Shown here: positions 1 to 64,000 of the stretch, piece by piece
Position numbering within the stretch: the stretch's first letter is position 1
Layout of the letters: the number at the start of each line of letters is the position of its first letter
From: a virus
Virus record (IMG/VR): IMGVR_UViG_3300042090_000890
Span: 33,915 to 97,914 of that record
Direction: 5' to 3' (one strand)
Length of the DNA: 64,000 nucleotides
Notes under the pieces: generated by a model
Database searches by the model: none
The model's input: the letters and a program-made list of their open reading frames with translations, nothing else
What the model was told of the DNA's origin: nothing
Program-made: the position numbers and the translations under genes

Positions 1-1
1 G

Positions 2-1057
2 TCCCGGATCATCGAGGAAATTTGCAAACGCAATCCAGTGCAGACCACGATAGTCACACCTTCAAAGAACGTGACCAATCAGCTGTTCCGTGAAATGCAA
101 TGGTTATTCGGATCAAAGTTGGTCGGCAAGTACGGCGATGGCAAGCATGACATCCACAAACTTTTCACAGTTTGCACGGCCCAAGCCCTCATGCGCATCG
201 AGCAAGGCTCGGAAGAGTGGGAGTTCTTCTCTGAATGCCAGCAATTCGTGTGGGATGAGTCGCATACGACTCCTGCCAATACGTTCGATGCCGTAGAGCT
301 TGGCCTTCTCAGAAATGTCCCGTACCGCTTCCACGTTTCGGCTACTCAGATGCGACATGACGGCCAGGACATGAAGCTGCGCGGCATCATTGGTCCGATC
401 GTGTACAAAAAGGAATTCAAGGAACTGGTCGACGAAGGCTTCCTCGCCCGCCCGTATTTCAAGGTATTCAACGTCGCCGCCTATGGCTTGGCCAACAACC
501 GCGACATAGCGCGTGAACAGCGGGAACAGCTTTATTTGAACCCGAACGTCAACCGTCTGGCCGCTGAGTTTGCGATCAAGTCCATCGCTCTCGCGAACCG
601 CCCGACGCTCATCCTGCTGGATGAGTTCGTACAGTTTGCGGCGCTACGCCCGTACCTTGGCTCCATACCGTTCGAGTTCTGCCACGGCGGAGCCAACGGC
701 GAAGACAAGAAGGGAACGAAGGTACGCGATATCCTTCCGAGAGAGTTCTGGGAATCCGACGTCGAAGGTGCCGTTGACCGCTTCAATCGTGGTGAGAAGA
801 AACTGTTGGTAGGCACCAAAGCAATATCAACCGGCGTGGACACCAAGCCTGCAGGATGCGTGATCAACCTTCAAGGCGGTCTATCCGAAGTGGCCACGAA
901 GCAGGCGATCGGTCGTGGTACTCGCGTTACGGAGACAAAGAAAGACGTGATCGTGGTCGACTTTCGCGTGGTTGGATCTTCGGCCATGGAACGACATGCA
1001 GATACCCGCGTCGAGATTTACAAGACGATGGGTGATGTCCAGGAGATCACAAAATGA
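2..1057 (+). CDS. SF2 DNA helicase (UvsW-like), 5' truncated by window edge
   Basis: DExH box FVWDESH, motif III SAT, motif V TGVD, motif VI QAIGRGTR; frame is open from position 2. Confidence 0.85.
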   Translation, partial: SRIIEEICKRNPVQTTIVTPSKNVTNQLFREMQWLFGSKLVGKYGDGKHDIHKLFTVCTAQALMRIEQGSEEWEFFSECQQFVWDESHTTPANTFDAVELGLLRNVPYRFHVSATQMRHDGQDMKLRGIIGPIVYKKEFKELVDEGFLARPYFKVFNVAAYGLANNRDIAREQREQLYLNPNVNRLAAEFAIKSIALANRPTLILLDEFVQFAALRPYLGSIPFEFCHGGANGEDKKGTKVRDILPREFWESDVEGAVDRFNRGEKKLLVGTKAISTGVDTKPAGCVINLQGGLSEVATKQAIGRGTRVTETKKDVIVVDFRVVGSSAMERHADTRVEIYKTMGDVQEITK

Positions 1058-2139
1058 TCGATCAGCCGGAAGAGCACATCAAGCGTGATTTGTACAACCA
1101 GTTCCGGCACGAAATGAATCTGGTCCTGCGCGAGAATGACGAATCGAACGGACAATCCCAAAAAGTTCTGTTGAACGAGCTTTTCAAACTCGAACGAGAG
1201 TTCAAGAAGCTGATGCTGATGAACGAGCACGGAGCGATTACGTACAAGAAGTTCATCGAGTTTATCCTCGGCGATAAGTCCGAAGGCGGCAAGGGCAACA
1301 AGCTGTCGATCCGCCCGTACTTCCGAGAACGGCAGGACACGTTCTCGAACAAAGTATTTCCGATTCTGGACCGTTTTGCAGAAGCCCAGGAAGCCAAAAA
1401 GCCGGTCGACAAAGAAGCTAAGTCGATGCACCACTTTCGCATCAACTACCTCTTCGTGCGATGGGTACTCGACAAGTCGCCTGCGGGTACGCTCAATTAT
1501 CGCGGGCCGAACAAGCGTAAGATGAAGATTTTGCACGATAAAATAGTGCATATACGTCATTTGTTGTGCGAGAATAATCTACCACTCGCGCTTAACCGAA
1601 CGGCCTTATTCTTTTCGAAGATTCCACCGAGCCATGCTCAGTACATGGATCTGGTTCAGGACTCCGCCAAAGGACTTTTGGAAGCGATCGACAACTTCGT
1701 GCCGCCGTACAAGACTGTCTTCCGATCGGTTGCAATCGGTCGGATAGGCTTGAATATGTCGGAAGACGTCGGCGCTTCGCTCGTCAAACTTCCGCCGAAG
1801 GACAAGCGTATCCTGTACCGGGTCCGGAAAGCAAAACAAAAGAACGTCGACATTTCCGACAAAGACTTGCAAGCATTCGTTGGCGAGAGCTTCAAAGGCA
1901 CCACTTCCGCTGAGATAGAAATGATCGAGGCGGCTTCCAACCAAGTCGTTTCTATTGATGCCAAGGACGAGCATTCGAGGCCTATGTCAGAGACCATCGC
2001 GGACCCGACCAGCATCGAGGATCACGTAGAACGTACCGAGGTAGCCAACCAGCTCCTCGTACAGCTCAATAAGCTCAAGGTGATAGAGAAGAAAGTTTTG
2101 TTGATGAAAACCGGCGAAATATACGGTATCTTCGAGTAG
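1054..2139 (+). CDS. Phage-encoded sigma-70-family RNA polymerase sigma factor (probable late sigma)
   Basis: Region 2-like ENNLPLALNR...YMDLVQDSAKGLLEAIDNF...FRSVAIGRI; region 3-like VVSID...MSETIAD; ends after region 4.1-like LNKLKVIEKKVLLMKTG. Confidence 0.8.
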   Translation: MIDQPEEHIKRDLYNQFRHEMNLVLRENDESNGQSQKVLLNELFKLEREFKKLMLMNEHGAITYKKFIEFILGDKSEGGKGNKLSIRPYFRERQDTFSNKVFPILDRFAEAQEAKKPVDKEAKSMHHFRINYLFVRWVLDKSPAGTLNYRGPNKRKMKILHDKIVHIRHLLCENNLPLALNRTALFFSKIPPSHAQYMDLVQDSAKGLLEAIDNFVPPYKTVFRSVAIGRIGLNMSEDVGASLVKLPPKDKRILYRVRKAKQKNVDISDKDLQAFVGESFKGTTSAEIEMIEAASNQVVSIDAKDEHSRPMSETIADPTSIEDHVERTEVANQLLVQLNKLKVIEKKVLLMKTGEIYGIFE

Positions 2140-2147
2140 GAGGAATT

Positions 2148-2459
2148 ATGGCGCTTTTTACCAAGAAGGGCGAGCTGGCGATCACAAAGCCAGAGTTTAA
2201 GAAAATCGAGGCTGAAGTGGTCGGCGGCATGGCTCGCATCTCTCAGCGCATAGCGGTGACCGAAGCGGTCCTCGTGATGAACTACAATTTCCAAGGCGTT
2301 GAATTGCGTGCAGGCGACAAGATCCTGTTGCGCGGCGACTCCGGCCTAACCAAATGGGCTGCCAACGAACTGCGGCTCGAAACCGGCGAAGTGTTCGTCC
2401 TCTGTCCGGAAGATGTCGTACTTGGATATCGCACCTTGGTGGTTGGGCATGGAGGATAA
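2148..2459 (+). CDS. Hypothetical protein
   Basis: ORF with strong SD (AGGAGG), in operon context. Confidence 0.7.
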   Translation: MALFTKKGELAITKPEFKKIEAEVVGGMARISQRIAVTEAVLVMNYNFQGVELRAGDKILLRGDSGLTKWAANELRLETGEVFVLCPEDVVLGYRTLVVGHGG

Positions 2460-3507
2460 AATCAACAGGTACCACATTGTCATACCGGTCGGCGACCCGC
2501 ACATCCGCAAGGAAGATATTCCGGAAGCAAAGAAGTTCATAAAGTGGCTCATCAAAAGTGCGTTCAATCTTTACGAGAACACGGGCGATAAGATACTTGT
2601 GCTGTTCATGGGCGACCAACTGAATGACTTTGGCATAGCCAGAGCTGAAGTGCTAGAATTTTGGAAATGGGCCTATGACGAATTTAAGCCGGTAAAAGGC
2701 GCCGTAGACACAATGTCTCTGATCGGCAACCACGACATGAACCAAGAGGAGTCCGCTTCGACCATGTCCGTGTATGATCAGCGCACTATTCTAGCCGGTA
2801 GAGAACCAGTGTTCATAAACAATACCGCAGCCGCTATTGGGTTCGTTCGCAGTGAAGATGTTTTTCGCGCTCACGTCATTCAAGCGTACAACGCGGGAGC
2901 CAGGACTATTTTTTGCCACGCCGAATTTGAAGGATCGCAGTACGAGTCCGGCACATACGCGCCGAACGGTTTCAAACTTGACCGGTATCCAGACGACTTG
3001 TCGTTCATCACCGGCCACATTCACAAGCAACAGCAGTTCGGCAAGGTATGGTGCGTCGGTACGCCGCGTCACTTGACGAAATCCGATATAGGCGAAGTCA
3101 AAGGCGTAAACGCTTTGAATCTCACGAATGGCGTTACACTGTTCTCGCCGACGCCGGAAGATGTGTTCGAGTCGTTCAAATCGATCGTCCTCGAAGAATC
3201 ACCTACGTTTGACGAGAAGGTGATAAAAGACATTAAGGACTCGACCAAGGTGTACATCGAGATCAAAGGCTCTCGCGACTTCTGTAAGAAAATCGCTCGA
3301 CTGATTCCGTCTCTGTGCAAGGTTCGGTCGACGTACACTGATCTTGAAAGAACGGCCACGGTTAAAGAATCCGAAGGCATTCCGAAGACATTCGCGAAGT
3401 TTTCGGACGAGTATTTCAAGACGCACAATGTGCCGGACCACGTCAAGAAAGCTATTTTGGACAAAGTGTTTAAGAGATGTCCGTCTTTAAAGGATGGTGT
3501 ACGATGA
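2449..3507 (+). CDS. Calcineurin-like metallophosphoesterase, Mre11/SbcD/T4 gp47-like nuclease
   Basis: Motifs GDPH, GDQLND, GNHD, FCH, GHIH; start moved to ATG 2449. Confidence 0.8.
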   Translation: MEDKINRYHIVIPVGDPHIRKEDIPEAKKFIKWLIKSAFNLYENTGDKILVLFMGDQLNDFGIARAEVLEFWKWAYDEFKPVKGAVDTMSLIGNHDMNQEESASTMSVYDQRTILAGREPVFINNTAAAIGFVRSEDVFRAHVIQAYNAGARTIFCHAEFEGSQYESGTYAPNGFKLDRYPDDLSFITGHIHKQQQFGKVWCVGTPRHLTKSDIGEVKGVNALNLTNGVTLFSPTPEDVFESFKSIVLEESPTFDEKVIKDIKDSTKVYIEIKGSRDFCKKIARLIPSLCKVRSTYTDLERTATVKESEGIPKTFAKFSDEYFKTHNVPDHVKKAILDKVFKRCPSLKDGVR

Positions 3508-3827
3508 GCGACGTCAAAGCTACCGTAGAAGAGCAGCTGCAGCTGTTAAAAGGCATGACGGTCAGAACCGGCATGATCCACGAGGCGCAAGCCCTCCAGC
3601 TCAGAAACTGGCCTATGCTAATTCCAAGCGTATCCAAAGCAGAGGCACGCGTCGACACAGAACTGCAGACGGTCACGTTCGTGTGTAAGGCGAATAGGCT
3701 GTACTCGAACAAGAAAACAAAGTTGCTGTACAAGAACATCGGCGAGTGGGTACGCAACCTACTCTGGAACGAGACTCGCGTAGTCATCGAAATCAACGGC
3801 AAGAAGGTCTTCGACACGGCCAATTGA
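3504..3827 (+). CDS. Hypothetical protein
   Basis: ATGA overlap with the upstream stop. Confidence 0.65.
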   Translation: MSDVKATVEEQLQLLKGMTVRTGMIHEAQALQLRNWPMLIPSVSKAEARVDTELQTVTFVCKANRLYSNKKTKLLYKNIGEWVRNLLWNETRVVIEINGKKVFDTAN

Positions 3828-3848
3828 TGATTTTCGGTATAATGAGGT

Positions 3849-4505
3849 ATGTCGAGCGAAAAAGGCCTCCAATTATACCGACCTGACGATTACGTGACGC
3901 TTGCGAAAGCTGACCTTTCGCCGGAAGATCAAATAATTCTGACAGCTTACGTCGAAAAAGGCGGTCACCCGCTGTCACCGGTCGTGTCGACGAATATGTT
4001 CGAGTTGTTTTTGAACGGTTCGGATGCCCACGAGATCCACCGCCTCAACAGCGCGTTCCCTCTCGGCGCGATCATGGATGCCCAGATCCGTTACAAGTGG
4101 ACCGCCGCCCGCGACGCGGACGCGCTCGCCCGCCAGAGCAAAATGCGAGATACCGTTATGCGGGCGCAGGTCGCTACGACTGAGCTGATGTCTGACATGC
4201 TGGTAGCGGCCAACAAGCAACACAGCGACAAGCTCAAGAAATTCATCCAGACCGGCGACGAGAAGGATTTGGATGGCGCGCTGAATATCGAATCCCTGCA
4301 CAGCTTGCTAAAGATCACCGAAGGGTTGCTCAAAATTACCGGCCAAGACCGTGTGTCAAAGGTCAAGACAGAGAATACGCAGAACTTGAACGTCAGCTTG
4401 ACCGGCGCCGGGCCGTCCAATGACCTTTCGGACGAAGAGGCTGGTCGAATCCTTGAGATTCTGTCTGATGCAAAGCGGAGGAAAAATGCTGAGTCCAAAA
4501 AATAG
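3849..4505 (+). CDS. Hypothetical protein, possible terminase small subunit
   Basis: Helical protein of typical size two genes upstream of TerL; function inferred from position only. Confidence 0.4.
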   Translation: MSSEKGLQLYRPDDYVTLAKADLSPEDQIILTAYVEKGGHPLSPVVSTNMFELFLNGSDAHEIHRLNSAFPLGAIMDAQIRYKWTAARDADALARQSKMRDTVMRAQVATTELMSDMLVAANKQHSDKLKKFIQTGDEKDLDGALNIESLHSLLKITEGLLKITGQDRVSKVKTENTQNLNVSLTGAGPSNDLSDEEAGRILEILSDAKRRKNAESKK

Positions 4506-4947
4506 GATTCTAGTATGGCAAGTGAAAAATAAAATCTTCCAAAAGTTGTATAAATTTTTGGTATGGGCTTTCGGCATGGAAAGCGAGATCATCGATGTGC
4601 TCAATCGAGCCAGAGGCGAGATCACTGGCCTCCGTGCCGACAAGGAAAAGCTGGAGAAACAGGTTGTACTGCACGACCGTGGCACTTCCCTCGACGTACG
4701 TTCGTCACTCGCGGCTATCGATCTCGATTCGCTCGGAGAGATCATTTGGATAACGGTCGGCGACGAGCGCATGCTTAGGGCTGACGTCTTCAATCAGATA
4801 CGAGACTATTACAACACTCACGGAAAAGGTCACTCGATCTTGTTGGTCACTGGCCCGAACGTGACGTTCAAGTCTCTCACGGACGGAGATTTAGAAGAAG
4901 CTGGGCTTCGCCGACTTTCGAGGCTTGAGCGCATAGGCTTACGATGA
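4486..4947 (+). CDS. Hypothetical protein
   Basis: GGAGG SD before ATG 4486; stop overlaps TerL start. Confidence 0.55.
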   Translation: MLSPKNRILVWQVKNKIFQKLYKFLVWAFGMESEIIDVLNRARGEITGLRADKEKLEKQVVLHDRGTSLDVRSSLAAIDLDSLGEIIWITVGDERMLRADVFNQIRDYYNTHGKGHSILLVTGPNVTFKSLTDGDLEEAGLRRLSRLERIGLR

Positions 4948-6851
4948 GTGTTTCCCGACCGGTCGATCCACATTTAGCTCAGACATTTCTAAAGCGCTTC
5001 ACGAGCCCGAAGCACGCTAAGACGTGGATTCACAATTTCCTCGATCTGGACTTCCCGGATTCGTGGGTAGACCCAGATTCGAATTCGAGTCCGGTGCATT
5101 GGCTATACGAAACGTACAAGATGTACGAGGCCAATATGGGCCACACGTCTCCGAGCACGATCGTGATTTCCTCGCGGGAGTCGTACAAGACACTTTCAGA
5201 AGCGGCGTTCGCAATCATCATGATGGTCCAATTCGGCGCCTCGATCGCTCATATGGCCGCTATCGTACCGCAGGCGACCGCCGCGCAGAATTACATTTCC
5301 ATGTTCATCGACAAGATCAAACCGTATCTGGAATACCACAAGATCGAGTTGGACTCGTCGAACGCAAAGGAAATCAGTTTAAAGCTGAATCCCGGCACGC
5401 CGGAAGAGAAACAGGCGTACATGAAGATCATCGTTTGCACCGTTACCGGCGCGAACAGTTCGCATACGAACATCTTCACGATCGACGAGATCGATACGAT
5501 CCGGTCTCGCGAGCAGCTGCGCGCCTACAAAGAAGCGGAGTACATTCCTGGAGTGTTCAACGGCCAGCATCCGGTTACGATCAAAACATCGACATTGAAA
5601 TTCCCTGGCGGACTATTTACCAAAGAGATGGAGAAGGCCCAGAAGTCCGGCCATCGCGTATTCCGGTGGAATATCATCGACATCACTGAGAAGTGTCAAT
5701 CGGCCCGACATCTGCCGGACAAGCCAAAGCAGTTCGTGTATGTTGCTCGCAGCCTGCCGCTTCGGACCATCACGGAAATCGAATATGCGAATCTGATCGA
5801 AAAGGAAAAAGAAGGTTTCGACCGTGTCGAGGCGTACGAAGGTTGCCTCAAGTGTCCTCTTCTTCCGGTGTGCCGCACCCGTTTAGCGCACCGCTCCGAA
5901 AAGGATGTTGGCGGTTTGTGGAAGCCGATCGATTTTACAATCTCACAGTTCGACAAAGACCCGGACCTGGCCGAAGCTCAGCTGATGTGCTGGAAGCCTT
6001 CGTCCGCTGGTATGGTTTATCCCCGATTCGTCGATCTCGCCGATGGGACCGGCAACACGTACAGTCTTAAGCAGGCGTGGGAAGTTTACACCGGAGAAAA
6101 AGCGCCGACAGGCCTCGTGTTCCCGCACCTGATCGAGTTCATGCTCAGCAAAGGTATTCGGTTCTATGCCGGTGTCGATTGGGGCACCACACATGCCTTC
6201 GCGATTTCGGTGTCCGCCAAGATGCCAAATGGCGAATGGTGGTTGGTAGACGGATATTCCGTACCGCAGCTCGAATTCGCCCAGATGATGGCGCTCGCGA
6301 TAGAAGTCCGGGACATGTACCGCGTCGCGCAGTGGTTCGCGGATACATCGGAGCCGATGTTCATCAAAGAATTCAAGAACGCCCGCATGCCATGCAAGAA
6401 GTTCACGAAGGATGTCTTCGGAGGCATCTCAGCTGTTCGCGGTCGGATTATCAACGCCCGCAACCGTCGGTTCTTGAAAGTCATCAAGCACGACCGAACT
6501 GAGCTGTTCATCAAGATGTTTGCGGAGCACTGCTTTAAACTGGATACCCTCGGCAATCTGACGAAGGACCCGGACGATGGTGAGTACGCAGATATCGCTG
6601 ACTCAGTGCGGTATCAAGCCCAGAACCTGTACAAGATTTCCAAGATCAATACTCCCCCGCCGCCGCAGCCGGTCAACCCGTTCGAACAGTTCTTTGCACA
6701 GACTCCTACTCCGGAAAAGCACTTTCAGGATTGGCAGACCCAGAAAAGACAGGTTTTGGACGGCGGAGACACCTCCGCAGGTTTGAAGGGAAAGTCGGCT
6801 GACGGGAACGTTATATGGGACTTTGGCACCGAAGAGGGTGCCGATGATTAG
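4944..6851 (+). CDS. Terminase large subunit
   Basis: Walker A-like SRESYKT, Walker B FTIDEID, motif III TST, RNase H-like GVDWG and DIADSVRY; upstream of portal. Confidence 0.88.
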   Translation: MSVSRPVDPHLAQTFLKRFTSPKHAKTWIHNFLDLDFPDSWVDPDSNSSPVHWLYETYKMYEANMGHTSPSTIVISSRESYKTLSEAAFAIIMMVQFGASIAHMAAIVPQATAAQNYISMFIDKIKPYLEYHKIELDSSNAKEISLKLNPGTPEEKQAYMKIIVCTVTGANSSHTNIFTIDEIDTIRSREQLRAYKEAEYIPGVFNGQHPVTIKTSTLKFPGGLFTKEMEKAQKSGHRVFRWNIIDITEKCQSARHLPDKPKQFVYVARSLPLRTITEIEYANLIEKEKEGFDRVEAYEGCLKCPLLPVCRTRLAHRSEKDVGGLWKPIDFTISQFDKDPDLAEAQLMCWKPSSAGMVYPRFVDLADGTGNTYSLKQAWEVYTGEKAPTGLVFPHLIEFMLSKGIRFYAGVDWGTTHAFAISVSAKMPNGEWWLVDGYSVPQLEFAQMMALAIEVRDMYRVAQWFADTSEPMFIKEFKNARMPCKKFTKDVFGGISAVRGRIINARNRRFLKVIKHDRTELFIKMFAEHCFKLDTLGNLTKDPDDGEYADIADSVRYQAQNLYKISKINTPPPPQPVNPFEQFFAQTPTPEKHFQDWQTQKRQVLDGGDTSAGLKGKSADGNVIWDFGTEEGADD

Positions 6852-6860
6852 CCTAATCTT
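6852..6860 (+). promoter_or_regulatory. Putative late promoter motif CCTAATCTT
   Basis: Exact copy directly after the TerL stop; recurs before structural genes. Confidence 0.7.
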
Positions 6861-6898
6861 CAAGGAATATAATGCCTTGAGATTTCAAAGAGGTAAAT

Positions 6899-8533
6899 AT
6901 GCACCAGAATTCAAATGATTGCCCGGACAGTATACTGAACATGATGGTCAGTATGCTTTGCTACCAGGACGGCCAAGTTACCGACAATCCGCACCAGCGT
7001 GCGTTCGATTATCGGCTCCGCCTTGAAAGCATCGGATGTAAGAACCCGTACGGCAACGAAGTCCTGATAGGCCCCGGCCAGTCGTTCTCGCTATTTTCCA
7101 GCGTCATTGCTACCGGGCTGACCGGCAGCTCGATCGTGAACATGGACCCGCAATCGCCGCCGGAGTCGATTTACCGGTTGTCGGTATCATCCGGCACGAC
7201 GAATAATTTCCGCACCGGTCGCACGGTGTCTGATCTCGCAGGTTGCACGGTCACGGTCAACAACAACGCCGTCGCCGTATTCCAATTCACTGGAGCTAAC
7301 TACACGAATAACAACCAGAATTTCTCGGCCAATGCTGCAATCGTAGCCGGTACGACATTGATCGCAACCGGCACGGGCGCGCCAGCTTTCAACGCGTATC
7401 AGATGACAACTGCACCGGCAAATGCTACGGCAGGCGCCGTATACCAAGATGCTCTGAACACCAATCAGCGATATACCGTCGAGCAGACGGTCTCAGGCGG
7501 TACGACCTTGATTGCTTCCGGCCCGACACCGCCCGAATCGACTTTTGCGATCACGTGCAGCCCGGCATCAGCATCCGCAGGCGCGGTTTACCAGCTGAAC
7601 GGCCATCATTACCACGTCACCACCACGATTACAGGCGGTGCGTTGCTTACGGCTACTGGCTACACACAGCCGCCTGCGTCCGGCGTTTTGACGTATGTGT
7701 CCGGTACCGGTGACCCGACGATCACATATTCCTCGTTTACGCTCTCAGGCTCTCTGACACTTTTTTCTGGTACCGGCGATGGAACGATTACGTATTCAGG
7801 ATACGTCCCGGTCGGATTGCTGACTCTCGACAGCGGCGTGGGCGATTCTTTGATCATTTACACGTCTGTCACGGCTGTCGGAAATCAGTACACGTTCACG
7901 GTTAACCCGGCGAATGCTTCCGTTCCGAACATCAGTACGGTGCAGGTCGGCGACATTATGCGCATCAACGGCCAGATGGGTTATGATACTCCGCCTTATG
8001 CGTTTAATCCAATAAATTCAGGCAGTTGGATCATCATCGCTGTCTCCGGAACCACAGTCCAAGCGGTTCGTCCGGCGGGAACAGCGTTCCAAGCCGTCCA
8101 AGAAACACCTCCCGGCCCAACCGTCAACGATGTGATGTTCTACGCGAACGACAAGGTCATGCCCGGTATGATGTTCCAGATTACCGGCACATTCAGCCCA
8201 GTCACCCAGCGCACATACACCGTCCTTGATTCCACTCCGAACTTCATCCAGTTCTGTTCGACGCAGCCGATTCCTAAAGAGGACGGACTGACTTTTGTGC
8301 CAGGCACTGCAACTTTTTATACAGGCGTCAAGAAAATGGTGTATGTTGAGGTTGATCAGCCATGCGCGGCCCAGTTCAATGGACAGGTCGACGTGCTGAA
8401 CATGATCACACCGATCAAGCCAGGCTCAAGAAATTTGAGAGGCTTTTTAACAAAGATGGGCGAAACGTACAGCTGTACGGTCGTCAACACTTCGGTGAAT
8501 CAGGCGCACGTTAAGTTTTTTACAGTCGAGTAA
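6899..8533 (+). CDS. Virion structural protein with three nested beta-rich domains
   Basis: Thr/Gly/Ser-rich; repeats A-x-A-x-AGAVY and G-x-LT-xx-SG-x-GD; lies between TerL and portal. Confidence 0.6.
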   Translation: MHQNSNDCPDSILNMMVSMLCYQDGQVTDNPHQRAFDYRLRLESIGCKNPYGNEVLIGPGQSFSLFSSVIATGLTGSSIVNMDPQSPPESIYRLSVSSGTTNNFRTGRTVSDLAGCTVTVNNNAVAVFQFTGANYTNNNQNFSANAAIVAGTTLIATGTGAPAFNAYQMTTAPANATAGAVYQDALNTNQRYTVEQTVSGGTTLIASGPTPPESTFAITCSPASASAGAVYQLNGHHYHVTTTITGGALLTATGYTQPPASGVLTYVSGTGDPTITYSSFTLSGSLTLFSGTGDGTITYSGYVPVGLLTLDSGVGDSLIIYTSVTAVGNQYTFTVNPANASVPNISTVQVGDIMRINGQMGYDTPPYAFNPINSGSWIIIAVSGTTVQAVRPAGTAFQAVQETPPGPTVNDVMFYANDKVMPGMMFQITGTFSPVTQRTYTVLDSTPNFIQFCSTQPIPKEDGLTFVPGTATFYTGVKKMVYVEVDQPCAAQFNGQVDVLNMITPIKPGSRNLRGFLTKMGETYSCTVVNTSVNQAHVKFFTVE

Positions 8534-8541
8534 GGTGACGA

Positions 8542-10740
8542 ATGGCCAACGAAGAAGGCAAGAAAAAGCGGTACCAACAGAGACAAGAAATTGTCGCGTT
8601 GGACCCCAACGCTTTGAAGTTACTCAAAGCGGAAGCTGACGCTCGCCAGAAATCCAACGATGAAGAAGAAGTCACTCCGGCGGATACCGGCGTGTTGGGC
8701 GAGATCGTAAAATCGATCAAAGCTCAGAACGCGATGCAGGCGGCCCAACTGGAGCGAATGTCGTTCCAGGTCGACCCGAACGCGAACTACTCCGGCGCTC
8801 TCGGTTTTTACAAGCTCAAGCAGAACTTAACTCCTGATCATATCATCAAACGGATCTGCGGTCCGGGCGGCGACGAACTCGTTAACGAGATTCTCCAAGC
8901 TCGCTCGAATCACATCTCGTCCTTCGGTCGGCCACGTACCGATCGTTTCAGTGTAGGCTTTGAATTCCAAGACATGGACAAGAACGCCAAGCGTTCGGAA
9001 GAAGATCAGCGGAAGATCCAAGAAATGATCGATGCCGCTAAGAAGACCTTCTGGCAATGCGGTCGCGGTACGCTCGAAGGCGAACTCGACCAAGTAAACC
9101 TGTCTCAATTCTTAAAGCTGGTGACCCGCGATGGACTTGGATTCGGACGCCTAGCTACTGAAAGAGTTTGGTGGACCAATCCAAAAACTGGCAAGAAAGA
9201 GCTGTACGCATGGCGCGCAGCCGATGCCGGAACAATGCTCAAGATTCTGCCGCAGAAAGAGCACGATCAATCTCTCCGCCAAGAAGCTATTCGTCAGTTG
9301 CAACAGATCAAAAACAAAAAGATCGACATCGAGAAGTACAAGAAAGATGAGTACCGCTACGTTCAGGTTATCGAAGGTAAACCTATTCAGACATTCACTG
9401 AAGAGGAAATGGTCATCTACAATTTGTATCCGACGACCGGCATCGAATACAACGGTTACCCCCTGACCCCGATCGATCAAGCCCTTAACGCAATCACGAC
9501 TCACATCAACATCACGGTCCATAACAAACTGTACTTTCAGCACGGTCGCGCATCCAAAGGGATGTTGGTATTCCAGTCGGATTCTATGGACGAGGCAGCT
9601 GCCCAGCGCATTCGCCTACAGTTCCATCAGTCTATCAACTCCGTCCAGAACTCGTGGCGCATGCCGGTGTTCGCGATCGGGTCTGAGGACAAACTGACTT
9701 GGGAAGCAATCGACAACTCAGGCCGCGATGCAGAGTTCCAATACCTCATGGACAACAATGCTCGGGTGATCTTGTCGGCGTTCCAGATGTCGCCGGAAGA
9801 ATTGCCGGGTTACGCCCACCTCGCTCGCGGAACGAACACGCAGGCTCTCTCGGAATCTGACAATGAATGGAAGCTCACCGCAGCCCGCGACGTTGGTTTA
9901 CGTCCTCTGCTAAGCGACATTCAAGATTTCTTGAACACGCACATTCTCCCGTTCGTCGACGCGGAACTCGCGAAGACGCACCAGATCGTGTTAACTGGTC
10001 TCGACAAGGATTCTCCGGAAAAAGAGAATACCCGCCTGCAGCAAGATATGGCCGTTCACATGAACTACAACGAAGTCATGGAACAGGTCGAGAAGAACCC
10101 GATCCCGGTCGAACTGGGCGGCGACTTCCCTCTCAATCCTCAGTACCAAGCAGTCGCGGATAAGTACCTCACGGTCGGCCAGATCCTGGAGAATTTCTTC
10201 AAGGTCAAAGGCGCCGCATCCGATCCTCGTTATCAGTACATCCGTGATCCGTTCTGGTTCCAGAACAAACAGCTCATCCTCCAGGAAGCTCAGATCGCGA
10301 TGCAGCAGTCCATGCAAGCTCAACAGATGATGCAACAGCAAGCGCTGGCCGAGCAAGGTATCGCGACCGATGAGAACGGCAACCCCGTTCAGCCCGGTGA
10401 CGATGACGACAAAGGCGGCGGAGATGACTCCGGCGGAGACGATGATTCGGGCGGAGACGACTCCGGCGGCGGAGATCAGCCTCCGGAACAGACATCCAAG
10501 GCGGAGAAAGCGATCGACATCGTGAAAGAAATCACTGCCAAGAACGTGGCCTGGTCGGCGAACAACTACGTCGTCCTCGAAAAGGCCATCCGCAACAATC
10601 ACAACAGAATCTCGCGACAGCTCCTGAAGCGTCACAATGAACTTGTGACGGCCACGATGGATAACTGGAAGCGCCAGTCCGCGAAGGAACTGGCAGCCAT
10701 GGGCAAAGCGCTCAAAGACGGTAAGAAGAAGGGGAGCTGA
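8542..10740 (+). CDS. Portal protein
   Basis: Typical motifs YNGYPLTPID, KLYFQHG..SKGMLV, DAEFQYL, AFQMSPEEL, GLRPLL; acidic low-complexity tail. Confidence 0.88.
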   Translation: MANEEGKKKRYQQRQEIVALDPNALKLLKAEADARQKSNDEEEVTPADTGVLGEIVKSIKAQNAMQAAQLERMSFQVDPNANYSGALGFYKLKQNLTPDHIIKRICGPGGDELVNEILQARSNHISSFGRPRTDRFSVGFEFQDMDKNAKRSEEDQRKIQEMIDAAKKTFWQCGRGTLEGELDQVNLSQFLKLVTRDGLGFGRLATERVWWTNPKTGKKELYAWRAADAGTMLKILPQKEHDQSLRQEAIRQLQQIKNKKIDIEKYKKDEYRYVQVIEGKPIQTFTEEEMVIYNLYPTTGIEYNGYPLTPIDQALNAITTHINITVHNKLYFQHGRASKGMLVFQSDSMDEAAAQRIRLQFHQSINSVQNSWRMPVFAIGSEDKLTWEAIDNSGRDAEFQYLMDNNARVILSAFQMSPEELPGYAHLARGTNTQALSESDNEWKLTAARDVGLRPLLSDIQDFLNTHILPFVDAELAKTHQIVLTGLDKDSPEKENTRLQQDMAVHMNYNEVMEQVEKNPIPVELGGDFPLNPQYQAVADKYLTVGQILENFFKVKGAASDPRYQYIRDPFWFQNKQLILQEAQIAMQQSMQAQQMMQQQALAEQGIATDENGNPVQPGDDDDKGGGDDSGGDDDSGGDDSGGGDQPPEQTSKAEKAIDIVKEITAKNVAWSANNYVVLEKAIRNNHNRISRQLLKRHNELVTATMDNWKRQSAKELAAMGKALKDGKKKGS
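10414..10476 (+). repeat. GGDD(D)S-coding tandem repeat in portal C-terminus
   Basis: About 4 degenerate ggcggagaYgaY units. Confidence 0.7.
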
Positions 10741-11621
10741 TGAAGCTCACCGACGCCCAGCGGAATGTCATCATCGAACGCATTGAGTCTCTCTTCGAGG
10801 GGACCAAAGCGCGCCTGTTAGGGTCGATGTTCAAAGGCCCGAAGCTATACTTCGAAGTCGTCCGTCGGTCGGACCCTCTGCATACTATCGAAGGCTTGTA
10901 CAATTTCACGCTGAAGACCATGTACGGCGCGACTGCCGAGCCGAACAAGAAAAATATCGAACATCTAGCTGAAATAACTGGGAATTATATGGATTCCCAG
11001 CAGCTGAAGATCAAGAATCACATCTTGGCGGACGTGGCCAAGGCTAAAACGCCGTCAGAAGCGATCCGCTCGATACGCGGTCACTTCGAGCAGGCCGGGA
11101 AGTACGTCGATCTGCTAGTATCGAACGAAACCCGCATCGTTCAGACGTACGCCTCGCGCGAAGGTATCGGCAAACTGGCGTCGGACATCGGAGTGAAAGA
11201 CCCGACCGTCGTATTCCTAGGCGTTTGCGACCATAAAATCTGTAAGTATTGCAAGAGCATGTACCACGACTCTGCGGCGATCCGCAAGCCGAAGCCGTAT
11301 AAGCTGTCTCAGGTACAGGAAGGGTATTTCAAGCCGAAGGATTGGGACGGGAAGACGCCGCACCAGGCTCCGCTACATCCGCGTTGCCGACACGTAATGA
11401 GCTTCGTGCCGCCGAACTTCGGGTTCAACGACGCAGGCGTGATCGAGTTCAAGGAATTCGGCTACGATTACCACAAAGAGTACTGGAAGCTGAAGAAAGC
11501 CGAGGAACTGCCGCCTGACTCAACACCCATGGCGAGTTTCCTGAGTTACGACGAGTACTTGGAGATGAATATCATCCACGAAGCTGAACATCTACACGAT
11601 GAGTTCTGCACGCACGATTAG
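10740..11621 (+). CDS. MuF/SPP1 gp7-like head morphogenesis protein
   Basis: CKYC and PLHPRCRH motifs; directly follows portal. Confidence 0.75.
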   Translation: MKLTDAQRNVIIERIESLFEGTKARLLGSMFKGPKLYFEVVRRSDPLHTIEGLYNFTLKTMYGATAEPNKKNIEHLAEITGNYMDSQQLKIKNHILADVAKAKTPSEAIRSIRGHFEQAGKYVDLLVSNETRIVQTYASREGIGKLASDIGVKDPTVVFLGVCDHKICKYCKSMYHDSAAIRKPKPYKLSQVQEGYFKPKDWDGKTPHQAPLHPRCRHVMSFVPPNFGFNDAGVIEFKEFGYDYHKEYWKLKKAEELPPDSTPMASFLSYDEYLEMNIIHEAEHLHDEFCTHD

Positions 11622-11630
11622 CCTAATCTT
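11622..11630 (+). promoter_or_regulatory. Putative late promoter motif CCTAATCTT
   Basis: Exact copy upstream of prohead protease. Confidence 0.7.
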
Positions 11631-11647
11631 CTAATAGATATACATAC

Positions 11648-13396
11648 TTGGTGGTCACTTTGGGTCTGAAGATTGACGGTATCGCGACATCTGAACACAT
11701 TGATTCGTCCGGTGAATTGCTCATCGTCGAGAATCATGACATCTCCGATCTTGTGTCGGGCAAAGGCGTCATGAATTGGGAGCACTCCAATAAGTCCGAT
11801 GACACGATTGGAGCAATCATCTACGCCAAGAAAATTCTCAAGAAGACCGACTGCGAGAACGACCGCCAGCGAAAATACTGGAATACCGTCAACAAGCCGT
11901 TCGTTTACATCATAGGCGAGCTGTACGATGACGAGGAACATTCAGGTGCGCTTGCCGTCGCCGCCATGATCCGGTACTACGCCAAGAAATCTGAGAATCT
12001 CCTGACAGGCTTCTCCATCGAAGGCGCCACGCTCGAACGGGATGATTATATCCTGAAAGAGTCTGTCGGTCGCCGGGTAGCCGTCACCCTCCGCCCGTGC
12101 AATAAGACTGCAATCGCTGGGTTGCTGGAAGATCCAAAAACGAAAGATATCGCTAAGTCGATCGAGGCAATGATGGCCCGCGTCGATGGCAGCCTCGTCG
12201 AAATCGACTCGGTCATCCTCGACGATATGTTCATGCCGAAGGACCCGATTCTCGACCTACATAAGGCCGTCGAAAGTCTCGCGAAGTCGATCGAAGCGGG
12301 CATGTACAATGTCACTCCGTCGCAGTTGATCGGCCAAGCCGCACTTACCCGCGAGCACATCAGCGGATTCCAGCGGAACCGTGTTAAAGCTGCCGTCCGC
12401 GATTGGGACCGCAAACGTCCTCTCAAGGAAGTTCTGAAGAGCGCTCTACCGGAAGTGTCTGACGATTACATCGGACATTTCGAGAAGTTGGCCGAAGAAT
12501 TGGCACTCAAGAAAAACATGCCATCCACGAAATTAACTCGCGTTGGGGCTAGACATTCGCCAAATCAACATCAAAATGAAGACCAACAGAAGTTGATCGA
12601 AGGCTTGTACTTCGACCCGAAGAGAAAGTTCGGCGGTAAAGATTTTGATCCTGGCCACACCGGCTATCAAACCGCGATCACGAAGCATAAAAATGACGCA
12701 GGCGCGAACGTGTTGGTCAAACAGCCCACGGGCAAATGGGCAGAGAACGCCACTCATTACTACGAGAACGCTCGCGATGTTTTTGGAATGGGCAATCACG
12801 TACCGGTTACGAATTATTTCAAGCCGCCCAAAGGATCTCAGAAATGGGATATGACTACCGATACTACGGATCGTCAGCCTGAAGGCCTGCATCATCAAGC
12901 GATGGAACTTGTCGATAAAGCCAAATCGCCAATGACCATGAACGACAAAGACCTGGCTAAACCGTTGCAAAGAGCATATGATAACGGAGACTTGAACAAA
13001 CTCATGATGATGGATCAGATTCTAGGCGGAGCGTCGGATAGACACCACGGAAACTATCTGATTCATCCTAAAGGCCACGTTATGAACATCGACAACGATC
13101 AGGCTTTTTCTTACAATATACCGGCTCCGACACCGGCGTACATGTATCAGCACATCGATCAGCCGATACACCCGGAAGCGTCAAAATGGATAAAAGGAAT
13201 TGATCCAAAAGCGTTGATCGGGAAGATGGCGGACCAAGGTCGTTCACCGGAAGAAATAAAATCCGCCGCTATGATTCTTAAACTGCATCAGAAATACGCC
13301 GACAAGCCTATGACAGGACGCCAACTGTGGGACACTATAGGCAATCATGCTACGGCAGTTCGTCGTGAAGAGCAGCGCAAGAAGAAGGTAGCATGA
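11648..13396 (+). CDS. Prohead protease fused to a C-terminal PI3/4-kinase/HipA-like domain
   Basis: IDGIATSEHIDSSGE, NWEH, GFSIEG, VAVTLRPCN (prohead protease); C-terminal VLVK, DRHHGNYL, IDNDQAF (kinase); true start may be TTG 11660. Confidence 0.8.
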   Translation: MVVTLGLKIDGIATSEHIDSSGELLIVENHDISDLVSGKGVMNWEHSNKSDDTIGAIIYAKKILKKTDCENDRQRKYWNTVNKPFVYIIGELYDDEEHSGALAVAAMIRYYAKKSENLLTGFSIEGATLERDDYILKESVGRRVAVTLRPCNKTAIAGLLEDPKTKDIAKSIEAMMARVDGSLVEIDSVILDDMFMPKDPILDLHKAVESLAKSIEAGMYNVTPSQLIGQAALTREHISGFQRNRVKAAVRDWDRKRPLKEVLKSALPEVSDDYIGHFEKLAEELALKKNMPSTKLTRVGARHSPNQHQNEDQQKLIEGLYFDPKRKFGGKDFDPGHTGYQTAITKHKNDAGANVLVKQPTGKWAENATHYYENARDVFGMGNHVPVTNYFKPPKGSQKWDMTTDTTDRQPEGLHHQAMELVDKAKSPMTMNDKDLAKPLQRAYDNGDLNKLMMMDQILGGASDRHHGNYLIHPKGHVMNIDNDQAFSYNIPAPTPAYMYQHIDQPIHPEASKWIKGIDPKALIGKMADQGRSPEEIKSAAMILKLHQKYADKPMTGRQLWDTIGNHATAVRREEQRKKKVA

Positions 13397-13998
13397 AAGT
13401 CTACGTAATCAAATCAGATCATTCCGAAGTGCCGTTAGCCGAAGTCCGCACGGACGGCGATACGGCCCACTTCGTAGTCGACAATACAAACGGAAAACTG
13501 CCCCAGATGGTCCAGAGCAGTCTGCCAAAATTACGTGCGATTTGCGACAATTCTTCGCATATGCACATGGAAGAGCCGAAAACAGCGACCGTCAATCTTC
13601 TGCGGTACGTTATGGACAACGGTGATGTGGTCGAGATTACGTCGGACGGCCATACCGTCATGCTCAACGGACACCTCCTGCCGCAAGAAGAGAAGGATGC
13701 GTTGTTCAACGCCTTTACGCGTGGCGAAATCAAAGTCGCTCGTAAGACCGATGTACAGCAGGCATTGCCGGTCCTCCCGTCGAATCCGCCGTCGGAGTAC
13801 GCTAAGCCGCAGAGCAAGATGAATCCGACAGTGCTTGGCATGATAGAAGATGACCAAGACAAAAAAGATACCGCCCGTGAGATGGCCACTCGCGACTATG
13901 ATCCGGCCATTGACGATGCCGAGCTGTCTGATGTAGAAGATGCTGATTGGACGAAAGAATTGATGCGCTGGCTCAAATACGGTGACAAAAATGAATGA
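13393..13998 (+). CDS. Hypothetical protein (head module)
   Basis: Overlapping start/stop with both neighbours. Confidence 0.65.
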   Translation: MKVYVIKSDHSEVPLAEVRTDGDTAHFVVDNTNGKLPQMVQSSLPKLRAICDNSSHMHMEEPKTATVNLLRYVMDNGDVVEITSDGHTVMLNGHLLPQEEKDALFNAFTRGEIKVARKTDVQQALPVLPSNPPSEYAKPQSKMNPTVLGMIEDDQDKKDTAREMATRDYDPAIDDAELSDVEDADWTKELMRWLKYGDKNE

Positions 13999-16900
13999 CG
14001 AAAAGAAATTAGCACCAGACGTACCGGCTGACACACTCCACGCTCACGTGGAGCGCCATATGGCATTACCGGAAGAGTCTCAGTCAGACAATGACAACGA
14101 AGACTTCGCGGCTGAAGTCGCCTCGCATCCGAACCTTGCGCCGCATTCCATTGAGAAGCTGTACAACCACGTGATGAAGCCTGTATCTGCCAATTCTACG
14201 ACGGCGGCCACTGGCGAAGCAGAGCCGATGTCGAATGTGATCGTCGGTAATCTGCTTAGAAATCCTAACGCACCGCAGAATATCAAACAGGACTTTGCGC
14301 TCAAGACGTTTCATCCCGACAATCCGTCGTCCGATCTGCACGAAGAGTTGGCTGATTCCGGCATTCTGAACGAACAGCAATTGAAAGGCATGTCCGAGCA
14401 GGTTTTGAAAGCTGGCAAAGAGCCACACGCATACAAGCACCTTGGCCCGAATTACTACATGAAGTATTTTCGAGGCCGGTCGCAGCAGGACCCCAACGAA
14501 CTCGACGAGGACGGGAAGGAACAGCATTCTCGCGAGATGGAGCTGGGAGAAAAAGGGTTAGTTAACTCGTCTAGGCACACGCCGGAGACATTGGATCAGA
14601 CGATCGACGCGTTTTCGGCTTCGAAACATGACCCGCACGGCCTTATCGAAAAATTGGTTAACAATAGAGAAGACTTGTCTAAAGACCAATTGAATAAGAT
14701 CCATCAATGGTATGATTCCAACAAAAATGAAAAGAGCAACGCCTACAACGACGACTATTATCATAGGCAGCGCATCGATAGCTTGCTAGAGCATAAGAAT
14801 GTCGATCCAGCGTTGCTTGCCAAATATGCTGTAGGCAAACGGGTCAGCACAGAAGCTCTCAAAAATCCACGCCTGCCGCAGGAATCGATCAACGGTATCA
14901 TAAAACGTATAAAAGATCCCAACGAATGGGACACTCGGAACAGGGTAGAAAGTCTTCTCGAAAATCCGTCTATATCGAAAGACCAGGTTCGCGCATTGAT
15001 TCAGAAGGGTTCCAATAAAGCCATCAAGCATCCTCTGGCCGACGAAGCCGCTGTCCGCGACTATTGGCAGAAAGGTTCAAAGGACCTAGACTCATCCCGC
15101 GATATCTTGCAAGCGAAGAATTTACCGCCAGACGTGTTAAAAGAGCTTGTCAATCACAAGAATCAGGAAGTCGCCGTCAAAGCTCTCAACCATCCCAGAG
15201 CGGACATGGACGTGGTCAACGAAGGTCTCAAACGCCGGGCAAAGACCGTACAGGATGCCGCACGGCTACATCCGCTTGTAGCCGAGCAACAGGTCAAAGA
15301 AGGTTTGAAATCGGGCGCGACATCTCTCGCGAACGTGTACACAGATCCGAAATTCGAAGCGCAGTTCGACAAGCTCCCGAAGGTGGACCAGGAAGCGATC
15401 TTCAATAAGGCACACGAGAAGTACCAAGGTACCAACCTCGCCGAGTTGGCCAAGAAGACCAAGGAACGTTCTGAAAACGTCATCAACAGCAAGATGAACC
15501 TGGCCATGGACGAGCGCGTCCCGGCAGCCATCCGCGAAGCGCATGGTAAAGACATTGCCAATATGTTCGAGGATCAGGTCCCGAAGAATCAGATGCTGGT
15601 CCAACGCACGACCGACGTGATGAGCAAAAATCACCCGGACGACAATTCTCGTCTGGTGACGGCCATTTCACATCTTGCGATCAACGGCAACAAAGATGCC
15701 CAGAGAGCGATTCTCAATAATCCTGGCTATCTCTCGGAAGTTCAATCCAATCTGGACTTGAAAGACGCCGAACCAGATTTCCTGGAAAGCGTATATCGCA
15801 AAAGACAGGAGAATCAGGCCAATAACGTACAACTGTACGATCGCGTCGGACACCCGGAATTGTTCGATAAATCCGGCCACACGCTCAGACGTGTTTTCGA
15901 AGCTCCCAACTTGCCGTCTAATGTGTTCGACGAGATTGCTCGGAACGGACAACAGATGGACCAGATCGGTGCCGGAGACTATTTCAAAAGATACAATGAT
16001 CTGCCTGAAGACCAACAGAATCAGAAATACGAGCACATTCTAAATTCCGGTTCGCAAAAGGCAGCCATTTCAGTCGTCCGCGCTAAAGCGCCTCCGGCAT
16101 CTTGGGACCGTGCATTCAACATGCTGACCCCAGACAATAAGCAACGTCTGATCAAAGACGAAGTCGATCACGTGAAAAGTCATAGGCCGGACGTTTTCCA
16201 CAATGCCGTGCTGGGCATGTACAATGATCCGGCAGACGCAGATCGTCCTGGCATGAGCAGATACGAGAGCTATCAAGCGAAAGCCGTTAGCAAATTAGAT
16301 CCGGAATCGCCGAATGACCGCTCGGTACTTGAACAGCTGATCTCAATCCCAGAGGCTCAGCCAGGGCATATGCCAGACGAAGGATTGCTGGATAATATCC
16401 CAGAGAAAATGTACAGCAAGCCCGGTGACGATTCTCTGATTGACCATGCAGCAGCTTCCGGTAAAGGTCCTCTGGCATACAATATGCTTGCCCGGAAGAT
16501 GAACACTCTCAGTCGTGAGGCGTACGTCGGCAGTTACGAATCGGAAGATAAGAAAGCAGCAGCCAGACAGAAAGCTGAAGACCTTGTTACTTACTTGCAC
16601 GGACGTGTTGCGTCGATGCCATCTTTCAGCGACGCGGATACAGATAATCCGACCGCCGAGAATTGGTACTCACTGATGACTCGTCAGAAGCAAGGGTACC
16701 ACGACGATCGGTTCATGGGAGCTTTGAAAAAAGCAGGTGCGAACCTCGATTTCTTGGCCGACATGCCCGGCAAGGACGGCGAACTCGTAAAACGCCAGGC
16801 GCTCACGGACAACCTTCTGTCTACGCAGAAGCTGCAAGAAATGTCGCAGGCCAATTCTGTGAAAGATATTCTGGCCATCGGCAGTCCAAAGTTACGTCAG

Positions 16901-19900
16901 CAATCTTTGGATTCTTGGGTCGTCCAAGGAAATCATACGCCCGAAGATTTAGAACACCTTGCCAACAAAGTTGACGCATCGGTGCTCAATCCGGAGTCGT
17001 TCGAACACGGTCGCCGTAAGTCCATGGGCGAAGAGGCTGTCAACGTATTTAATTCCCGCATCAACAACTTGATAGACTTGTACAGGACAAAGAGTCCAGA
17101 CAGTCTCACGCATGTGATCAACAATGCTCTGCAAGTCAGCCGCTCTGACGACGATCTCACCCAAGAAGATGGCCGCCGCATCGTAAAAAATATCTTGAAT
17201 CACGTCAACGGCGCAGCATACGGTTCGCCGGAAGAGAAAGCGTCCACGCTCCTGAGCACGTACATGGCTCTCAAAAAACGAGAGATGGCGCCCGCCAATA
17301 TGGGCAAGCAAATAGAGCGTGCTGCCGTAGAAGGTAAAGACTACGACACGATGATTAAGCTGTCGGATCACAAGATGCTTTCCGAAGAGGGCATAAGCTC
17401 TTTGATGAAAGCCGCCGCGCAGCCACAGACGCTCAATTCGCGCCAGATCGCAGGCGTATCCTCGATGCTCACTTCGAATACTCCGCCTAGCGCTGTACTT
17501 GACACCGCCAAGGCCTTCGAGAACAAAACGGCGCAGGAAGTGGCCGAAGGTAAACGCCCTTCGCCCGCCGACCGAACGAAGTTGATGAGGAATCTGTTCG
17601 GCACGTTCAGCCCCAGTGAGTCCGGCCCGGAAGAAGTTCAGAAGAACGAGTTTTTAGTCAACTACATGAAAAAACAAGCGCTGGACCCGGCAGTCTCCAG
17701 ATACGCCAATACGCATTTGGCAAACATGTCTGTGCAGTTGGCAGAAGCTGGCGACGAAGATCAAGGCATCAGTCTATGGGAACAATTGCCGAATCAGTTG
17801 ACAGATTTCGACGGCAACTATCCTGACATACAAGGTGCTATCCCGTCAAAAATGCTCAACGACCCTCGTTTCATTGAGGCCTGCGGATCGGGATGGAAAC
17901 TTTCGTCCCTGGCCATAAACGCCGATAGGCTCACAGGTGCGAATGCCTCTACCCTCACGAATCGTGCGTTGGCCGCCGAGCCATACACTGTTGACCACCA
18001 GCAGTTGTTCCGAAATTTTGAAAATAACGAGTTCGTGGCACCAGAAGATTCTGTCAAGTTGGCGCGCAGCATGCCCGATGACAAGTTCAATTCTCTCACT
18101 CGCGAGCTTGGCCAGTCCATGGCAGGCAATCTGATATATGCTGCCCATGCCAGGATTAGAGATGTCGACGCGCTTGTAAAAGATCCGAATCTGGCTGCCC
18201 CGAACGCGCCGTTTATGGGAGCTGAACACCGCAACAAGATTCTGACAAATCTTGATGCATATGCCACTGCCATCAAAAACGCTGATGTTGAAGAAGAAAC
18301 GCCGAATTTGAAGGACAAACTTGGCAAAGTGTCCGAAATGATTGGTACGATCCACGGCCACTTGAAGACGATCGCCAATCATATGCGTTTGCAGGCGCCA
18401 GACCAGGTAGACAATATTGAATTTGCTAGGGATCACGCCGCGATGCTGACTACGCTCAGTAAAATCGCTACCACTAATCTGCAATTAGACCGCGACGATG
18501 CACTCAAAGTTATGGATATGGTAAAAGAATACCACTCTGTTCAGCAGGCAGCCGGTAAAGAACCTATGCCAGAGAAGACGTATCCTGCCACAAAGGGCCT
18601 CGTCGCCCGCGCCGAAAATTTCGAGGAGCAGGATTGGCGGGAAATGTTCAAGGCCGACCCACACGCAATTTACGCGCTGAGCGACCGAGCCACTATCCCT
18701 ACTGAAGCCTTGAACGCCGCCGAGATCACCAAGATCGAAAAGTCTCGCAACAAAGACGAGAATCGAGCCAAGACCTTGTTCGTTAAGACGTCCAAGGATT
18801 GGTTCTCGAAGATGTCGAAGGAAGACGTTGCTCACCACGGCAAGGATCTTCTGCATCTGTACATCAAGCTGAAAAATGCCGATGAAATCTTCCATAACGA
18901 TTACACGTATGCGATGGAAGAGGGCATGAAGTACATGGGCGACAGTATGTCGCACAAGGAACTAACCGATCTTCTACAAGAGTCCGGCGCTTCTGACTTG
19001 CGAAACTCGTTGTTCAAGACTGCCGTCGAAAACGGTGTGGGCGGCGTAGAAAGTTTGAAAGCGTACGCCAAAGAATTCCACGACCAGATATTCTCAGGTC
19101 ATTCAGATATACATGACATGGAAGCGTCGAATTTGAAGATGAAGTTAGAGCCAATCACAGCATCGCCGTACATAGATGAGGATCTCGCAGGACAAGTGTT
19201 CGATATGTACGATAGGAATAAGGGCGCCATGCACGCAGCCGCAGTTGACCTATTGGCTAATACATCAACTCCAGCGAAATCCGTGAAAAAGTTCACCGAC
19301 ACATTACTCCAAAATCATAAAGACGGATACAAGGACATTAATAAGAGAGCCTCTGCGAATCTGGCAAGTCAGATTATGCAGCATCCGAATGTGTCCGAGG
19401 AAGACCTTGGCGAACTTTTCGCTCTCAGCAACGAGCAGTTCCCGAAATACTTCGCTCCGTCTGGGAAGTTCAACCCGGCGCTAACGAATCCGACGTACGG
19501 CGGCAAGCTGTTCCGAGCCATGCCATTGGCTCTTCCGGAATCTCAAAAGATGGGTCCGAAAGGTGAAGGCGGTACGGTAGATGAAGGAAAGTGCCTCCGG
19601 GACATTAACTTGCAGCACAAGGATTACGAGCGCATGAAGTCGACCATGGCCATGATACCTGCCGAGGGTATGGCCTGGGCCGAGTTCAAGCGCAAGTTCC
19701 CGGCAGAAGAAAAATCTCTGCCGCCTTCCGTCAAAGCTGTGTTCACGTCAGCTCAGAACAAACCGGTCATGCCTGAGCAATTCGCGCAAGCTATGCGTTC
19801 GCTGGATGATAATTCCAAGAAGTACCACCTGACGTATTCGGAATGGGGATCTGGCCTGCAGCGTCATAACCCTCCTGGCCGCCCGAACTTGGTTGTTCAA

Positions 19901-20584
19901 GTAAACAATTCCGAGGCTTCCGAGAAGGAACTTTCGCAGGACCCTAAACTTTGGTCGTTGTACCAGCATCTACTCCAACAAACGAACGGCATTTCGAATG
20001 GTTCGATCGGCATGCATCCGACTACCCCGCACATGGTTTCCTGGTCGCGCGTCGACACTGATCAGCAGACGAAAGGTAAGAACGCATGGGCGATCGAAGA
20101 GTACCAATCTGACTTTGCTCAGAAGTTCCGCCGCAACTTGAAAGCTCTGGCCAGCAAGTTCCCGTCCGGAACGAAGCTGAGCGGCCAGCATGTAACCGCC
20201 GAGGACATGAAAAAGTACGCGAAGACGATCGACAATCACCTTTCGGACTGGACGGAAGCATCCATGCAGGCGGTGATCGACAACGCGAAGGCGCAAGGCG
20301 TCACGCATTTGTACATGCACGGTGCCGAGATGCGCGGGTACATGTCGAACGGCGGGCGCTACAGCCGCGAGTTCTGGGATAATCCGAACACCAAACCGTT
20401 CACGGTTGGGTTCCGGAAGATTTACGGCGAAAATCCTGCAAAATTTGGCTTCAAGGAATGCGACTATACGGATTACCCGAAGCATAACAAGGACATGCTC
20501 AACAATTTGAAGAAAAACAAGCTGTCCACGAAGTGCTGGGTTCTTGAGCTGCAGCCTCCGGCGCCCAAGAAGAAAAAAGCCTAA
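13991..20584 (+). CDS. Very large (~2,200 aa) probable internal head/ejected protein with helical repeats and a C-terminal EExQSD domain
   Basis: Recurrent L-x-N/H-P-x-x-P/S helical repeats (LLRNPNAP, LKNPRLP, LLENPSIS, IMQHPNVS); C-terminal WSRVD...IEEYQSDF. Confidence 0.6.
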   Translation: MNDEKKLAPDVPADTLHAHVERHMALPEESQSDNDNEDFAAEVASHPNLAPHSIEKLYNHVMKPVSANSTTAATGEAEPMSNVIVGNLLRNPNAPQNIKQDFALKTFHPDNPSSDLHEELADSGILNEQQLKGMSEQVLKAGKEPHAYKHLGPNYYMKYFRGRSQQDPNELDEDGKEQHSREMELGEKGLVNSSRHTPETLDQTIDAFSASKHDPHGLIEKLVNNREDLSKDQLNKIHQWYDSNKNEKSNAYNDDYYHRQRIDSLLEHKNVDPALLAKYAVGKRVSTEALKNPRLPQESINGIIKRIKDPNEWDTRNRVESLLENPSISKDQVRALIQKGSNKAIKHPLADEAAVRDYWQKGSKDLDSSRDILQAKNLPPDVLKELVNHKNQEVAVKALNHPRADMDVVNEGLKRRAKTVQDAARLHPLVAEQQVKEGLKSGATSLANVYTDPKFEAQFDKLPKVDQEAIFNKAHEKYQGTNLAELAKKTKERSENVINSKMNLAMDERVPAAIREAHGKDIANMFEDQVPKNQMLVQRTTDVMSKNHPDDNSRLVTAISHLAINGNKDAQRAILNNPGYLSEVQSNLDLKDAEPDFLESVYRKRQENQANNVQLYDRVGHPELFDKSGHTLRRVFEAPNLPSNVFDEIARNGQQMDQIGAGDYFKRYNDLPEDQQNQKYEHILNSGSQKAAISVVRAKAPPASWDRAFNMLTPDNKQRLIKDEVDHVKSHRPDVFHNAVLGMYNDPADADRPGMSRYESYQAKAVSKLDPESPNDRSVLEQLISIPEAQPGHMPDEGLLDNIPEKMYSKPGDDSLIDHAAASGKGPLAYNMLARKMNTLSREAYVGSYESEDKKAAARQKAEDLVTYLHGRVASMPSFSDADTDNPTAENWYSLMTRQKQGYHDDRFMGALKKAGANLDFLADMPGKDGELVKRQALTDNLLSTQKLQEMSQANSVKDILAIGSPKLRQQSLDSWVVQGNHTPEDLEHLANKVDASVLNPESFEHGRRKSMGEEAVNVFNSRINNLIDLYRTKSPDSLTHVINNALQVSRSDDDLTQEDGRRIVKNILNHVNGAAYGSPEEKASTLLSTYMALKKREMAPANMGKQIERAAVEGKDYDTMIKLSDHKMLSEEGISSLMKAAAQPQTLNSRQIAGVSSMLTSNTPPSAVLDTAKAFENKTAQEVAEGKRPSPADRTKLMRNLFGTFSPSESGPEEVQKNEFLVNYMKKQALDPAVSRYANTHLANMSVQLAEAGDEDQGISLWEQLPNQLTDFDGNYPDIQGAIPSKMLNDPRFIEACGSGWKLSSLAINADRLTGANASTLTNRALAAEPYTVDHQQLFRNFENNEFVAPEDSVKLARSMPDDKFNSLTRELGQSMAGNLIYAAHARIRDVDALVKDPNLAAPNAPFMGAEHRNKILTNLDAYATAIKNADVEEETPNLKDKLGKVSEMIGTIHGHLKTIANHMRLQAPDQVDNIEFARDHAAMLTTLSKIATTNLQLDRDDALKVMDMVKEYHSVQQAAGKEPMPEKTYPATKGLVARAENFEEQDWREMFKADPHAIYALSDRATIPTEALNAAEITKIEKSRNKDENRAKTLFVKTSKDWFSKMSKEDVAHHGKDLLHLYIKLKNADEIFHNDYTYAMEEGMKYMGDSMSHKELTDLLQESGASDLRNSLFKTAVENGVGGVESLKAYAKEFHDQIFSGHSDIHDMEASNLKMKLEPITASPYIDEDLAGQVFDMYDRNKGAMHAAAVDLLANTSTPAKSVKKFTDTLLQNHKDGYKDINKRASANLASQIMQHPNVSEEDLGELFALSNEQFPKYFAPSGKFNPALTNPTYGGKLFRAMPLALPESQKMGPKGEGGTVDEGKCLRDINLQHKDYERMKSTMAMIPAEGMAWAEFKRKFPAEEKSLPPSVKAVFTSAQNKPVMPEQFAQAMRSLDDNSKKYHLTYSEWGSGLQRHNPPGRPNLVVQVNNSEASEKELSQDPKLWSLYQHLLQQTNGISNGSIGMHPTTPHMVSWSRVDTDQQTKGKNAWAIEEYQSDFAQKFRRNLKALASKFPSGTKLSGQHVTAEDMKKYAKTIDNHLSDWTEASMQAVIDNAKAQGVTHLYMHGAEMRGYMSNGGRYSREFWDNPNTKPFTVGFRKIYGENPAKFGFKECDYTDYPKHNKDMLNNLKKNKLSTKCWVLELQPPAPKKKKA

Positions 20585-20588
20585 CCTT
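20580..20588 (+). promoter_or_regulatory. Putative late promoter variant CCTAACCTT
   Basis: 1 mismatch; its TAA is the stop of the giant gene; next ATG is 7 nt downstream. Confidence 0.5.
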
Positions 20589-20595
20589 TCAGTCT

Positions 20596-21039
20596 ATGAA
20601 TATAGATATCGATTCCTTTTCAGCCGAAGTGACCCAAGAACTGGCCATGTCGCCGCTGGAAAAGGCTCTCCCGCCAAAGCTAAGGTATCGTTTTTACAAG
20701 TGGTTGAAGCAATATCGACATTTGCCAATGCAGCAAGCAAAACCGTCGATGGTCAACAAAACGATCCAGGCAGCTTTCGAGCACATGTCGGCCATCAAAG
20801 AGTTGAAAAAGAACGAATGCATGGTATCTGCTTTCGAAAACGGCGCGATCCGAATGGACTTCGGCGAAGAAGTCGACCCGAAGATTAAGAAAGCCGCAAT
20901 GCAGTGGGCCAAGAAAAAAGGGCTCAAGACGATCGAGGCTTCCATAGAAAAATCGGTCGCAGCTCCGTCATATGTGATCTGTGGACTGTCAGAACCGCCT
21001 AAAGGCGTCTGCGTCGATTACATCAAATACTCTCTCTAA
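20596..21039 (+). CDS. Hypothetical head-associated protein
   Basis: ORF containing LEKA, LKKN and IEKS motifs. Confidence 0.6.
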   Translation: MNIDIDSFSAEVTQELAMSPLEKALPPKLRYRFYKWLKQYRHLPMQQAKPSMVNKTIQAAFEHMSAIKELKKNECMVSAFENGAIRMDFGEEVDPKIKKAAMQWAKKKGLKTIEASIEKSVAAPSYVICGLSEPPKGVCVDYIKYSL

Positions 21040-21057
21040 AAATTTTTTAGTCAACCA

Positions 21058-21070
21058 AATCAATAAGTTA
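21058..21070 (+). promoter_or_regulatory. IHF-consensus site
   Basis: AATCAAtaagTTA matches WATCAANNNNTTR, with an upstream A/T tract. Confidence 0.45.
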
Positions 21071-21093
21071 ACCATTTTGGTCAACTATTGGTA

Positions 21094-21102
21094 CCTAATC
21101 GT
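21094..21102 (+). promoter_or_regulatory. Putative late promoter variant CCTAATCGT
   Basis: 1 mismatch; upstream of the scaffold/capsid operon. Confidence 0.55.
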
Positions 21103-21147
21103 ATGGTCTGTAGAACGAACGTTCAATCCTTAATAGGAGGATAAGAT

Positions 21148-21639
21148 ATGAGTGCTTTCACCGCCCAGGCAAAAGTCAGAGAACTGACGCAGCGACTTCA
21201 GTTGCTGATGCCGACTGCTACGATTACGCAGGCGCTTGACGCCAATGGTTATCCGGCAATCAACGTGGCCTACAACACGGCTGTTGCCCAGACCAAAGTT
21301 CTGCAAGATCCCGCCCAGTCCGCAACCGATCCGATGATCGGCGGCGTTCCCGGTCCGGCATATCGCGTGAACGGCCTCGGTCTTGCTCAGACTGCTTACA
21401 GCCCGCACGTCATCGAATTGCTGCAAGACAGCGATCAGACCGACGCGGACAGTCAGTCGTTGAAAGCTCGATTGCATCAAGCTCTCGGAAAGATGGGACT
21501 CAAGATTTTCATCAGTCAAGCTACGCAAGCTACGATTTTGGCGGCTCCAATCGCCTCTTTCGATGCTACTTTCGCAGCTGCGACTCCGTTGATCTCGATT
21601 CCGTCCGACGAAATCAATCCTCTTATCCAGAGTTCGTAA
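21148..21639 (+). CDS. Hypothetical structural protein
   Basis: Strong SD AGGAGG; first gene of the capsid operon. Confidence 0.6.
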   Translation: MSAFTAQAKVRELTQRLQLLMPTATITQALDANGYPAINVAYNTAVAQTKVLQDPAQSATDPMIGGVPGPAYRVNGLGLAQTAYSPHVIELLQDSDQTDADSQSLKARLHQALGKMGLKIFISQATQATILAAPIASFDATFAAATPLISIPSDEINPLIQSS

Positions 21640-21670
21640 TAGGGCTCTAACTAAGAAAGGGAATTGGAAC

Positions 21671-22516
21671 ATGAATAAGCCAAAATGGACTGACCAAGAC
21701 GTACAGAGCATCCTTGACAGCGTTGAAGAAACGATTGCCAAGGCCGAAGCTCTTGCGAAGGCAGATCCGGCTGATCCAGATCCGAAGGACGATAAAAATG
21801 CGCCTCCGGATCAGTCAGCTGCACCGGCTTCTTCTGACGCGCCGCCTTCCGGCGACGCTCCTCCTGCAGATGGTTCGGCAGACGGCTCTCAGCCGCCTCC
21901 GGACGGTTCGCAACCTCCGATGGACGGCTCTCAGCCGCCCGCAGAAGGCCAAGAACAACAACTTGCAGCCGAAGGACAACCTGGTGAAGACCAGCCCCTG
22001 TCTGACGAAGAGCTGGCTCAGATTTACGGATCGATGCCGCCCGACGAACTTGAGAGACATTACTCGATCATCCGACAGCAGCTCCAAGCTGCCTACAGCC
22101 AAGATCAAGGTGCCGCTCCTGCTGCTCCTGAGTCTGCTGCTCCTCCCGCTCCTGCTGCACCGGCACCGCAAGGTCCGCCGCAAGAGATGGGCAAGTCGGA
22201 GAAAGATGTGATCGCTGCTCTCGAAAAGCGCGTGGCACAAGCCGAAGAAGCCAATCAAATGGTTGTGAAGGCTTTCGAAGCCCTCGCAAAACCGGCCCGC
22301 AAGTCGATTACCGAGATTCAGGTCATGAACAAGACCGAAATCGATAACTCGCAGCAAACCGGCCCGATGACGGTCGAGCAAGTCAAAGAGAAAGCCCGCA
22401 AGCTCTCTCCGGCCAAGCTCGAAAAGTCGGAACGTGACCTGATAAACCGCCTCTTCATCTCAGGTGAAGGTGCAGAAGAAGTTGAACGAATTATCCACTC
22501 TAAGGGAGGGAAATAA
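21671..22516 (+). CDS. Capsid scaffolding protein (putative)
   Basis: Pro/Ala/Asp/Gln low complexity plus coiled coil; LAKA, MGKS and LEKS sites; directly upstream of MCP. Confidence 0.65.
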   Translation: MNKPKWTDQDVQSILDSVEETIAKAEALAKADPADPDPKDDKNAPPDQSAAPASSDAPPSGDAPPADGSADGSQPPPDGSQPPMDGSQPPAEGQEQQLAAEGQPGEDQPLSDEELAQIYGSMPPDELERHYSIIRQQLQAAYSQDQGAAPAAPESAAPPAPAAPAPQGPPQEMGKSEKDVIAALEKRVAQAEEANQMVVKAFEALAKPARKSITEIQVMNKTEIDNSQQTGPMTVEQVKEKARKLSPAKLEKSERDLINRLFISGEGAEEVERIIHSKGGK

Positions 22517-22518
22517 TA

Positions 22519-23910
22519 ATGGACGATCTAGTCAAGACTCTTGAGAGTCTCGTGAAAACCTTGGAGGCCGGTAACTACAACGTAGCGCCGTCGCAGTTGG
22601 TCCAAGGATCAGCACTCCAGATCGAAAACCTTGAGCCTGTGATGCACAATGTGACGTTTGACGACAGTCACATCAAGCTTCAGAAGCTCTTCTCGGTGAA
22701 GAAAGCCAAGTCATTGCTTGTGCAGTTCAACCGCCAGCTGTCTTATGGACGGTTCGGTGGAACAGCGCAGCGTGAAGGCGCGGTTGGCGACTTGAACGTC
22801 GGCGACTATATCCGGGCTACGGTTCCGATGTGTTTCTACTCTTGTGTTGAGCGCGTAACGATCGCGGCCAACATGGTTGAGACCATCGACGGCAAGAAAG
22901 CCGAAGACCGTGAGGCAGATAACGCCGCAATCAAATTGTCGGCGGACATCGAGTTCGACTCTTTCAAAGGAAAAGCCGATTTCTCGAACAACGGCGTTTT
23001 CGACGGCAACCCGGCCCTCATGCCGGAACTTCCGAGCATGCTCGGTCTCGACTCGCAAGTTCGCATGTCAGACATCCTCGTTTCGACGCAGGATCTGATG
23101 TTCGCATCTTACGGATCGAACAAGTCGGTCGTTCTCTCGCAGAACGGTTCGCTTGATCAGCCGATCATCGAATCCGCAGCTCTCCGCAGCCGCATGAACA
23201 TGGGTAAAGCAGAAACCATGTTCGTTGACCCGGTCATTCTGTCCGGTTACAACACCTCGGTCGCTCTCGGTACGGGCGTGAACTCGATCCAACGGATCGT
23301 GCTCGCAGGCTCCGCACAAGACGCTACCGGTGCTGACCTTCGCAGACAGTGGGTCTCGAACGGAACAGTCGGTCTCGAAGACTCGCGCTTCTTGTCCGGC
23401 AAAACCTCGCCTCTTCGCGCAATGATCGGCAGCCCGCTCCCGCCCGCAACTGCGGTCGGCACGCCCTCCGGCTCCGGCGCTCTCATCCCCGCTGGCACGT
23501 ATGTGTACGGTGTGACGGCTGAGAACGAACGCGGTGAAGGCGTCGAGATGTTCTCGGCATCTGTTGTGGTCGCAGCTGGCCAGCAAGTGGCTCTCGTGAT
23601 CGCAGGCGTTGCAGGCGCTTCGCTCTACAACGTGTATCGCGGCACTTCGGCCTCGAACGCTTACTACATCGGTCGCATCGCTGCGAACGGTTCCGCAAGC
23701 GTGACCTTCACCGATCTCGGCAACAAGTCGCCGGGCTTCGTGACCGGTTACCTCGTCCAGAAGGACACTTGGGGATTCCACGAGTTGGCTCCGTACTCAC
23801 GTATGAAGCTCGCAATCGCGGACTTGAGCGTTCCGGAAGCGCACTTCCGCTTCCTGACTCTCGCAGGCTACCAGCCTCGCAAGAACGTCATCGTCGACAA
23901 CTTGTTCTAA
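22519..23910 (+). CDS. Major capsid protein (SPO1/Twort-like, with inserted Ig/FN3-like domain)
   Basis: N-terminal KTLEAGNYNVAPSQLVQGSALQIENLE, RQLSYG, GTYVYGVTAENERGE...YNVYRG, C-terminal PRKNVIVDN. Confidence 0.88.
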   Translation: MDDLVKTLESLVKTLEAGNYNVAPSQLVQGSALQIENLEPVMHNVTFDDSHIKLQKLFSVKKAKSLLVQFNRQLSYGRFGGTAQREGAVGDLNVGDYIRATVPMCFYSCVERVTIAANMVETIDGKKAEDREADNAAIKLSADIEFDSFKGKADFSNNGVFDGNPALMPELPSMLGLDSQVRMSDILVSTQDLMFASYGSNKSVVLSQNGSLDQPIIESAALRSRMNMGKAETMFVDPVILSGYNTSVALGTGVNSIQRIVLAGSAQDATGADLRRQWVSNGTVGLEDSRFLSGKTSPLRAMIGSPLPPATAVGTPSGSGALIPAGTYVYGVTAENERGEGVEMFSASVVVAAGQQVALVIAGVAGASLYNVYRGTSASNAYYIGRIAANGSASVTFTDLGNKSPGFVTGYLVQKDTWGFHELAPYSRMKLAIADLSVPEAHFRFLTLAGYQPRKNVIVDNLF

Positions 23911-23935
23911 TAGAGCAAGGTAAAAGAAAGAATTC

Positions 23936-23965
23936 GAAAAGACCCGGCCAAAAGCCGGGTTTTTC
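23936..23965. terminator. Bidirectional intrinsic terminator
   Basis: acccggc-caaaa-gccgggt stem flanked by A and T tracts, between convergent genes. Confidence 0.8.
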
Positions 23966-23968
23966 ATT

Positions 23969-24265
23969 TTAAGCGGCTTTTCGTGATACGACGCGACGCG
24001 CCTTAAAGTCCACTACAATCAGTTCGCCGGTTTTCGACGGAACGGTGATGTCGAACGAGTGGTCGCGGATCACGAACCACCGCTTACCGCCGACCACACC
24101 GACGAATGAACATCGGAAGCCGGAAAACCCCGGCGCGATCTTCCGGACCTGCCGGATAAGTTCGTTGTTCTCGCGGGTCACTTCGATCTTGTGGGATTTT
24201 ATGCCGTACAGCATCATCTCCTCGACGATTAGATACGCCTCGTCGATAGCAGTATTGAGCATCAT
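23969..24265 (-). CDS. Hypothetical protein
   Basis: GGAGG SD; overlaps upstream gene stop. Confidence 0.6.
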   Translation of the reverse strand: MMLNTAIDEAYLIVEEMMLYGIKSHKIEVTRENNELIRQVRKIAPGFSGFRCSFVGVVGGKRWFVIRDHSFDITVPSKTGELIVVDFKARRVVSRKAA

Positions 24266-25059
24266 GCGGCCTCCTTCAATTTTTCTTGATCTTGTTTCTT
24301 GCGCGCCTTCTCAGCTTCTTTGCCCAGGTATATTAGGTACCTAGTTTTACACCAATCTTCCAGATCGTCCAGTATCAAGCTGCGCTTACCGGCGACAATG
24401 AAGTACATGCTGCCAAGGCAAATTGCCGTAAAGCGGGCCTTTTCCCATTTCGTTTCTCGCAAAAAGAAGCCTCGCTTCAAGTCTTCGAACGTCTTTTTCA
24501 AGTGTTGGCGTTTTAGAGCCATCTTGCGCTGAAAAACTATACGCTTTGCCCAACGCGGCACCTCTGGCGGCTTAGGGTCCATGGCGGCTTGGACACCGGC
24601 CCATGCCAGCACGTTGCGCCACGATTGTACAGAGTAGAATGTCCCGGTTCGCGGGCAGACGATCGGCGCCTTCTCGTGCGGGTACCATCTCCTCTGACCG
24701 TCGACTGTGAATGTTTCGAGGGCTTCGTGGACCTGCATTTCGGTGTGGATCTGACAGATCAACCGCTCAAAGAATCCTTCCGGGCATACAGGATACACGT
24801 CTTCGTAGTCGAATGCCGCACGGTGGTATACCGATATCGGCTCGCCGAACTCGGTGAAGCTGTGGAATTTATTGCCGAACTGGTCCCGCCAGTCGTGGCG
24901 CGACCCTTCCGGGTCGGTGTTTGGCACCCGCCAGGTCAAAGTCAGGATGTGTTTACCCCATCCGTTTTCGTGCAGTTCGATGTTTATACCGTACTTCTCT
25001 TTGCCAGGGAATTGACATCGATCCCACGCCCGCCTCATGTCCTCGAATATATTTCTCAT
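24262..25059 (-). CDS. Hypothetical protein
   Basis: 265-aa ORF with SD and upstream sigma70-type promoter. Confidence 0.65.
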   Translation of the reverse strand: MRNIFEDMRRAWDRCQFPGKEKYGINIELHENGWGKHILTLTWRVPNTDPEGSRHDWRDQFGNKFHSFTEFGEPISVYHRAAFDYEDVYPVCPEGFFERLICQIHTEMQVHEALETFTVDGQRRWYPHEKAPIVCPRTGTFYSVQSWRNVLAWAGVQAAMDPKPPEVPRWAKRIVFQRKMALKRQHLKKTFEDLKRGFFLRETKWEKARFTAICLGSMYFIVAGKRSLILDDLEDWCKTRYLIYLGKEAEKARKKQDQEKLKEAA

Positions 25060-25076
25060 GGCACTCTCCAGTGTCC

Positions 25077-25105
25077 ATTATCTGATAGTCCACTGAAATG
25101 GTCAA
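25077..25105 (-). promoter_or_regulatory. Sigma70-type early promoter
   Basis: TTGACC-N17-GATAAT on the minus strand. Confidence 0.65.
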
Positions 25106-25163
25106 CTATAAAATGGTAGCCAAAAACGGTTTCTGACGTATAATGAGTCGTACAGGAGGCCAA

Positions 25164-25472
25164 ATGAGCTATATTTCAAAGAAAGAAAAGAAACGTGTCT
25201 CAAAGCTGATCACCAACAAATTATTGGCGATGGGCGTCAAGGACGAGTTGACGATGGTCGGGTCAGGGAAGACTCGCCAATTTTATCGGAAAGACGATAA
25301 AGGCAATCTGATCACCGAGAAAGGTAAGGACGGCAAGGCTGTACCGAAGCTCTTCGACGTGGAAATGCCGATTGCAATGAACGTCCTCCGCCGGACCGTC
25401 CGCGAGCTGCGGAACCAGCCGGTGGAAGTCATCAACGCTTTTCTGAATATGCAGACCGGCCCGCAGGAGTAG
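25164..25472 (+). CDS. Hypothetical basic protein
   Basis: AGGAGG SD before ATG 25164; TATAAT upstream. Confidence 0.6.
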   Translation: MSYISKKEKKRVSKLITNKLLAMGVKDELTMVGSGKTRQFYRKDDKGNLITEKGKDGKAVPKLFDVEMPIAMNVLRRTVRELRNQPVEVINAFLNMQTGPQE

Positions 25473-25473
25473 A

Positions 25474-26064
25474 ATGGCTAAGTGGAAGGAAATCGAAATC
25501 AAATGGAACGCGCGGCGAGTGCGTCGCGCTGATTTCAACAAGGCATTGAGAGCACACCTTCGCGGCAAGAAGTGGAAGCTGGTCTCGATCGCTGGTTTCG
25601 ACTATTACCATATCAACGGCCCGTTCGTGCTCAGGCACCGGCATGGTGCGTCAACTAACGAGCTGACAGTCAAAGCCCGTACCTCAAATCAGTCGACTAC
25701 CGTCCGGAAAGAAGTGAACGTCAAGTTGCCGCCAGACGCGTCGCCTATGCTCGTCCGCGAGATGATGGTCGAACTCGGCTTCAGTAAGATCCTGCCGATC
25801 TACAAGGACTGCGACATCTACTTCGTGAAAGACGGCAAGTACATAGTCGACATCGTGTGGTACCGCGCATCATGCAACGGCGAGCGCCGCATGGACCTGA
25901 TCGAGGTAGAGATCCACAATGCCCCGATTAAAACATCGATCGAAATGCTGAACAAATGGAAGAAATTCCTTTCAGAGAACTTCGGCTTGACCGACTCCGA
26001 TATCATCAACGATTCCCTATATGAAATCTACTCTGGCAAACGCTACAGGATGAGCAAATCATGA
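25474..26064 (+). CDS. CYTH-domain (triphosphate tunnel metalloenzyme) protein
   Basis: N-terminal EIEIK (ExExK), DYY, LRHR, ELTVK, RKEV, IEVE. Confidence 0.75.
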   Translation: MAKWKEIEIKWNARRVRRADFNKALRAHLRGKKWKLVSIAGFDYYHINGPFVLRHRHGASTNELTVKARTSNQSTTVRKEVNVKLPPDASPMLVREMMVELGFSKILPIYKDCDIYFVKDGKYIVDIVWYRASCNGERRMDLIEVEIHNAPIKTSIEMLNKWKKFLSENFGLTDSDIINDSLYEIYSGKRYRMSKS

Positions 26065-26300
26065 CGCAAGAAGAAGCCGTTCAACGATTGACCGACGTCA
26101 TGTTACCTCTGATCGAAAACCGCACCCGCGATGAAGGCGAATTCGAAGGTCTTTTCGCGGCAGCGGCGGACAAATTGACCAAAGAAGAGCTGTCTGCTAT
26201 ACTGTGTTTCGTGATAGCCGACTACGAGATTTTCTTCGACGTGTTCGAAAAGGCGGCGGAGAACTCGATACTTAAAGGCTTGAGGAGTCGCAGTGCTTAA
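26061..26300 (+). CDS. Hypothetical protein
   Basis: Translationally coupled ORF. Confidence 0.55.
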   Translation: MTQEEAVQRLTDVMLPLIENRTRDEGEFEGLFAAAADKLTKEELSAILCFVIADYEIFFDVFEKAAENSILKGLRSRSA

Positions 26301-26757
26301 CATGCAAGTTACCTTGCAGCCGAGAATAGAGTCAGATTACACAGGTTTATCCGCACACATGCTCGATCGCATGTCTCCGTACGCGATCTTCGCTTCCAAC
26401 AGAATGAAAAGCCAGACGGCCAATGCCTACCTCGCGTACATGGACTTCATCATGGAAGACCTGATCCGGCAAGACGAAAAGGCGCCGGTCATGAACACAT
26501 TCGAAATGATGTTTCGCATCGAAAGCGCTTCAAGGCGGCTCCCAAAGAGAGAGTACGGGGTCAAAGACACGTTCAGCGGCAGGATGCGAGCGGACATCGA
26601 AGCGAGACGCTTCGCTTTGGAACACACGTTCGATCTGGCCATCTCCTACCGACGTTTTGAAGGATGCGTGCCGTTCTCGCACGACGAGGAAACGTTGAAA
26701 AGATTCCGCAATCAGACGATTGTGTCTCATCTTAAGTCACTATCCGAGAATCTTTGA
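26293..26757 (+). CDS. Hypothetical protein
   Basis: GAGGAG SD; coupled ORF. Confidence 0.5.
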   Translation: MLNMQVTLQPRIESDYTGLSAHMLDRMSPYAIFASNRMKSQTANAYLAYMDFIMEDLIRQDEKAPVMNTFEMMFRIESASRRLPKREYGVKDTFSGRMRADIEARRFALEHTFDLAISYRRFEGCVPFSHDEETLKRFRNQTIVSHLKSLSENL

Positions 26758-26801
26758 CACCTGACCATAAGTTCGATATACTGATTCAAATGGAGGAACT
26801 T

Positions 26802-27095
26802 ATGAACACAATTTTTCAAATCGCAGTGATCGTGATCGCGGGTTATGTCGCAATCGAAATCGCCACGGCCATCTACATCTACCGGAACCGTAGGACTTTG
26901 GTCCCGCGAATACGCAGTCTTCTGCGCAGCATCCTCGGCTTGGATGTCGATCGCGTTGCAGTCGATAGCGCTCTGGACGTATTGCATCGCAAGGTCAATT
27001 ACATCGGTCGTCACACCCAGTTCGAGCGCCAGCAGCTGCGTCAGATGGGCATCTTGAAAGATGATAACGTTTTGCCCTTGCGCAGACAACAGTAA
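26802..27095 (+). CDS. Hypothetical membrane protein
   Basis: GGAGG SD; N-terminal hydrophobic helix. Confidence 0.55.
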   Translation: MNTIFQIAVIVIAGYVAIEIATAIYIYRNRRTLVPRIRSLLRSILGLDVDRVAVDSALDVLHRKVNYIGRHTQFERQQLRQMGILKDDNVLPLRRQQ

Positions 27096-27123
27096 GCTGG
27101 TATCTTTCCTCTACGGAGGCAGA

Positions 27124-27615
27124 ATGTCCAAAGTCGTTGATAATGTGATCGGAGGCGTCCTAGTGGTTGTGGCACTAGGACTCATTTTTTCGATGCAGCT
27201 TGATCTAGTCAATCGAGGTGCGTATTCGGCACCGACTCCGTCTGCAACGCCTACCATTTCACAAGTGGAACAAGTTCTGTTGGACGCGATGCACCACACG
27301 ACGGATGCTGAAGCAATCATCGCTGGATGCTCTTCCGCTGCCTTACGCGACGATCGCCTCGCAGCGGGACAACTACGCACCAACGGTCAGCTGTGCGTTC
27401 ATCTGACCGGCACGTTACAGCTTAAAACGTATCTTGGTTTGAATGGTACATGTCAGACCAAGGATTACCAATGCATGTTTGCGTCCGGCGTGGCATTTGT
27501 GTTGGTGTACACGCGCAACGTGCCGCAGAACGCCGAAGAGATGAAGGCCTTGGAAGGCCAGATCGATTTTGATTACAAAAGTTGGCTTGAAAACAGAAAA
27601 CGAAAGGATCAATAA
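27124..27615 (+). CDS. Hypothetical membrane-anchored protein
   Basis: GGAGG SD; VIGGVLVVVALGLIF segment. Confidence 0.55.
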   Translation: MSKVVDNVIGGVLVVVALGLIFSMQLDLVNRGAYSAPTPSATPTISQVEQVLLDAMHHTTDAEAIIAGCSSAALRDDRLAAGQLRTNGQLCVHLTGTLQLKTYLGLNGTCQTKDYQCMFASGVAFVLVYTRNVPQNAEEMKALEGQIDFDYKSWLENRKRKDQ

Positions 27616-28866
27616 ATGAACATGACTTCTGCGAGCACTGGCTCATTCGACAATTTGCCGACCGCCGGACAAACTCTGGTGAAAACCTTCCCGCGACTCT
27701 TCAAGAAGGCGTCCTCCGGCGCGATTCAATACTGGGACATATTCGCTCAGCAGAGTCCCGCAGGATATGGTCTTGTAGTAACCATATACGGCCAGCTTGG
27801 TACTCCGAACCCGCAGCGCACTTCCGACACCGTTTCGGAAGGTAAGAACCTCGGTAAGAAGAATGCCACGACCGCCTATGAGCAGGCCATCAAGCAAGCG
27901 CAAGGTAAATGGGAAAAACAGAAAAAGAACAAGGGTTACGTCGACACCGAAGAGGCCGCTCGCGCCGAGTTGGTCGATAGCACCGTCGGCGGCGGAACGT
28001 GGCCGATGCTGGCCGAGAAGTACCGCGATTATGCCAAGAAAGTGGCGTGGCCATGCTTCGTTCAGCCGAAGCTGAACGGGCACCGTTGCATTGCTACCGT
28101 AGTCGGCGGCAAAGCAACTCTTTGGAGCCGCAAGCGCAAGCCCATCACCTCGATGCCTCACATCATCGCTGAGCTGGAAGCGAACTTCACCGACGCTATC
28201 TTGGACGGCGAGCTATACAATCAGGAAATCGGCCAGACGTCGCCGGATTATACCGGTCCGAAAACGCCCGATGCAATGACGCTCCAAGAACTAAGCGGAT
28301 TGGTCCGCTCGAAGGTTCCGAAAGGTCGATATGAGAAAGTTCAATACCACGTGTACGATTTGGTCAACGACGGTAAGTTCGTGGACCGGTACGACCAGCT
28401 CACTTCTCTGATGTCACAAGTCAATTTCCAGATCGTCTGCCTCGTGCAAACGGGCTGGGTCAACGACGACGCCGCAGTCACGAAACTGTTCGACGAAGTC
28501 CGCTCGGCTGGATACGAGGGCCTCATGCTCCGCAATGCGGATGGCCTATACATCCAGCACCCGACCAAACGATCGAAGGATCTGCTTAAGGTCAAGAAGT
28601 TCGTAGGCGACCAAGAGTTTGAGATCATCGGCATCGAAGAGGGCAACGGTAAACTGCAAGGCCACGTCGGTTCGTTCGTCTGCAAAGCAGCAAACGGAAA
28701 CGTGTTCAAAGCAAAACTGGAAGGCGAATACTCTTTCCTTAAAGAGTGTTTCGAAGACCATTCGCTGTGGGAAGGAAAGATGTTGACGGTCGAGTATTCG
28801 GAGCTGACACCTGAAGACCAGGTTCCGTTCCAAGGAGTCGGCAAAGACATTCGGGATAAAGAATGA
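27616..28866 (+). CDS. ATP-dependent DNA ligase with N-terminal WGR-like extension
   Basis: Motif I QPKLNGHR, III LDGELY, IIIa YHVYD, IV YEGLMLR, V LLKVK, OB-fold C-terminus. Confidence 0.9.
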   Translation: MNMTSASTGSFDNLPTAGQTLVKTFPRLFKKASSGAIQYWDIFAQQSPAGYGLVVTIYGQLGTPNPQRTSDTVSEGKNLGKKNATTAYEQAIKQAQGKWEKQKKNKGYVDTEEAARAELVDSTVGGGTWPMLAEKYRDYAKKVAWPCFVQPKLNGHRCIATVVGGKATLWSRKRKPITSMPHIIAELEANFTDAILDGELYNQEIGQTSPDYTGPKTPDAMTLQELSGLVRSKVPKGRYEKVQYHVYDLVNDGKFVDRYDQLTSLMSQVNFQIVCLVQTGWVNDDAAVTKLFDEVRSAGYEGLMLRNADGLYIQHPTKRSKDLLKVKKFVGDQEFEIIGIEEGNGKLQGHVGSFVCKAANGNVFKAKLEGEYSFLKECFEDHSLWEGKMLTVEYSELTPEDQVPFQGVGKDIRDKE

Positions 28867-29441
28867 GCAAATTTCTCGGTTACGACACAGAAACGGGCGG
28901 CCTGTTCGCCCGCGAACACAGCCTGCTGACGCTCTACATGGCGTCGGCGGTTCTCGAATTCGGCAAGTTCCGGGTCATCCGCGACCTGGACTTGAAAATC
29001 AAGCCGAACGAGGACGAGGCGTACTGCGTCACAGCTGGCGCACTGTCCGTCAACAAGATCGATCTTGTCAAGCACGACAAAGAAGCGATCACGATCGATG
29101 CCGCAGCCGAGAAGGTCTATTACTTCTTGAAGGAAGAATCGGAAGATGGTCGGAACAAGCTGGTCCGGATGGGGCAGAACGAACCTTTCGACAAAGACTT
29201 TCTGATCAACCATCTGCTCAAAGAGAAGATTTTACGGTTGTTCACCGATTACCACACCCGCGACACGGCGGTTGTGGCTGGTTTCCTCAAAGACAAAGGC
29301 CTTTTGCCCGGCAATGCCAGTATCAGTTTGAAAAATCTCGCAAAGGCCATGGGTATTTCCGTCCCAGATTCGGACTGGCATACCGCAAAAGGAGACGTTC
29401 ATACGATGTTCAAAGTCTATGAGAGGTTCCTAACTCTATGA
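28863..29441 (+). CDS. DEDDh 3'-5' exonuclease (DnaQ-like)
   Basis: YDTETGG, GQNEPFD, HTAKGD. Confidence 0.85.
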   Translation: MSKFLGYDTETGGLFAREHSLLTLYMASAVLEFGKFRVIRDLDLKIKPNEDEAYCVTAGALSVNKIDLVKHDKEAITIDAAAEKVYYFLKEESEDGRNKLVRMGQNEPFDKDFLINHLLKEKILRLFTDYHTRDTAVVAGFLKDKGLLPGNASISLKNLAKAMGISVPDSDWHTAKGDVHTMFKVYERFLTL

Positions 29442-29497
29442 AATAGCTGGCGTATCGCATATCATGATTTGTAATATGCGAATCTCATTTTAGCGTA

Positions 29498-29526
29498 TTG
29501 CTATCCCGCCAGGTGTTTGGTATCCT
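29498..29526 (+). promoter_or_regulatory. Sigma70-type promoter (putative)
   Basis: TTGCTA-N17-TATCCT upstream of the DUF932 gene. Confidence 0.45.
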
Positions 29527-29562
29527 GGTATTGTTCAACACAATACTTTTAAGGAGTATCAA

Positions 29563-30528
29563 ATGTCACATGCAGTCGAAAATATGTTCTCGGTCAAGCA
29601 AGTTCCCTGGCACAACCTGGGCAAGATCATACAGGACGCTCCCACCATCGAAGAAGGAATAAAGCTGGCCGGACTCAACTGGGAAGTGGCAATGCAACCG
29701 ACCTACCTCAAGGACGGTCGCAAGTTGGCCAGCCAGGCTGTGATCCGCACGTCGGACAACACCGTCCTCGGCGAAGTTGGTTCGAAGTACCATCCCCTCC
29801 AGAATTCCAAGGCATTCGAATTTTTCGAAGAATTCGTTCAGTCGGGCGAAGTCTCGCTTGAGACTGCCGGGTCTTTGGACAACGGCAAGAAAATCTGGGT
29901 TCTCGCCCAGCTGAACCGTTCTCCGATCGAAGTCGCCGCTGGCGATGAAGTCCGCAAGTATTTGTTGCTCACGAACCGTCACGACGGCGTGGCCTCTGCA
30001 ATGGTCGGTTTCGCACCGATCCGGGTCGTCTGTGCAAACACTTTGGCAGCTGCCATCGGCGCAACTGATTCCGCTCTCCTCCGGGTTCGCCACACCAAAG
30101 GCATTGAGCTTGGCCTTGAGAGAATCAAAGAGATGGTCAACGTCGCCAACGCTCAGTTTGAGTCGACTGGCGAAGCCTTCAAAGCTATGGCACGTTGCGG
30201 CGTGTCGACGGCTGATCTCAAGAAATACGTCCAGATCGTCTTCTACCCGCAGGTCACTGAGGAAACGATCACTTCTCGTCAGCAGACTCGCCTCGATGCG
30301 ATCACTGCAGACATCACCAAGTTGTTCGAGTCTGGCTACGGCAACAGCATGCCGAGCGTTAACGGCTCGATGTGGGCACTCTATAACGGAGTCACCCAGT
30401 ACTTGTCCTACAACGTCAAAGACAATGCGAACGATCGCATGGACAGCCTCTGGTTCGGAACGAACAAAGCAACGAATGCTCGTGCGATGTCCGTAGCCGT
30501 GAAAATGTCTGCAGGAGGTGCAGTATGA
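29563..30528 (+). CDS. DUF932 (phage/plasmid LGT_TIGR03299-like) protein
   Basis: PWHNLG, YHPLQN, ETAGSL..GKKIW, HDG, PIRVVCANTL, RHT, WALYNGVT. Confidence 0.85.
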   Translation: MSHAVENMFSVKQVPWHNLGKIIQDAPTIEEGIKLAGLNWEVAMQPTYLKDGRKLASQAVIRTSDNTVLGEVGSKYHPLQNSKAFEFFEEFVQSGEVSLETAGSLDNGKKIWVLAQLNRSPIEVAAGDEVRKYLLLTNRHDGVASAMVGFAPIRVVCANTLAAAIGATDSALLRVRHTKGIELGLERIKEMVNVANAQFESTGEAFKAMARCGVSTADLKKYVQIVFYPQVTEETITSRQQTRLDAITADITKLFESGYGNSMPSVNGSMWALYNGVTQYLSYNVKDNANDRMDSLWFGTNKATNARAMSVAVKMSAGGAV

Positions 30529-30830
30529 AACATGCAAAGTACAACCAGTTCGTTGAAGGAAAGTTGATCGTGAACCATGACCTGGTACAAGTGATCCAAG
30601 CCGAAAACGGCATGTACCGGACCTTTATCGTGATGGAAAAAGGCGGCGTGATCGAACACGCCCCGTTCCCTGGCAATCCGCAAGGCCTCATCGGCGCGAT
30701 GAACCTCGCGACCGAGTGCATCGCGGGCAAAGTGTGGCTGCAAAGCGTACACTCCGCAGCTCCGGGCTGGACTGCACCGGTTGCGCAGATGCTCAACCCG
30801 GCACCGGCCAAGACTGGTAGAGTAGTTTAA
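30525..30830 (+). CDS. Hypothetical protein
   Basis: GGAGG SD; coupled ORF. Confidence 0.6.
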   Translation: MKHAKYNQFVEGKLIVNHDLVQVIQAENGMYRTFIVMEKGGVIEHAPFPGNPQGLIGAMNLATECIAGKVWLQSVHSAAPGWTAPVAQMLNPAPAKTGRVV

Positions 30831-30842
30831 TCGAGTAGTTAG

Positions 30843-30867
30843 GCGGGCTGGCTTTCCAGCCCGTTTT
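30843..30867 (+). terminator. Intrinsic terminator
   Basis: gcgggctgg-cttt-ccagcccgt followed by a T run. Confidence 0.65.
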
Positions 30868-30886
30868 GATTTATAATGGGGCAACT

Positions 30887-31498
30887 ATGAGCAAGAAGTT
30901 CGTCAAAGATGAGATCGACCGTTTCCACGACTACAGTATCTATTTGCCAAACCGCACCATCTTCATGGGCAGCGAAGAAAACTCGCAAGAGCACGGCGAA
31001 TCGGGTACCGACGGTGGTATGGCCGAACGATTCGTCAAGAATATCCACATCCTCGAATCTTTAAGCGAGGACCCGATCACGATCATCATGAACAACATCG
31101 GCGGAGACGAGTACCACGGCTTTGCGATCTACGATGCCATAAAAGCGTGCAAGTCGCACGTCACCGTGAAAGTGCTCGGACATGCCATGTCTATGGGATC
31201 GATCATTTTACAAGCAGCGGACGATCGCGTAATGGCGCCCACCTCTCGCCAGATGATCCACTACGGCACCTGGTCATTCTGCGGGCATGCTAAGACTGCC
31301 GAGAAGATCGCCGAGGAAGGCAAGAAAATCAACACCTGGATGGAGAACATGTACCTCGATCGAATTAAGGTGAAAGTTCCGGATTTTTCTCTTGCAAAAC
31401 TTCGGAAGATGCTGGATCATGACACATTCTTGACAGCGCGTGACTCTGTTAATCTCGGTCTCGCTGACAAGGTACTCGGAGACGAGGAGAGCGATTGA
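30887..31498 (+). CDS. clpP: ClpP-like protease (copy 1)
   Basis: NNIGG, AIYDAI, AMSMG (Ser), MIH (His), HDTFLTA (Asp), GLAD. Confidence 0.85.
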   Translation: MSKKFVKDEIDRFHDYSIYLPNRTIFMGSEENSQEHGESGTDGGMAERFVKNIHILESLSEDPITIIMNNIGGDEYHGFAIYDAIKACKSHVTVKVLGHAMSMGSIILQAADDRVMAPTSRQMIHYGTWSFCGHAKTAEKIAEEGKKINTWMENMYLDRIKVKVPDFSLAKLRKMLDHDTFLTARDSVNLGLADKVLGDEESD

Positions 31499-31752
31499 CG
31501 CCTACGGAAAAGTTCAAGTTATTCAAGGCTGGCACGTATCTAAACGGTGGGTTCGTCGGCATTAATTTGATTCTTATCCTGGGTACGGTCAACGCGCAGA
31601 TTCCCGTCCCGATAGACATTCTGTTCTTGACCGGCGCGGCGTGTGCAGCTTGGTATGCCTGCGAAGACGGAGCCGAGTACGTGATGAAGAAATACAACCT
31701 CGACAAAAAGGGCAATCCCAAAAGGAAAGACGATGGTCAAAGTCAAAGTTGA
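31495..31752 (+). CDS. Small membrane protein
   Basis: Two hydrophobic segments and a basic tail. Confidence 0.5.
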   Translation: MTPTEKFKLFKAGTYLNGGFVGINLILILGTVNAQIPVPIDILFLTGAACAAWYACEDGAEYVMKKYNLDKKGNPKRKDDGQSQS

Positions 31753-32080
31753 GAATTCCCGCATCTATCGTTTCATGGTCGCGTTCGAAGGACGCTGGTC
31801 TCCGGCTAACGAAGTCTTCCCGATTGAAACCGCCGAAGGTCAACTGGTCGGCAGCTTTGTTATCGTGGAAGGCCCAGCTTGGAAATGCTTCCTGTCCGGT
31901 ATCGGATACGCGGAATCCTTGTTCCTCGGATCGGACACGCCGCCCTACATCACACCGGTTATCACGGAAGGTCACCCGACAGAAGTCACTTCCGGCGCCG
32001 TCGAGAAGCTAGTTGTGTCTGCCAAGGCGATCAACGATGAATCGAAACGCATCAGCGTGGAAGAAGGACGAGATGAATAA
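31733..32080 (+). CDS. Hypothetical protein
   Basis: Coupled ORF. Confidence 0.55.
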   Translation: MVKVKVENSRIYRFMVAFEGRWSPANEVFPIETAEGQLVGSFVIVEGPAWKCFLSGIGYAESLFLGSDTPPYITPVITEGHPTEVTSGAVEKLVVSAKAINDESKRISVEEGRDE

Positions 32081-32759
32081 AAAGAAGGTGTCCGGCCCGC
32101 CCGATCTCGGCATGCTAGGTCTCCTGGCCGGTATGAGCGAAACGAAGGTGGTTTGGGTCACTGACTTTGACTCCGAAGCTGTCATCCGATTTTACGACAA
32201 GTTCATGCAGCTTGAACAGGACGAAGAAGTGCAGATCATTCCAGTGTTCATCAACAGTTACGGCGGCGACGTGCATGCGCTCCTCGCCATGCGCGACATG
32301 ATCAAGTCCTCGCACAAGCCGGTCGCGACCATAGCGGTCGGAATGGCAATGTCCTGCGGAGCCTCGCTGCTCGCCGCCGGTACGAAGGATTACCGCTTCG
32401 CAGCGCCGGACGCCCAGATCCTGATTCACCAGGTGTCCGGCATCGCGCCCGGCAAAGCTGACGACATCGTGGAATACGCCAAGGTGACCGCCGAACTGAA
32501 CAAGACCATGTTCCGGAACCTGGCTACTGACTGCGGTCGTCCCCTCGAAGAGTTCGAAGAAGAGATCCACAAGAAAAAGAACGTCGACTGGACTCTCAAG
32601 GTCGGCGCCGCCAAGCGCTGGGGTCTAATCGATCACGTGGGCATACCGCGCCCGCAACATCACCCTCCGACCATGTTCATTGGACAACAGATGGCCTTCG
32701 ATGCCGCCAGAGCGCTGCACGAAGCGTCTAAGTCCGCGAAAAGACGTAAGAAGAGATAA
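32073..32759 (+). CDS. clpP: ClpP-like protease (copy 2)
   Basis: INSYGG, AMSCG (Ser), LIHQ (His), VDWTL (Asp), GLID. Confidence 0.85.
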   Translation: MNKKKVSGPPDLGMLGLLAGMSETKVVWVTDFDSEAVIRFYDKFMQLEQDEEVQIIPVFINSYGGDVHALLAMRDMIKSSHKPVATIAVGMAMSCGASLLAAGTKDYRFAAPDAQILIHQVSGIAPGKADDIVEYAKVTAELNKTMFRNLATDCGRPLEEFEEEIHKKKNVDWTLKVGAAKRWGLIDHVGIPRPQHHPPTMFIGQQMAFDAARALHEASKSAKRRKKR

Positions 32760-32769
32760 CGTCCAAGAG

Positions 32770-32778
32770 CCTAATCTT
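32770..32778 (+). promoter_or_regulatory. Putative late promoter motif CCTAATCTT
   Basis: Exact copy where the early island ends and the neck genes begin. Confidence 0.7.
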
Positions 32779-32810
32779 CAGTGTACAAATCCGTCCGGAG
32801 GATTACGTAT

Positions 32811-33212
32811 ATGAAGAAAATAGTTAAGCTCTTGGAAAACGTCAATGATGTCAATAACTTCTATGAAGTAGAGCAGTTCGAACACGTCAACGGAAACGCT
32901 CAAACTTTGTATTTTCGTTTGACGTCGGAGCTGTCCGGCAATTGCCATAAATATCAGCGGTGGATTCCGTCAATGTCCGCTCAATGTACAGTCACGTTCG
33001 ACAGCCTTGATTGCGCGAATGTCGTGCGCCGGGCCGCGACGATGGCATTCCCGAACGACGACCGATCGGTTTGGATGGTTCAACTCACACAGAACGACAT
33101 CATCATGGGTAACATGCGAGTGGAGCTGTACGACGGCGGTACGCGCGAGACGCTGCTTCTCGAAGGACGTTTAATTGGGTCGAGTACCGGCTCAAGTCGA
33201 TTCTACGCATAA
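32811..33212 (+). CDS. Hypothetical structural protein
   Basis: GGAGG SD before ATG 32811. Confidence 0.6.
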   Translation: MKKIVKLLENVNDVNNFYEVEQFEHVNGNAQTLYFRLTSELSGNCHKYQRWIPSMSAQCTVTFDSLDCANVVRRAATMAFPNDDRSVWMVQLTQNDIIMGNMRVELYDGGTRETLLLEGRLIGSSTGSSRFYA

Positions 33213-33223
33213 TTGGAGTGTAA

Positions 33224-34282
33224 ATGAACCATCACAAGAAGCCAGATTTTCCGCACAACGACGGGACTCACATCAACGCGCAGGGCGAAGTTGCCAGGAA
33301 TGAACCTGGCCCTACGTTCCCGGAGCATCAGCGCCGAAACGAACCTCAAGGTCCGATCGACTTCAAACATTCTAAGAAGCCGACAGGCGCCGTGTTCCCG
33401 GAAAGGGCATACGCAGGCGCCGGTCTGTACGACAGCCTTGAACCGGTCATCGACGGTGCTCAGATGCAACGCCGATTCCTGTTCGGGATTCCGCTGGCAT
33501 CACCTCTCACGAAAGAGAAGCTGACTGAGAAGGACTTGGAAGATTTCATCCGACGCGGTATCGCGCGGTTCGAGATTGACGCGAAGACGTCAGTGAACCT
33601 GACTGCCCGCCGTCACCGTCTGCCGTTCGACCCGAATCTTTACAACCAGCACATCTTCCTCGAAGTGCCTTTCAAGCCGATCCGCCGTGTGATACGTATG
33701 GCGATCTGCTCATCCAGCTACCTCGACTTCGGAGACGATCCGAAAGGTCTGATAGGCGCACCAGGACCGGATGGCGAGTTCGGCAATCACACCCATCGGA
33801 AGGAATTCCCGTCCGGCGGAGAGATTTACCGAATTCCGTCGCAGTGGATTGAGATGGGTAACGCCGTTCGCGGCTACCTGAACGTCAATCCGCTGACTCC
33901 AGCATTTACAGCTCTCGGAACAGCCTCGGCTACTGGCGCTGCGGGCGCAACGATACTCCAGTTCATCGGCCAGCAAGGCTGGGTACCGGCGTATTGGACG
34001 GTAGAGTGCGAGACCGGAATGATGACCGAAGACGGCCAACTTCCAGTAATCGTGAACGAAGCGATCGGCTCAGCCGCCGCTCTGTATGCGATCGACCTGC
34101 TCTTACCGCTGTTCCGTATCGCGTCGCAGTCTATGTCTGTGGACAGTTTGAGCCAGTCGGTCACCGATCGTATGATCGAATTGCTTCAAGATAAGCGCAC
34201 AACCATAGAAGCTCGGTATAAAGAGATAATCAAGCATCTTAAAGTGATGTTCGGGAACAACTTTTTCAGCACTAACGTGTAA
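33224..34282 (+). CDS. Head-tail adaptor/neck protein (putative)
   Basis: FLFGIPL N-terminal motif, WTVECETGM, QSMSVDSLSQS near C-terminus; position after capsid. Confidence 0.6.
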   Translation: MNHHKKPDFPHNDGTHINAQGEVARNEPGPTFPEHQRRNEPQGPIDFKHSKKPTGAVFPERAYAGAGLYDSLEPVIDGAQMQRRFLFGIPLASPLTKEKLTEKDLEDFIRRGIARFEIDAKTSVNLTARRHRLPFDPNLYNQHIFLEVPFKPIRRVIRMAICSSSYLDFGDDPKGLIGAPGPDGEFGNHTHRKEFPSGGEIYRIPSQWIEMGNAVRGYLNVNPLTPAFTALGTASATGAAGATILQFIGQQGWVPAYWTVECETGMMTEDGQLPVIVNEAIGSAAALYAIDLLLPLFRIASQSMSVDSLSQSVTDRMIELLQDKRTTIEARYKEIIKHLKVMFGNNFFSTNV

Positions 34283-34284
34283 CG

Positions 34285-36078
34285 ATGAAGATCAAGAAAT
34301 GGGCAGAACAACGGAGCAGGGCGGTAAAAAAGTCGGAGATTATAAAAGTCTCTGGCGCCGAATTCCTGCGTGATCTTCAGGCCGAGTTAGGTGCTGAGCT
34401 GTCCAAGAGTTTTCAAAAGCAAGTTGACGGAATCACTCCAGTAATCTTCAAACGTTGCATCAAGCCAGACTCCAACGCCATCGAGTTCGTCGAGAAATAC
34501 AAGGCTTCCGCCGACTACCGCACTGCTGCGCTCGATTCTATGCCGTCTGGGTTCCACCGATCGCTACTGATCAAATCGGTAGACGAGTTCTCAGTCAAGC
34601 TCGGTCACATATTGTCTGACTTGACACTCTCCGATCTCCAGAAGAAAGTGAAAACAAAGGACTGGAACCGCGTGGCTGGCAAACACGATCCGGACGCCGG
34701 TCTGATGGTTGACCATAAGCCTCACATCGAAAAATTTCCAGTCCATTCCGATTACGGCAAGATGCTTACTTCAGACATGACTCATCCGAACCATAAGTTG
34801 GAAGAGAACGGTATCTCTGCCAAGATGGTTCATGAGGTTCAGGCCCACGAGTATCCTCACGACCAAGACCTGTACATGGCGAAGCCGTACCACAAGAAGA
34901 TTGAGTCGGCGACCAAGAGTTGGGTCAAGAATCCGATTCTCGGCTGGGCATCCATGGCGACCAAAGCCATGTTCAACGCAGGCGGCATCGGACATCTGGC
35001 CGAGGACGTGACCACTCATGAGCACGAGGGTATTCCCTTGACGGTTCACAAGTTTGCGCATGATCACGTAATGATCGCCAAGAAACACAGTCCTTTCGTT
35101 GATCCAGCGGACGTACACAAGATTGCCGTCATGGATTACCTCTCGAATAATCTCGATCGTCACCATGGCAACCTCATGGTCGGTAACTACACGGACCCTC
35201 GCGGTACGAATCCTCTGTTGGCTATCGACCACGAGCGGAACTTCCAGTACAGTAAAAGGCTCTGGGACAACAAGTGGAAGCGCGAACAGCACAAGGGTAT
35301 GTCAACTGAGCCGATCATCCGCAAAGAAACGCCGATGTCATATCTGAAAGGCTCATCGCTGAAGGACGCTCTCGCTCCGAACAAGAATGCCTGGCACTCT
35401 CACGAGGATCTGGTCGACTGGTGGAAGCAACACGGCCAAACTATACGCGAGGAAATGGATAATCAAGTTCAGTCGATCAAGGACGAATCTGTACGGAAAC
35501 ACGTACGTGACAACTTCCACGATCGCTGGCACAAGATGAATGACTGGGCATCCAACGTATCGGCGGACCCGAACGACGACGCCATGTGGCAGGAATCTTC
35601 CTTGCACGACCGCTTCGATCAAGGTCGTATCCTTACACAGGAACAGCCAAGAATCAGTGCTAAGCAACTGAAATCCCTACCAAAAAATAAAAAAGATGCA
35701 CTGTTCGCCATTTCTGATATAGTCAACAAGAAGAGTCGTCTCACAATGAACCAGAGGCAATTATTGCATAGCGCGATCAAAAATATCATGACAGAAATGA
35801 CGCCGGAAGAGGCGGGCGAAGTGTTCCGTTCGGTCGCTGAGAATCCGCACATGTCGACAAAAGTCATCCGGGAGAATCCGGATGTGGACGTGAAGAATCA
35901 GATGCTGCGCCATTTTTCGGAAATGAACTACGGGCCACGCGGCAAGGATACGTACAAGTACGACCACATGCGCTCGATGGCCGACGCGATCGATAAGTTG
36001 CCGGACGATAAGAAGGAAATTCTCTCGCAGTGGGCGAATCACTACCGCCGATTGCTCGATGAAAGGCAGGCCGCATGA
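34285..36078 (+). CDS. Modular protein with PI3/4-kinase/HipA-like domain
   Basis: YMAK, MDYLSNNLDRHHGNLM, AIDHERNF. Confidence 0.7.
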   Translation: MKIKKWAEQRSRAVKKSEIIKVSGAEFLRDLQAELGAELSKSFQKQVDGITPVIFKRCIKPDSNAIEFVEKYKASADYRTAALDSMPSGFHRSLLIKSVDEFSVKLGHILSDLTLSDLQKKVKTKDWNRVAGKHDPDAGLMVDHKPHIEKFPVHSDYGKMLTSDMTHPNHKLEENGISAKMVHEVQAHEYPHDQDLYMAKPYHKKIESATKSWVKNPILGWASMATKAMFNAGGIGHLAEDVTTHEHEGIPLTVHKFAHDHVMIAKKHSPFVDPADVHKIAVMDYLSNNLDRHHGNLMVGNYTDPRGTNPLLAIDHERNFQYSKRLWDNKWKREQHKGMSTEPIIRKETPMSYLKGSSLKDALAPNKNAWHSHEDLVDWWKQHGQTIREEMDNQVQSIKDESVRKHVRDNFHDRWHKMNDWASNVSADPNDDAMWQESSLHDRFDQGRILTQEQPRISAKQLKSLPKNKKDALFAISDIVNKKSRLTMNQRQLLHSAIKNIMTEMTPEEAGEVFRSVAENPHMSTKVIRENPDVDVKNQMLRHFSEMNYGPRGKDTYKYDHMRSMADAIDKLPDDKKEILSQWANHYRRLLDERQAA

Positions 36079-37118
36079 TTCTGTACCTTCAATATCCAGG
36101 AGCAGATCGACAGTGGTTCAAGATCACCGATTTTGAGGATCTCAATCCGGTATTCGCCATGTTCCCGATGACTCACGAGATCGCGATGTCATGCGACACG
36201 CTCAAAGAAGCGGTCAACGAGATCGTCGACTACCTGTCCGGCCACGCGATGTCAGCGTGGGTAGAGGACGCAGACCTTTCCAAATCTCTGCGGTCGAAAG
36301 CGCTCGCGCTTGGACTGTCACTCGCAGCTATGGGCGGAGACGGCCACAAGCTACATGCACCTGAAGTGAAGCCCACTCCTCCACAGCAAGCTGGCAAGCA
36401 GGAGACTTCTACAGACTTCGGCAAGCATCCTATGGATCGGTTTCTATGGAACGTCCAACAGCTGGAGTCGTCTGGCGGTTCAAATACGAATCACAAGCCG
36501 GTTGCGTCCGGGAAGTTCAAAGGCAACAAGGCGATCGGAAAGTTTGGATTGCTGAAGCCGACCATCGACGAGTTGAACGTACGCATGCGTGCGAACGGCA
36601 CGATCACGCCGGAGTTCCAGCAGCTGGAGCCGATGTCGCGCGACATGACCGAAGAGTATCTCAGCAAGAACCCGCAGGTCGAGTTGAATCTAGCCCGCAA
36701 ACTGGCAGAACACATAACGACCCGTCAGAAGGGGAATCTCCACAGAGCGGCTTTCTCGTGGTTGCACGGCCACAACCTGCATCCTCAAGACGTGCCGGAC
36801 GAAAAGCTCATCAACAGTGAGTATGTTTCGAAATACAAACAATTCGACAAGGTCAACCCGTTCGCTCCGAAGCGCGGAGTGTCCTCTATGAAGAAGACCA
36901 TGCCCAACATCGATTCCTCCGACTTCAAGACGCAGGTCAAGAACTGGTTCCGGCGCCGAGAGGACGAAGTGACTACCGAGCCGATGCATTCCTCGAACTT
37001 TCAGCCAGATCCGGGCCGCAAGCGGGATGACAAGCTGGACGATATCACTCCAAGCTCCATGAAAGATCCGATGGGACGACTCATGGAGAATATCAAGAGG
37101 GTAAACGATAAGTTATGA
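36075..37118 (+). CDS. Modular protein with lysozyme/lytic-transglycosylase-like domain
   Basis: QLESSGG catalytic-Glu-like motif, AIGKFGL, AAFSWLHG, EYV. Confidence 0.6.
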   Translation: MILYLQYPGADRQWFKITDFEDLNPVFAMFPMTHEIAMSCDTLKEAVNEIVDYLSGHAMSAWVEDADLSKSLRSKALALGLSLAAMGGDGHKLHAPEVKPTPPQQAGKQETSTDFGKHPMDRFLWNVQQLESSGGSNTNHKPVASGKFKGNKAIGKFGLLKPTIDELNVRMRANGTITPEFQQLEPMSRDMTEEYLSKNPQVELNLARKLAEHITTRQKGNLHRAAFSWLHGHNLHPQDVPDEKLINSEYVSKYKQFDKVNPFAPKRGVSSMKKTMPNIDSSDFKTQVKNWFRRREDEVTTEPMHSSNFQPDPGRKRDDKLDDITPSSMKDPMGRLMENIKRVNDKL

Positions 37119-37591
37119 GAATCTCTGCCGATCAAATCGAAGACAAAGGGATAGCCGGTAAAACCGAAGACGGTCGACCGGTAGTTTACATTCTGACCAA
37201 AGGTGGTCTGCACGCATTCTTCGTGAAGACGGCTGAAGGTATCGCTTCGATCGGAGCGGCTCCGCATCTGGCTATTGCTAAGTTCCTGGCCGGTAAGAAA
37301 GAGAAAATCAACTGGGAAGAGGACTTCACCAAATCGGAAGGTCTCGCCAAGTCCGAAGTAGACCAGTTCCAAAAGCTACGTAAGATGATGTTCATGCCGT
37401 CGTTCGACAAGGCAGTCGGACCGGAAGACCTTCTCATGGTCTACAATTTTGAGCGCATGCAGATCGACGTATTGAAAACTGAAGATTTCGCAGAGTCAGA
37501 CTATGCCAAATCATGCCTGGTTCGATCTTGTGCGCTGACAGAGCCTCCGGTTCTGATCGAGGAGTACGCCAATGCAACAAAGCAATCCTAG
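37115..37591 (+). CDS. Hypothetical head-associated protein
   Basis: Coupled ORF; FTKSEGLAKSE motifs. Confidence 0.6.
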   Translation: MRISADQIEDKGIAGKTEDGRPVVYILTKGGLHAFFVKTAEGIASIGAAPHLAIAKFLAGKKEKINWEEDFTKSEGLAKSEVDQFQKLRKMMFMPSFDKAVGPEDLLMVYNFERMQIDVLKTEDFAESDYAKSCLVRSCALTEPPVLIEEYANATKQS

Positions 37592-38504
37592 GCGCAAAGG
37601 CGGCCCGCGCCGCCGCGAGCGACAGCCGGTTGACGGCATGCAGCAGATTTTTCATCTGGCCCATTACCAGCAATCATTCGACAAAGAAGCGTTCGACAAT
37701 CTGATTCGTGGCCAAGGTGTCAACGTCATCCACTACCGAGCGCTCCCGGACCCGTCTGGTATGGCCTCGATCGGCGACGTGCATGCGGTTCAGTCCAAAC
37801 GTTCCTCGTCCGACGGCTTCATCTACAAAGAAGCTGGAACGATGCACATCTGGTTTTCAGCCAACACCTCGGATTGGCAGGTGGAAGTGGAAGGCCTTGC
37901 GAAGCACGATGCCGCCGTGATTACCCTTCCGATGGTGTACGAGGACGACCCCCAACGAGAAGTGCTTGCATCGGCCTATGATAGATTTTATCTGAAAGAC
38001 GTAGAAGTTCGCGTAGTTGCGTTCCAATATCTCGAAGCATCTTCTCTCGGACTCGACAAGCTCCAGTACCCGGCCACGTTCGTTGAATACCTCATTGACG
38101 CGGACGGCAAGGAATATACCCAAGGCGTTGACTTTGAGTTGACCCAACCGGACGACAAAGGCGACAACGGCGGCCTGATCCGCTGGATATCACAGAACCG
38201 TCCCGGCTGGAACGACAAGACCCTTCGCGGAACGGTTTACGCCGTGCGCTATCGGTACACGCCATATTTCGTGATCGCCCGTATGATGCACGAGATCCGG
38301 GTATCCCAAATCACGGATTTTACGACGTTCGACCGAAAAGTTACTCGGATGCCGTTCCAGGCCTTGGTATACCGCGAAAATGTCTTGAGCGATCAGAATA
38401 ATGACCCGAATCGGTCGCGCGCTGACCAGCGGTTCCAGAATGCTCCGCCAGTGGGCGGCGTAACTGGGCCAAATGACGGCAGTTCGGACGGCGGAATGCT
38501 CTAA
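37572..38504 (+). CDS. Head closure/neck protein (putative)
   Basis: FDNLIRGQGV..IHYRA, YTQGVDF, YAVRYRYTP, HEIR; position. Confidence 0.55.
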   Translation: MQQSNPRRKGGPRRRERQPVDGMQQIFHLAHYQQSFDKEAFDNLIRGQGVNVIHYRALPDPSGMASIGDVHAVQSKRSSSDGFIYKEAGTMHIWFSANTSDWQVEVEGLAKHDAAVITLPMVYEDDPQREVLASAYDRFYLKDVEVRVVAFQYLEASSLGLDKLQYPATFVEYLIDADGKEYTQGVDFELTQPDDKGDNGGLIRWISQNRPGWNDKTLRGTVYAVRYRYTPYFVIARMMHEIRVSQITDFTTFDRKVTRMPFQALVYRENVLSDQNNDPNRSRADQRFQNAPPVGGVTGPNDGSSDGGML

Positions 38505-38505
38505 C

Positions 38506-38514
38506 CCTAATCTT
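38506..38514 (+). promoter_or_regulatory. Putative late promoter motif CCTAATCTT
   Basis: Exact intergenic copy. Confidence 0.7.
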
Positions 38515-38537
38515 TCGGCTAACATAGGAGATCCTTT

Positions 38538-38939
38538 ATGAATAAAATCAGGTCAAAACCATCCCAGGACCGGTATGGCGCCGACATGGCTACGGAAGAT
38601 GCGTTTAACCAGTATGCTGGCGCAGTCAAGGTCATGGGGCCAGTCTTCGGTGTGGTCGAGAAATTCCTCGGTCCTTTAGGTACAGCGGTTGGTGTGGATC
38701 TTGGTTCTCTCGTAGCCGTTTTCAATAACACCGGCACGACTTCGTTTGTAGCGCTCGGAACGTCTAGCGCGGTTGCCGCGCCGACAAGCCCGGCTAATGG
38801 TATTCCGATTCCTCCGAACTCGTATCTGATCATACCGATGGGAAATAATAACTGGATCATCTCGAACGTGGCGACGACATTTGGTTACCTGTTAGAAGAC
38901 GATCTCCAGTACAATCCGAACAGCGGCTCCAACAACTAA
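38538..38939 (+). CDS. Hypothetical structural protein
   Basis: AGGAG SD; beta-rich sequence. Confidence 0.6.
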   Translation: MNKIRSKPSQDRYGADMATEDAFNQYAGAVKVMGPVFGVVEKFLGPLGTAVGVDLGSLVAVFNNTGTTSFVALGTSSAVAAPTSPANGIPIPPNSYLIIPMGNNNWIISNVATTFGYLLEDDLQYNPNSGSNN

Positions 38940-38947
38940 GGCGGAGT

Positions 38948-41002
38948 ATGGACCACAGTCAGAAGTTGCTTAAATCCATTCTTGGTGATCGAGGGTATGA
39001 GACTCTCGAAAAGGCCATATATAAGCAACGGACGCAGGCTGTCGTCGACCCACTCGAATACTACCTTCCTCTGATCGTCGTTCCGCGAACAATTTTGTCT
39101 TGGCTCGTGCAGAACATCAATCCGATGAGACAAGGCGAGATCAAAGACATAGCATTTCCTGGCCGCGAAGATATCATGATCCATATTGAAAAGCAGGCAC
39201 CGGACCAATACCGTATGGAGTTCGTCCAAGGCGGGCGGGTCATCCATCAGTTCGAGAAGCAATCTCTTCCAGCTGCCTCCGGCCATCTCATGTCGGTCGG
39301 CGAGATGTACGACGAGTTCGCTGCGCCGAAGCCAGCAACGCATGACGACAAGGTGAATGAGGAAATCAAAGCCAATCCGGAATTGAACAAGCCAAAGGCG
39401 GAGTCTCCGGAATTCGATTCGTTGCGCCACGTCATTTCTATGGCGAATGTGCAGCCGAAGGAAGATCCCGAACAGATAAAATGGACCATGTCTCACGCTA
39501 ACGTGCGGGAGATGACCGCCGTGATCGGCAAGTTAGTCGATGCTCTTACCGCCAAACAGCTCCATAGAGAAAGGTTGGAAGCTGAGCTAGACGAAACCGC
39601 CAAAGAGGAAAAGAACATGAGCGACACTACCCGAAAGCGAGCTGACACGCGGACTATCCGCCCGTCTGACTCGTACGCACAGTTGGACCGCAACAAAAGC
39701 AAGGATACGACCGATCTTGAAGAGCCGCCTACCAAGCCGGAAAAACGCCCGGAGGGCGAAGCTCGGACCGACGAGACGATTAAGCCTCGTTCGCAGACTC
39801 CGTTCAAACCTGGCAAACAAGCTGCCTCACAGCAAGAAGAGAAGCCTTTCAAAAAGCAAGATCCTCCGATGTCCGACAAGAAGTCTGACTCTGGCTCAAC
39901 TCAGGACCCGGCCACAAAGCCGAAGATTGATCCGGTTGGCGCCGCCCGCGTCGACGAGCCGCATAACCAGACTCCATTCAAGCCGGGCATCGCCGCGCCA
40001 GTGCAACAGCCTGAGAAGCCATTCAAGAAAGGTGTTCTAAGCCCCACAGAACAGCGGACGGACACGGTCGGAACTTCGTCGCCTGGTAAGAATCAGGCAC
40101 ACGGCTATTTCCGTAAAAAGATGGAGATGTTGACAAAGCCGTACGTCTCGGAAGCTCAGCGCGGCAAGTTTCACGCTATGGAAGATCGCGGTGAGATTTC
40201 TCACGCGACAGTAGCTCATTGGGATAAGGCGTCCAAAGGCAAGCATTTACCGCAACACGTCAAAAAAGAAGAGGTGAAGCCTCTCGGCGGCACAGGTACC
40301 GGCGCGCCGTCTACTCCAACGTCACGCCCTAACGGCGGCTTTGGAAGTATCACAGCAAAAGAAGAAAAACAGGTCACGAGCCATTCCTCTCCGTCCGGCG
40401 GCGGAGGCATGACTAACGCCAAAGCCCCGAAAGGCAATGGCATGGCATTCCCAGTCTTGAAAGAAGAAATGGGCAAAGGCGAGATGCCGAAAGGCGCTGG
40501 CCAACCTATGGCTCCGAAGCCTCCGCAAATGCCGAAGCCTCCCGTCCCTCCGGGCAACAATCCGGCGGCGCAGGCCGCCAAGCAGTCTCAGCAATCCGGT
40601 ATGGGCAAAATGCCTGTTCCCGGCAAGCCGAAGATGCCGTCTATGGCACCGAAAACTCCGTCGATGAACAAGTCGGATTACTTCCGAAGCAAGCTAGGAA
40701 AGTCAGAGCCGATTAGAACGAGCGCTACCGAAGAGCAGTTGTACAAGTCAGCGTGCTCGCAGTGCGGCGTGGCCGAGTTCGTAAAGGACAAGGACGGCAA
40801 CCCGAAGTTTCAGCCTTGCGCCTGCTTCCTCGTCATGAAAAAAGACTCGGAAGGCAATCCTTCCAAGTTTGTGAAAGTCCTTCGCAAGTCCAACGGTTCG
40901 TACAGCATGGAATTTGCCAAAGGCGCTGATCCAGAAGTGGTCAAGCTCTTCTTGCTTACGCTCAAGAGCAAGTTGTTGATCAAGAAGAAATTCGGCATTT
41001 AA
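38948..41002 (+). CDS. Low-complexity modular head protein with C-terminal Zn-ribbon-like motif
   Basis: Duplicated QTPFKPG..EKPFKK units, Pro/Lys-rich linkers, CSQCG...CAC, many hydrophobic-x-K sites. Confidence 0.6.
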   Translation: MDHSQKLLKSILGDRGYETLEKAIYKQRTQAVVDPLEYYLPLIVVPRTILSWLVQNINPMRQGEIKDIAFPGREDIMIHIEKQAPDQYRMEFVQGGRVIHQFEKQSLPAASGHLMSVGEMYDEFAAPKPATHDDKVNEEIKANPELNKPKAESPEFDSLRHVISMANVQPKEDPEQIKWTMSHANVREMTAVIGKLVDALTAKQLHRERLEAELDETAKEEKNMSDTTRKRADTRTIRPSDSYAQLDRNKSKDTTDLEEPPTKPEKRPEGEARTDETIKPRSQTPFKPGKQAASQQEEKPFKKQDPPMSDKKSDSGSTQDPATKPKIDPVGAARVDEPHNQTPFKPGIAAPVQQPEKPFKKGVLSPTEQRTDTVGTSSPGKNQAHGYFRKKMEMLTKPYVSEAQRGKFHAMEDRGEISHATVAHWDKASKGKHLPQHVKKEEVKPLGGTGTGAPSTPTSRPNGGFGSITAKEEKQVTSHSSPSGGGGMTNAKAPKGNGMAFPVLKEEMGKGEMPKGAGQPMAPKPPQMPKPPVPPGNNPAAQAAKQSQQSGMGKMPVPGKPKMPSMAPKTPSMNKSDYFRSKLGKSEPIRTSATEEQLYKSACSQCGVAEFVKDKDGNPKFQPCACFLVMKKDSEGNPSKFVKVLRKSNGSYSMEFAKGADPEVVKLFLLTLKSKLLIKKKFGI

Positions 41003-41017
41003 TTATGAGGAGACGGA

Positions 41018-42244
41018 ATGTCTACACAGACATCAGTTTGGGTAATGATAGCGACGGACGGAGTAGCCGACAAGATTCGAGACCTTGTCGATTCTGGCTA
41101 TTTCGCTGAAGCTAAAGACCTAGACTATCACCTCAAATCCATCACAGAAAAAATCAGCGCGCTGATCAACGACAGAGGCGGTTCTGTTAAACTGTCGATC
41201 TACGATCGCCAGGTAATGGAAATGCCCGTCACGGTCGCCGAAGAGCTTCCGTTGATCATCGCTGGTTACCGCGAGGTGTTCGGTTCGCTCATGGCAGTCG
41301 GCATGGGCATGGATCTCAAAGAGGCGTCCACCGCCGCCAAGAAAGCGACCTTCACGAATCAAATTGAATTGTACGATCCGAAGGATGAGTCGTTCGCGTT
41401 GTACAAGACCCTCCAGCTCGAAGCTGACATGTTCCAGCCGCAGCCAAACTTGACTGGTACCGACCAGGAAAATCATCCTGGACCGCCTAAGCCGGATGCG
41501 TACAAGTTCGCAGTTGGTAAAGTGGTACCGGCTCTTTCCGCAGACCAACAGATGCAGGCCGAAGCTCAGATGGTCAATGCTACCATCCAACTTTTGATGG
41601 GACCAACCCAGCAGATGCAGCAACAGCAGCAGGCCCAAGAGCAGCAGCAGGCAGAGCAGGAGAAAGAGCCGCCAGGCAGCTTGCTCGAAGCAATGTCTGG
41701 TGAAAAGAAGACCGACAAGCCGAAAACTGAAACAAAACAGAAAAAAGATAGTGATTCCGATGACTCGGACGAAAGCTCCGAATCCAAGAAAGGCAAGTCT
41801 GACTCAGATTCTGGTTCGGATGAAGATTCCGATGAGGATTCAGACGCAACGAACGAAAAGCTCGGAAAACTTCTATCGTCTGTTCAGGAAAAGATGCCGG
41901 AGCTGATGAAACTTCACGAGAAGAATCCGGAAGCGTTCAAGAAGGTTATCGCTCTCGTGCAGAAGTTGGTCGACGTGGCGAAGGCCAAGAAGTCTGTTAA
42001 GAAATCTGAGATTTCCGATATGACCGAGGACTTGAACAAAGCCCTCCGTTTGACATTTCCTGTAGGCACGGTTCGCAATCGCAAGAAAAAAGTCGTTGTC
42101 GACGGCAAAGCCAAATGGCGCGGCGTGGCAGCTGGCCAAGTAAAAGACATCAAAGGCAACCCCATCTCGGTTGACTCTCACAATGCACACGCCAAAGATG
42201 GCCGAGAAGGCAAAGAGGCGGAGCCGGAAGGGGCACGTGAGTGA
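41018..42244 (+). CDS. Modular protein with N-terminal degenerate mCpol/GGDEF-like domain
   Basis: VMIATDGV...RGGSVKLSIYD...MAVGMGMDLKEA...NQIELYD pattern; Gln- and Asp/Ser-rich linkers. Confidence 0.5.
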   Translation: MSTQTSVWVMIATDGVADKIRDLVDSGYFAEAKDLDYHLKSITEKISALINDRGGSVKLSIYDRQVMEMPVTVAEELPLIIAGYREVFGSLMAVGMGMDLKEASTAAKKATFTNQIELYDPKDESFALYKTLQLEADMFQPQPNLTGTDQENHPGPPKPDAYKFAVGKVVPALSADQQMQAEAQMVNATIQLLMGPTQQMQQQQQAQEQQQAEQEKEPPGSLLEAMSGEKKTDKPKTETKQKKDSDSDDSDESSESKKGKSDSDSGSDEDSDEDSDATNEKLGKLLSSVQEKMPELMKLHEKNPEAFKKVIALVQKLVDVAKAKKSVKKSEISDMTEDLNKALRLTFPVGTVRNRKKKVVVDGKAKWRGVAAGQVKDIKGNPISVDSHNAHAKDGREGKEAEPEGARE

Positions 42245-43239
42245 ACAACGTAGCTGCATTCCGATTCAGAGTAGACGTCTCTGAGGTAGCCGAGCACCTC
42301 GGCAGAACTCGCGAAGAGATCGAAGACAAAGTTGTCGGCGGTGTCGAGACACTCTCGATCGCGGCGCATGCGTACATCGTCAACCTAGCCAACAACGAGT
42401 TCGGTAGCGGCAATTTCAAACGTCAGTTCTATCTCGGTATCGGCCCGTACGGCAAAGACGCACACGGCACATCCACAAAAGATCCTCGCATCGATCAGAC
42501 GGTCAAAAATCTCCGTTGGATAAAAATAGCAGACGGAATATGGATGGTCGAGCTGGACGAGAAAGCCCAGTGGCTGGAAGACGGTCGCAAAGAAACGTTC
42601 ATGGGAGACTGGCTTTTGAAGCCAGGCGCCAAAGGCGTCAAACGTGCGAAAGACGGTTCACTCTATCGCGTAATCCCGTTCAAAGAGACCGAAGGCGGCA
42701 AAGCCGCTCCTGGCGCCAGCCCGGTGCTGGCAGACATCGTCATGCAGCATGCAAAGTCGCAGCGGATATCTCTCAAAAAGATCGAAAAGAATCCCGACAG
42801 CACTCCGAAGCTCGGTATACTTCACAAATTGGACATCAGGCCGGGCGACGCAGCGGGTTACGCTCCTGGAGCCATCTACTCGAATCCGAGATCGCAAGAA
42901 GATTCGATAGCAACAGGCAAAGGCGGTACGCCACTTCCTCCGCACGGTGGTATATTCAAACTGTCCGGCGCCGTAGTGGCGCAGAATGCTTATGACAAAA
43001 AGACTGGACAGCTGATCACAAATCCGCAGCAAGCGCAGAGGATGATCGCTACCAAGAAAGCAAAGGTCAAGAAAGAAACCGTCGTATTCCGGGTGATATC
43101 TTCGAAGCATAAGCACGAGAACCGTTGGATGTATCCGGAAGTTAAAGGTGCGAATTTTTTCCAAAAGGCGTACGAGCACGCCGAGCAGCAGTGGGCTTCG
43201 ATCGTTCAAGGCATTGAACGTTCGCTGTCGACGGAGTAA
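42241..43239 (+). CDS. Tail completion/neck protein (putative)
   Basis: WLEDG, YRVIPF, FRVISSK...WMYP pattern; upstream of putative tail terminator. Confidence 0.5.
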   Translation: MNNVAAFRFRVDVSEVAEHLGRTREEIEDKVVGGVETLSIAAHAYIVNLANNEFGSGNFKRQFYLGIGPYGKDAHGTSTKDPRIDQTVKNLRWIKIADGIWMVELDEKAQWLEDGRKETFMGDWLLKPGAKGVKRAKDGSLYRVIPFKETEGGKAAPGASPVLADIVMQHAKSQRISLKKIEKNPDSTPKLGILHKLDIRPGDAAGYAPGAIYSNPRSQEDSIATGKGGTPLPPHGGIFKLSGAVVAQNAYDKKTGQLITNPQQAQRMIATKKAKVKKETVVFRVISSKHKHENRWMYPEVKGANFFQKAYEHAEQQWASIVQGIERSLSTE

Positions 43240-43242
43240 GCG

Positions 43243-44259
43243 ATGGGCATACAGGCAACAGACATTCTCATAAAGACCATGATCGAAGGCGCCTTGGCTG
43301 ATCTTCGCAAGAATAATTGGATTCTGGACGACATCTACGCCGACCTGGCCCTCGATCCTTTGGCCAAAATGGATTACGGCTGGAAAGAAGTCATGCGTGC
43401 GAAGGAATGGTTTACTGGCAACAACATCGACGTGTACTTGACCAACCGCGTCGACACGCCTCGATTCCCGTGCATATCCATCGTGCGACTGTCGTCCCGC
43501 GAAATGACGGAACGCGACGAAATGGGCGATGGCTTCGATGAAACCGAGATCGTGCCGCACAATGTTACCAATCTGCCCCAACAAATGTATGGCCCATTCA
43601 CTCCGATAGCGTACAACCAATCGACGGGAGTCGTTACTCTGCCGGAAAATCTGACTACGAGCCGCATGTTTGTCGGCCAATTCTTGGTATCGAAGCGTAC
43701 GGGCAAAGCATATGTTATCAATCAGGTTAACGAACCATCCGCCTTCGTTATCGCACCCGGCACGGTAGATGACTTCACGGAAGCGTACATCGCACCTCCG
43801 ACTTCGCTATGGAACCTGAGCAAAGAAAGAACTTGGCTCGAAGAGACTTTCGCCATCGGTATGCATACAGAATCCGACATGAACGAAGCGATCTGGATGC
43901 GCCAGCTCGTTCAATACATCATGCTCCGGTACAAAGAGGCGTACATAGAACGACGTGGTGTGGCTCTATCCACCTTCAACGTCGGATCTATCGACATCAA
44001 TCCTCACTTCAACGGTACGGAGAAAGTATTCTCGTGCATGATGACGTTCACGGGTCAGGTGGAAGCCAACTTCATCAAATATGCTGCCCCGAAGTTGCAG
44101 GGCTTCAAAGTTACGACTTACGTCCTTGACGGACCTAAGACACCTGCAGCATACTTGAAATACGCAGAAGCGCAGGGCTGGGAAATGCAAGGTGACGAAC
44201 CTGCGAAAAGGCCGCCTAAGAAAAAGAAGCCAGATCCTCTTTCAAGAGATGAAGAATGA
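43243..44259 (+). CDS. Tail terminator/completion protein (putative)
   Basis: FPCISI motif and C-terminal beta pattern; position before sheath. Confidence 0.5.
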   Translation: MGIQATDILIKTMIEGALADLRKNNWILDDIYADLALDPLAKMDYGWKEVMRAKEWFTGNNIDVYLTNRVDTPRFPCISIVRLSSREMTERDEMGDGFDETEIVPHNVTNLPQQMYGPFTPIAYNQSTGVVTLPENLTTSRMFVGQFLVSKRTGKAYVINQVNEPSAFVIAPGTVDDFTEAYIAPPTSLWNLSKERTWLEETFAIGMHTESDMNEAIWMRQLVQYIMLRYKEAYIERRGVALSTFNVGSIDINPHFNGTEKVFSCMMTFTGQVEANFIKYAAPKLQGFKVTTYVLDGPKTPAAYLKYAEAQGWEMQGDEPAKRPPKKKKPDPLSRDEE

Positions 44260-46502
44260 AAAAAGTAGTGTGCGTCGCCATACGACATCCGGATGAACCG
44301 AACCTGTTCCTCCACGGGCTTCGTCGCGACAATCACAAGTGGGCTCTACCCGGCGGTCACGCCAAGCCTGGCGAGCTGGACGACGAGGCAGCCAACCGCG
44401 AGCTGGAAGAAGAGACCGGTCTCAAAGGTGTCAAGATCGACAAGGTGCATGATAAAGTGTACGGAAACAACCACGTCGTTCTGCACATGGCAGAGCATCC
44501 GGAAGGCGCGGAGCTTGATCCGCATTCCGATCCAGATAACGAGTTTGTGACATTCAAGTTCCTTGACCCGACCAAGCACGCCAACATGCACGTTCCGGGC
44601 AAGAACAATATCCTGATCAATTGGATGGACGGACACCTCAAGAAAGGCGAGTCGTACGAGGAAGAAACAGAAAAGATTCGTGAAAATCAGAAGAAGCCGG
44701 AAGCCCGCGTCCCGCACAAGTTCAAGGCTGCTAAGTGGACGTTCAAAAACGGTCACCCTAGATGTTTCACATGCGGGCAGGAAGAGCCTGTGTCGGGCAC
44801 ATGCGAAGCTCGCCTAGATAAATCTCAGCCGCGTTCTAAGTTAACGGTCGAGCCATTTGCAGTCGACAAATCCGTCTTCGACCCTCGTAAGCACGACTTC
44901 ATAGTTCGCATGCACAAAGGCGGAAAGCAGATCGGATTCGTAGCGATCACTCACAAGCCGAACGGGATCATGCCGTTCAACTTCGAAGTGAACCGACTGC
45001 ATCAGCGTCAAGGCCACGGCACGGCACTTATAAATCATGCGCAGAATGTATCGCGAAAGAAGCTAATTCGCTCACCGGATATGACTCAGGCCGGATCTGC
45101 CTTCGCGGATAAGTATTTGGGACCTGCCAAACCTTTGAAAAAGATCGAGATCATCCACAACGAGGATACGTCGGCCTTGATGAACCGCGTGGAAACCAAG
45201 CATTTCATGCCAGCCGAGAATCTCGATAAGCTACTGAGCGGTATAAAAAGCTCGCTTCCAGACGGAGACCCGGACACTTCCGTCCGATTCAACGTCAATA
45301 AGACTATCTATCTCGACAATCGCGATCTCGATGCGCTCCGCGACAACATGGAGAGAAAGAAGCCACGGTTCAAGGTTCGAATCAGGCAGTATTCGCCGAA
45401 CGGAGAGGAGTGGGAAGATGTTGCATACCTTGAGTTGAAGCTCAAGACAAAAGGCGATCAAACAAAGAAGATCCGCGTCCGCATCCGGGCATCTGATATC
45501 GACGCCATTTCGGAAGGCAAAGTAGTTCGCATCGATGAGGATATCGAAAAGCTCAATCTTGATATCCCAAAGGATATACTTTGGAAGCGGGTAACCTCCA
45601 TCAACACGATCATCGAAAAGTACGGCTTCCGGAAGCAGATTGTAGTGACTTATCAGCGCCGGGCGTACTCTTCCGAAAAGATCCGGGTTACTGTGGATGA
45701 TTCCATCCGGTATTCGGATGCGAAAGCGATAGAGCCAGAATCGGTTCAGATGATAAAGGACTCCGCCTACTGGAAGGCGTTCAAGAAGCGTCACCTCAAG
45801 ATTCGAAAAAGCGATTACGTCATCGTCGAAGTGAAAGAAGAGACCGGCGTACCTAAGTGGCTGCGCAAAGTGCTGGATGAATGCGAAGCCGAGGAAGTGC
45901 GCTTTTCGAAATACTGCGGCGCGATGGTTTCGTTTATCAAAAGTTCCGAGAAGGACGGGCCGATCTCAAGTAACCGTAATATCGACGCCAACTCTGTTCT
46001 ATCTGAGATCGAAGGATACGAAGCGTTCAACAAAGCCGAGCAAGCTCCGCCTGCCGCACCGTACCTTAATTTGGTATACCCCGTCTCCGTCGGCGGTAAG
46101 GCTACACGTCCGGACGGCAAGCCGTTTGAACTGAATGTGAAGGCCTTTGGCAACTCGCCGACACTGAACCATCAGGCCATCCAAGGCCATCTCGAACAGT
46201 ATGCTCTGCATATTCCGGTCGATCAATCCAAGATGACGTACGTCCCGCACAAGCTGAAAGGATTGGACGGCAAAGAAGAGCATGTTCTGGTCGTCTTAGG
46301 CATGCCGAAGAAGCTGGACCACATGAGAGTCGCTCTGTCGGCCATCGGACCGAAAAATGACTCCAAGCCGTATATACCGATCGACGAAGATGACTGGAAC
46401 CGTTTGTCGAAGCTGGGCAACGCTCTGACCGCGAAGGACGCAGGCATATCGTTTCACCCGCCGGAACTCCGATACGGCCCGACAGTCCTAAAGACCTATT
46501 AG
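44256..46502 (+). CDS. Polyvalent protein: Nudix + Zn-ribbon + GNAT + VTC + 2H-like
   Basis: Nudix box GGHAKPGELDDEAANRELEEETG; CFTC..C; QRQGHGTAL; RVETKH, TIYLD, KVRIRQY, YLELKLK, YQRRAY, RVTVD, VEVK, FSKY (VTC). Confidence 0.75.
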   Translation: MKKVVCVAIRHPDEPNLFLHGLRRDNHKWALPGGHAKPGELDDEAANRELEEETGLKGVKIDKVHDKVYGNNHVVLHMAEHPEGAELDPHSDPDNEFVTFKFLDPTKHANMHVPGKNNILINWMDGHLKKGESYEEETEKIRENQKKPEARVPHKFKAAKWTFKNGHPRCFTCGQEEPVSGTCEARLDKSQPRSKLTVEPFAVDKSVFDPRKHDFIVRMHKGGKQIGFVAITHKPNGIMPFNFEVNRLHQRQGHGTALINHAQNVSRKKLIRSPDMTQAGSAFADKYLGPAKPLKKIEIIHNEDTSALMNRVETKHFMPAENLDKLLSGIKSSLPDGDPDTSVRFNVNKTIYLDNRDLDALRDNMERKKPRFKVRIRQYSPNGEEWEDVAYLELKLKTKGDQTKKIRVRIRASDIDAISEGKVVRIDEDIEKLNLDIPKDILWKRVTSINTIIEKYGFRKQIVVTYQRRAYSSEKIRVTVDDSIRYSDAKAIEPESVQMIKDSAYWKAFKKRHLKIRKSDYVIVEVKEETGVPKWLRKVLDECEAEEVRFSKYCGAMVSFIKSSEKDGPISSNRNIDANSVLSEIEGYEAFNKAEQAPPAAPYLNLVYPVSVGGKATRPDGKPFELNVKAFGNSPTLNHQAIQGHLEQYALHIPVDQSKMTYVPHKLKGLDGKEEHVLVVLGMPKKLDHMRVALSAIGPKNDSKPYIPIDEDDWNRLSKLGNALTAKDAGISFHPPELRYGPTVLKTY

Positions 46503-46511
46503 CCTAATCTT
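46503..46511 (+). promoter_or_regulatory. Putative late promoter motif CCTAATCTT
   Basis: Exact copy; ATG 6 nt downstream with no SD. Confidence 0.7.
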
Positions 46512-46517
46512 TTCGGC

Positions 46518-48275
46518 ATGACCAACGACAATTCCGACTCGCAATTGAAAGGAATTACTTCAGGCGGCGCGAACGGCCTTTCTCAGCACCAATCCGAAGA
46601 TACTCTAGGCGGATCAACCATTTCCGGTGCTGGCTCTCGGAACCCGAACGACCAAATCGATCGACATCGTTTATTCCCCGGTGGAATGCTTTCGTCTCCT
46701 TGGCAAGCCTTCGTCAGAAATGGCTTCCGGCGACCAGTAGCGAAAGCAGAATACAGCACAGATCAGGCTCCTAGCAAGGCGCCCGGAGGCGCGCCGAAGA
46801 TGCAAGGTTTGGGCACCGTAAAGATCAAGGAAACGCCGAAGCCGCAAGGTTATGGCAAGGTCACCGTGAAAGAGCCGCCGAAGCCGCAAGGTTTCGGTCG
46901 CGTGATCCAAAAAGCTCTGCCGAAAGGGTTCAAAGTCGGCATTTCGCCGAAAGACGCCAAAGCGCCGGAAAATCCGGAAATTCATCACGAAGAAACGCAC
47001 GTGGCCGGTGTTGAGATTCCACACACGCTGAGAGAACACCTCAAGGCCGGAAATGTCATTCCGTACGATCACCAACTCCGAGATGAAGCTGCCGAATTTG
47101 TGACCAACGTATGGCGTAAGAATCCACACGACGGCAAGCGCATGTCATCGAGATTACTTGGAGTTACTGAAGACGACGCTCCCGCGAAGCCTGGCAAGGC
47201 GACTGTCAAAGACGAGATGTCAATCAAAAAAGACGGCGAGGCTGGCACTGCCAAGCCGTTGGCACCGCGTTTTCCTTCGAAAGAGCAGGGCGACGCTATC
47301 CAACGTGAGCTATCCGGCGGCCTTCCAAATAAAGAAGGTTGGGCCAACGTTCGACAGGAACTCGGTGCGCTTGTCGGCCTTAACAAAGATGAGAAGCCGC
47401 CTGCGCCGCCGAAGCCAAAACTGGCACCGCCGCCTGACAGCCCGCATGCTCAGCGTCCTAACCAGCGCCAGCGTGTGAAAGACGTCAAGGCAAATCTGAT
47501 GGAACAGATCGCTGCTGATCCGTCCAAATCGAAAGTCTCGCTCAGCACGACCAATTCGAAGCTCGCGAAAGACGGTATCGCATCGTTCAATCTTGTACCG
47601 ATCGAGACCTGCCCCGGCGCCGGTTCATGCGCGAAGTATTGCTATGCAGACACTGGATCATTCCTTCGCTTTTGGAAGACGACAATGCCGCCGCGAGTCG
47701 CAAACTGGCTTGCCTCGCAGAAGCCAGATTTCGTCGAGAAGATGAATGCCATGTTCGGCGACGTAAAAAAGAAAGGCAAGATCAAAGCAATCCGTGTTCA
47801 CGACTCAGGCGACTTCTACTCTCCTGACTACATAAAGAAATGGACTGAAATTGCTCGATCGAATCCGGAGTTGATGTTCTACGCGTATACGAAGAGCCAT
47901 CACCCAAATCTGCGCCAACATCTCAATGAACTTGAGAAGCTGCCAAACTTCAACGTCGTACAATCTATGGGTTCTAAATACGACCATCTTATCGATCCAT
48001 CGAAGCCGCACGCAGTTGTATTTCCTGATGAAGCCTCAATGAAGAAAGCTGGCTACGCCGACGCAATGGAATCAGACTTGGCCGCAGCGAATAAGAACAA
48101 TCGCAAAGTCGGTTTGTATATCCATGGCCAATATGACAAGTCGTACCCCGGTCTCGAAGAACATCTGAAAGGAAATCCTCGTATTATGCAGGAAGTTATG
48201 GAAGCTCTTAAAGGCGGCCCGATCAAGAAAACGGAGTCAAAAGGTCTTCGTAGGTTGATCAAGAGTAAAGCCTAA
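46518..48275 (+). CDS. Modular protein with C-terminal gp88-like (Cys-cluster) domain
   Basis: NSKL, TCPGAGSCAKYCYA, IRVHDSGDFYS, FYAYTK. Confidence 0.7.
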   Translation: MTNDNSDSQLKGITSGGANGLSQHQSEDTLGGSTISGAGSRNPNDQIDRHRLFPGGMLSSPWQAFVRNGFRRPVAKAEYSTDQAPSKAPGGAPKMQGLGTVKIKETPKPQGYGKVTVKEPPKPQGFGRVIQKALPKGFKVGISPKDAKAPENPEIHHEETHVAGVEIPHTLREHLKAGNVIPYDHQLRDEAAEFVTNVWRKNPHDGKRMSSRLLGVTEDDAPAKPGKATVKDEMSIKKDGEAGTAKPLAPRFPSKEQGDAIQRELSGGLPNKEGWANVRQELGALVGLNKDEKPPAPPKPKLAPPPDSPHAQRPNQRQRVKDVKANLMEQIAADPSKSKVSLSTTNSKLAKDGIASFNLVPIETCPGAGSCAKYCYADTGSFLRFWKTTMPPRVANWLASQKPDFVEKMNAMFGDVKKKGKIKAIRVHDSGDFYSPDYIKKWTEIARSNPELMFYAYTKSHHPNLRQHLNELEKLPNFNVVQSMGSKYDHLIDPSKPHAVVFPDEASMKKAGYADAMESDLAAANKNNRKVGLYIHGQYDKSYPGLEEHLKGNPRIMQEVMEALKGGPIKKTESKGLRRLIKSKA

Positions 48276-48279
48276 TCTG
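48271..48279 (+). promoter_or_regulatory. Putative late promoter variant CCTAATCTG
   Basis: 1 mismatch; its TAA is the upstream stop. Confidence 0.55.
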
Positions 48280-48315
48280 TATGTAAGTCTCGGTTATCTC
48301 TAGGAGAGGTGAAGG

Positions 48316-49572
48316 GTGAATCAAAAATCTGCACTTGAACAAGCGAAGGAACTCTTGAAAGCCGCTAAGGACAATCCGCAGCAATTTCAAGAACTTACGA
48401 AGGCAAGACCTTCCAAACCGAAGAAGGTTATTCCGGATGATATGAATCAACGGAAGGCGATGCTCCGAGACGGCAAGATCACGAAGGAAGAATACGCTCA
48501 GCCGGTCGGCGGCCAGATTTCTGGCGAGTCCACCACTGGCGGTTATCCTTCTGAGGAAGCGAAGAAGCAAGAAATCTCCGGCGATAAGCCAGGTGCTGGC
48601 TACCCTTCCGACAAGATGAAAAAAGACACGATGAATCCTGCCGGTGAAGCGCAAGGCGGCCAATGTGGCCCCGACAATTCAAAAGGCGGATATCCTTCGG
48701 AGCAAATGAAAAAAGACGCGATGGGCATGCAGCCGCAAAAGCCCGGAGCCGCTCCAGCTGCCAAACCGGCACCGATGCCGCAGCCCGTCAAGAAAGATGA
48801 CAAGCCGCATCCAGCTGGTAGCCCTCCCGCTCAAGCCCATAATGTGGCCGAAGGCGATGAGTCACTTCATCATGCAATGAAGATTTTGGACACGCCCGAC
48901 AAGCAGAAGTCGATGCTCGCACATCTTCGCACGCTCCATGAGCCGTCGCAACAGCGTTCTCCGGCAAACCGTCAAGCAGGCGGCATGCCTCCGCAGAAAC
49001 CGAATGCTGCTCCGCAAAGACCGCCGATGCAGAAAGCTGATATGCCCGGAACCTCCACCGCTGGTGCAGGCGCCGCAGGTGTGCCTCTGGCGATGACCGA
49101 AGCTCTGAAACATGCCAAGGAATTGCTCAAGGCAGCCAAAGATGACCCGAAGCGTTTTGCTGAACTGCGCAAGATGTCTTCCGTCGCTGGTTTGGCCACT
49201 TCTGAAAAGAAGACTGCCAAGACAAGCGAGATGAGCCTCGCGATGGCTGAAACGCAGCCGAATCCGAATCCGATGTCTGCAGAGCAGATCAGCCCGTCCA
49301 CTGGCGTAAAAACCGGCGGTGCGAAGGACCCCAACTCCGCTACCCAGCCTAAGACAGCAGAGCAGATCAGTCCGTCTACCAGCGTGAAGCCGGGCGGCGC
49401 GAAAGATCCGAATTCTGCCACTCAGCCGATGACCGCAGAGCAGATCAATGCTTCCTCGACCAAGAAAGGCGAGATGAGCACCAAAAAGTGCGGCACGATG
49501 ATGAGCAAGGATGAGATCAAGGAAGACTTGAAACAGGACTGGAAACCGAAACACTGGAAAAAGGACTGCTAA
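48316..49572 (+). CDS. Low-complexity internal head/scaffold-like protein
   Basis: Duplicated AKELLKAAKD, three GYPS units, repeated MKKD/VKKD/MQKA sites. Confidence 0.6.
   Translation: MNQKSALEQAKELLKAAKDNPQQFQELTKARPSKPKKVIPDDMNQRKAMLRDGKITKEEYAQPVGGQISGESTTGGYPSEEAKKQEISGDKPGAGYPSDKMKKDTMNPAGEAQGGQCGPDNSKGGYPSEQMKKDAMGMQPQKPGAAPAAKPAPMPQPVKKDDKPHPAGSPPAQAHNVAEGDESLHHAMKILDTPDKQKSMLAHLRTLHEPSQQRSPANRQAGGMPPQKPNAAPQRPPMQKADMPGTSTAGAGAAGVPLAMTEALKHAKELLKAAKDDPKRFAELRKMSSVAGLATSEKKTAKTSEMSLAMAETQPNPNPMSAEQISPSTGVKTGGAKDPNSATQPKTAEQISPSTSVKPGGAKDPNSATQPMTAEQINASSTKKGEMSTKKCGTMMSKDEIKEDLKQDWKPKHWKKDC
49279..49449 (+). repeat. 78-nt coding tandem repeat (AEQISPST.VK.GGAKDPNSATQP), ~2.2 copies
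   Basis: Units start at 49279, 49357 and 49435. Confidence 0.8.
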
Positions 49573-49573
49573 C

Positions 49574-49852
49574 ATGAACAAGCCGAAAGAAGAGAAGAAA
49601 GAGTTCACGATCGTTGAGCCGAAGTCTGACAAGCCTGCGGTGCAGGTCTCTCGGCAGCGTCCTCAGTCGAATGCACGCCCACAGGCACCATCGGTACCGA
49701 TCACGTTTGACGCCTGGTGGTTACGTACTCAGAACAAATATAAGTTCAAGCCGGAACTGAAAAAGGCCGTTCAAAGGCACTTTGAAGCCAGAGGGTTCAC
49801 GGACTACACAAAGTTCGACGCTGGCTTGAGAGATTTCGGATTTAGAACCTAA
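49574..49852 (+). CDS. Hypothetical protein
   Basis: Small ORF directly before sheath. Confidence 0.6.
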   Translation: MNKPKEEKKEFTIVEPKSDKPAVQVSRQRPQSNARPQAPSVPITFDAWWLRTQNKYKFKPELKKAVQRHFEARGFTDYTKFDAGLRDFGFRT

Positions 49853-49856
49853 TCTT
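49848..49856 (+). promoter_or_regulatory. Putative late promoter motif CCTAATCTT
   Basis: Exact copy upstream of tail sheath. Confidence 0.7.
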
Positions 49857-49881
49857 TGTCAGTAGTTTGGAGGTATTTTAA

Positions 49882-52656
49882 ATGGCTCAGTCGTATACTA
49901 CCACAGATGGCGTAACGCTTATCGATCCTGGCACAGTCGTTTCTTTGACTGTTCAGGCCGGTAATTCGGGTACCGCTACCGCTGGCGTTGTTACAATCAT
50001 CGGTGAAGCTGATCAAGGGCCTGGTTTCTTGGATGAAGCTGATCTCAGCCTCAACCAATTTACTCCGACACAACTCGGTCAAGTTGTCGCCAAATACGGA
50101 ACAGGCCGTATCGTTGATGCGTTCAACGAACTGATCAAAGCTGCCAACGACCCGAATATCATAGGCAACGTGACGGCAGTGAACATCGTGAAAACGAACA
50201 TGTCCTCGGCTGCTCAAGGCGCTCTCGCTATGCGTTATCAGAATGCTCCGAAGTACGCTTCGGGCGTTGCTGACCAACCAGGCGCGAACGGAAACTTGAT
50301 TCAGTATCAATCCACCATCGCGGTAGCAGAAGTTGCTCCATCGACTGGCCTTATCGATTATGCTCCGGCAATCTCCGGTACTGTTCTGTTTGGAATTCGC
50401 GTTAACGGCGGACCGCTGTCTAACGTGACTGTTACGGCCAAGGAAGCCCCCTCCGCGCTCGTATCTGCCATCCAGAACATTCCCAACGGCATCCTCGCAA
50501 CCGGCGGTCTTGAGCTGTTGCCGATCCCGGCCTCTGGCCTGACGATCAGCGCAGCTCCTGTTTCGGCATCCATCCTGTTGGTCACCTTGCAAGTTGGCTC
50601 GACTTGGGCCAACGAACCGCAAGCTGGCGACGTCGCTGTGATCCCTCTTTCCGGCGATTACGGCGCAGGCCAGTTGTCTGCCATCGCTGGCGCAGGTAAC
50701 GCCAACGCCGGTACGTACATCGTTCAGTCGGTTACGAACACGGCCTCGACCGCTACTATGACTCTTCAGAGAATCTCAACGGCTGGTGCTCTGATATCGG
50801 CTTCCGGTACGACGCACTCCGACATGACCGACTTGATTCTGTTTACCCAGATCGAGATCCAGAATATCTCCGGCGACGATCGCAACGTTGCAACCGGCGT
50901 GTTCGGCACGTACAACGTGTCGCTCAACAACGGATCGCAGGTACAGATCACTGCTCCGGCTCCGTGGAACGTGATTCCGCAGCCAGGTGACATCCTCAAG
51001 ATCCCGACCATGTTGAGCACGATCAATCCCGGCTTTTATCAAGTCACGGCTGGAACAGCCACGACTTTAACGGCCACGATCTTGTCGAACGGTTCGAGCG
51101 GTTCCGGTACCGGTACTTTCATGTACACTTCCGGCGCAGAACCGTTCCAGTTACTCGCACAGGTTCTGTCTGGCACCGGCAAAACACTTTCTTTCGAAGG
51201 AAACGTCAGCACCATCTTCTTGAACGCTCAAGGTACCGACGCCGGTCTGTCTAACAGCCGACTCGTGTCCGCAGCTGAAGAGGAAATGGAACTGACCATT
51301 CTGCAAGGTACGAAGTCAAGCTCGTACACGGCAGGCGGCGACATCATCCTCGAAGTCGGTTACGAAGGAAACCTCGGCCAAGTTGTAATCAGCTCGACCG
51401 GCATCTCCTTCAACGTGAACTCGATCCCGCAGTTTACTGCAGCATTCTCGCAGTTCCCGACGGTTTCGCAGCTCGCGGCTTTCATCAATTCTCAGACCGG
51501 TTGGTCAGCTGACGTACCGTCGGCTCGGTTCAACAATCAATCTCCCTCGCAACTCGACGAAGGCACGTATAACGCCTCTTCAACGTTGCCTGACGTCCAG
51601 AACGCTCGTATCAAGATGGATGCGTACGAGTGGGAAACGGCTGTCAACGGCGGGTCCTTGATCACTTGGACTGTTCTCCGACCCGGTTTGCCGGAAGCAA
51701 CTCCGAACTTCCAGTTCTTGTCCGGCGGCGCAAAAGGCGGTACGTCTTCGGCAGCTTTCACGGCTGCGATCGATGCTACCATGAAGCTCTCTACGAACTT
51801 CATCGTTCCGCTGGTCTCTCAAGACGCTTCCAAAGACATCTTGGCAGGTCTGACTGATCCGTCTTCGACTTACACGGTCGACGCGGTCAACAGCTACTTG
51901 CTCGAAAACGTTATCTTGATGAGCGGTCTGACGCAGAAATCGAATCGCATCGCGATCGGTTCTGTCCAAGATACGTTCGCAAATTGCGTCGAAGAAGCCG
52001 GTACACTCGGATCGTATCGCTTCGGTCTGGCCTTCCAGCCGGTTCAGTGCTTCAGCTACTCGCAGAACTCGAATCAGCTCTTCCAGCCTTGGATGAGCGC
52101 AATCGTGGCTGCAGGTATGTCGGCAGCTGCCGGTTACAAAGGCATCGTCAAGAAGTTCGCGAATGTGTCCGGACTCGGAACCGTCAGCGGTTTCGACTCG
52201 ACAGATCCTGGAAACCGCATCTCGGCTCTGCAAGCTGGGTTGCTGTTCATGGAAAAGGTCAACACGGGCGGTATTCGTTGGAACTCCGACCAAACGACTT
52301 ACAACATCGACAACAACTTCGTGTACAACTCGCTGCAAGCCGTCTACATTACGGATCTTATCGCTCTCACGCTCATCGATCAGTACGATCGTCAAGCGGC
52401 GGGCAAATCCGTTGCAGACCTTACCGCGACGCTGGCTCTCAGCATGTTGGATGCGCAGATGTTCAACTTCTTACGGCTCAAGTGGATCGCAAAGTCCGAC
52501 GATGCTCCGAAGGGTTACAAGAACGCTACCGCAGACATCGAAGGACCTGCTTTGATCATCTCGTGCGAAATCAAAGTCGCTGGTTTGATCTACTTCATCC
52601 CGATCTCGATGTTGGCAAGCCAAGTGACCCAGACGGCAACGCAGACAGCGACCTAA
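49882..52656 (+). CDS. Contractile tail sheath protein
   Basis: LIDPG, IIGEADQG, FLSGG..G, ALQAGLL, DQTTY, FIPI C-terminal pattern; followed by tube gene. Confidence 0.85.
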   Translation: MAQSYTTTDGVTLIDPGTVVSLTVQAGNSGTATAGVVTIIGEADQGPGFLDEADLSLNQFTPTQLGQVVAKYGTGRIVDAFNELIKAANDPNIIGNVTAVNIVKTNMSSAAQGALAMRYQNAPKYASGVADQPGANGNLIQYQSTIAVAEVAPSTGLIDYAPAISGTVLFGIRVNGGPLSNVTVTAKEAPSALVSAIQNIPNGILATGGLELLPIPASGLTISAAPVSASILLVTLQVGSTWANEPQAGDVAVIPLSGDYGAGQLSAIAGAGNANAGTYIVQSVTNTASTATMTLQRISTAGALISASGTTHSDMTDLILFTQIEIQNISGDDRNVATGVFGTYNVSLNNGSQVQITAPAPWNVIPQPGDILKIPTMLSTINPGFYQVTAGTATTLTATILSNGSSGSGTGTFMYTSGAEPFQLLAQVLSGTGKTLSFEGNVSTIFLNAQGTDAGLSNSRLVSAAEEEMELTILQGTKSSSYTAGGDIILEVGYEGNLGQVVISSTGISFNVNSIPQFTAAFSQFPTVSQLAAFINSQTGWSADVPSARFNNQSPSQLDEGTYNASSTLPDVQNARIKMDAYEWETAVNGGSLITWTVLRPGLPEATPNFQFLSGGAKGGTSSAAFTAAIDATMKLSTNFIVPLVSQDASKDILAGLTDPSSTYTVDAVNSYLLENVILMSGLTQKSNRIAIGSVQDTFANCVEEAGTLGSYRFGLAFQPVQCFSYSQNSNQLFQPWMSAIVAAGMSAAAGYKGIVKKFANVSGLGTVSGFDSTDPGNRISALQAGLLFMEKVNTGGIRWNSDQTTYNIDNNFVYNSLQAVYITDLIALTLIDQYDRQAAGKSVADLTATLALSMLDAQMFNFLRLKWIAKSDDAPKGYKNATADIEGPALIISCEIKVAGLIYFIPISMLASQVTQTATQTAT

Positions 52657-52668
52657 TAGGAGAACGAT

Positions 52669-53145
52669 ATGGCAGTTTCAAGAATTTTTACAGGTGCGAG
52701 AGCCAAAGTCCAGATTGGAAACAATCTTGTGGGCCTGTTCTCGCAATGTACGTGGAGCATTCGCCAAGGTAAAGACCCGGCGTTCATCCTCGGTCGATAC
52801 AACCCCGGTGAAATCGTTCCGACTACGCAAGAAGCCGTTCAGATGTCTCTGTCTGGCTACCGTGTGATCGGGGCCGGTCCGTATGCGGTTGCTAACGCAA
52901 CGCTTCTCAAGAATTTGTTGCTCGAAGACGACTTCACCGTAGCTGTGATCGATCGTCAGACGAACTCGACTATCTTTCTCGCTTCAGGCTGCCGTGTTCA
53001 AGGCTGGTCTTCCGGCGCTGCCGCTCGCGGCATCTCGGACGTCCGGATTGACGTGATCGGTATCAGAGGCGAAGACGAATACGGTATCGCACAAGGTGGA
53101 GACGACGACACTAACTCCGCAGCGAATATCACCGACGGCACCTAA
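52669..53145 (+). CDS. Tail tube protein
   Basis: FTGARAKV...ILGRYNPGEI; size and position. Confidence 0.75.
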   Translation: MAVSRIFTGARAKVQIGNNLVGLFSQCTWSIRQGKDPAFILGRYNPGEIVPTTQEAVQMSLSGYRVIGAGPYAVANATLLKNLLLEDDFTVAVIDRQTNSTIFLASGCRVQGWSSGAAARGISDVRIDVIGIRGEDEYGIAQGGDDDTNSAANITDGT

Positions 53146-53474
53146 ATCATACTGGCGCCTAAAAAGTCCCGCAATTCTTTCTCGAATGTTGAGCTGGTTG
53201 TCGTTCCGATAACTGGCTCTGTCATATAACCGAAAGCCCGGTACACTTCCAATATCGAATGATCGCCCGTCACCGGCAGGACTCCGCCGTTCGGCCCGCG
53301 TATGACCTTGACTATTCCGGCTTTGTTCAGAGCGGAAACGATCTGATGAAGGAAGTTCGCACTGTTGCCTAGCTTCGCAGCCATATCTTCGACGCGACGC
53401 GGAGCAACGCCTTCAGCTTCCTTCAGGAAACTGATAAGATCCACGGCTAAGCGGACCCTTTCGGGCATCTTCAT
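53142..53474 (-). CDS. Rrf2-family transcriptional regulator (short, no Cys)
   Basis: SANFLHQIVSALNKAGIV..IRGPNGG winged-helix signature. Confidence 0.8.
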   Translation of the reverse strand: MKMPERVRLAVDLISFLKEAEGVAPRRVEDMAAKLGNSANFLHQIVSALNKAGIVKVIRGPNGGVLPVTGDHSILEVYRAFGYMTEPVIGTTTSSTFEKELRDFLGASMI

Positions 53475-53475
53475 T

Positions 53476-53925
53476 TTATCCCTGTTCTGGTCCGTATGCA
53501 GGCGCGCCGAAGTTCTTTTCGAAGAATCCTTTGACCTTCGACAGAAGAGACGGCCTATACGGTTGCGCGATTGCCTCGTTCAAATCAGCGACCATGTCGA
53601 GAGCGATGTTTTCTTGGATACCTTCCAGGTCGACCAACACTGAGCCTGGCTGGAGTGCCGAACCGAGCGTTTCGTTAGGTCCGTATTGCAGAAAATGCAT
53701 GTTGATCGCGTAGTCCAGACGCTTCTTGGACATGTACGGCGAGTCTTTGCGGACACGTCGGCGGAAGTTCCGTTTCATAACCGCGTAGTCGGCGGAAGCC
53801 ATGAAGACGTGCTGCGGGTAAGCCCGCTTCGTCTCGTCGGAAACTGCTCCGAATTTTTTCAGAAAGTCTTCCGGCGCCTTATTCAAGTCCGTTTTACGGA
53901 GTTTTAGAACTGTCAGCCTGGTCAT
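53476..53925 (-). CDS. Hypothetical protein
   Basis: AAGGAG SD before ATG 53925. Confidence 0.6.
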   Translation of the reverse strand: MTRLTVLKLRKTDLNKAPEDFLKKFGAVSDETKRAYPQHVFMASADYAVMKRNFRRRVRKDSPYMSKKRLDYAINMHFLQYGPNETLGSALQPGSVLVDLEGIQENIALDMVADLNEAIAQPYRPSLLSKVKGFFEKNFGAPAYGPEQG

Positions 53926-54499
53926 TTTCGTCTCCTTTAGTTGACTCTTCCGGTGTACTATACAACCAGGATTTGCAATCGGCAAGTGTTTTCTGCAAGG
54001 CCTCTTTGTCGTTGACCTTTCTGTTAAGGCCAGACGGATGCGGCAGTTCAAAACATGGCATACCGATCTTGCCGAGAGCCCAGACAGCCATCTTGCCGAG
54101 CGCGATCACCTTCGGCATAGGCAAGGATTTGAGCTTTTCGATGTGAGCTTCCATCTCTTCTTTCGGCATAGGCGTGAAGGCCTCTTCGAGACGCCCGGCG
54201 GCCTGCATCTTTGCCATCATCACTTTGGTAGCGTCCGGCTGGCCTATATTCATTTCGAGCGCTTTGAGTAGCAGTCCGAGGTTGAAGTCCCGTACGTTGA
54301 CGTCTTTCTTTTTGACTTCCGACGCTTTCTTAGTCACTTCGTCGGTCACATTTACGTACCCGCACTGGGCAGGCAATAGTCCAAGCGTTGCGACCCATTC
54401 TCGAATTGTCTTGTGCGACTTCGTGCCGACGAACGGTTCCACCGTGGTATTGTGCGGCGATGGGTTGCAGCCGACGAATATGACTTTCAAATCGCTCAC
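53894..54499 (-). CDS. Uracil-DNA glycosylase superfamily protein
   Basis: VIFVGCNPS, PFVG, VIALG, LPHPSGLNR. Confidence 0.75.
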   Translation of the reverse strand: MSDLKVIFVGCNPSPHNTTVEPFVGTKSHKTIREWVATLGLLPAQCGYVNVTDEVTKKASEVKKKDVNVRDFNLGLLLKALEMNIGQPDATKVMMAKMQAAGRLEEAFTPMPKEEMEAHIEKLKSLPMPKVIALGKMAVWALGKIGMPCFELPHPSGLNRKVNDKEALQKTLADCKSWLYSTPEESTKGDENDQADSSKTP

Positions 54500-54744
54500 G
54501 AATTCCTCACCTTGATCAGCCATTCCTTCAGATCGAACAAGTTCCGGATTTTGACGGCATGCCTATTCAATCTCTTGTCACCATTTATCATGGAAGCGAC
54601 TTCTAAGTCAAACGCCTTGCACTGGCGGATCATCATGGCCTTCGTGTCTGGATAAGCCTTCGGATCATCGTGCGTTTTACGACAATGGGCGATCACCGAA
54701 ATCTTGTATTCTATCTCAAAGATCGTCGAGTGGAGTTGAGTCAT
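54496..54744 (-). CDS. Hypothetical protein
   Basis: Coupled ORF with SD. Confidence 0.55.
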   Translation of the reverse strand: MTQLHSTIFEIEYKISVIAHCRKTHDDPKAYPDTKAMMIRQCKAFDLEVASMINGDKRLNRHAVKIRNLFDLKEWLIKVRNS

Positions 54745-54943
54745 CCGGTTCCTCTTTCACCTTCTTGAGTTCGAACTGCGGCTCGATGCCCTGCGATTTG
54801 AGAAACAGTGCCAGTCCGGAAACGATGAGATATGCCTGGGCCTCCTTCGGGTCGTCCGGGAGATGTTTCGTCTCATGGAAGGTTCGTATGCCTCCGTCGA
54901 CGATCTTGCGCAGCTCGGTGTGGGTGATCACGAATTTACTCAC
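54716..54943 (-). CDS. Hypothetical protein
   Basis: Probable GTG start at 54943. Confidence 0.5.
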   Translation of the reverse strand: MSKFVITHTELRKIVDGGIRTFHETKHLPDDPKEAQAYLIVSGLALFLKSQGIEPQFELKKVKEEPDDSTPLDDL

Positions 54944-55340
54944 CTGACGCACCGCAGTACAAGTATTGGCCTGGGTCTTCGTCCAGCGACGGTCGACACG
55001 ACCGGCAGTAGAGCCCGCGTTCCGGCGGCAAGTCGGCGTCACACTCGCGGCAGTGCAGCTTGCGCGGAATAATCGATTTGTGGAAGGTGCCCGATTCGAT
55101 GAGTCGCTTGGCTTCAGCAGCCGTTACCAGCTTGACCGGCGGCAGCTCCACCTTCGGTGCATCCGGCGGAATCTCGACTCGTTTGAAATGGATCGACTCG
55201 ATCGGTTCTGACAGCTTCTGGGCCTTCTGGCCGAAGCCGCCCGGAAGAGCGTCGATAGTGACTACCCGCTCAACCACCTCGTCGTAGTGCTCCGGTATCG
55301 GCTCGATTACCGGCGCCGCAAACATGGATCGGTCGCTCAT
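54936..55340 (-). CDS. Hypothetical Zn-finger protein
   Basis: CREC...CRSC; GGAGG SD. Confidence 0.6.
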   Translation of the reverse strand: MSDRSMFAAPVIEPIPEHYDEVVERVVTIDALPGGFGQKAQKLSEPIESIHFKRVEIPPDAPKVELPPVKLVTAAEAKRLIESGTFHKSIIPRKLHCRECDADLPPERGLYCRSCRPSLDEDPGQYLYCGASGE

Positions 55341-55357
55341 AAAACCTCCAAAAGAAA

Positions 55358-55453
55358 GGCGGGTGGTGGGTTCATCCCACGATCAGCTATTACGCTGGAC
55401 TAGCCGCGATGAGGGGGATCATCGCAGCCGCCATAGATTCTGGCACACCCGCC
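55358..55453 (-). ncRNA. Cloverleaf (tRNA-like) structured RNA
   Basis: 8-bp closing stem GGCGGGTG/CACCCGCC enclosing four hairpins; fills an intergenic gap. Confidence 0.55.
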
Positions 55454-55458
55454 AAAAA

Positions 55459-55761
55459 TTAAGCAGCTTTAACATCCTTCTTGAGCTTGACCGTTACTCG
55501 CGGAAACTCGATTTTTTTGATCAAGTTGTTCTTCGCGACAAAGACAGGATCGAGGACCGTGCAGAGCTGATCTGCGTCGACCGTTCGAAACTGTTGTTGC
55601 ATGGCAACGGTAGCCTCATACTCGTCGGTCGTAAAAGACCCTCTTTCGATGATAGCATCTTTGATCGCATCTGCCTCTGCTTCAAGGCGCTTGATTTCGG
55701 CCTTAATTGCGAGGTAATGAGCCAAAGCGGCGTTGTCGAGTACGGTATTTTTCTTTTTCAT
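55459..55761 (-). CDS. Hypothetical protein
   Basis: AGGAG SD; coiled-coil IKAEIKRLEAE. Confidence 0.65.
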   Translation of the reverse strand: MKKKNTVLDNAALAHYLAIKAEIKRLEAEADAIKDAIIERGSFTTDEYEATVAMQQQFRTVDADQLCTVLDPVFVAKNNLIKKIEFPRVTVKLKKDVKAA

Positions 55762-55780
55762 GGTATCTCCTATTCACTCA

Positions 55781-55809
55781 AGTATCTCATAGTCCACCAA
55801 AACAGTCAA
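55781..55809 (-). promoter_or_regulatory. Sigma70-type early promoter
   Basis: TTGACT-N17-GATACT; spacer shares GTGGACTAT with the 25077-25105 promoter. Confidence 0.65.
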
Positions 55810-55844
55810 ATAATTCGAAAACGCGTCTCTATACGGGATTTTAT

Positions 55845-55853
55845 CCTAATCTT
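55845..55853 (+). promoter_or_regulatory. Putative late promoter motif CCTAATCTT
   Basis: Exact copy upstream of the tail-fibre operon. Confidence 0.7.
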
Positions 55854-55919
55854 CAAATTGCTGGGAATGGTCTCAGTGGCGACACGGGTCGCAACAGTTC
55901 GAAAGGACTGAGGTTTACG

Positions 55920-56603
55920 ATGGCGTACTTACCGACGATGTTCGAATCGCGTTGGCCTGGTGTTATTCTCACCGGCATCATAATCGCCAATTCCATCATA
56001 ACCGTATCAGATACCGCAGGACTTCACCCGAAGCAAAAAGTCGCTCTGTCGGCCATCGGCCAGACCACCACCAACTTCACAGTTCACCGAGTTCTATCAG
56101 ACACCCAGCTGCAAGTCATTACGTGGTCCGAGACGCAGACCGGCGCTGGGCTAGATCAGTCCATTCAAAATCCGGTAGCCTTCAGCGGCGGGACTCTGAC
56201 GGCGTCAGAAGACGGTCGCAATAAGATCGGCTATGACATCGTGCTCCGCGCCGTCTACGATAATGAACCGTCCACCGCTCTCAGAAACGTCCTGGTCAAT
56301 AAGTACGGGGCCTATTACGACGCTACAAACCCGCTCCCGGTAGCCTTCGACGGGACGATCGAAGTCGGAGACGTGTCTATCGTGCAGGGCGGTAATACGA
56401 TGGTAGTCAACCCGGATGGGTCGATTAACGTTGATGCGACCATCGCAGCTACCATCCCGTCTAAGTGGACGGAGATCGATCTGAGCTACGATTCGAACAA
56501 CAACTTGATCGGGGTCCAGTATTTGGACCCAGCCGTCGAGCAGACTTTAACACTGAGTTACGACTCAAACAACAATCTGACCAAAGTGGTCGCGAGCGAA
56601 TAA
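55920..56603 (+). CDS. Virion structural protein (fibre/baseplate associated)
   Basis: VNPDGSINV and two LSYDSNNNL motifs; start at ATG 55920. Confidence 0.55.
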   Translation: MAYLPTMFESRWPGVILTGIIIANSIITVSDTAGLHPKQKVALSAIGQTTTNFTVHRVLSDTQLQVITWSETQTGAGLDQSIQNPVAFSGGTLTASEDGRNKIGYDIVLRAVYDNEPSTALRNVLVNKYGAYYDATNPLPVAFDGTIEVGDVSIVQGGNTMVVNPDGSINVDATIAATIPSKWTEIDLSYDSNNNLIGVQYLDPAVEQTLTLSYDSNNNLTKVVASE

Positions 56604-56604
56604 T

Positions 56605-56841
56605 ATGCCAGCTGCAGGTTCGGGCGATAGCCCACGAGATCAAAACAAATATGTGTTCAACCCTTTCACCGGGAACCTCGACGCGGTTGTGAAGTTCAAC
56701 CCGGATAGGATTGTGACGAATACGTTGAACGCCGCAGGTGGGCCGCGACTGATCTGGAACGCTGCTACAAGCACCTACGTTCCGGACGGCCCGGACGTCG
56801 TCGTCGACAACGACGGTAACGTTGTCGTGGTAGGTACATAA
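56605..56841 (+). CDS. Small structural protein
   Basis: FNPFTGNLD motif. Confidence 0.55.
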   Translation: MPAAGSGDSPRDQNKYVFNPFTGNLDAVVKFNPDRIVTNTLNAAGGPRLIWNAATSTYVPDGPDVVVDNDGNVVVVGT

Positions 56842-57518
56842 TGTCGTTACACGCCGCGCTCGCAGGAGCGGACCTTCATGCACCTTCGAATTACCTGGTC
56901 GAAAACGACACGGGCAGCACGATCACGGCATTGACGGTTGTCACATTCAATGGCATCGGTACGACGTTTCCGTCGATCGTTCCAATCACGTCTTCCGGTC
57001 AGACCATTCGCGGCGTGGCGCTCACCAACATCCTGGCTACTGCAGGATCGAACATCGGATATATCACGGCGCTTGGTTTTATGATTGGAGTCAATACGTC
57101 GGCATGGGCTGAAGGTACCAAACTGTTCTCGAACAATGCTGGCGGTTTAGTCACTACTCCTACCGGTCCGCTCGTGGCAACAGTTTACAAGCAGGACGCA
57201 GTCAACGGCTGGCTCTTCATCGAAGGACCGGCAGGCTCTGGTTCAGGCGGCGGAGGCGATGTCGTCGGTCCGCCGTCATCTACCAACCAGGCTATTGCGG
57301 TATGGGACGGTACGACTGGCCAGCTACTCGAAGATGGACCTGGCACGAACGTGCAGCCGTCCGGCGCGATAGCTGCCCAAGGATTTATTACAGATCAGGA
57401 AGTGACAGGAACTGTCATTGTAGGAGCAAACCAAGCGTGGGTAGCTCCAAGTTTGAATTTAACTCTAACGGGAACGATAGACTTAACCGGCGGCGGATCG
57501 CTGATTATAGTCGACTAA
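56841..57518 (+). CDS. Fibre-associated structural protein
   Basis: GDVVGPPSSTNQAIAVWDGTTG fibre motif. Confidence 0.55.
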   Translation: MSLHAALAGADLHAPSNYLVENDTGSTITALTVVTFNGIGTTFPSIVPITSSGQTIRGVALTNILATAGSNIGYITALGFMIGVNTSAWAEGTKLFSNNAGGLVTTPTGPLVATVYKQDAVNGWLFIEGPAGSGSGGGGDVVGPPSSTNQAIAVWDGTTGQLLEDGPGTNVQPSGAIAAQGFITDQEVTGTVIVGANQAWVAPSLNLTLTGTIDLTGGGSLIIVD

Positions 57519-57527
57519 GGAGCAGAA

Positions 57528-60500
57528 GTGGGCGGAGTAATTGCTTTACCAGAATTAGCGGTCAATCCATCAGTACCAGCGCCTGGGAACCTGCTCTTCT
57601 TCACGAAGACAGACGGCAATGCGTACATCATGAACAGCTCCGGTGTCCTGTCGGTCATCGGTTCCGTTACGGCTATCACGTCTCTGATAGGAGATGTTTC
57701 CGGTACAGGCCCCGGCGCGACTACTACGACTGTTAATTTCGTCGGCGGCCAATCCGCATCCGCAATCGCAGCAGCTGTTATTTTGATCGATACGGCCACA
57801 TCAAGCAACGTGCCAAGCTCTCTCGTTGAAAGAGATTCTGCTGGTAACTTCGCAGCCGGTACGATCACCGCTAACTTGAACGGTAACGCTTCGACATCCA
57901 CAAGTTCTACCACCACTATCAATTTTACTGGCAACTTGGCCGGTGATGTGACTGGTAACCAGAGTACTACAGTCGTCGGCCACGTTGGCGGACAGACTGC
58001 CTCTGCAATCGCAGCAGCTACGGTTGAAGTTGGTAACGCAGCTTCGATCAATACTCCCGGCACACTCGTAATCAGAGACGGAACAGGCAGCTTCACGGCT
58101 GGTACAATCACAGCTTCCTTGGTAGGTAACGTAACCGGCAACGTGAGCGGGTCTTCCGCCAGCTTCACTGGCAGTCTGCTAGGCGACGTGACTGGCACTC
58201 AAGGTGCTACGATTGTTGGTAAGCTACAAGGTTTCGTGGTCTCCGGCGCCACACCGACAGACTCCCAAGTTCTCATCTGGAATAACACTTCTCACCAATG
58301 GAATCCGACCAGCCTTTCCGGCGATTTCACGATAAATAACACTGGAGTCGCTTCGATTTTGTCGACTACGGTTACATCGAAGTTGCTTACTGGATATGTC
58401 ATCGGAAGCAATACTCCGATCACTGCGGCGGATTCCATTCTGTCTGCATTTGAAAAGGTCCAAGGACAGCTCGGCGCGACCATGTCGTCGGCTATCACCG
58501 GACTTACAGGCGACGGTACAGCTACTGGTCCCGGCAACGTGCCATTCACTCTCGCAACAGTCAATTCAAATGTCGGTACATTCGCTTCCGTTACAGTCAA
58601 CGGTAAAGGTCTTGTAACGGCAGCTGCCAATCTGTCGGGTGACGCGACGACTTCAGGATCTGTGATAACCCTCGACACAGTCAACTCGAACGTCGGCTCG
58701 TTCGGCAGTCAGACGCAAGTAGCTTCCTTCACAGTCAACGCAAAAGGTCTGATTACAGCTGCCTCGAACATCACGATTGGCAACCTCACGAATTCAAACT
58801 TGAGCGGGGCAGCTGGTATCACCGGCTCGAACATGGCCTCTAGCACCGTCACGAATACGAATTTGGCTCAGATGGCGGCGAACACTGTCAAGGCCAATAC
58901 GACCGGTATTCCGGCAAACCCGGTCGATACCGCTCTCGGTACGGTAACGGAAGCCACTTCGTCGGTTCTCGTGTTGACTGGTTGGGCAGACGCCACGATC
59001 GGCGCACCGACTATCCAAGTCTTACAAGCGAACACTTCTCAGTCTGGCTACTTGTCATCCACTGACTGGAATACGTTCAACAGCAAGCAGACGGCTGGTA
59101 GCTACATCACAGGCTTGACCGGCGACGTAACAGCTGCTGGTCCCGGCAACGTACCAGCAACGGTCGTCGCACTGCAAGGTCATGGCATTTCGACGGCTGC
59201 GCCGACGGATGCTCAGATTCTGGTCTGGGTAAACGGAACGTCCAAGTGGACTCCAGCATCTGTATCCGGCGATGCCACTCTGTCGGACACAGGCGTTCTG
59301 ACATTCGACACAGTCAACTCGAACGTCGGCTCGTTCGGTTCTTCGACGGCCATCCCGTCCTTCACTGTCAACGCAAAAGGTCTGATTACAGCTGCGTCCA
59401 CCAATGCGGTTGTGGCACCTGCAGGAACTCTCACCGGTACGACGCTCGCTTCGAACGTTGTGTCGTCTTCGCTCACGTCCGTCGGTACGATCACGACTGG
59501 TGTATGGAACGGCACTCCGCTAACGTCGGCATACATGCTGCCTTTGGCTACCAATGAGATATACGTAGGTAACGGTTCGAACCAACCTACAGCAGTGGCA
59601 GTTTCTGGTGATATCAGCATCTTGGCATCCGGCGCGACCAAGGTTCTCGCAATCCAGAATCATTCAGTGTCGAATACCGCACCTACAGACGCACAGTTCT
59701 TGGTGTATAGTACTGGTTCTACCAGCTATGTTCCGGTGTCCATCAGCGGCGATCTCAGCATGACCGATACCGGTGCCATGACTGTTCAGAAAATTCAAGG
59801 CACTACCGTTTCCGGAACCACAGGTACTGGCAACGTGGTCTTCTCGGCTTCGCCTACATTCACAGGTACTCTCGCAGCTGCGGCCATGACGGCCACATCC
59901 CTGTCAGCCGGTTCTCTGACCGACACCAGCCTGACCGCCGGAAGTGTACCATACATCGGCGCAGGCGGACTGATCACGCAGGATAACGCGAACTTCTACT
60001 GGAACGATTCTTTCGTATCTCTCGGTATCGGCGGACAGCCCCTGACTGCTACCTTGATTACTGGTATCAACACGTCTGGAGCCGCTAAGCCCATCCAATT
60101 GATCAACTACGGTGTAGGCGGATCTGTAGGAATACGCGGAGACTTCGCTCGCGGTACGGCCTTGGCACCTGCAGCCGCTCAGGCTACTGACATTCTAAAC
60201 TTCATCTCCGGTCGTGGTTATGGTGCATCGCAGTTCGCTACTTCCAGCACTGGCGGAATGCAGATAGTCGCTGGTGAGACGTTCACGAACACTTCCAACG
60301 CGACTTACTTGACCTTCAAGACTACCATCACCGGTTCTGTGACAAGCGCTGAGCGAATGCGTATCAACACGACAGGCAACGTCTTGATCGGGACGTCGAC
60401 AGACGGCGGACAATTGCTGCAAGTCGCGGGTACGGCATCCGTAACCGGCACTCTCGCATCTGGCGCTATCACGGCTCCTACGTTGACATTGACATCTTCA

Positions 60501-61529
60501 TCGACGACGGCCTTGACCGTCAATACGACTTCCTTCGTGGTCGACTCCGTCAACAATTCGATAGGTATCGGTGTTCAACCGACTCCAGCTACCTCGATTA
60601 CAGCCGTCAACACGTCCGGTGCAGCTAAACCGATCCAACAGATTGGATACGGTACTGGATCGTCCACAGGTCTTCGTGGAGACTTTGCTCGTGGTACGTC
60701 TTCGGTCCCTACGGCTGCTCAGTCTGGCGATACTTTGAATTTCATATCCGGTCGTGGCTACGGCGCTTCACAGTTTGCGACGTCTAGCACCGCAGTCATT
60801 CAGCTTGTGGCCGGTGAAGCCTTTACCAATACCAGCAACGCGAGCTATATTTCCTTCAAGACCACTCCGACAGGTTCTGTTACCAGCGCTGAAAGAATTC
60901 GCATCAACAGTACTGGCAATATCCTGGTCAATACCACTACGGATAACGGCATTGACACAGAGCAAGTTAACGGGTCCATCTTGGTTATCGGATCGGCAGG
61001 ATCTGGATATGTTGGATTTACTCCGCAGTCTTCTCCTCCTTCGACGCCAGCTTCCGGTTTCCGGCATTATGCAGATTCGACAGGAAGATTCGCTTGGATC
61101 GGTACGAACGGCTTCCAGAGAGTTTTCGACGCGACGTCCAACACCGCAGACCGCGTCTATGTGCTGCCGGACTTCAGCGGCCAGATCGCTACCGCGCAGA
61201 TGTCCACCGCATTCTCGACTGCGGTTGTAGCACTCACCTTTGGAGCGAACGTAGCGACCAACGCTGCCCTCGGAAACACGTTCACACTTACTCTGACCGG
61301 TACGGCGAACTTGTCCGCGCCGACCAATCCGACTAACGGTCAGAAGATCACGTACCGCATCAGTCAGGATGCGACAGGCGGACGTGCGCTGACGTTCGAT
61401 CCGATCTTCAACTTCGGTAACTCGATCTACTCGCAGACTTTGACTCCGAGCAAGACCGATTATATCGGTTGCATCTACAATTCAACCACAGTAAAGTGGG
61501 ATGTTGTAGCGTTCTCAAGAGGCTATTAA
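57528..61529 (+). CDS. Long tail fibre protein
   Basis: Repeats NSNVGSFG...TVNAKGLITAAS and L-x-GDVT; duplicated RGDFARGT...ERMRIN units; C-terminal QDATGGR domain. Confidence 0.8.
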   Translation: MGGVIALPELAVNPSVPAPGNLLFFTKTDGNAYIMNSSGVLSVIGSVTAITSLIGDVSGTGPGATTTTVNFVGGQSASAIAAAVILIDTATSSNVPSSLVERDSAGNFAAGTITANLNGNASTSTSSTTTINFTGNLAGDVTGNQSTTVVGHVGGQTASAIAAATVEVGNAASINTPGTLVIRDGTGSFTAGTITASLVGNVTGNVSGSSASFTGSLLGDVTGTQGATIVGKLQGFVVSGATPTDSQVLIWNNTSHQWNPTSLSGDFTINNTGVASILSTTVTSKLLTGYVIGSNTPITAADSILSAFEKVQGQLGATMSSAITGLTGDGTATGPGNVPFTLATVNSNVGTFASVTVNGKGLVTAAANLSGDATTSGSVITLDTVNSNVGSFGSQTQVASFTVNAKGLITAASNITIGNLTNSNLSGAAGITGSNMASSTVTNTNLAQMAANTVKANTTGIPANPVDTALGTVTEATSSVLVLTGWADATIGAPTIQVLQANTSQSGYLSSTDWNTFNSKQTAGSYITGLTGDVTAAGPGNVPATVVALQGHGISTAAPTDAQILVWVNGTSKWTPASVSGDATLSDTGVLTFDTVNSNVGSFGSSTAIPSFTVNAKGLITAASTNAVVAPAGTLTGTTLASNVVSSSLTSVGTITTGVWNGTPLTSAYMLPLATNEIYVGNGSNQPTAVAVSGDISILASGATKVLAIQNHSVSNTAPTDAQFLVYSTGSTSYVPVSISGDLSMTDTGAMTVQKIQGTTVSGTTGTGNVVFSASPTFTGTLAAAAMTATSLSAGSLTDTSLTAGSVPYIGAGGLITQDNANFYWNDSFVSLGIGGQPLTATLITGINTSGAAKPIQLINYGVGGSVGIRGDFARGTALAPAAAQATDILNFISGRGYGASQFATSSTGGMQIVAGETFTNTSNATYLTFKTTITGSVTSAERMRINTTGNVLIGTSTDGGQLLQVAGTASVTGTLASGAITAPTLTLTSSSTTALTVNTTSFVVDSVNNSIGIGVQPTPATSITAVNTSGAAKPIQQIGYGTGSSTGLRGDFARGTSSVPTAAQSGDTLNFISGRGYGASQFATSSTAVIQLVAGEAFTNTSNASYISFKTTPTGSVTSAERIRINSTGNILVNTTTDNGIDTEQVNGSILVIGSAGSGYVGFTPQSSPPSTPASGFRHYADSTGRFAWIGTNGFQRVFDATSNTADRVYVLPDFSGQIATAQMSTAFSTAVVALTFGANVATNAALGNTFTLTLTGTANLSAPTNPTNGQKITYRISQDATGGRALTFDPIFNFGNSIYSQTLTPSKTDYIGCIYNSTTVKWDVVAFSRGY

Positions 61530-61840
61530 TGTATAGGTATCGGTACATCAATCAATTCAGTCAGTATGGCAGAACGTTCTGTACGTTGATCCTAGACGAT
61601 CTAGAGACCAACATGCCTGAAGTTCGCATCGACAAGGAATTCGATGTACCGATGAATGAACTCGACGCCGAAACGTTGTATCAGGCGGCTGCCAGCGAGA
61701 TCGTGACAGCTCAGGCTGCGTACGACGCGTGGGCAGCTGACCAAGCCGCACAACAAGCTGAGATGCAAGCTCAGCAAGCTGCCGATGCAGAGGCTTTGGC
61801 CGCCACAATAGCAGCTGAAATAGCCGCAGGAGGTTCGTGA
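61529..61840 (+). CDS. Small fibre-associated protein/chaperone (putative)
   Basis: TAATG overlap; Ala/Gln-rich C-terminal helix. Confidence 0.5.
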   Translation: MYRYRYINQFSQYGRTFCTLILDDLETNMPEVRIDKEFDVPMNELDAETLYQAAASEIVTAQAAYDAWAADQAAQQAEMQAQQAADAEALAATIAAEIAAGGS

Positions 61841-64000
61841 TGTCCGTCTTAATGAGCGGTGCAAACGGTAATTTTACCGGCGCCGGTACAAATCCTTGGT
61901 ATCTAGTTGACCCGACATCCTACTCCAACTCTGAAGCTGCCTCGACAGCCAACACCACCTCGTGGGTATCCAGTACGACTTTCGTGCCGGGCGCGATCAC
62001 GATAAGCGGTATGGCTTTGAAAGTATCCGCTCACGGTGCGGCTGGTATGGTAGCTGTCAGGCTAGGAAAGTCCGGCACGATCACAGCCATCGCTACCGGC
62101 AACCCGTCCCAAATTACGTCTGCGAACCACGGCCTAACCACTGGTGAGACAGTGCTGTTGGCCGGTACAAACTCTACTCCAGCTTTGACCGGCCCATACA
62201 CTGTCACAGTCACAGGCACGAACACTTTCACAGTTCCAGTAAACGTGACCGTAGCAGGTACTGCAGGTACGTGGACCACACCGCTGGCCAACATAGCGAG
62301 CAATACTCTCGTAGCTACTCCGGTATTCACAACCACGGTCGCCCACGGTTTCACGGCAGGCGTCACCCAGATAGTCATCAAAGGTTCGACGTCTACTCCT
62401 AACATGAACGGTACGTGGACGGTTGCGACCACTCCGACCGGCTCGACGTTCACACTCACTGGCGCTCCGAGTTTCGTTGGTGGTACTTCTGGCTGGGGAG
62501 CTTACAATATCGTTGGAGTTCCCGACTCACTAGTCGTTATCAATGCGACCGACCTTCAAACAGTCAACGCAGCTACGGCTGTTGGATGGGCGAATTTCGT
62601 ATTCCCATCTTCTTTGACTCTCACCGCCGGTACCACGTACGTCGCCCAAATTTCTGGCAGCGTGGCCAGTAGTTGGACTCCATGGCGTACTACGGCGACA
62701 GCAGGTGATTGGTCGCGAGCGCTCATTACCACTACAAATCAAGCGCCTGTCGCGAGCGATACAACTCTCATCAATGGATCGTATTCTGCACCAGGAACCA
62801 ACAGCGTGTGGACCGTTACAATGGATAGCACGTCAAGTGCTACTACATACGGAGCAATCGAAATTGGCGGCAACGGTACGTTGGCTTACGGTACCGCTGC
62901 AAGCACGGCTTACTACCTCAAGATTGCCGGTTCGGCTGGTACGACCACTACGGGTATTCAAGGATACACGGGCGGTACGTTCAGCATGGGTACCCAAGGT
63001 ACTCCAATTCCATCCACGAGTACTGCTCAGCTTGAGTTTGCATGTACGACGCCTACACAGTATGGCTTCGACATGAAGCAGGGCGGATTCACGCTCAACA
63101 CAGGCGGTAATCCGCTGACAGTTAACAGTGCGTTGCTTGCAGCAGATGCGAACTCTGGCGCCACGTCGCTGACTACGAACGTGTCGACTGGCTGGGCTTC
63201 TGGGTCTGTAATCGGAGTGGCCTCAACCACTCAAACACGTGCTCAGACAGAAAAAGTCACAATGAGCGGTGCAGCTTCCGGCACTACGCTTCCAGTCTCT
63301 GCTCTGGTCAACGCCCACGGCGGCGGCGGTACACCGAACGTGGTAGCCGAGCTGATAAACTTGACTCGCAACGCGCAGATTTTCAGTACAAGCGCAGCGA
63401 ACACGACTTACGTGAACATCGGTGCCGCAGGAAGTATCGCAAACATCCAGTCGACAGAGTTCTTCAACTTAGGTTCGGCTACGGCCAGCAAGAACGGTAT
63501 CAACGTAGCTCCGTCGAATAACGGTAGCGTGACAATCAACGGATGTTCGATTCACGACAATACTCCAGCCTCCGCGAACGGCATTAACGTCACGGGCGGT
63601 ACGAACGGAAACATCACGGTCTCGAACACCGTTTTTTACAATATCACGGCATCGTGTTTGGCAACGGTTGTGACCACGCAAACTACCAACACTTACAACA
63701 ATTTGATCGGAATGCTGGGCGGCGCACTTATTTTCAATATAGGCGACGTGCTTGGCACAGTCACCAACCTGACTGCCGTGTCTGGTACTACAGGCGGTAT
63801 CACATTCACAGGAGCGCCTGCTTCGGGTAACTTCGGTACCTTGAGTGGCTTCACCGCACACTCGAATACCAGTGTGGGCATATCGTTCAGCGGCTTGACC
63901 CAGTTCGGTAACAACCCGTACGGAACGTTCTCGAACTTGACGTCTTGGAGGAATACCACGTACGGATTATCTTTCAGCAACGTCTTCTGTTTCATAGTCG
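61840..64000 (+). CDS. Tail spike/fibre protein with beta-helix-like repeats, 3' truncated (absent from ORF track)
   Basis: ATG 61840 after AGGAGG; reads MSVLMSGANGNF..., two (A/N)HG-x-T-x-G beta domains, then Asn/Gly/Thr-rich repeats; no stop seen before the window edge. Confidence 0.7.
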   Translation, partial: MSVLMSGANGNFTGAGTNPWYLVDPTSYSNSEAASTANTTSWVSSTTFVPGAITISGMALKVSAHGAAGMVAVRLGKSGTITAIATGNPSQITSANHGLTTGETVLLAGTNSTPALTGPYTVTVTGTNTFTVPVNVTVAGTAGTWTTPLANIASNTLVATPVFTTTVAHGFTAGVTQIVIKGSTSTPNMNGTWTVATTPTGSTFTLTGAPSFVGGTSGWGAYNIVGVPDSLVVINATDLQTVNAATAVGWANFVFPSSLTLTAGTTYVAQISGSVASSWTPWRTTATAGDWSRALITTTNQAPVASDTTLINGSYSAPGTNSVWTVTMDSTSSATTYGAIEIGGNGTLAYGTAASTAYYLKIAGSAGTTTTGIQGYTGGTFSMGTQGTPIPSTSTAQLEFACTTPTQYGFDMKQGGFTLNTGGNPLTVNSALLAADANSGATSLTTNVSTGWASGSVIGVASTTQTRAQTEKVTMSGAASGTTLPVSALVNAHGGGGTPNVVAELINLTRNAQIFSTSAANTTYVNIGAAGSIANIQSTEFFNLGSATASKNGINVAPSNNGSVTINGCSIHDNTPASANGINVTGGTNGNITVSNTVFYNITASCLATVVTTQTTNTYNNLIGMLGGALIFNIGDVLGTVTNLTAVSGTTGGITFTGAPASGNFGTLSGFTAHSNTSVGISFSGLTQFGNNPYGTFSNLTSWRNTTYGLSFSNVFCFIV

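Follow-up and report, generated by a model that had tools for sequence, protein, structure and literature searches.

The targeting sequence of phage T4 terminates in a gp21 site. In phage SPN3US, most protease cuts release propeptides that exit the head (PMC10052503). For the major capsid protein (MCP) of staphylococcal phage 812 (5lii, 463 aa), the deposited mature chain (9row_B, 439 aa) starts at S25, directly after K24. The window analysed here, 64,000 nucleotides of viral DNA, represents the late module of an uncultured, Mx1-like myophage related to Myxococcus phage Mx1; genes are named below by their first nucleotide, all features with coordinates lie on the plus strand, and a slash marks a candidate cut. 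Its MCP (22519..23910; phrog_752, E 1.5e-34; SPO1 Gp6.1, 9vel, E 3.6e-17) begins MDD-LVKT-LES-LVKT-LEAG, as a first-pass annotation of this DNA had reported. L11-V12-K13-T14 of this protein aligns with V22-V23-K24-S25 of the 812 protein, and SPO1 Gp6.1 has LNKALEAG at the same position; by alignment, the predicted maturation cut LVK13/T14 (nt 22549-22560) is homologous to the known mature N-terminus of the 812 MCP. The sequence L-x-K-[AT]-[LM]-E-A-G was kept in 27/27 relatives, and the upstream LVK/T (nt 22528-22539) is a duplication present in the near clade only.

On balance, the sequence comparisons make it somewhat probable that the prohead protease cuts at hydrophobic-x-Lys and that multi-enzyme proteins encoded in variable slots enter the head and are cleaved apart inside it. 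Cleavage would occur after Lys, between hydrophobic-x-Lys and Ser, Ala or Thr, most often with Glu/Asp or Leu/Ile-Glu next in line. Its substrates would be the MCP, losing 13 residues; the scaffold, at six sites; the tail of the protease itself, at four or five; the N-extension of the portal; and eight fast-evolving proteins whose genes occupy three variable slots (from protease to scaffold, from 33224 to 37572, and from 43243 to the sheath). The modules assigned to these slots are Nudix, GNAT, VTC, two PI3/4-kinase-like, 2H-like, GP88 and possibly a lysozyme-like one, with motif-bearing disordered linkers between them; the proteins would co-assemble into the prohead and be separated by cleavage ahead of DNA packaging. 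From the motif's occurrence at the capsid trimming point, in the protease, in the scaffold and between enzyme domains we infer that the enzymes are probably head-loaded and cut apart, and cleavage beyond the MCP, head loading and ejection are all to be read in this sense.

The protease gene (11648..13396; phrog_1028, E 8.8e-7) encodes a prohead protease fused to a mimic of the MCP N-arm and to a PI3/4-kinase-like domain (PI3_PI4_kinase, E 6e-6), so that one cargo enzyme would enter as a direct protease fusion, downstream of the capsid N-arm copy. The AF2 core of the protease domain (residues 8-161) has a pLDDT of 80-95 and matches herpes assemblins (E 1.4e-4) and T4 gp21 (TMt 0.52); H46, S123 and K213 are invariant, and K170 and K288/K289 nearly so. 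After this domain stands L-x-K-[AST]-[LI]-E-A-G, the same sequence as at the MCP site. Conserved Phi-x-K sites lie at residues 168-170, 204-206, 211-213 and 262-264, and the module ends with LKK-N (residues 287-289, nt 12506-12517), which, like LKK-I of gene 44256, is a border site that needs a relaxed P1'. The N-arm mimic (residues 203-245, nt 12254-12382) changes in step with the cognate MCP across Mx1 and its relatives, KAMEAGNFNA occurring in both Mx1 proteins, and the Mx1 fusion has MKK/S at its module end and FTK/S five residues upstream of the kinase-like module.

Similar sites were found in the other head proteins. The portal (8542..10740; Pfam Phage_portal, E 4.7e-12) has a candidate N-terminal cut IVK/S (residues 55-58, nt 8704-8715) whose [IL]-[VL]-K-S was kept in 5/5 near relatives while the rest of the N-extension varied. 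The adjacent head protein (10740..11621), previously labelled MuF, had no Pfam match and the label is without profile support; its LKK/AE (residues 251-254, nt 11490-11501) adjoins a clade-specific C-terminal extension downstream, distant homologs stop just there, and four of five near relatives kept the site, the fifth having TQK/SQ. The scaffold-like protein (21671..22516) carries IAK/A, LAK/A, MGK/SE, VVK/A, MNK/TE and LEK/SE, six motifs against 1.2 expected (z 4.6), all kept in 75-100% of 8 orthologs, and the scaffolds of Mx1 and of G007, a complete 166-kb relative with an MCP 49% identical, have four and seven Phi-x-K-[SA]-[ED] sites, respectively. A 2200-aa protein in the slot between protease and scaffold (13982..20584; no Pfam match) was rejected as a beads-on-a-string precursor, since six relatives keep it whole, as one ORF of 2068-2191 aa, and since it is not modular and has motifs at background density (14 vs 14.3 expected).

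The motif as first written, [LMFIV]-x-K-[SATDG], was quoted in the first-pass annotation with examples of which every one checked was present in the named gene (none had been quoted for 38948 and 44256). Its enrichment over a Lys-rich background depended on the measure: counted per Lys, head and cargo proteins (104/917) equalled control proteins of the same genome (111/1131; OR 1.18, p 0.28), whereas shuffling within blocks of 10 or 20 residues, so that local composition is preserved, gave 64-68 expected for head and cargo proteins vs 102 observed (z 4.6-5.2); other proteins reached z 0.8-0.9, and connectors plus tail had 9 vs 14.7 expected (z -1.6). A sharper form with an acidic P2', Phi-x-K-[SATDG]-[ED], emerged post hoc from the window itself and was then replicated in two phages, cultured Mx1 and G007. 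Head and cargo proteins of the window carry 29 copies vs 9.4 expected from local-composition shuffles (z 6.6-7.1) and vs 11 in controls (OR 3.3, p 6e-4); Mx1, an independent test, gave 22 vs 8 (OR 3.8, p 0.001), and G007 gave 23 vs 19, which is 3.8% vs 0.7% of Lys (OR 5.2, p 2.6e-7). Across the three genomes head and cargo proteins exceeded local-composition shuffles at z 6.3-7.1, controls stayed at z ≤0.6 (at or below expectation in the window), and reversed and Arg-substituted decoy motifs had no comparable enrichment. The acidic-P2' motif is clearly specific to head and cargo proteins. The connector-class genes served as an internal negative control: 33224..34282, a conserved post-capsid structural gene syntenic with Mx1, together with 37572, 42241 and 43243, carry 0, 0, 1 and 1 motifs, and their Mx1 and G007 homologs are without Phi-x-K-[SATG]-[ED], with the one exception of FNK/AE in G007's 42241 homolog.

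These counts bear on the reading that, beyond the MCP, protease and scaffold, copies of the motif serve no specific function and follow from how Lys/Glu/Ser-rich helices and linkers are built. It would account for the per-Lys parity of the written motif, for the many copies that look helical (ELLKAAKD, EALAKA) and for the null result of a global comparison of BLAST homology breakpoints with motif positions (29% within 10 residues vs 25% expected, p 0.34). We nevertheless hold it to be very improbable, as z ~7 persists over 10-residue-block shuffles, decoy motifs (reversed, shifted, Arg, Glu and Asp) show neither enrichment nor conservation, sites within Pro/Gly-rich linkers cannot be helical, and Phi-x-K-S-[ED] in Mx1 (13 in head and cargo vs 0 in control proteins) still stands at 8 vs 0 without MCP, protease and scaffold. 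Conservation was likewise specific, as the motif was kept in 48% of ortholog comparisons and six decoys matched for flank identity in ~32% (Mann-Whitney p 6.5e-5), with ~30 conserved sites across orthologs. Taken as a sequence feature, the motif is supported as a conserved signal common to the MCP N-terminus, protease tail, scaffold, portal N-extension and eight variable-slot proteins.

Gene 44256 (44256..46502) is the clearest case of the motif at module borders. It encodes Nudix (residues 4-116), a linker, GNAT (~192-290), VTC (310-560) and a 2H-like C-terminal domain (600-748), with Pfam matches to NUDIX (9.7e-16), VTC (1.9e-32) and GNAT (9e-4) and a C-terminal match to viral 2H phosphodiesterases. 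Hydrophobic-x-Lys stands at 4/4 module borders, where LKK/G (nt 44637-44648), LDK/S (44814-44825) and FNK/A (46026-46037) fit the written motif and LKK-I (45135-45146) does not, and in the AF2 model all four sites fall within, or on the margin of, the pLDDT<50 stretches that separate confidently modelled domains. Relatives have these modules shuffled, split or deleted at the border sites, and the site upstream of the C-terminal domain was present in 7/7 contexts. The domain swaps predicted at motif sites were best seen in this family and not in the global breakpoint test; a terminus-defined junction test gave p ~0.001, inflated by one repeated event. Enzyme modules joined by disordered linkers that bear the motif probably assemble together with the prohead and are then separated by cleavage, a proposal from which the 2200-aa protein departs.

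The remaining variable-slot proteins showed comparable placements. The PI3/4-kinase-like protein 34285..36078 (Pfam E 1.2e-6) has a 16-residue leader ending VKK/SE (nt 34324-34335), kept in 4/5 orthologs; it lies internally in one relative, where MAK/SE marks the junction within a 765-aa fusion. In 36075..37118, LSK/S (nt 36276-36287) and MKK/T (nt 36888-36899) flank a possible SLT/destabilase-like central module; the LSK/S-type site was kept in 10/10 orthologs, and in distant relatives the homologous module begins directly after such a site inside proteins of 490-584 aa. A 584-aa protein of G007 is a further case of the motif at a module border. The small protein 37115..37591 has a double site FTK/SE-GLAK/SE (nt 37325-37354; conservation 0.83 and 0.80), and one relative shares the first 79 residues alone, diverging directly after the sites. 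Gene 46518..48275 has a GP88 domain (344-525; Pfam 5.8e-36) and 10 motifs vs 4.5 expected; its homology blocks q92-286 and q354-550 have boundaries ≤4 residues from the upstream sites LNK/D (nt 47379-47390) and LAK/D (nt 47562-47573). The annotated folds Nudix, GNAT, VTC, PI3/4-kinase-like (twice), GP88 and 2H-like were recovered, and lysozyme (an ESM Atlas lead alone, score 0.92, for 36075) and mCpol (E 0.15 only, for 41018) remain weak leads. Domain content suggests that the cargo may act in host takeover or anti-defence.

Gene 38948..41002 is long and mostly disordered, with 12 motifs vs 5.5 expected, including LLK/S (nt 38966-38977), MGK/GEMPK/G (nt 40469-40495), MNK/SD (nt 40664-40675) and LGK/SE (nt 40694-40705) upstream of a Cys-rich C-terminal domain; LGK/SE-type and LRK/S-type sites persist in relatives at ~30% identity. 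The 41018..42244 protein, with a weak mCpol-like N-domain and then an acidic linker, has LYK/TLQLE at the N-domain end (nt 41399-41410) and VKK/SE after the linker (nt 41996-42007), kept in 67-100% of 6 orthologs. The mostly disordered, repeat-containing 48316..49572 protein has 8 motifs vs 3.0 expected (MKK/D twice, VKK/D at nt 48787-48798, MQK/AD and LLK/A twice), and its conserved core begins exactly at VKK/D (q158-160) in six relatives. A rival reading keeps the motif as the protease site but makes the variable-slot proteins core or scaffold-like filler, degraded and expelled during maturation, or proteins acting only late in the infected cell, and not enzymes delivered with the DNA. In its favour, 38948, 48316 and much of 41018 are motif-rich, mostly disordered, of low complexity and scaffold-like. 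The SPN3US propeptides are a precedent, and the window 2H-like domain has lost both catalytic His motifs. This reading is unlikely, if deserving of some weight, because the Nudix, VTC and kinase-like (DRHxxN) modules look catalytically plausible and enzyme modules are exchanged between relatives as intact units, which points to selection on folded domains.

A further account, in which the motif beyond the MCP serves wholly or chiefly as a binding or targeting peptide for the procapsid interior (e.g. for scaffold or capsid contacts) rather than for cleavage, would explain its multiple copies in the scaffold and its position beside the capsid N-arm copy in the protease. It also fits the poor transfer of a weight matrix built from MCP, protease and scaffold sites alone, by which cargo was enriched just 2-fold and no 44256 or 46518 site passed the 99% control threshold. 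Two further points tell against head loading with cleavage: a number of copies occur within folded domains (GNAT, VTC), and a search for a shared capsid-targeting leader found none. We regard the binding-peptide account as improbable, since the sole site with outside evidence, that of the MCP, is a cut site, and since placement at inter-module linkers and after short N-terminal leaders fits release. The motif fell within the first 32 residues in 9/17 head and cargo proteins vs 12/58 others (p 0.014). Head loading with cleavage is the reading preferred here: the capsid protein of the window phage is of SPO1/Twort type, its serine prohead protease has a predicted assemblin/T4 gp21 fold, and the placement of the motif after short leaders recalls the T4 targeting sequence ending in a gp21 site.

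The source IMG/VR viral record spans 97.9 kb and is approximately 60% complete, with the window corresponding to its bases 33915-97914. Among cultured phages the nearest relative is Myxococcus phage Mx1 (169.6 kb), a phage of Myxococcus xanthus DK1050 (PMC10720576), which has a 52% identical major capsid protein (MCP) and a syntenic late region, and a further 29 relatives are uncultured, with MCP identities of 46-99%. Genes are named here by their start coordinate, and all late genes described lie on the plus strand. The terminase (4944) and portal (8542) genes are followed by 10740, a 582-aa protease fusion (11648), 13393, a 2200-aa protein (13982), genes 20596 and 21148, a scaffold-like protein (21671) and the MCP (22519). 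A replication-type insert encoding a ligase, an exonuclease, a DUF932 protein and two ClpP paralogs comes after the MCP, and thirteen genes then separate this insert from the tail, ending at sheath (49882) and tube (52669). For four of the thirteen (33224, 37572, 42241 and 43243) conservation extends to Mx1, and these resemble structural genes of the connector class; the remainder occupy variable slots with content that varies among relatives. The fast-evolving, often multi-enzyme proteins in the three variable slots of the late region are referred to as cargo.

Several features of this region were recorded alongside the main analysis. Between terminase and portal, the gene at 6899-8533 encodes 544 aa in the window and 324-331 aa in most relatives, and homology confined to residues 1-137 and 330-544 indicated an insertion of approximately 200 residues shared by the window and its closest relative. 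The ATP-dependent DNA ligase (Pfam E 2e-19), DEDD-type exonuclease and DUF932 protein inserted between the MCP and connector genes occupy 27616-30528, where gene 27616 is the ligase and not the sheath. The ClpP-family paralogs lie side by side at 30866-31498 and 32013-32759 (Pfam CLP_protease E 2.6e-28 and 1.6e-34), also between the MCP and connector genes, and could be a phage-borne ClpP1/ClpP2 pair. Their BLAST matches were restricted to loci of closer relatives. They were set aside as head protease candidates, having no match in the searched Mx1 and G007 stretches (G007 being a complete relative genome) and lying outside the portal-MCP interval, unlike 11648.

The MCP provided the anchor for a cleavage rule. 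Homology over its N-arm and core was detected to Gp6.1 (9vel, E 3.6e-17), the phage 812 MCP (5lii, E 1.2e-4) and phrog_752 (E 1.5e-34). HMMER alignment placed window residues E9-S-L-V-K13-T14 on E20-D-V-V-K24-S25 of the 463-aa phage 812 protein, and a second deposit of the latter (9row_B, 439 aa) has S25, immediately past the Lys, as its first residue. SPO1 Gp6.1 carries LNKALEAG at the equivalent position and L-x-K-[AT]-[LM]-E-A-G was retained in 27 of 27 relatives. The predicted cleavage of the window MCP after K13 is therefore well founded by homology, since K13 aligns with the K24↓S25 mature start (arrow, cut position) and the motif is kept in relatives. The first LVKT, upstream of this site, is a duplication found in the near clade only.

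Residues 9-155 of 11648 matched the 'head maturation protease' family phrog_1028 (E 8.8e-7), and the gene holds its place in the order portal, 10740, protease, scaffold and MCP. A sequence search of the PDB with the protease gave no match and a fold search was needed. The AF2 model of residues 1-300 had a core pLDDT of 80-95, and Foldseek matched it to pseudorabies pUL26N (E 1.4e-4), to the EBV, HCMV and HSV proteases and to T4 gp21 (5jbl; TMt 0.52, rmsd 4.4 over 164 columns). By its modelled fold 11648 is thus predicted to be a capsid maturation serine protease of the assemblin/HK97 gp4/T4 gp21 type. H46 (NWEH) and S123 (GFSIEG), the candidate catalytic pair, were invariant in a sequence alignment of 11 homologs. 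Conserved hydrophobic-x-Lys (Phi-x-K) sites occur C-terminal to the catalytic domain at residues 168-170, 204-206, 211-213, 262-264 and 287-289. The site at 211-213 begins a copy of the MCP N-arm that is 35 residues long, and in Mx1 as well as other relatives this copy varies together with its cognate MCP. The site at 287-289 ends the conserved protease module, beyond which relatives are wholly divergent and the window protein has a kinase-like domain (PI3_PI4_kinase E 6e-6). The Mx1 fusion has approximately 650 extra residues ahead of its kinase-like domain, with MKK↓S at the module end and FTK↓S five residues ahead of the kinase-like module. That the motif serves for binding and not for cutting, which its place beside a capsid N-arm copy would suit, is considered improbable.

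The first-pass annotation had proposed that [LMFIV]-x-K-[SATDG] recurs at the domain junctions of many late proteins, and every one of its listed examples that was checked was found in the sequence. Whether the motif was enriched varied with the null model. Counted per Lys, head and cargo proteins were not above other proteins of the genome (OR 1.18, p 0.28), whereas shuffling in blocks of 10 or 20 residues, which preserves the Lys-rich local composition, gave 64-68 expected copies in head and cargo proteins against 102 observed (z ~5), with other proteins at expectation and connector and tail proteins below it. Most sites read by eye continue with Glu or Asp. The form with an acidic P2', Phi-x-K-[SATDG]-[ED], occurred 29 times in the window head and cargo set versus 9.4 expected (z ~7) and 11 in controls. 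This refinement was derived post hoc in the window and was therefore tested in Mx1 and in G007 (166-kb, MCP 49% identical, 131 control ORFs). Counts in head and cargo proteins versus controls were 22 versus 8 in Mx1 (OR 3.8, p 0.001), with Phi-x-K-S-[ED] at 13 versus 0, and 23 versus 19 in G007, equal to 3.8% versus 0.7% of Lys (OR 5.2, p 2.6e-7). Reversed and Arg decoy motifs in the window, Mx1 and G007 had no comparable enrichment. Since the acidic P2' form is enriched in all three genomes and the decoys are not, the signal is real but narrower than the degenerate motif, which captures it only weakly.

To score conservation, each window protein was aligned to its orthologs with MAFFT, and six decoy motifs matched for flank identity served as the comparison. 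The motif was retained in 48% of comparisons versus approximately 32% for the decoys, and conservation minus flank identity differed between motif and decoys at p 6.5e-5. The conserved sites, approximately 30 in number, included all six in the scaffold, one in the portal N-extension (5/5 near relatives) and one preceding the C-terminal extension of 10740 (4/5 near relatives). Conserved cargo sites were VKK↓SE in 34285, LSK↓S in 36075 (10/10), the double site FTK↓SE-GLAK↓SE in 37115, LLK↓S, MGK↓G and LGK↓SE in 38948, and LYK↓TLQLE and VKK↓SE in 41018; the LGK↓SE-type site of 38948 persists in relatives at only ~30% identity. By enrichment, replication and conservation, the motif is shared by cargo with capsid, scaffold and protease. 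The least probable of the explanations considered was that, beyond the canonical substrates, the motif is an artefact of composition, which the per-Lys result would suit and the shuffles and retention values would not. A weight matrix built from MCP, protease and scaffold sites was set aside as a predictor; it is dominated by the L-x-K-A-L-E-A-G class, found cargo enriched ~2-fold only and gave no match in 44256 or 46518.

Motif sites at module borders are clearest in the 44256 family. Pfam assigned Nudix (4-116), GNAT (203-269) and VTC (310-560) domains to 44256, and its last 150 residues form a confident fold that matches 2H phosphodiesterases of viruses, among them rotavirus VP3 and the penguinpox cGAMP PDE. 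Among relatives the VTC module is missing, the Nudix module is attached to other long proteins, and the C-terminal domain is found with GNAT as a separate protein or alone after a 26-residue leader. The C-terminal domain is preceded, at a distance of 12-20 residues, by a Phi-x-K↓[SAD] site in 7/7 contexts, and the GNAT start, at 4-8 residues, by such a site in 4/6; Phi-K-K-x occurs at the GNAT end in 6/6, three of which fit the strict motif. In the model of the window protein, all four border sites fall inside, or border on, the pLDDT<50 segments that separate confident domains. As a separate observation on the 2H-like domain (46026-46502), both H-x-T/S motifs are intact in three relatives (homologs L037, L039 and L040) and both His are replaced in the window (FELNV and PYIPI) and its closest relative; the window copy may bind rather than hydrolyse.

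Comparable border sites occur in 34285, where the site is internal within a 765-aa fusion, in 36075 and 37115, at the GP88 block of 46518 and at the core of 48316. Another arrangement of the same parts is seen in a 584-aa G007 protein (L048; G007:C1:32082-33836, minus strand) that joins a 2H-like module, a 38948-like segment and a 36075-like module through MHK↓AE and LEK↓GE. Modules are gained, lost and split among relatives, the Mx1 counterparts of the multi-effector proteins being a protease fusion of 1239 aa and a Nudix protein of 1479 aa. At least two effector domains per chain, with modules shuffled, were found among the virion genes (Nudix, GNAT, VTC and 2H-like in 44256; protease and kinase-like in 11648). 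The expectation that domains are swapped exactly at motif sites was not borne out globally: across nine proteins, 29% of BLAST homology-block ends lay within 10 residues of a motif versus 25% expected (p 0.34), the block ends being too noisy. A junction test defined by protein termini (p ~0.001) was pseudo-replicated, as 8 of its 17 events were the same 10740 border, and was given no weight. Support at the borders therefore comes from individual good cases and not from a statistic.

The 2200-aa protein was rejected as a polyprotein, being one conserved ORF with background motif density. Earlier domain labels also fared poorly, as the lysozyme assignment has no Pfam support and mCpol reached a Pfam E of 0.15 only, leaving both as weak leads. 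The almost wholly disordered product of 48316-49572 contains ELLKAAKD-x-P-x-x-F twice, two GGYPSE..MKKD units and two copies of AEQISPST...GGAKDPNSATQP. One 155-kb relative (L009, L033) has an MCP 99% and a sheath 91% identical to those of the window, with the 2200-aa protein at 73.5% and most proteins of 34285-48316 at 67-80%, which suggests much faster divergence or replacement of these proteins than of MCP and sheath.

The mechanism we favour, at somewhat better than even odds, is that the protease cuts Phi-x-K↓[SAT] sites of the MCP, the protease itself, the scaffold and the variable-slot proteins in the prohead. Cleavage would follow the Lys when an acidic residue or Leu/Ile-Glu comes next, so that the MCP would be trimmed, the protease freed and then trimmed, the scaffold dismantled by the same cuts, and the modules of variable-slot proteins separated inside the prohead. 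Entry of cargo would be accounted for only in the domain fused to the protease, and short N-terminal leaders ending in the motif may serve it elsewhere. A motif lay no more than 32 residues from the N-terminus in 9/17 head and cargo proteins versus 12/58 others (p 0.014), and no leader common to different cargo proteins was found. A candidate capsid-targeting leader, MN-x-FKR-x-T-x-EY, was dismissed as it is confined to one orthologous gene in three genomes. Processing without delivery is an unlikely alternative. A more extended reading of the favoured cleavage mechanism is an open, 'plug-and-play' cargo, in which any module placed in one of the three head-operon slots with flanking hydrophobic-x-Lys↓Ser-Glu linkers would enter the prohead, whether chained to other modules or fused to the protease after a decoy of the capsid N-arm, be freed by the protease and be injected to blunt nucleotide-signal immunity (2H, Nudix, VTC, mCpol-like) and modify host proteins (kinases, GNAT). 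This reading is tentative and we would sooner bet against it.

Should these cuts prove real, sequence would reveal the Lys-specific rule followed by a large and unstudied prohead protease class (SPO1/Twort/Mx1 type), and whole sets of head-packaged proteins would be predictable in uncultured phages. Injected effectors would also be built unlike those of T4 and phiKZ, where the protease mostly trims leaders, as several enzymes of one chain would be separated and the chains reshuffled among close relatives. The Mx1 genome paper reported no proteome, and our literature search found neither an Mx1 virion proteome nor a Herelleviridae cut-site rule. As the motif signal replicates in the culturable Mx1, the prediction is directly testable.

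Comparison with known systems began with T4, in which the gp21 substrates (gp23, gp22, gp67, gp68, IPI-III and Alt) likewise have one short motif common to the capsid protein, core/scaffold and later-injected internal proteins, and gp21, with a fold shared with the window protease (5jbl TMt 0.52), is itself processed. T4 cuts after Glu (L/I-x-E), mostly removing short N-terminal targeting peptides, and phiKZ and SPN3US cuts also come after Glu. The window differs from T4 in its predicted P1 Lys, in sites that also lie between enzyme modules of one chain and in the lack of a common targeting leader among its cargo. In phiKZ (gp175) and SPN3US (gp245), one motif marks the cuts in many head proteins, the portal and ejection proteins among them, the protease self-cuts on its C-terminal side, and the cuts release N-terminal propeptides of 20-254 residues that hold several motif copies (PMC10052503, PMC7411985), with 42 of ~50 SPN3US head proteins uncut (PMC10052503). 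Those cuts were shown by mass spectrometry, whereas the window system is a prediction only.

The Twort/SPO1-type Herelleviridae have a homologous MCP with a short N-terminal propeptide ending in hydrophobic-x-Lys, the phage 812 mature chain beginning past the Lys, whereas Mx1-like phages infect Myxococcota and have a different genome content. Our literature searches found no report of this protease class also cutting an effector set. Herpesvirus assemblin is made as a fusion with scaffold (pUL26 type) and released by self-cleavage, with its C-terminal partner contacting the capsid protein. The window protease has the same fold (best Foldseek E 1.4e-4), but its fusion partner is a capsid N-arm copy with a kinase-like enzyme or larger cargo, and not scaffold. 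We know of no linker motif common to the P1 Dar antirestriction proteins, which are unrelated to the window cargo. Like the predicted cargo, they are packaged in the head and proteolytically processed, and they act against host defence after ejection (PMC12810830; DdrB processing cited in PMC5512222).

Polyvalent proteins, described from phages and conjugative elements by Iyer et al. (2017), carry kinase, GNAT, 2H, Nudix-linked and cell-wall modules among virion genes, are predicted to be packaged and injected, and recombine their modules among relatives as the window cargo does (PMC5512222). Their processing was assigned to embedded metallopeptidase domains and their delivery often to MuF or portal fusions (PMC5512222). 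Pfam detected no embedded peptidase in window cargo and no MuF domain in 10740, leaving the MuF label of the first-pass annotation unsupported; the prohead protease is the sole peptidase fused to cargo, and the linkers instead bear the capsid-maturation motif. By analogy, the logic of the window system would match T4 gp21 and phiKZ/SPN3US head maturation, and its proteins would match the polyvalent proteins. It is predicted to differ from these systems in having Lys at P1, cuts between modules as well as after leaders, no peptidase embedded in the cargo, and cargo fused directly to the protease, following a copied capsid N-arm.

Follow-up and report, generated by a model that had tools for sequence, protein, structure and literature searches.

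A shuffling five-module late protein with a lysine junction motif as candidate virion cargo of an Mx1-like phage

The window analysed here, a 64,000-nucleotide stretch of an IMG/VR virus record, comes from an uncultured, contractile-tailed phage related to Myxococcus phage Mx1. One gene of its late virion block, lying amid neck and tail genes and not adjoining the head genes, encodes a 748-residue protein of five modules. Does this protein act intact, or do the short lysine-containing sequences between its modules mark sites at which it is cut apart? A preliminary description of the locus had proposed a polyprotein with a cleavage site at every junction. The parts of the gene are as follows.

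44256..46502, + strand: 748-residue five-module open reading frame, stop included (orthologues of the same architecture, synteny)
44256..44636, + strand: Nudix hydrolase module, residues 1-127 (Pfam NUDIX, 9.7e-16; PHROG MutT/NUDIX)
44637..44648, + strand: junction 1, L128-K-K-G (low-pLDDT coil between helices 119-127 and 133-144)
44652..44807, + strand: mobile Cys/His (zinc-type) module of about 52 residues, 133-184 (conserved copies in otherwise unrelated proteins)
44814..44825, + strand: junction 2, L187-D-K-S (pLDDT <50 at 187-193)
44838..45125, + strand: small GNAT acetyltransferase module, residues 195-290 (Pfam, homologues, Foldseek)
45135..45146, + strand: junction 3, L294-K-K-I (pLDDT <50 at 291-312)
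45150..45971, + strand: VTC/triphosphate-tunnel (TTM) module, residues 299-572 (Pfam VTC, 1.9e-32)
46026..46037, + strand: junction 4, F591-N-K-A (within the low-confidence stretch 550-599)
46053..46499, + strand: 2H-phosphoesterase-fold (Acb1/VP3-like) module, residues 600-748 (fold search, family alignment)

Five swappable modules in one late protein

The start ATG of the open reading frame overlaps the stop of the preceding gene. From the N terminus, the order of the encoded modules is Nudix, Cys/His, GNAT, VTC/TTM and 2H; profile, homologue and fold evidence bears out these five domains and their order as first described, including the '2H-like' call. The protein is composed of one small zinc-type module and four domains of enzyme type, the last of which is catalytically dead; all five are swappable. 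A profile search detects no protease domain in cis, and the protein has no recognisable N-terminal leader. The identity of the neighbouring sheath gene is confirmed, but the upstream neighbour that had been named 'tail-completion' has no family match. The sequence CCTAATCTT occurs in seven exact copies against 0.35 expected, all seven on the + strand, and two of these copies lie near the ends of the gene block.

38506..38514, + strand: CCTAATCTT copy 5′ of the gene block whose last member is the 748-residue gene (exact-copy count)
46503..46511, + strand: CCTAATCTT copy directly after the stop of that gene (exact-copy count)

Orthologues of 746 and 749 residues with the same architecture come from independent metagenomes (P0002 and P0003), and a syntenic locus (L004) is 80% identical. 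Among more than 46 homologues the modules shuffle, as expected from the variable domain content that the preliminary description had suggested looking for: some proteins have the order 2H-VTC-Nudix, others lack the VTC or zinc-type module, and 2H and VTC modules also stand alone. A further syntenic phage (L005) carries only Nudix-GNAT-2H in the same slot, and its indels fall at motif sites. Mx1 itself encodes a 1479-residue relative with GNAT, ART-PolyVal and NUDIX domains and the motif at its domain borders. Neighbourhoods were compared for two IMG/VR loci and Mx1. Tblastn of the whole protein against deposited phage genomes returned nothing, and no relative turned up when 185,579 prokaryote genomes were scanned with a pattern.

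The Nudix module scores 58.4 bits against PF00293 (cut-off 21.1; residues 4-116), and its Nudix box, read off the translation, is complete (G34-x5-E40-x7-R48-E49-L50-E51-E52-E53-T54-G55-L56). Every NCBIfam equivalog score is far under its cut-off, and PDB sequence matches are mixed among DIPP, Ap4A hydrolase and MutT-like enzymes. The GNAT domain (residues 203-269) reaches 19.9 bits against PF00583 (Acetyltransf_1), slightly under the cut-off of 20.7, and homologous modules in P0009 and in L005 relatives score 20.4-24.8 bits, some above it. Foldseek matches to GNAT structures include 1y9k_D and 8iym_A at probability 1.00, with a low-confidence model as the query. The acetyl-CoA motif Q/R-x-x-G-x-G/A is present (Q250-R-Q-G253-H-G255); in the family alignment (A1) G253 does not vary and G255 is conserved to 90% or more.

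Between these two enzymes lies the Cys/His module, for which Pfam, PHROG and NCBIfam hold no covering model and which is 55-73% identical in proteins that otherwise share no similarity with the 748-residue protein. A consensus of 33 copies conserves one CxxC (C169 and C172), C183, H153 and H166. The earlier 'Zn-ribbon' label therefore describes a genuine conserved module with a CxxC, a third Cys and two His, although it departs from the canonical ribbon with four Cys. Its model is of modest confidence with short strands only, and an atlas search yields no usable feature match and, by structure, only generic zinc-finger look-alikes (TM <0.42). When one module sequence was used to scan IMG/VR, a single locus was recovered; a degenerate DNA pattern, which replaced that scan, locates the core in 41 IMG/VR contigs. 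We dropped the idea that the module is a general capsid-targeting tag of this phage because it is single-copy in this contig and has no copy in Mx1.

The VTC domain (residues 310-560) scores 113.1 bits against PF09359 (cut-off 23) and covers profile positions 1-234 of 235. Its Foldseek match is the TTM domain of yeast Vtc4 (3g3t, E = 1.6e-6), with a low TM because the full-length model is poor. Tunnel residues R311, E313, K315, K373, R375, R377, E393, K395, K397, K405, R407, R409, R468, R469, R477, E525, K527, S551 and K552 show conservation of 90% or more across 20 homologues, which also retain the patterns RxExK, KxRxR, ExKxK, KxRxR, RR, ExK and SK. As in known TTM enzymes (3g3t, 5a68 and 7nsf), of which Vtc4 is the best fold match, basic and acidic tunnel residues alternate; unlike Vtc4, the phage module lacks both an SPX domain and a membrane partner and forms part of a late phage protein. 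Its activity may be polyphosphate synthesis or triphosphate hydrolysis. A VTC domain at this position had been called unexpected, and such content is unusual: searches of 50,697 deposited phage genomes and of PHROGs turned up no VTC/TTM domain, and no report of one in phages was found in the literature searched, the coverage of which is incomplete.

Fold search was needed for the C-terminal module because its family profile gave just a weak Acb1 match (E = 0.064) against PDB sequences. Its AF2 model is confident (pLDDT 88.6), Foldseek matches the VP3 PDE, and ranks 1-20 of the VIA search are all 2H phosphoesterases, with Z from 10.2 (VP3) to 7.2 (Acb1) and the first unrelated match at 3.4. Family members match Pfam Acb1, 2_5_RNA_ligase2 and LigT. 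The module thus shares its core fold with T4/FBB1 Acb1, the rotavirus VP3 C-terminal domain and poxvirus cGAMP PDE (PMC9117128; bioRxiv 10.1101/2025.08.21.671373), and two H-x-T/S motifs are the criterion for viral 2H PDEs (bioRxiv 10.1101/2025.08.21.671373). Relatives in the family alignment retain both (PYHxTVK and PHITVD), but this copy, part of a larger protein, has lost both: F-E625-L-N627-V-K replaces F-H-M-T-V-K, and P-Y706-I-P708-I-D replaces P-H-I-T/S-V-D. The '2H-like' description therefore holds for the fold and not for the catalytic His motifs, and because both motifs are missing the module is predicted not to be an active phosphoesterase. Such a loss in an Acb1-like domain suggests a shift from degrading a signal to binding it. 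Compared with the L004 orthologue, for which dS is saturated so that only dN values are used, dN of this module is roughly double the value for the catalytic ones.

A directional lysine motif at the junctions

Three forms of the motif were counted: strict, [LMFIV]xK[SATDG]; tight, [LMFIV]xK[SA][ED]; and loose, hydrophobic-x-K. The four sites named at the outset (LKKG at 44637, LDKS at 44814, LKKI at 45135 and FNKA at 46026) are where they were reported to be. Module borders set independently of the motif, from BLAST breakpoints, fall at 132/133, 184-195, 287-302 and 572-600 and enclose all four. The claim that every boundary carries the motif stands in that all four sites lie in linkers, but LKKI falls outside the consensus originally given, with Ile at P1′.

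A full-length AlphaFold model (alignment of 10 rows) is poor and served only for linker positions and coarse fold matches. Its segments with pLDDT <50 include 85-133, 187-193, 291-312 and 550-599, consistent with short, poorly ordered linkers, although the mean pLDDT of 57.7 leaves their disorder weakly established. In this same model no predicted secondary-structure element spans any of the four junctions; folds running across the motif sites had been named as evidence against the polyprotein proposal.

Within the 748-residue protein there are 11 strict matches, where 5.8 would be expected, and three of the four junction windows contain one (p~0.007). Loose matches number 25, a total that is not significant (p 0.14), and they occupy all four windows (p~0.016). 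The coincidence of motif and junction in this one protein (p about 0.01-0.02) is only suggestive. Moreover, 8 of the 11 strict matches sit within folded domains, and therefore the motif by itself does not predict a cut. Orthologues vary around a kept lysine at junction 1 (LKKS, LAKK, LAKN, LVKP, LSKA and LQKD) and junction 3 (LKKV, IAKT, MKKA and LAKT). K189 of junction 2 (10 homologues) and K593 of junction 4, the latter also in homologues without VTC, are invariant in otherwise variable linkers.

Support from relatives outweighs that from this protein. Among non-redundant copies of the modules in other proteins, 62 of 98 upstream flanks carry the strict motif against 21.1±4.2 in composition-preserving shuffles, the highest of which reached 35; 49 of 86 downstream flanks carry it against 19.6±3.9. 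The reversed motif appears in 21 of the 98 upstream flanks, where 21.2 are expected. Across 71 non-redundant relatives the tight motif is found 98 times against about 21 expected (reversed motif, 23 against 21); for hydrophobic-x-KSE the count is 56, with about 5 expected. An Arg control motif shows no enrichment. Family-wide, the motif sharpens to hydrophobic-x-K-[S/A]-[E/D]. Standalone or N-terminal 2H modules start either at the predicted mature end or with a leader of about 10 residues ending L-x-K↓[SA]-E-[DN]-P, where the arrow marks the predicted cut. These data establish the lysine motif as a genuine signal of module junctions, and one with a direction. In the literature searched, which was incompletely covered, no Lys-specific head-protease motif was found reported for the Mx1-like lineage.

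Matching sites in capsid, scaffold and a candidate protease

The same motif recurs in three head genes of the window.

11648..13396, + strand: head maturation protease fusion, proposed cutter (PHROG 1028, 8.8e-7, residues 9-155)
21671..22516, + strand: scaffold-like protein with the top tight-motif density ([LMFIV]xK[SA][ED], 4 against 0.1 expected)
22519..23910, + strand: major capsid protein, N terminus MDDLVK↓TLESLVK↓TLEAGNYN (PHROG 752, 1.5e-34)

Across the window the tight motif occurs 22 times against 6.4 expected, with the strongest enrichment in the scaffold. The capsid site LVK↓T is a predicted cut site, and the Mx1 capsid protein reads LRK↓AMEAGNFN at the equivalent position; the short leader on 2H modules resembles MDDLVK↓T. 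The protease fusion holds a copy of the capsid N-terminal segment with LAK↓S directly before it, and this mimic is conserved among relatives. Capsid protein and mimic alike place hydrophobic-x-K before hEAGN[YF]N, both here and in two relatives and Mx1. The 748-residue protein thus has a motif in common with capsid and scaffold, as would be expected of cargo processed by the head protease. The candidate protease is tentatively identified from one PHROG assignment: its N-terminal domain has no Pfam match even at E 10. An XkdF-like identity for this protease was considered and dropped, since PF14550 and PF04586 were not found in the contig and BLAST to an XkdF-type homologue is not significant.

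Processed cargo and its alternatives

We judge it somewhat more likely than not that the 748-residue protein is late-expressed 'polyvalent' cargo that is loaded into the prohead, cut by a protease, ejected and active in the host; cleavage, packaging and ejection are what we infer from the sequences. The intact protein would enter the prohead, where the head maturation protease would cut after the junction lysines, and the separated modules would leave the capsid along with the DNA. Early in infection the Nudix, GNAT and TTM enzymes could then modify host molecules that depend on nucleotides, polyphosphate or acetyl-CoA, with counter-defence the most likely purpose, while the dead 2H domain might bind a nucleotide signal without cleaving it or act as an adaptor. 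A Myxococcus xanthus island of CBASS and type III CRISPR blocks phage Mx4 and not Mx1 (PMC11506125).

Counting in favour of this cargo reading are the five modules that shuffle among more than 46 relatives; the enrichment of the motif in relatives and in module flanks, with the invariant K189 and K593 and the leaders of 2H modules; the motif common to capsid, scaffold and protease mimic, which speaks for cutting by the head protease; linkers that are unstructured in the model together with a position in the late virion block; and the Mx1 protein with the motif at its domain borders. Counting against it are the looseness of the motif, with eight strict matches in folded domains and the LKKI deviation; the location among neck and tail genes and the missing N-terminal leader; a protease known from one PHROG match, with neither a Pfam match nor a significant XkdF-type BLAST result; and the SPN3US head protease, which cuts mostly N-terminal propeptides (PMC10052503).

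That the protein instead remains an uncleaved multi-enzyme in the cytoplasm or virion, with the lysine motif a conserved linker, hinge or docking element that travels with module ends, is in our view unlikely. Many polyvalent proteins (N4 vRNAP, ArdC and TraC1) are transferred unprocessed (PMC5512222), the motif is also found within folded domains, there is no protease in cis, and the joint occurrence of Nudix and VTC in several architectures could mean functional coupling. However, a linker role makes no sense in the non-homologous contexts and short leaders of standalone modules where the motif also occurs, nor does it fit a strongly directional motif common to the capsid N terminus and scaffold; modules in any order or combination argue against obligatory cooperation.

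Cutting by another phage or host endopeptidase, late in the cytoplasm or after ejection, so that the pieces need not be virion cargo, is improbable. It would suit a gene outside the head module without an obvious capsid-targeting leader and the weak assignment of the head protease, and post-injection processing of polyvalent proteins was considered by Iyer et al. (PMC5512222), but the same motif is carried by capsid, scaffold and protease body, the substrates on which head maturation proteases classically act, and no second protease is seen in the contig (60% of the genome). Chance, in which lysine-rich linkers happen to hold hydrophobic-x-K and the four coincidences are post hoc, draws on the loose-motif counts given above and is very improbable given the flank shuffles, the flat reversed and Arg controls and the invariant K189 and K593.

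T4 gp21 cleaves at L/I-x-E, and the phiKZ/SPN3US head-protease motif is small-x-E. The P1 residue is therefore Lys here and Glu in T4, and both motif and phage lineage differ from those of phiKZ and SPN3US. In other respects the proposed processing resembles these systems. T4 internal proteins IPI-III/Alt carry a capsid-targeting sequence and are trimmed by prohead protease gp21 (PMC9026906); as proposed here, these effectors enter the prohead, undergo trimming at a motif of three residues whose P3 is hydrophobic and leave together with the ejected DNA, and standalone modules of the present family likewise have an N-terminal leader of about 10 residues. T4 removes one leader, whereas the cuts proposed here would part whole domains of one long protein. 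In the large myoviruses phiKZ (gp175) and SPN3US (gp245), a short consensus directs the processing of many internal head proteins, and substrates hold several copies of the motif, as here (PMC10052503, PMC5694885); in SPN3US all identified cuts except self-cleavage yield N-terminal propeptides (PMC10052503). Protease-processed head cargo therefore has precedent (PMC10052503, PMC9026906).

The protein equally resembles the polyvalent proteins of Iyer, Burroughs, Anand, de Souza and Aravind (2017; PMC5512222), which combine unrelated conflict-type domains in one polypeptide, vary in architecture among relatives, are encoded with virion genes and include NUDIX and GNAT in their repertoire. Such proteins are recognised by at least two unrelated conflict-type domains in variable architecture; five modules and more than 46 shuffled relatives are found here, and the Mx1 relative has the Pfam domain ART-PolyVal. 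Unlike them, the 748-residue protein lacks a MuF, MPTase or other peptidase domain of its own, and its junctions have in common a lysine motif that matches the sites in capsid and scaffold, implying that cutting would occur in trans. The text of PMC5512222 makes no mention of 'CYTH', 'zinc ribbon' or 'Zn-ribbon'. The design is not new in kind, joining the polyvalent theme (PMC5512222) to cargo processing by a head protease of the sort found in T4, phiKZ and SPN3US. A bolder proposal, possible but held with some doubt, is that in Mx1-like phages a Lys-specific head-protease code, hydrophobic-x-K↓[S/A]-[E/D], serves as a universal joint by which any enzyme cassette could be inserted into a late polyprotein, packed in the capsid, freed by cutting and injected, and that this protein would deliver a Nudix enzyme, an acetyltransferase, the first phage-borne VTC-type triphosphate-tunnel/polyphosphate enzyme, a dead Acb1-like nucleotide-signal sponge and a free zinc-module peptide.

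The GNAT-ART-Nudix protein of cultured Mx1 bears this motif as well, which makes the hypothesis directly testable. If the junction lysines are true cut sites, the lineage would illustrate how cassette exchange lets a phage evolve its injected arsenal, and one protease specificity would both mature the capsid and release an effector set that is open-ended. Virion cargo would then be predictable from sequence alone, and the junctions would offer a natural 'plug-in' site to load foreign proteins into phage heads.

Gene context and modular composition

The window takes up the right-hand 64 kb of a viral contig of 97.9 kb, which is an estimated 60% complete. The gene under study is a single 748-amino acid frame whose ATG overlaps the stop codon of the preceding gene, and the head module sits upstream of it:

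4944 (start), terminase
8542 (start), portal
10740 (start), MuF-like gene
11648-13396, head maturation protease (fusion protein; N-terminal protease domain in the region of 11648-12200)
21671 (start), scaffold-like gene
22519-23910, major capsid protein
44256-46502, + strand, 748-amino acid multidomain protein
49882-52656, tail sheath gene (37% identity to the Myxococcus phage Mx1 sheath)

Between a conserved gene of about 335 amino acids and the sheath gene lies a slot of variable content (44256-49852 in the window; 9977-14642 in the syntenic phage contig L005; 14285-15964 in Mx1, locus L002). The window carries four genes there and L005 three different ones, one with DUF3293, including a 401-amino acid Nudix-GNAT-2H protein in the same slot as our protein. 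The Mx1 slot encodes one unrelated 559-amino acid protein with weak SAM-lyase and DUF3293 matches. Elsewhere, the late block encodes a PI3/PI4-kinase-like domain protein (34285-36078), and Mx1 has a 'kinase' adjoining the polyvalent Nudix protein that it encodes. Within an inserted non-structural block lies an ATP-dependent DNA ligase (27616-28866). The sequence CCTAATCTT occurs seven times in the window against 0.35 expected (6852, 11622, 32770, 38506, 46503, 49848 and 55845). Every copy lies on the + strand at the border of a gene, that at 46503 being immediately 3′ of the stop codon of the multidomain gene. The sequence may be a late promoter or an element that marks boundaries.

Pfam matches for NUDIX (amino acids 4-116, with a complete Nudix box) and VTC (310-560) are far over threshold, and the GNAT match (203-269) is slightly below it, with the acetyl-CoA motif Q-x-x-G-x-G present. 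In fold searches, the full-length model comes closest to the yeast polyphosphate polymerase Vtc4 (E 1.6e-6), and 20 VTC homologues retain the alternation of Arg, Lys and Glu that characterises triphosphate tunnels. All three modules, Nudix, GNAT and TTM, appear capable of catalysis.

BLAST breakpoints among the 46 homologues that we found put the borders between modules at 132/133, 184-195, 287-302 and 572-600. Domain content had been expected to vary among homologues, and indeed both order and content do so freely: architectures include 2H-VTC-Nudix, Nudix-GNAT-2H lacking VTC, and VTC joined to a PI3/4-kinase-like or SAM-lyase-like domain, and the 2H and VTC modules also occur as nearly standalone proteins. 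Outside its variable slot, Mx1 encodes a 1479-amino acid protein with GNAT, ART-PolyVal and NUDIX domains. Shuffling of this kind is what Iyer et al. describe for 'polyvalent proteins' (PMC5512222). A further small mobile module is the element K-P-[YFW]-V-S-[EQ]-[AV]-Q, which directly follows a hydrophobic-x-K site in unrelated proteins (window 38948-41002, …MLTKPYVSEAQRGKFHAME…, and the homologous proteins P0012, P0013 and P0023).

A lysine motif at the module borders

The preliminary description had proposed a cleavage-site motif at every domain junction. All four tetrapeptides are exactly where it placed them: L128KKG (44637), L187DKS (44814), L294KKI (45135) and F591NKA (46026). However, the strict consensus [LMFIV]xK[SATDG] excludes LKKI and hits three junction windows out of four (p~0.007). 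It occurs 11 times in the protein against 5.8 expected, and eight of these copies lie inside folded domains. The loose form needed to include LKKI occurs 25 times and reaches all four windows (p~0.016). In this protein alone, therefore, the coincidence of motif and junction is only moderately above chance. In the full-length model, which is weak overall, none of the four sites is bridged by a predicted helix or strand; segments with pLDDT <50 include 85-133, 187-193, 291-312 and 550-599.

Comparison among relatives gives much stronger support than the single protein. K189 and K593 never change in a 10-sequence alignment, although the residues around them do, and both are kept when the preceding module differs or is missing. 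A set of 71 non-redundant relatives contains 98 copies of the tight form hydrophobic-x-K-[SA]-[ED], where about 21 would be expected, and 56 of hydrophobic-x-KSE, where the expectation is about 5; the reversed motif and the Arg version occur about as often as expected. The contexts of these 98 sites are mostly unrelated sequences, often with paired motifs (for example, FGKSEPLEKG), and others are N-terminal leaders of about 10 amino acids ending L-x-K/[SA]-E-[DN]-P (slash, proposed cut) ahead of 2H modules.

We also examined non-redundant flanks of module cores that were defined independently and with the query excluded, using composition-preserving shuffles as the reference. The motif is present in 62 of 98 upstream flanks, compared with 21.1 ± 4.2 in shuffles (maximum 35), and in 49 of 86 downstream flanks, compared with 19.6 ± 3.9. 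The reversed-motif control matches its shuffled value (21 versus 21.2).

Cys/His and 2H modules

The module of about 52 amino acids between Nudix and GNAT, covered by no Pfam, PHROG or NCBIfam model, has the consensus Y..ETE.IREN.KKPEA..PH.FKAAKWT.PNGHPRC..CGQEE...G.C (33 copies). With a single CxxC, one more Cys and two conserved His, it is likely to be a zinc site, but not the canonical ribbon implied by its earlier naming as a Zn-ribbon. At 55-73% identity, the module recurs in proteins that otherwise carry DNA ligase, topoisomerase IB, methyltransferase, active 2H, intein or XkdF-type protease domains. No fewer than 41 IMG/VR contigs contain it. In the IMG/VR contigs L014-L054 (6-155 kb), the module is usually preceded by a conserved hydrophobic-x-K-K-L-[ST]-x-A-[EQ]-Q-x-[DE]-[FY]. 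Several copies lie immediately 5′ of an XkdF-type protease domain, as in the homologous protein P0038 (393-447, before Peptidase_S78_2 at 448-565). Another carrier, P0040 (1023 amino acids), also has Hint and intein-splicing domains, a second, self-catalysed route to part separation in the same protein family.

The last 150 residues were modelled separately with 15 relatives (pLDDT 88.6). All 20 top structural matches are 2H phosphoesterases, led by rotavirus VP3 PDE (Z 10.2), then YjcG, LigT, Usb1 and AKAP18, with phage Acb1 at Z 7.2; the best unrelated fold reaches Z 3.4, and Foldseek agrees. The family is small, with 50 clusters among 1.84 billion representatives. Its members match Pfam Acb1, 2_5_RNA_ligase2 and LigT and carry two H-x-T motifs, PYHxTVK and PHITVD; the homologue P0007, for example, has both His. 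The window's copy instead reads FELNVK and PYIPID, and both motifs are likewise lost in its closest relatives, P0002 (an orthologue of the same architecture) and P0004. The '2H-like' assignment therefore holds for the fold, but phosphoesterase activity is not to be expected of a domain that has lost both catalytic His and both Thr/Ser. Relative to the 80%-identical orthologue, its dN is 0.22, near that of the linkers (0.26) and roughly double the 0.09-0.13 of Nudix, GNAT and VTC. H665 (P-H665-K-L, 46248-46250) and H676 (H676-V-L, 46281-46283) are invariant in 10 close homologues despite loss of the canonical 2H His. The 290-amino acid protein P0052 joins a relative of the C-terminal 2H module to a minimal CRISPR polymerase (mCpol) domain (Pfam 8.6e-7), placing a phage-side cyclase-like domain beside an Acb1-like phosphodiesterase.

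The head maturation protease and a proposed mechanism

The lysine motif is shared with the head. The capsid protein begins MDDLVK/TLESLVK/TLEAGNYN, and the equivalent Mx1 position reads LRK/AMEAGNFN. Amino acids 203-238 of the protease fusion (11648-13396) copy capsid amino acids 3-38; this copy also occurs in the protease fusions of two relatives (L007 and L011) and Mx1, preceded by LAK/S or FAK/A. The tight motif occurs 22 times in the window proteome against 6.4 expected, and its enrichment peaks in the scaffold-like protein (4 versus 0.1), along with several late proteins whose genes lie between those for head and tail. These three, capsid N-terminus, scaffold and the protease itself, are what a head maturation protease classically cuts.

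The mechanism we consider most likely, with confidence a little above even, is that the protein, made late, would be loaded into proheads and cut by the head protease after K130, K189, K296 and K593, with the pieces leaving the head with the DNA at ejection. The 2H module may then bind a nucleotide signal or serve as an adaptor. Against cutting and packaging stand the looseness of the motif, the lack of an obvious leader, the position of the gene among neck and tail genes, a protease identity that rests on one PHROG match, and the SPN3US head protease, which removes N-terminal propeptides almost exclusively (PMC10052503). A circumstantial lead on module function comes from a CBASS and type III-B CRISPR island of M. 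xanthus that protects against Mx4 but not Mx1; the authors of that study suspect additional countermeasures in Mx1 (PMC11506125).

Polyvalent proteins and the protease-processed head cargo of T4, phiKZ and SPN3US are already known kinds. What is new here is a Lys-type motif at every module border that also occurs in capsid and scaffold, modules that behave like cassettes, a VTC domain in a phage (with no match in deposited phage genomes, PHROGs or the literature searched), a dead Acb1-like domain and an uncharacterised zinc module. The 748-amino acid protein is a particularly compact case of this lysine-motif system.
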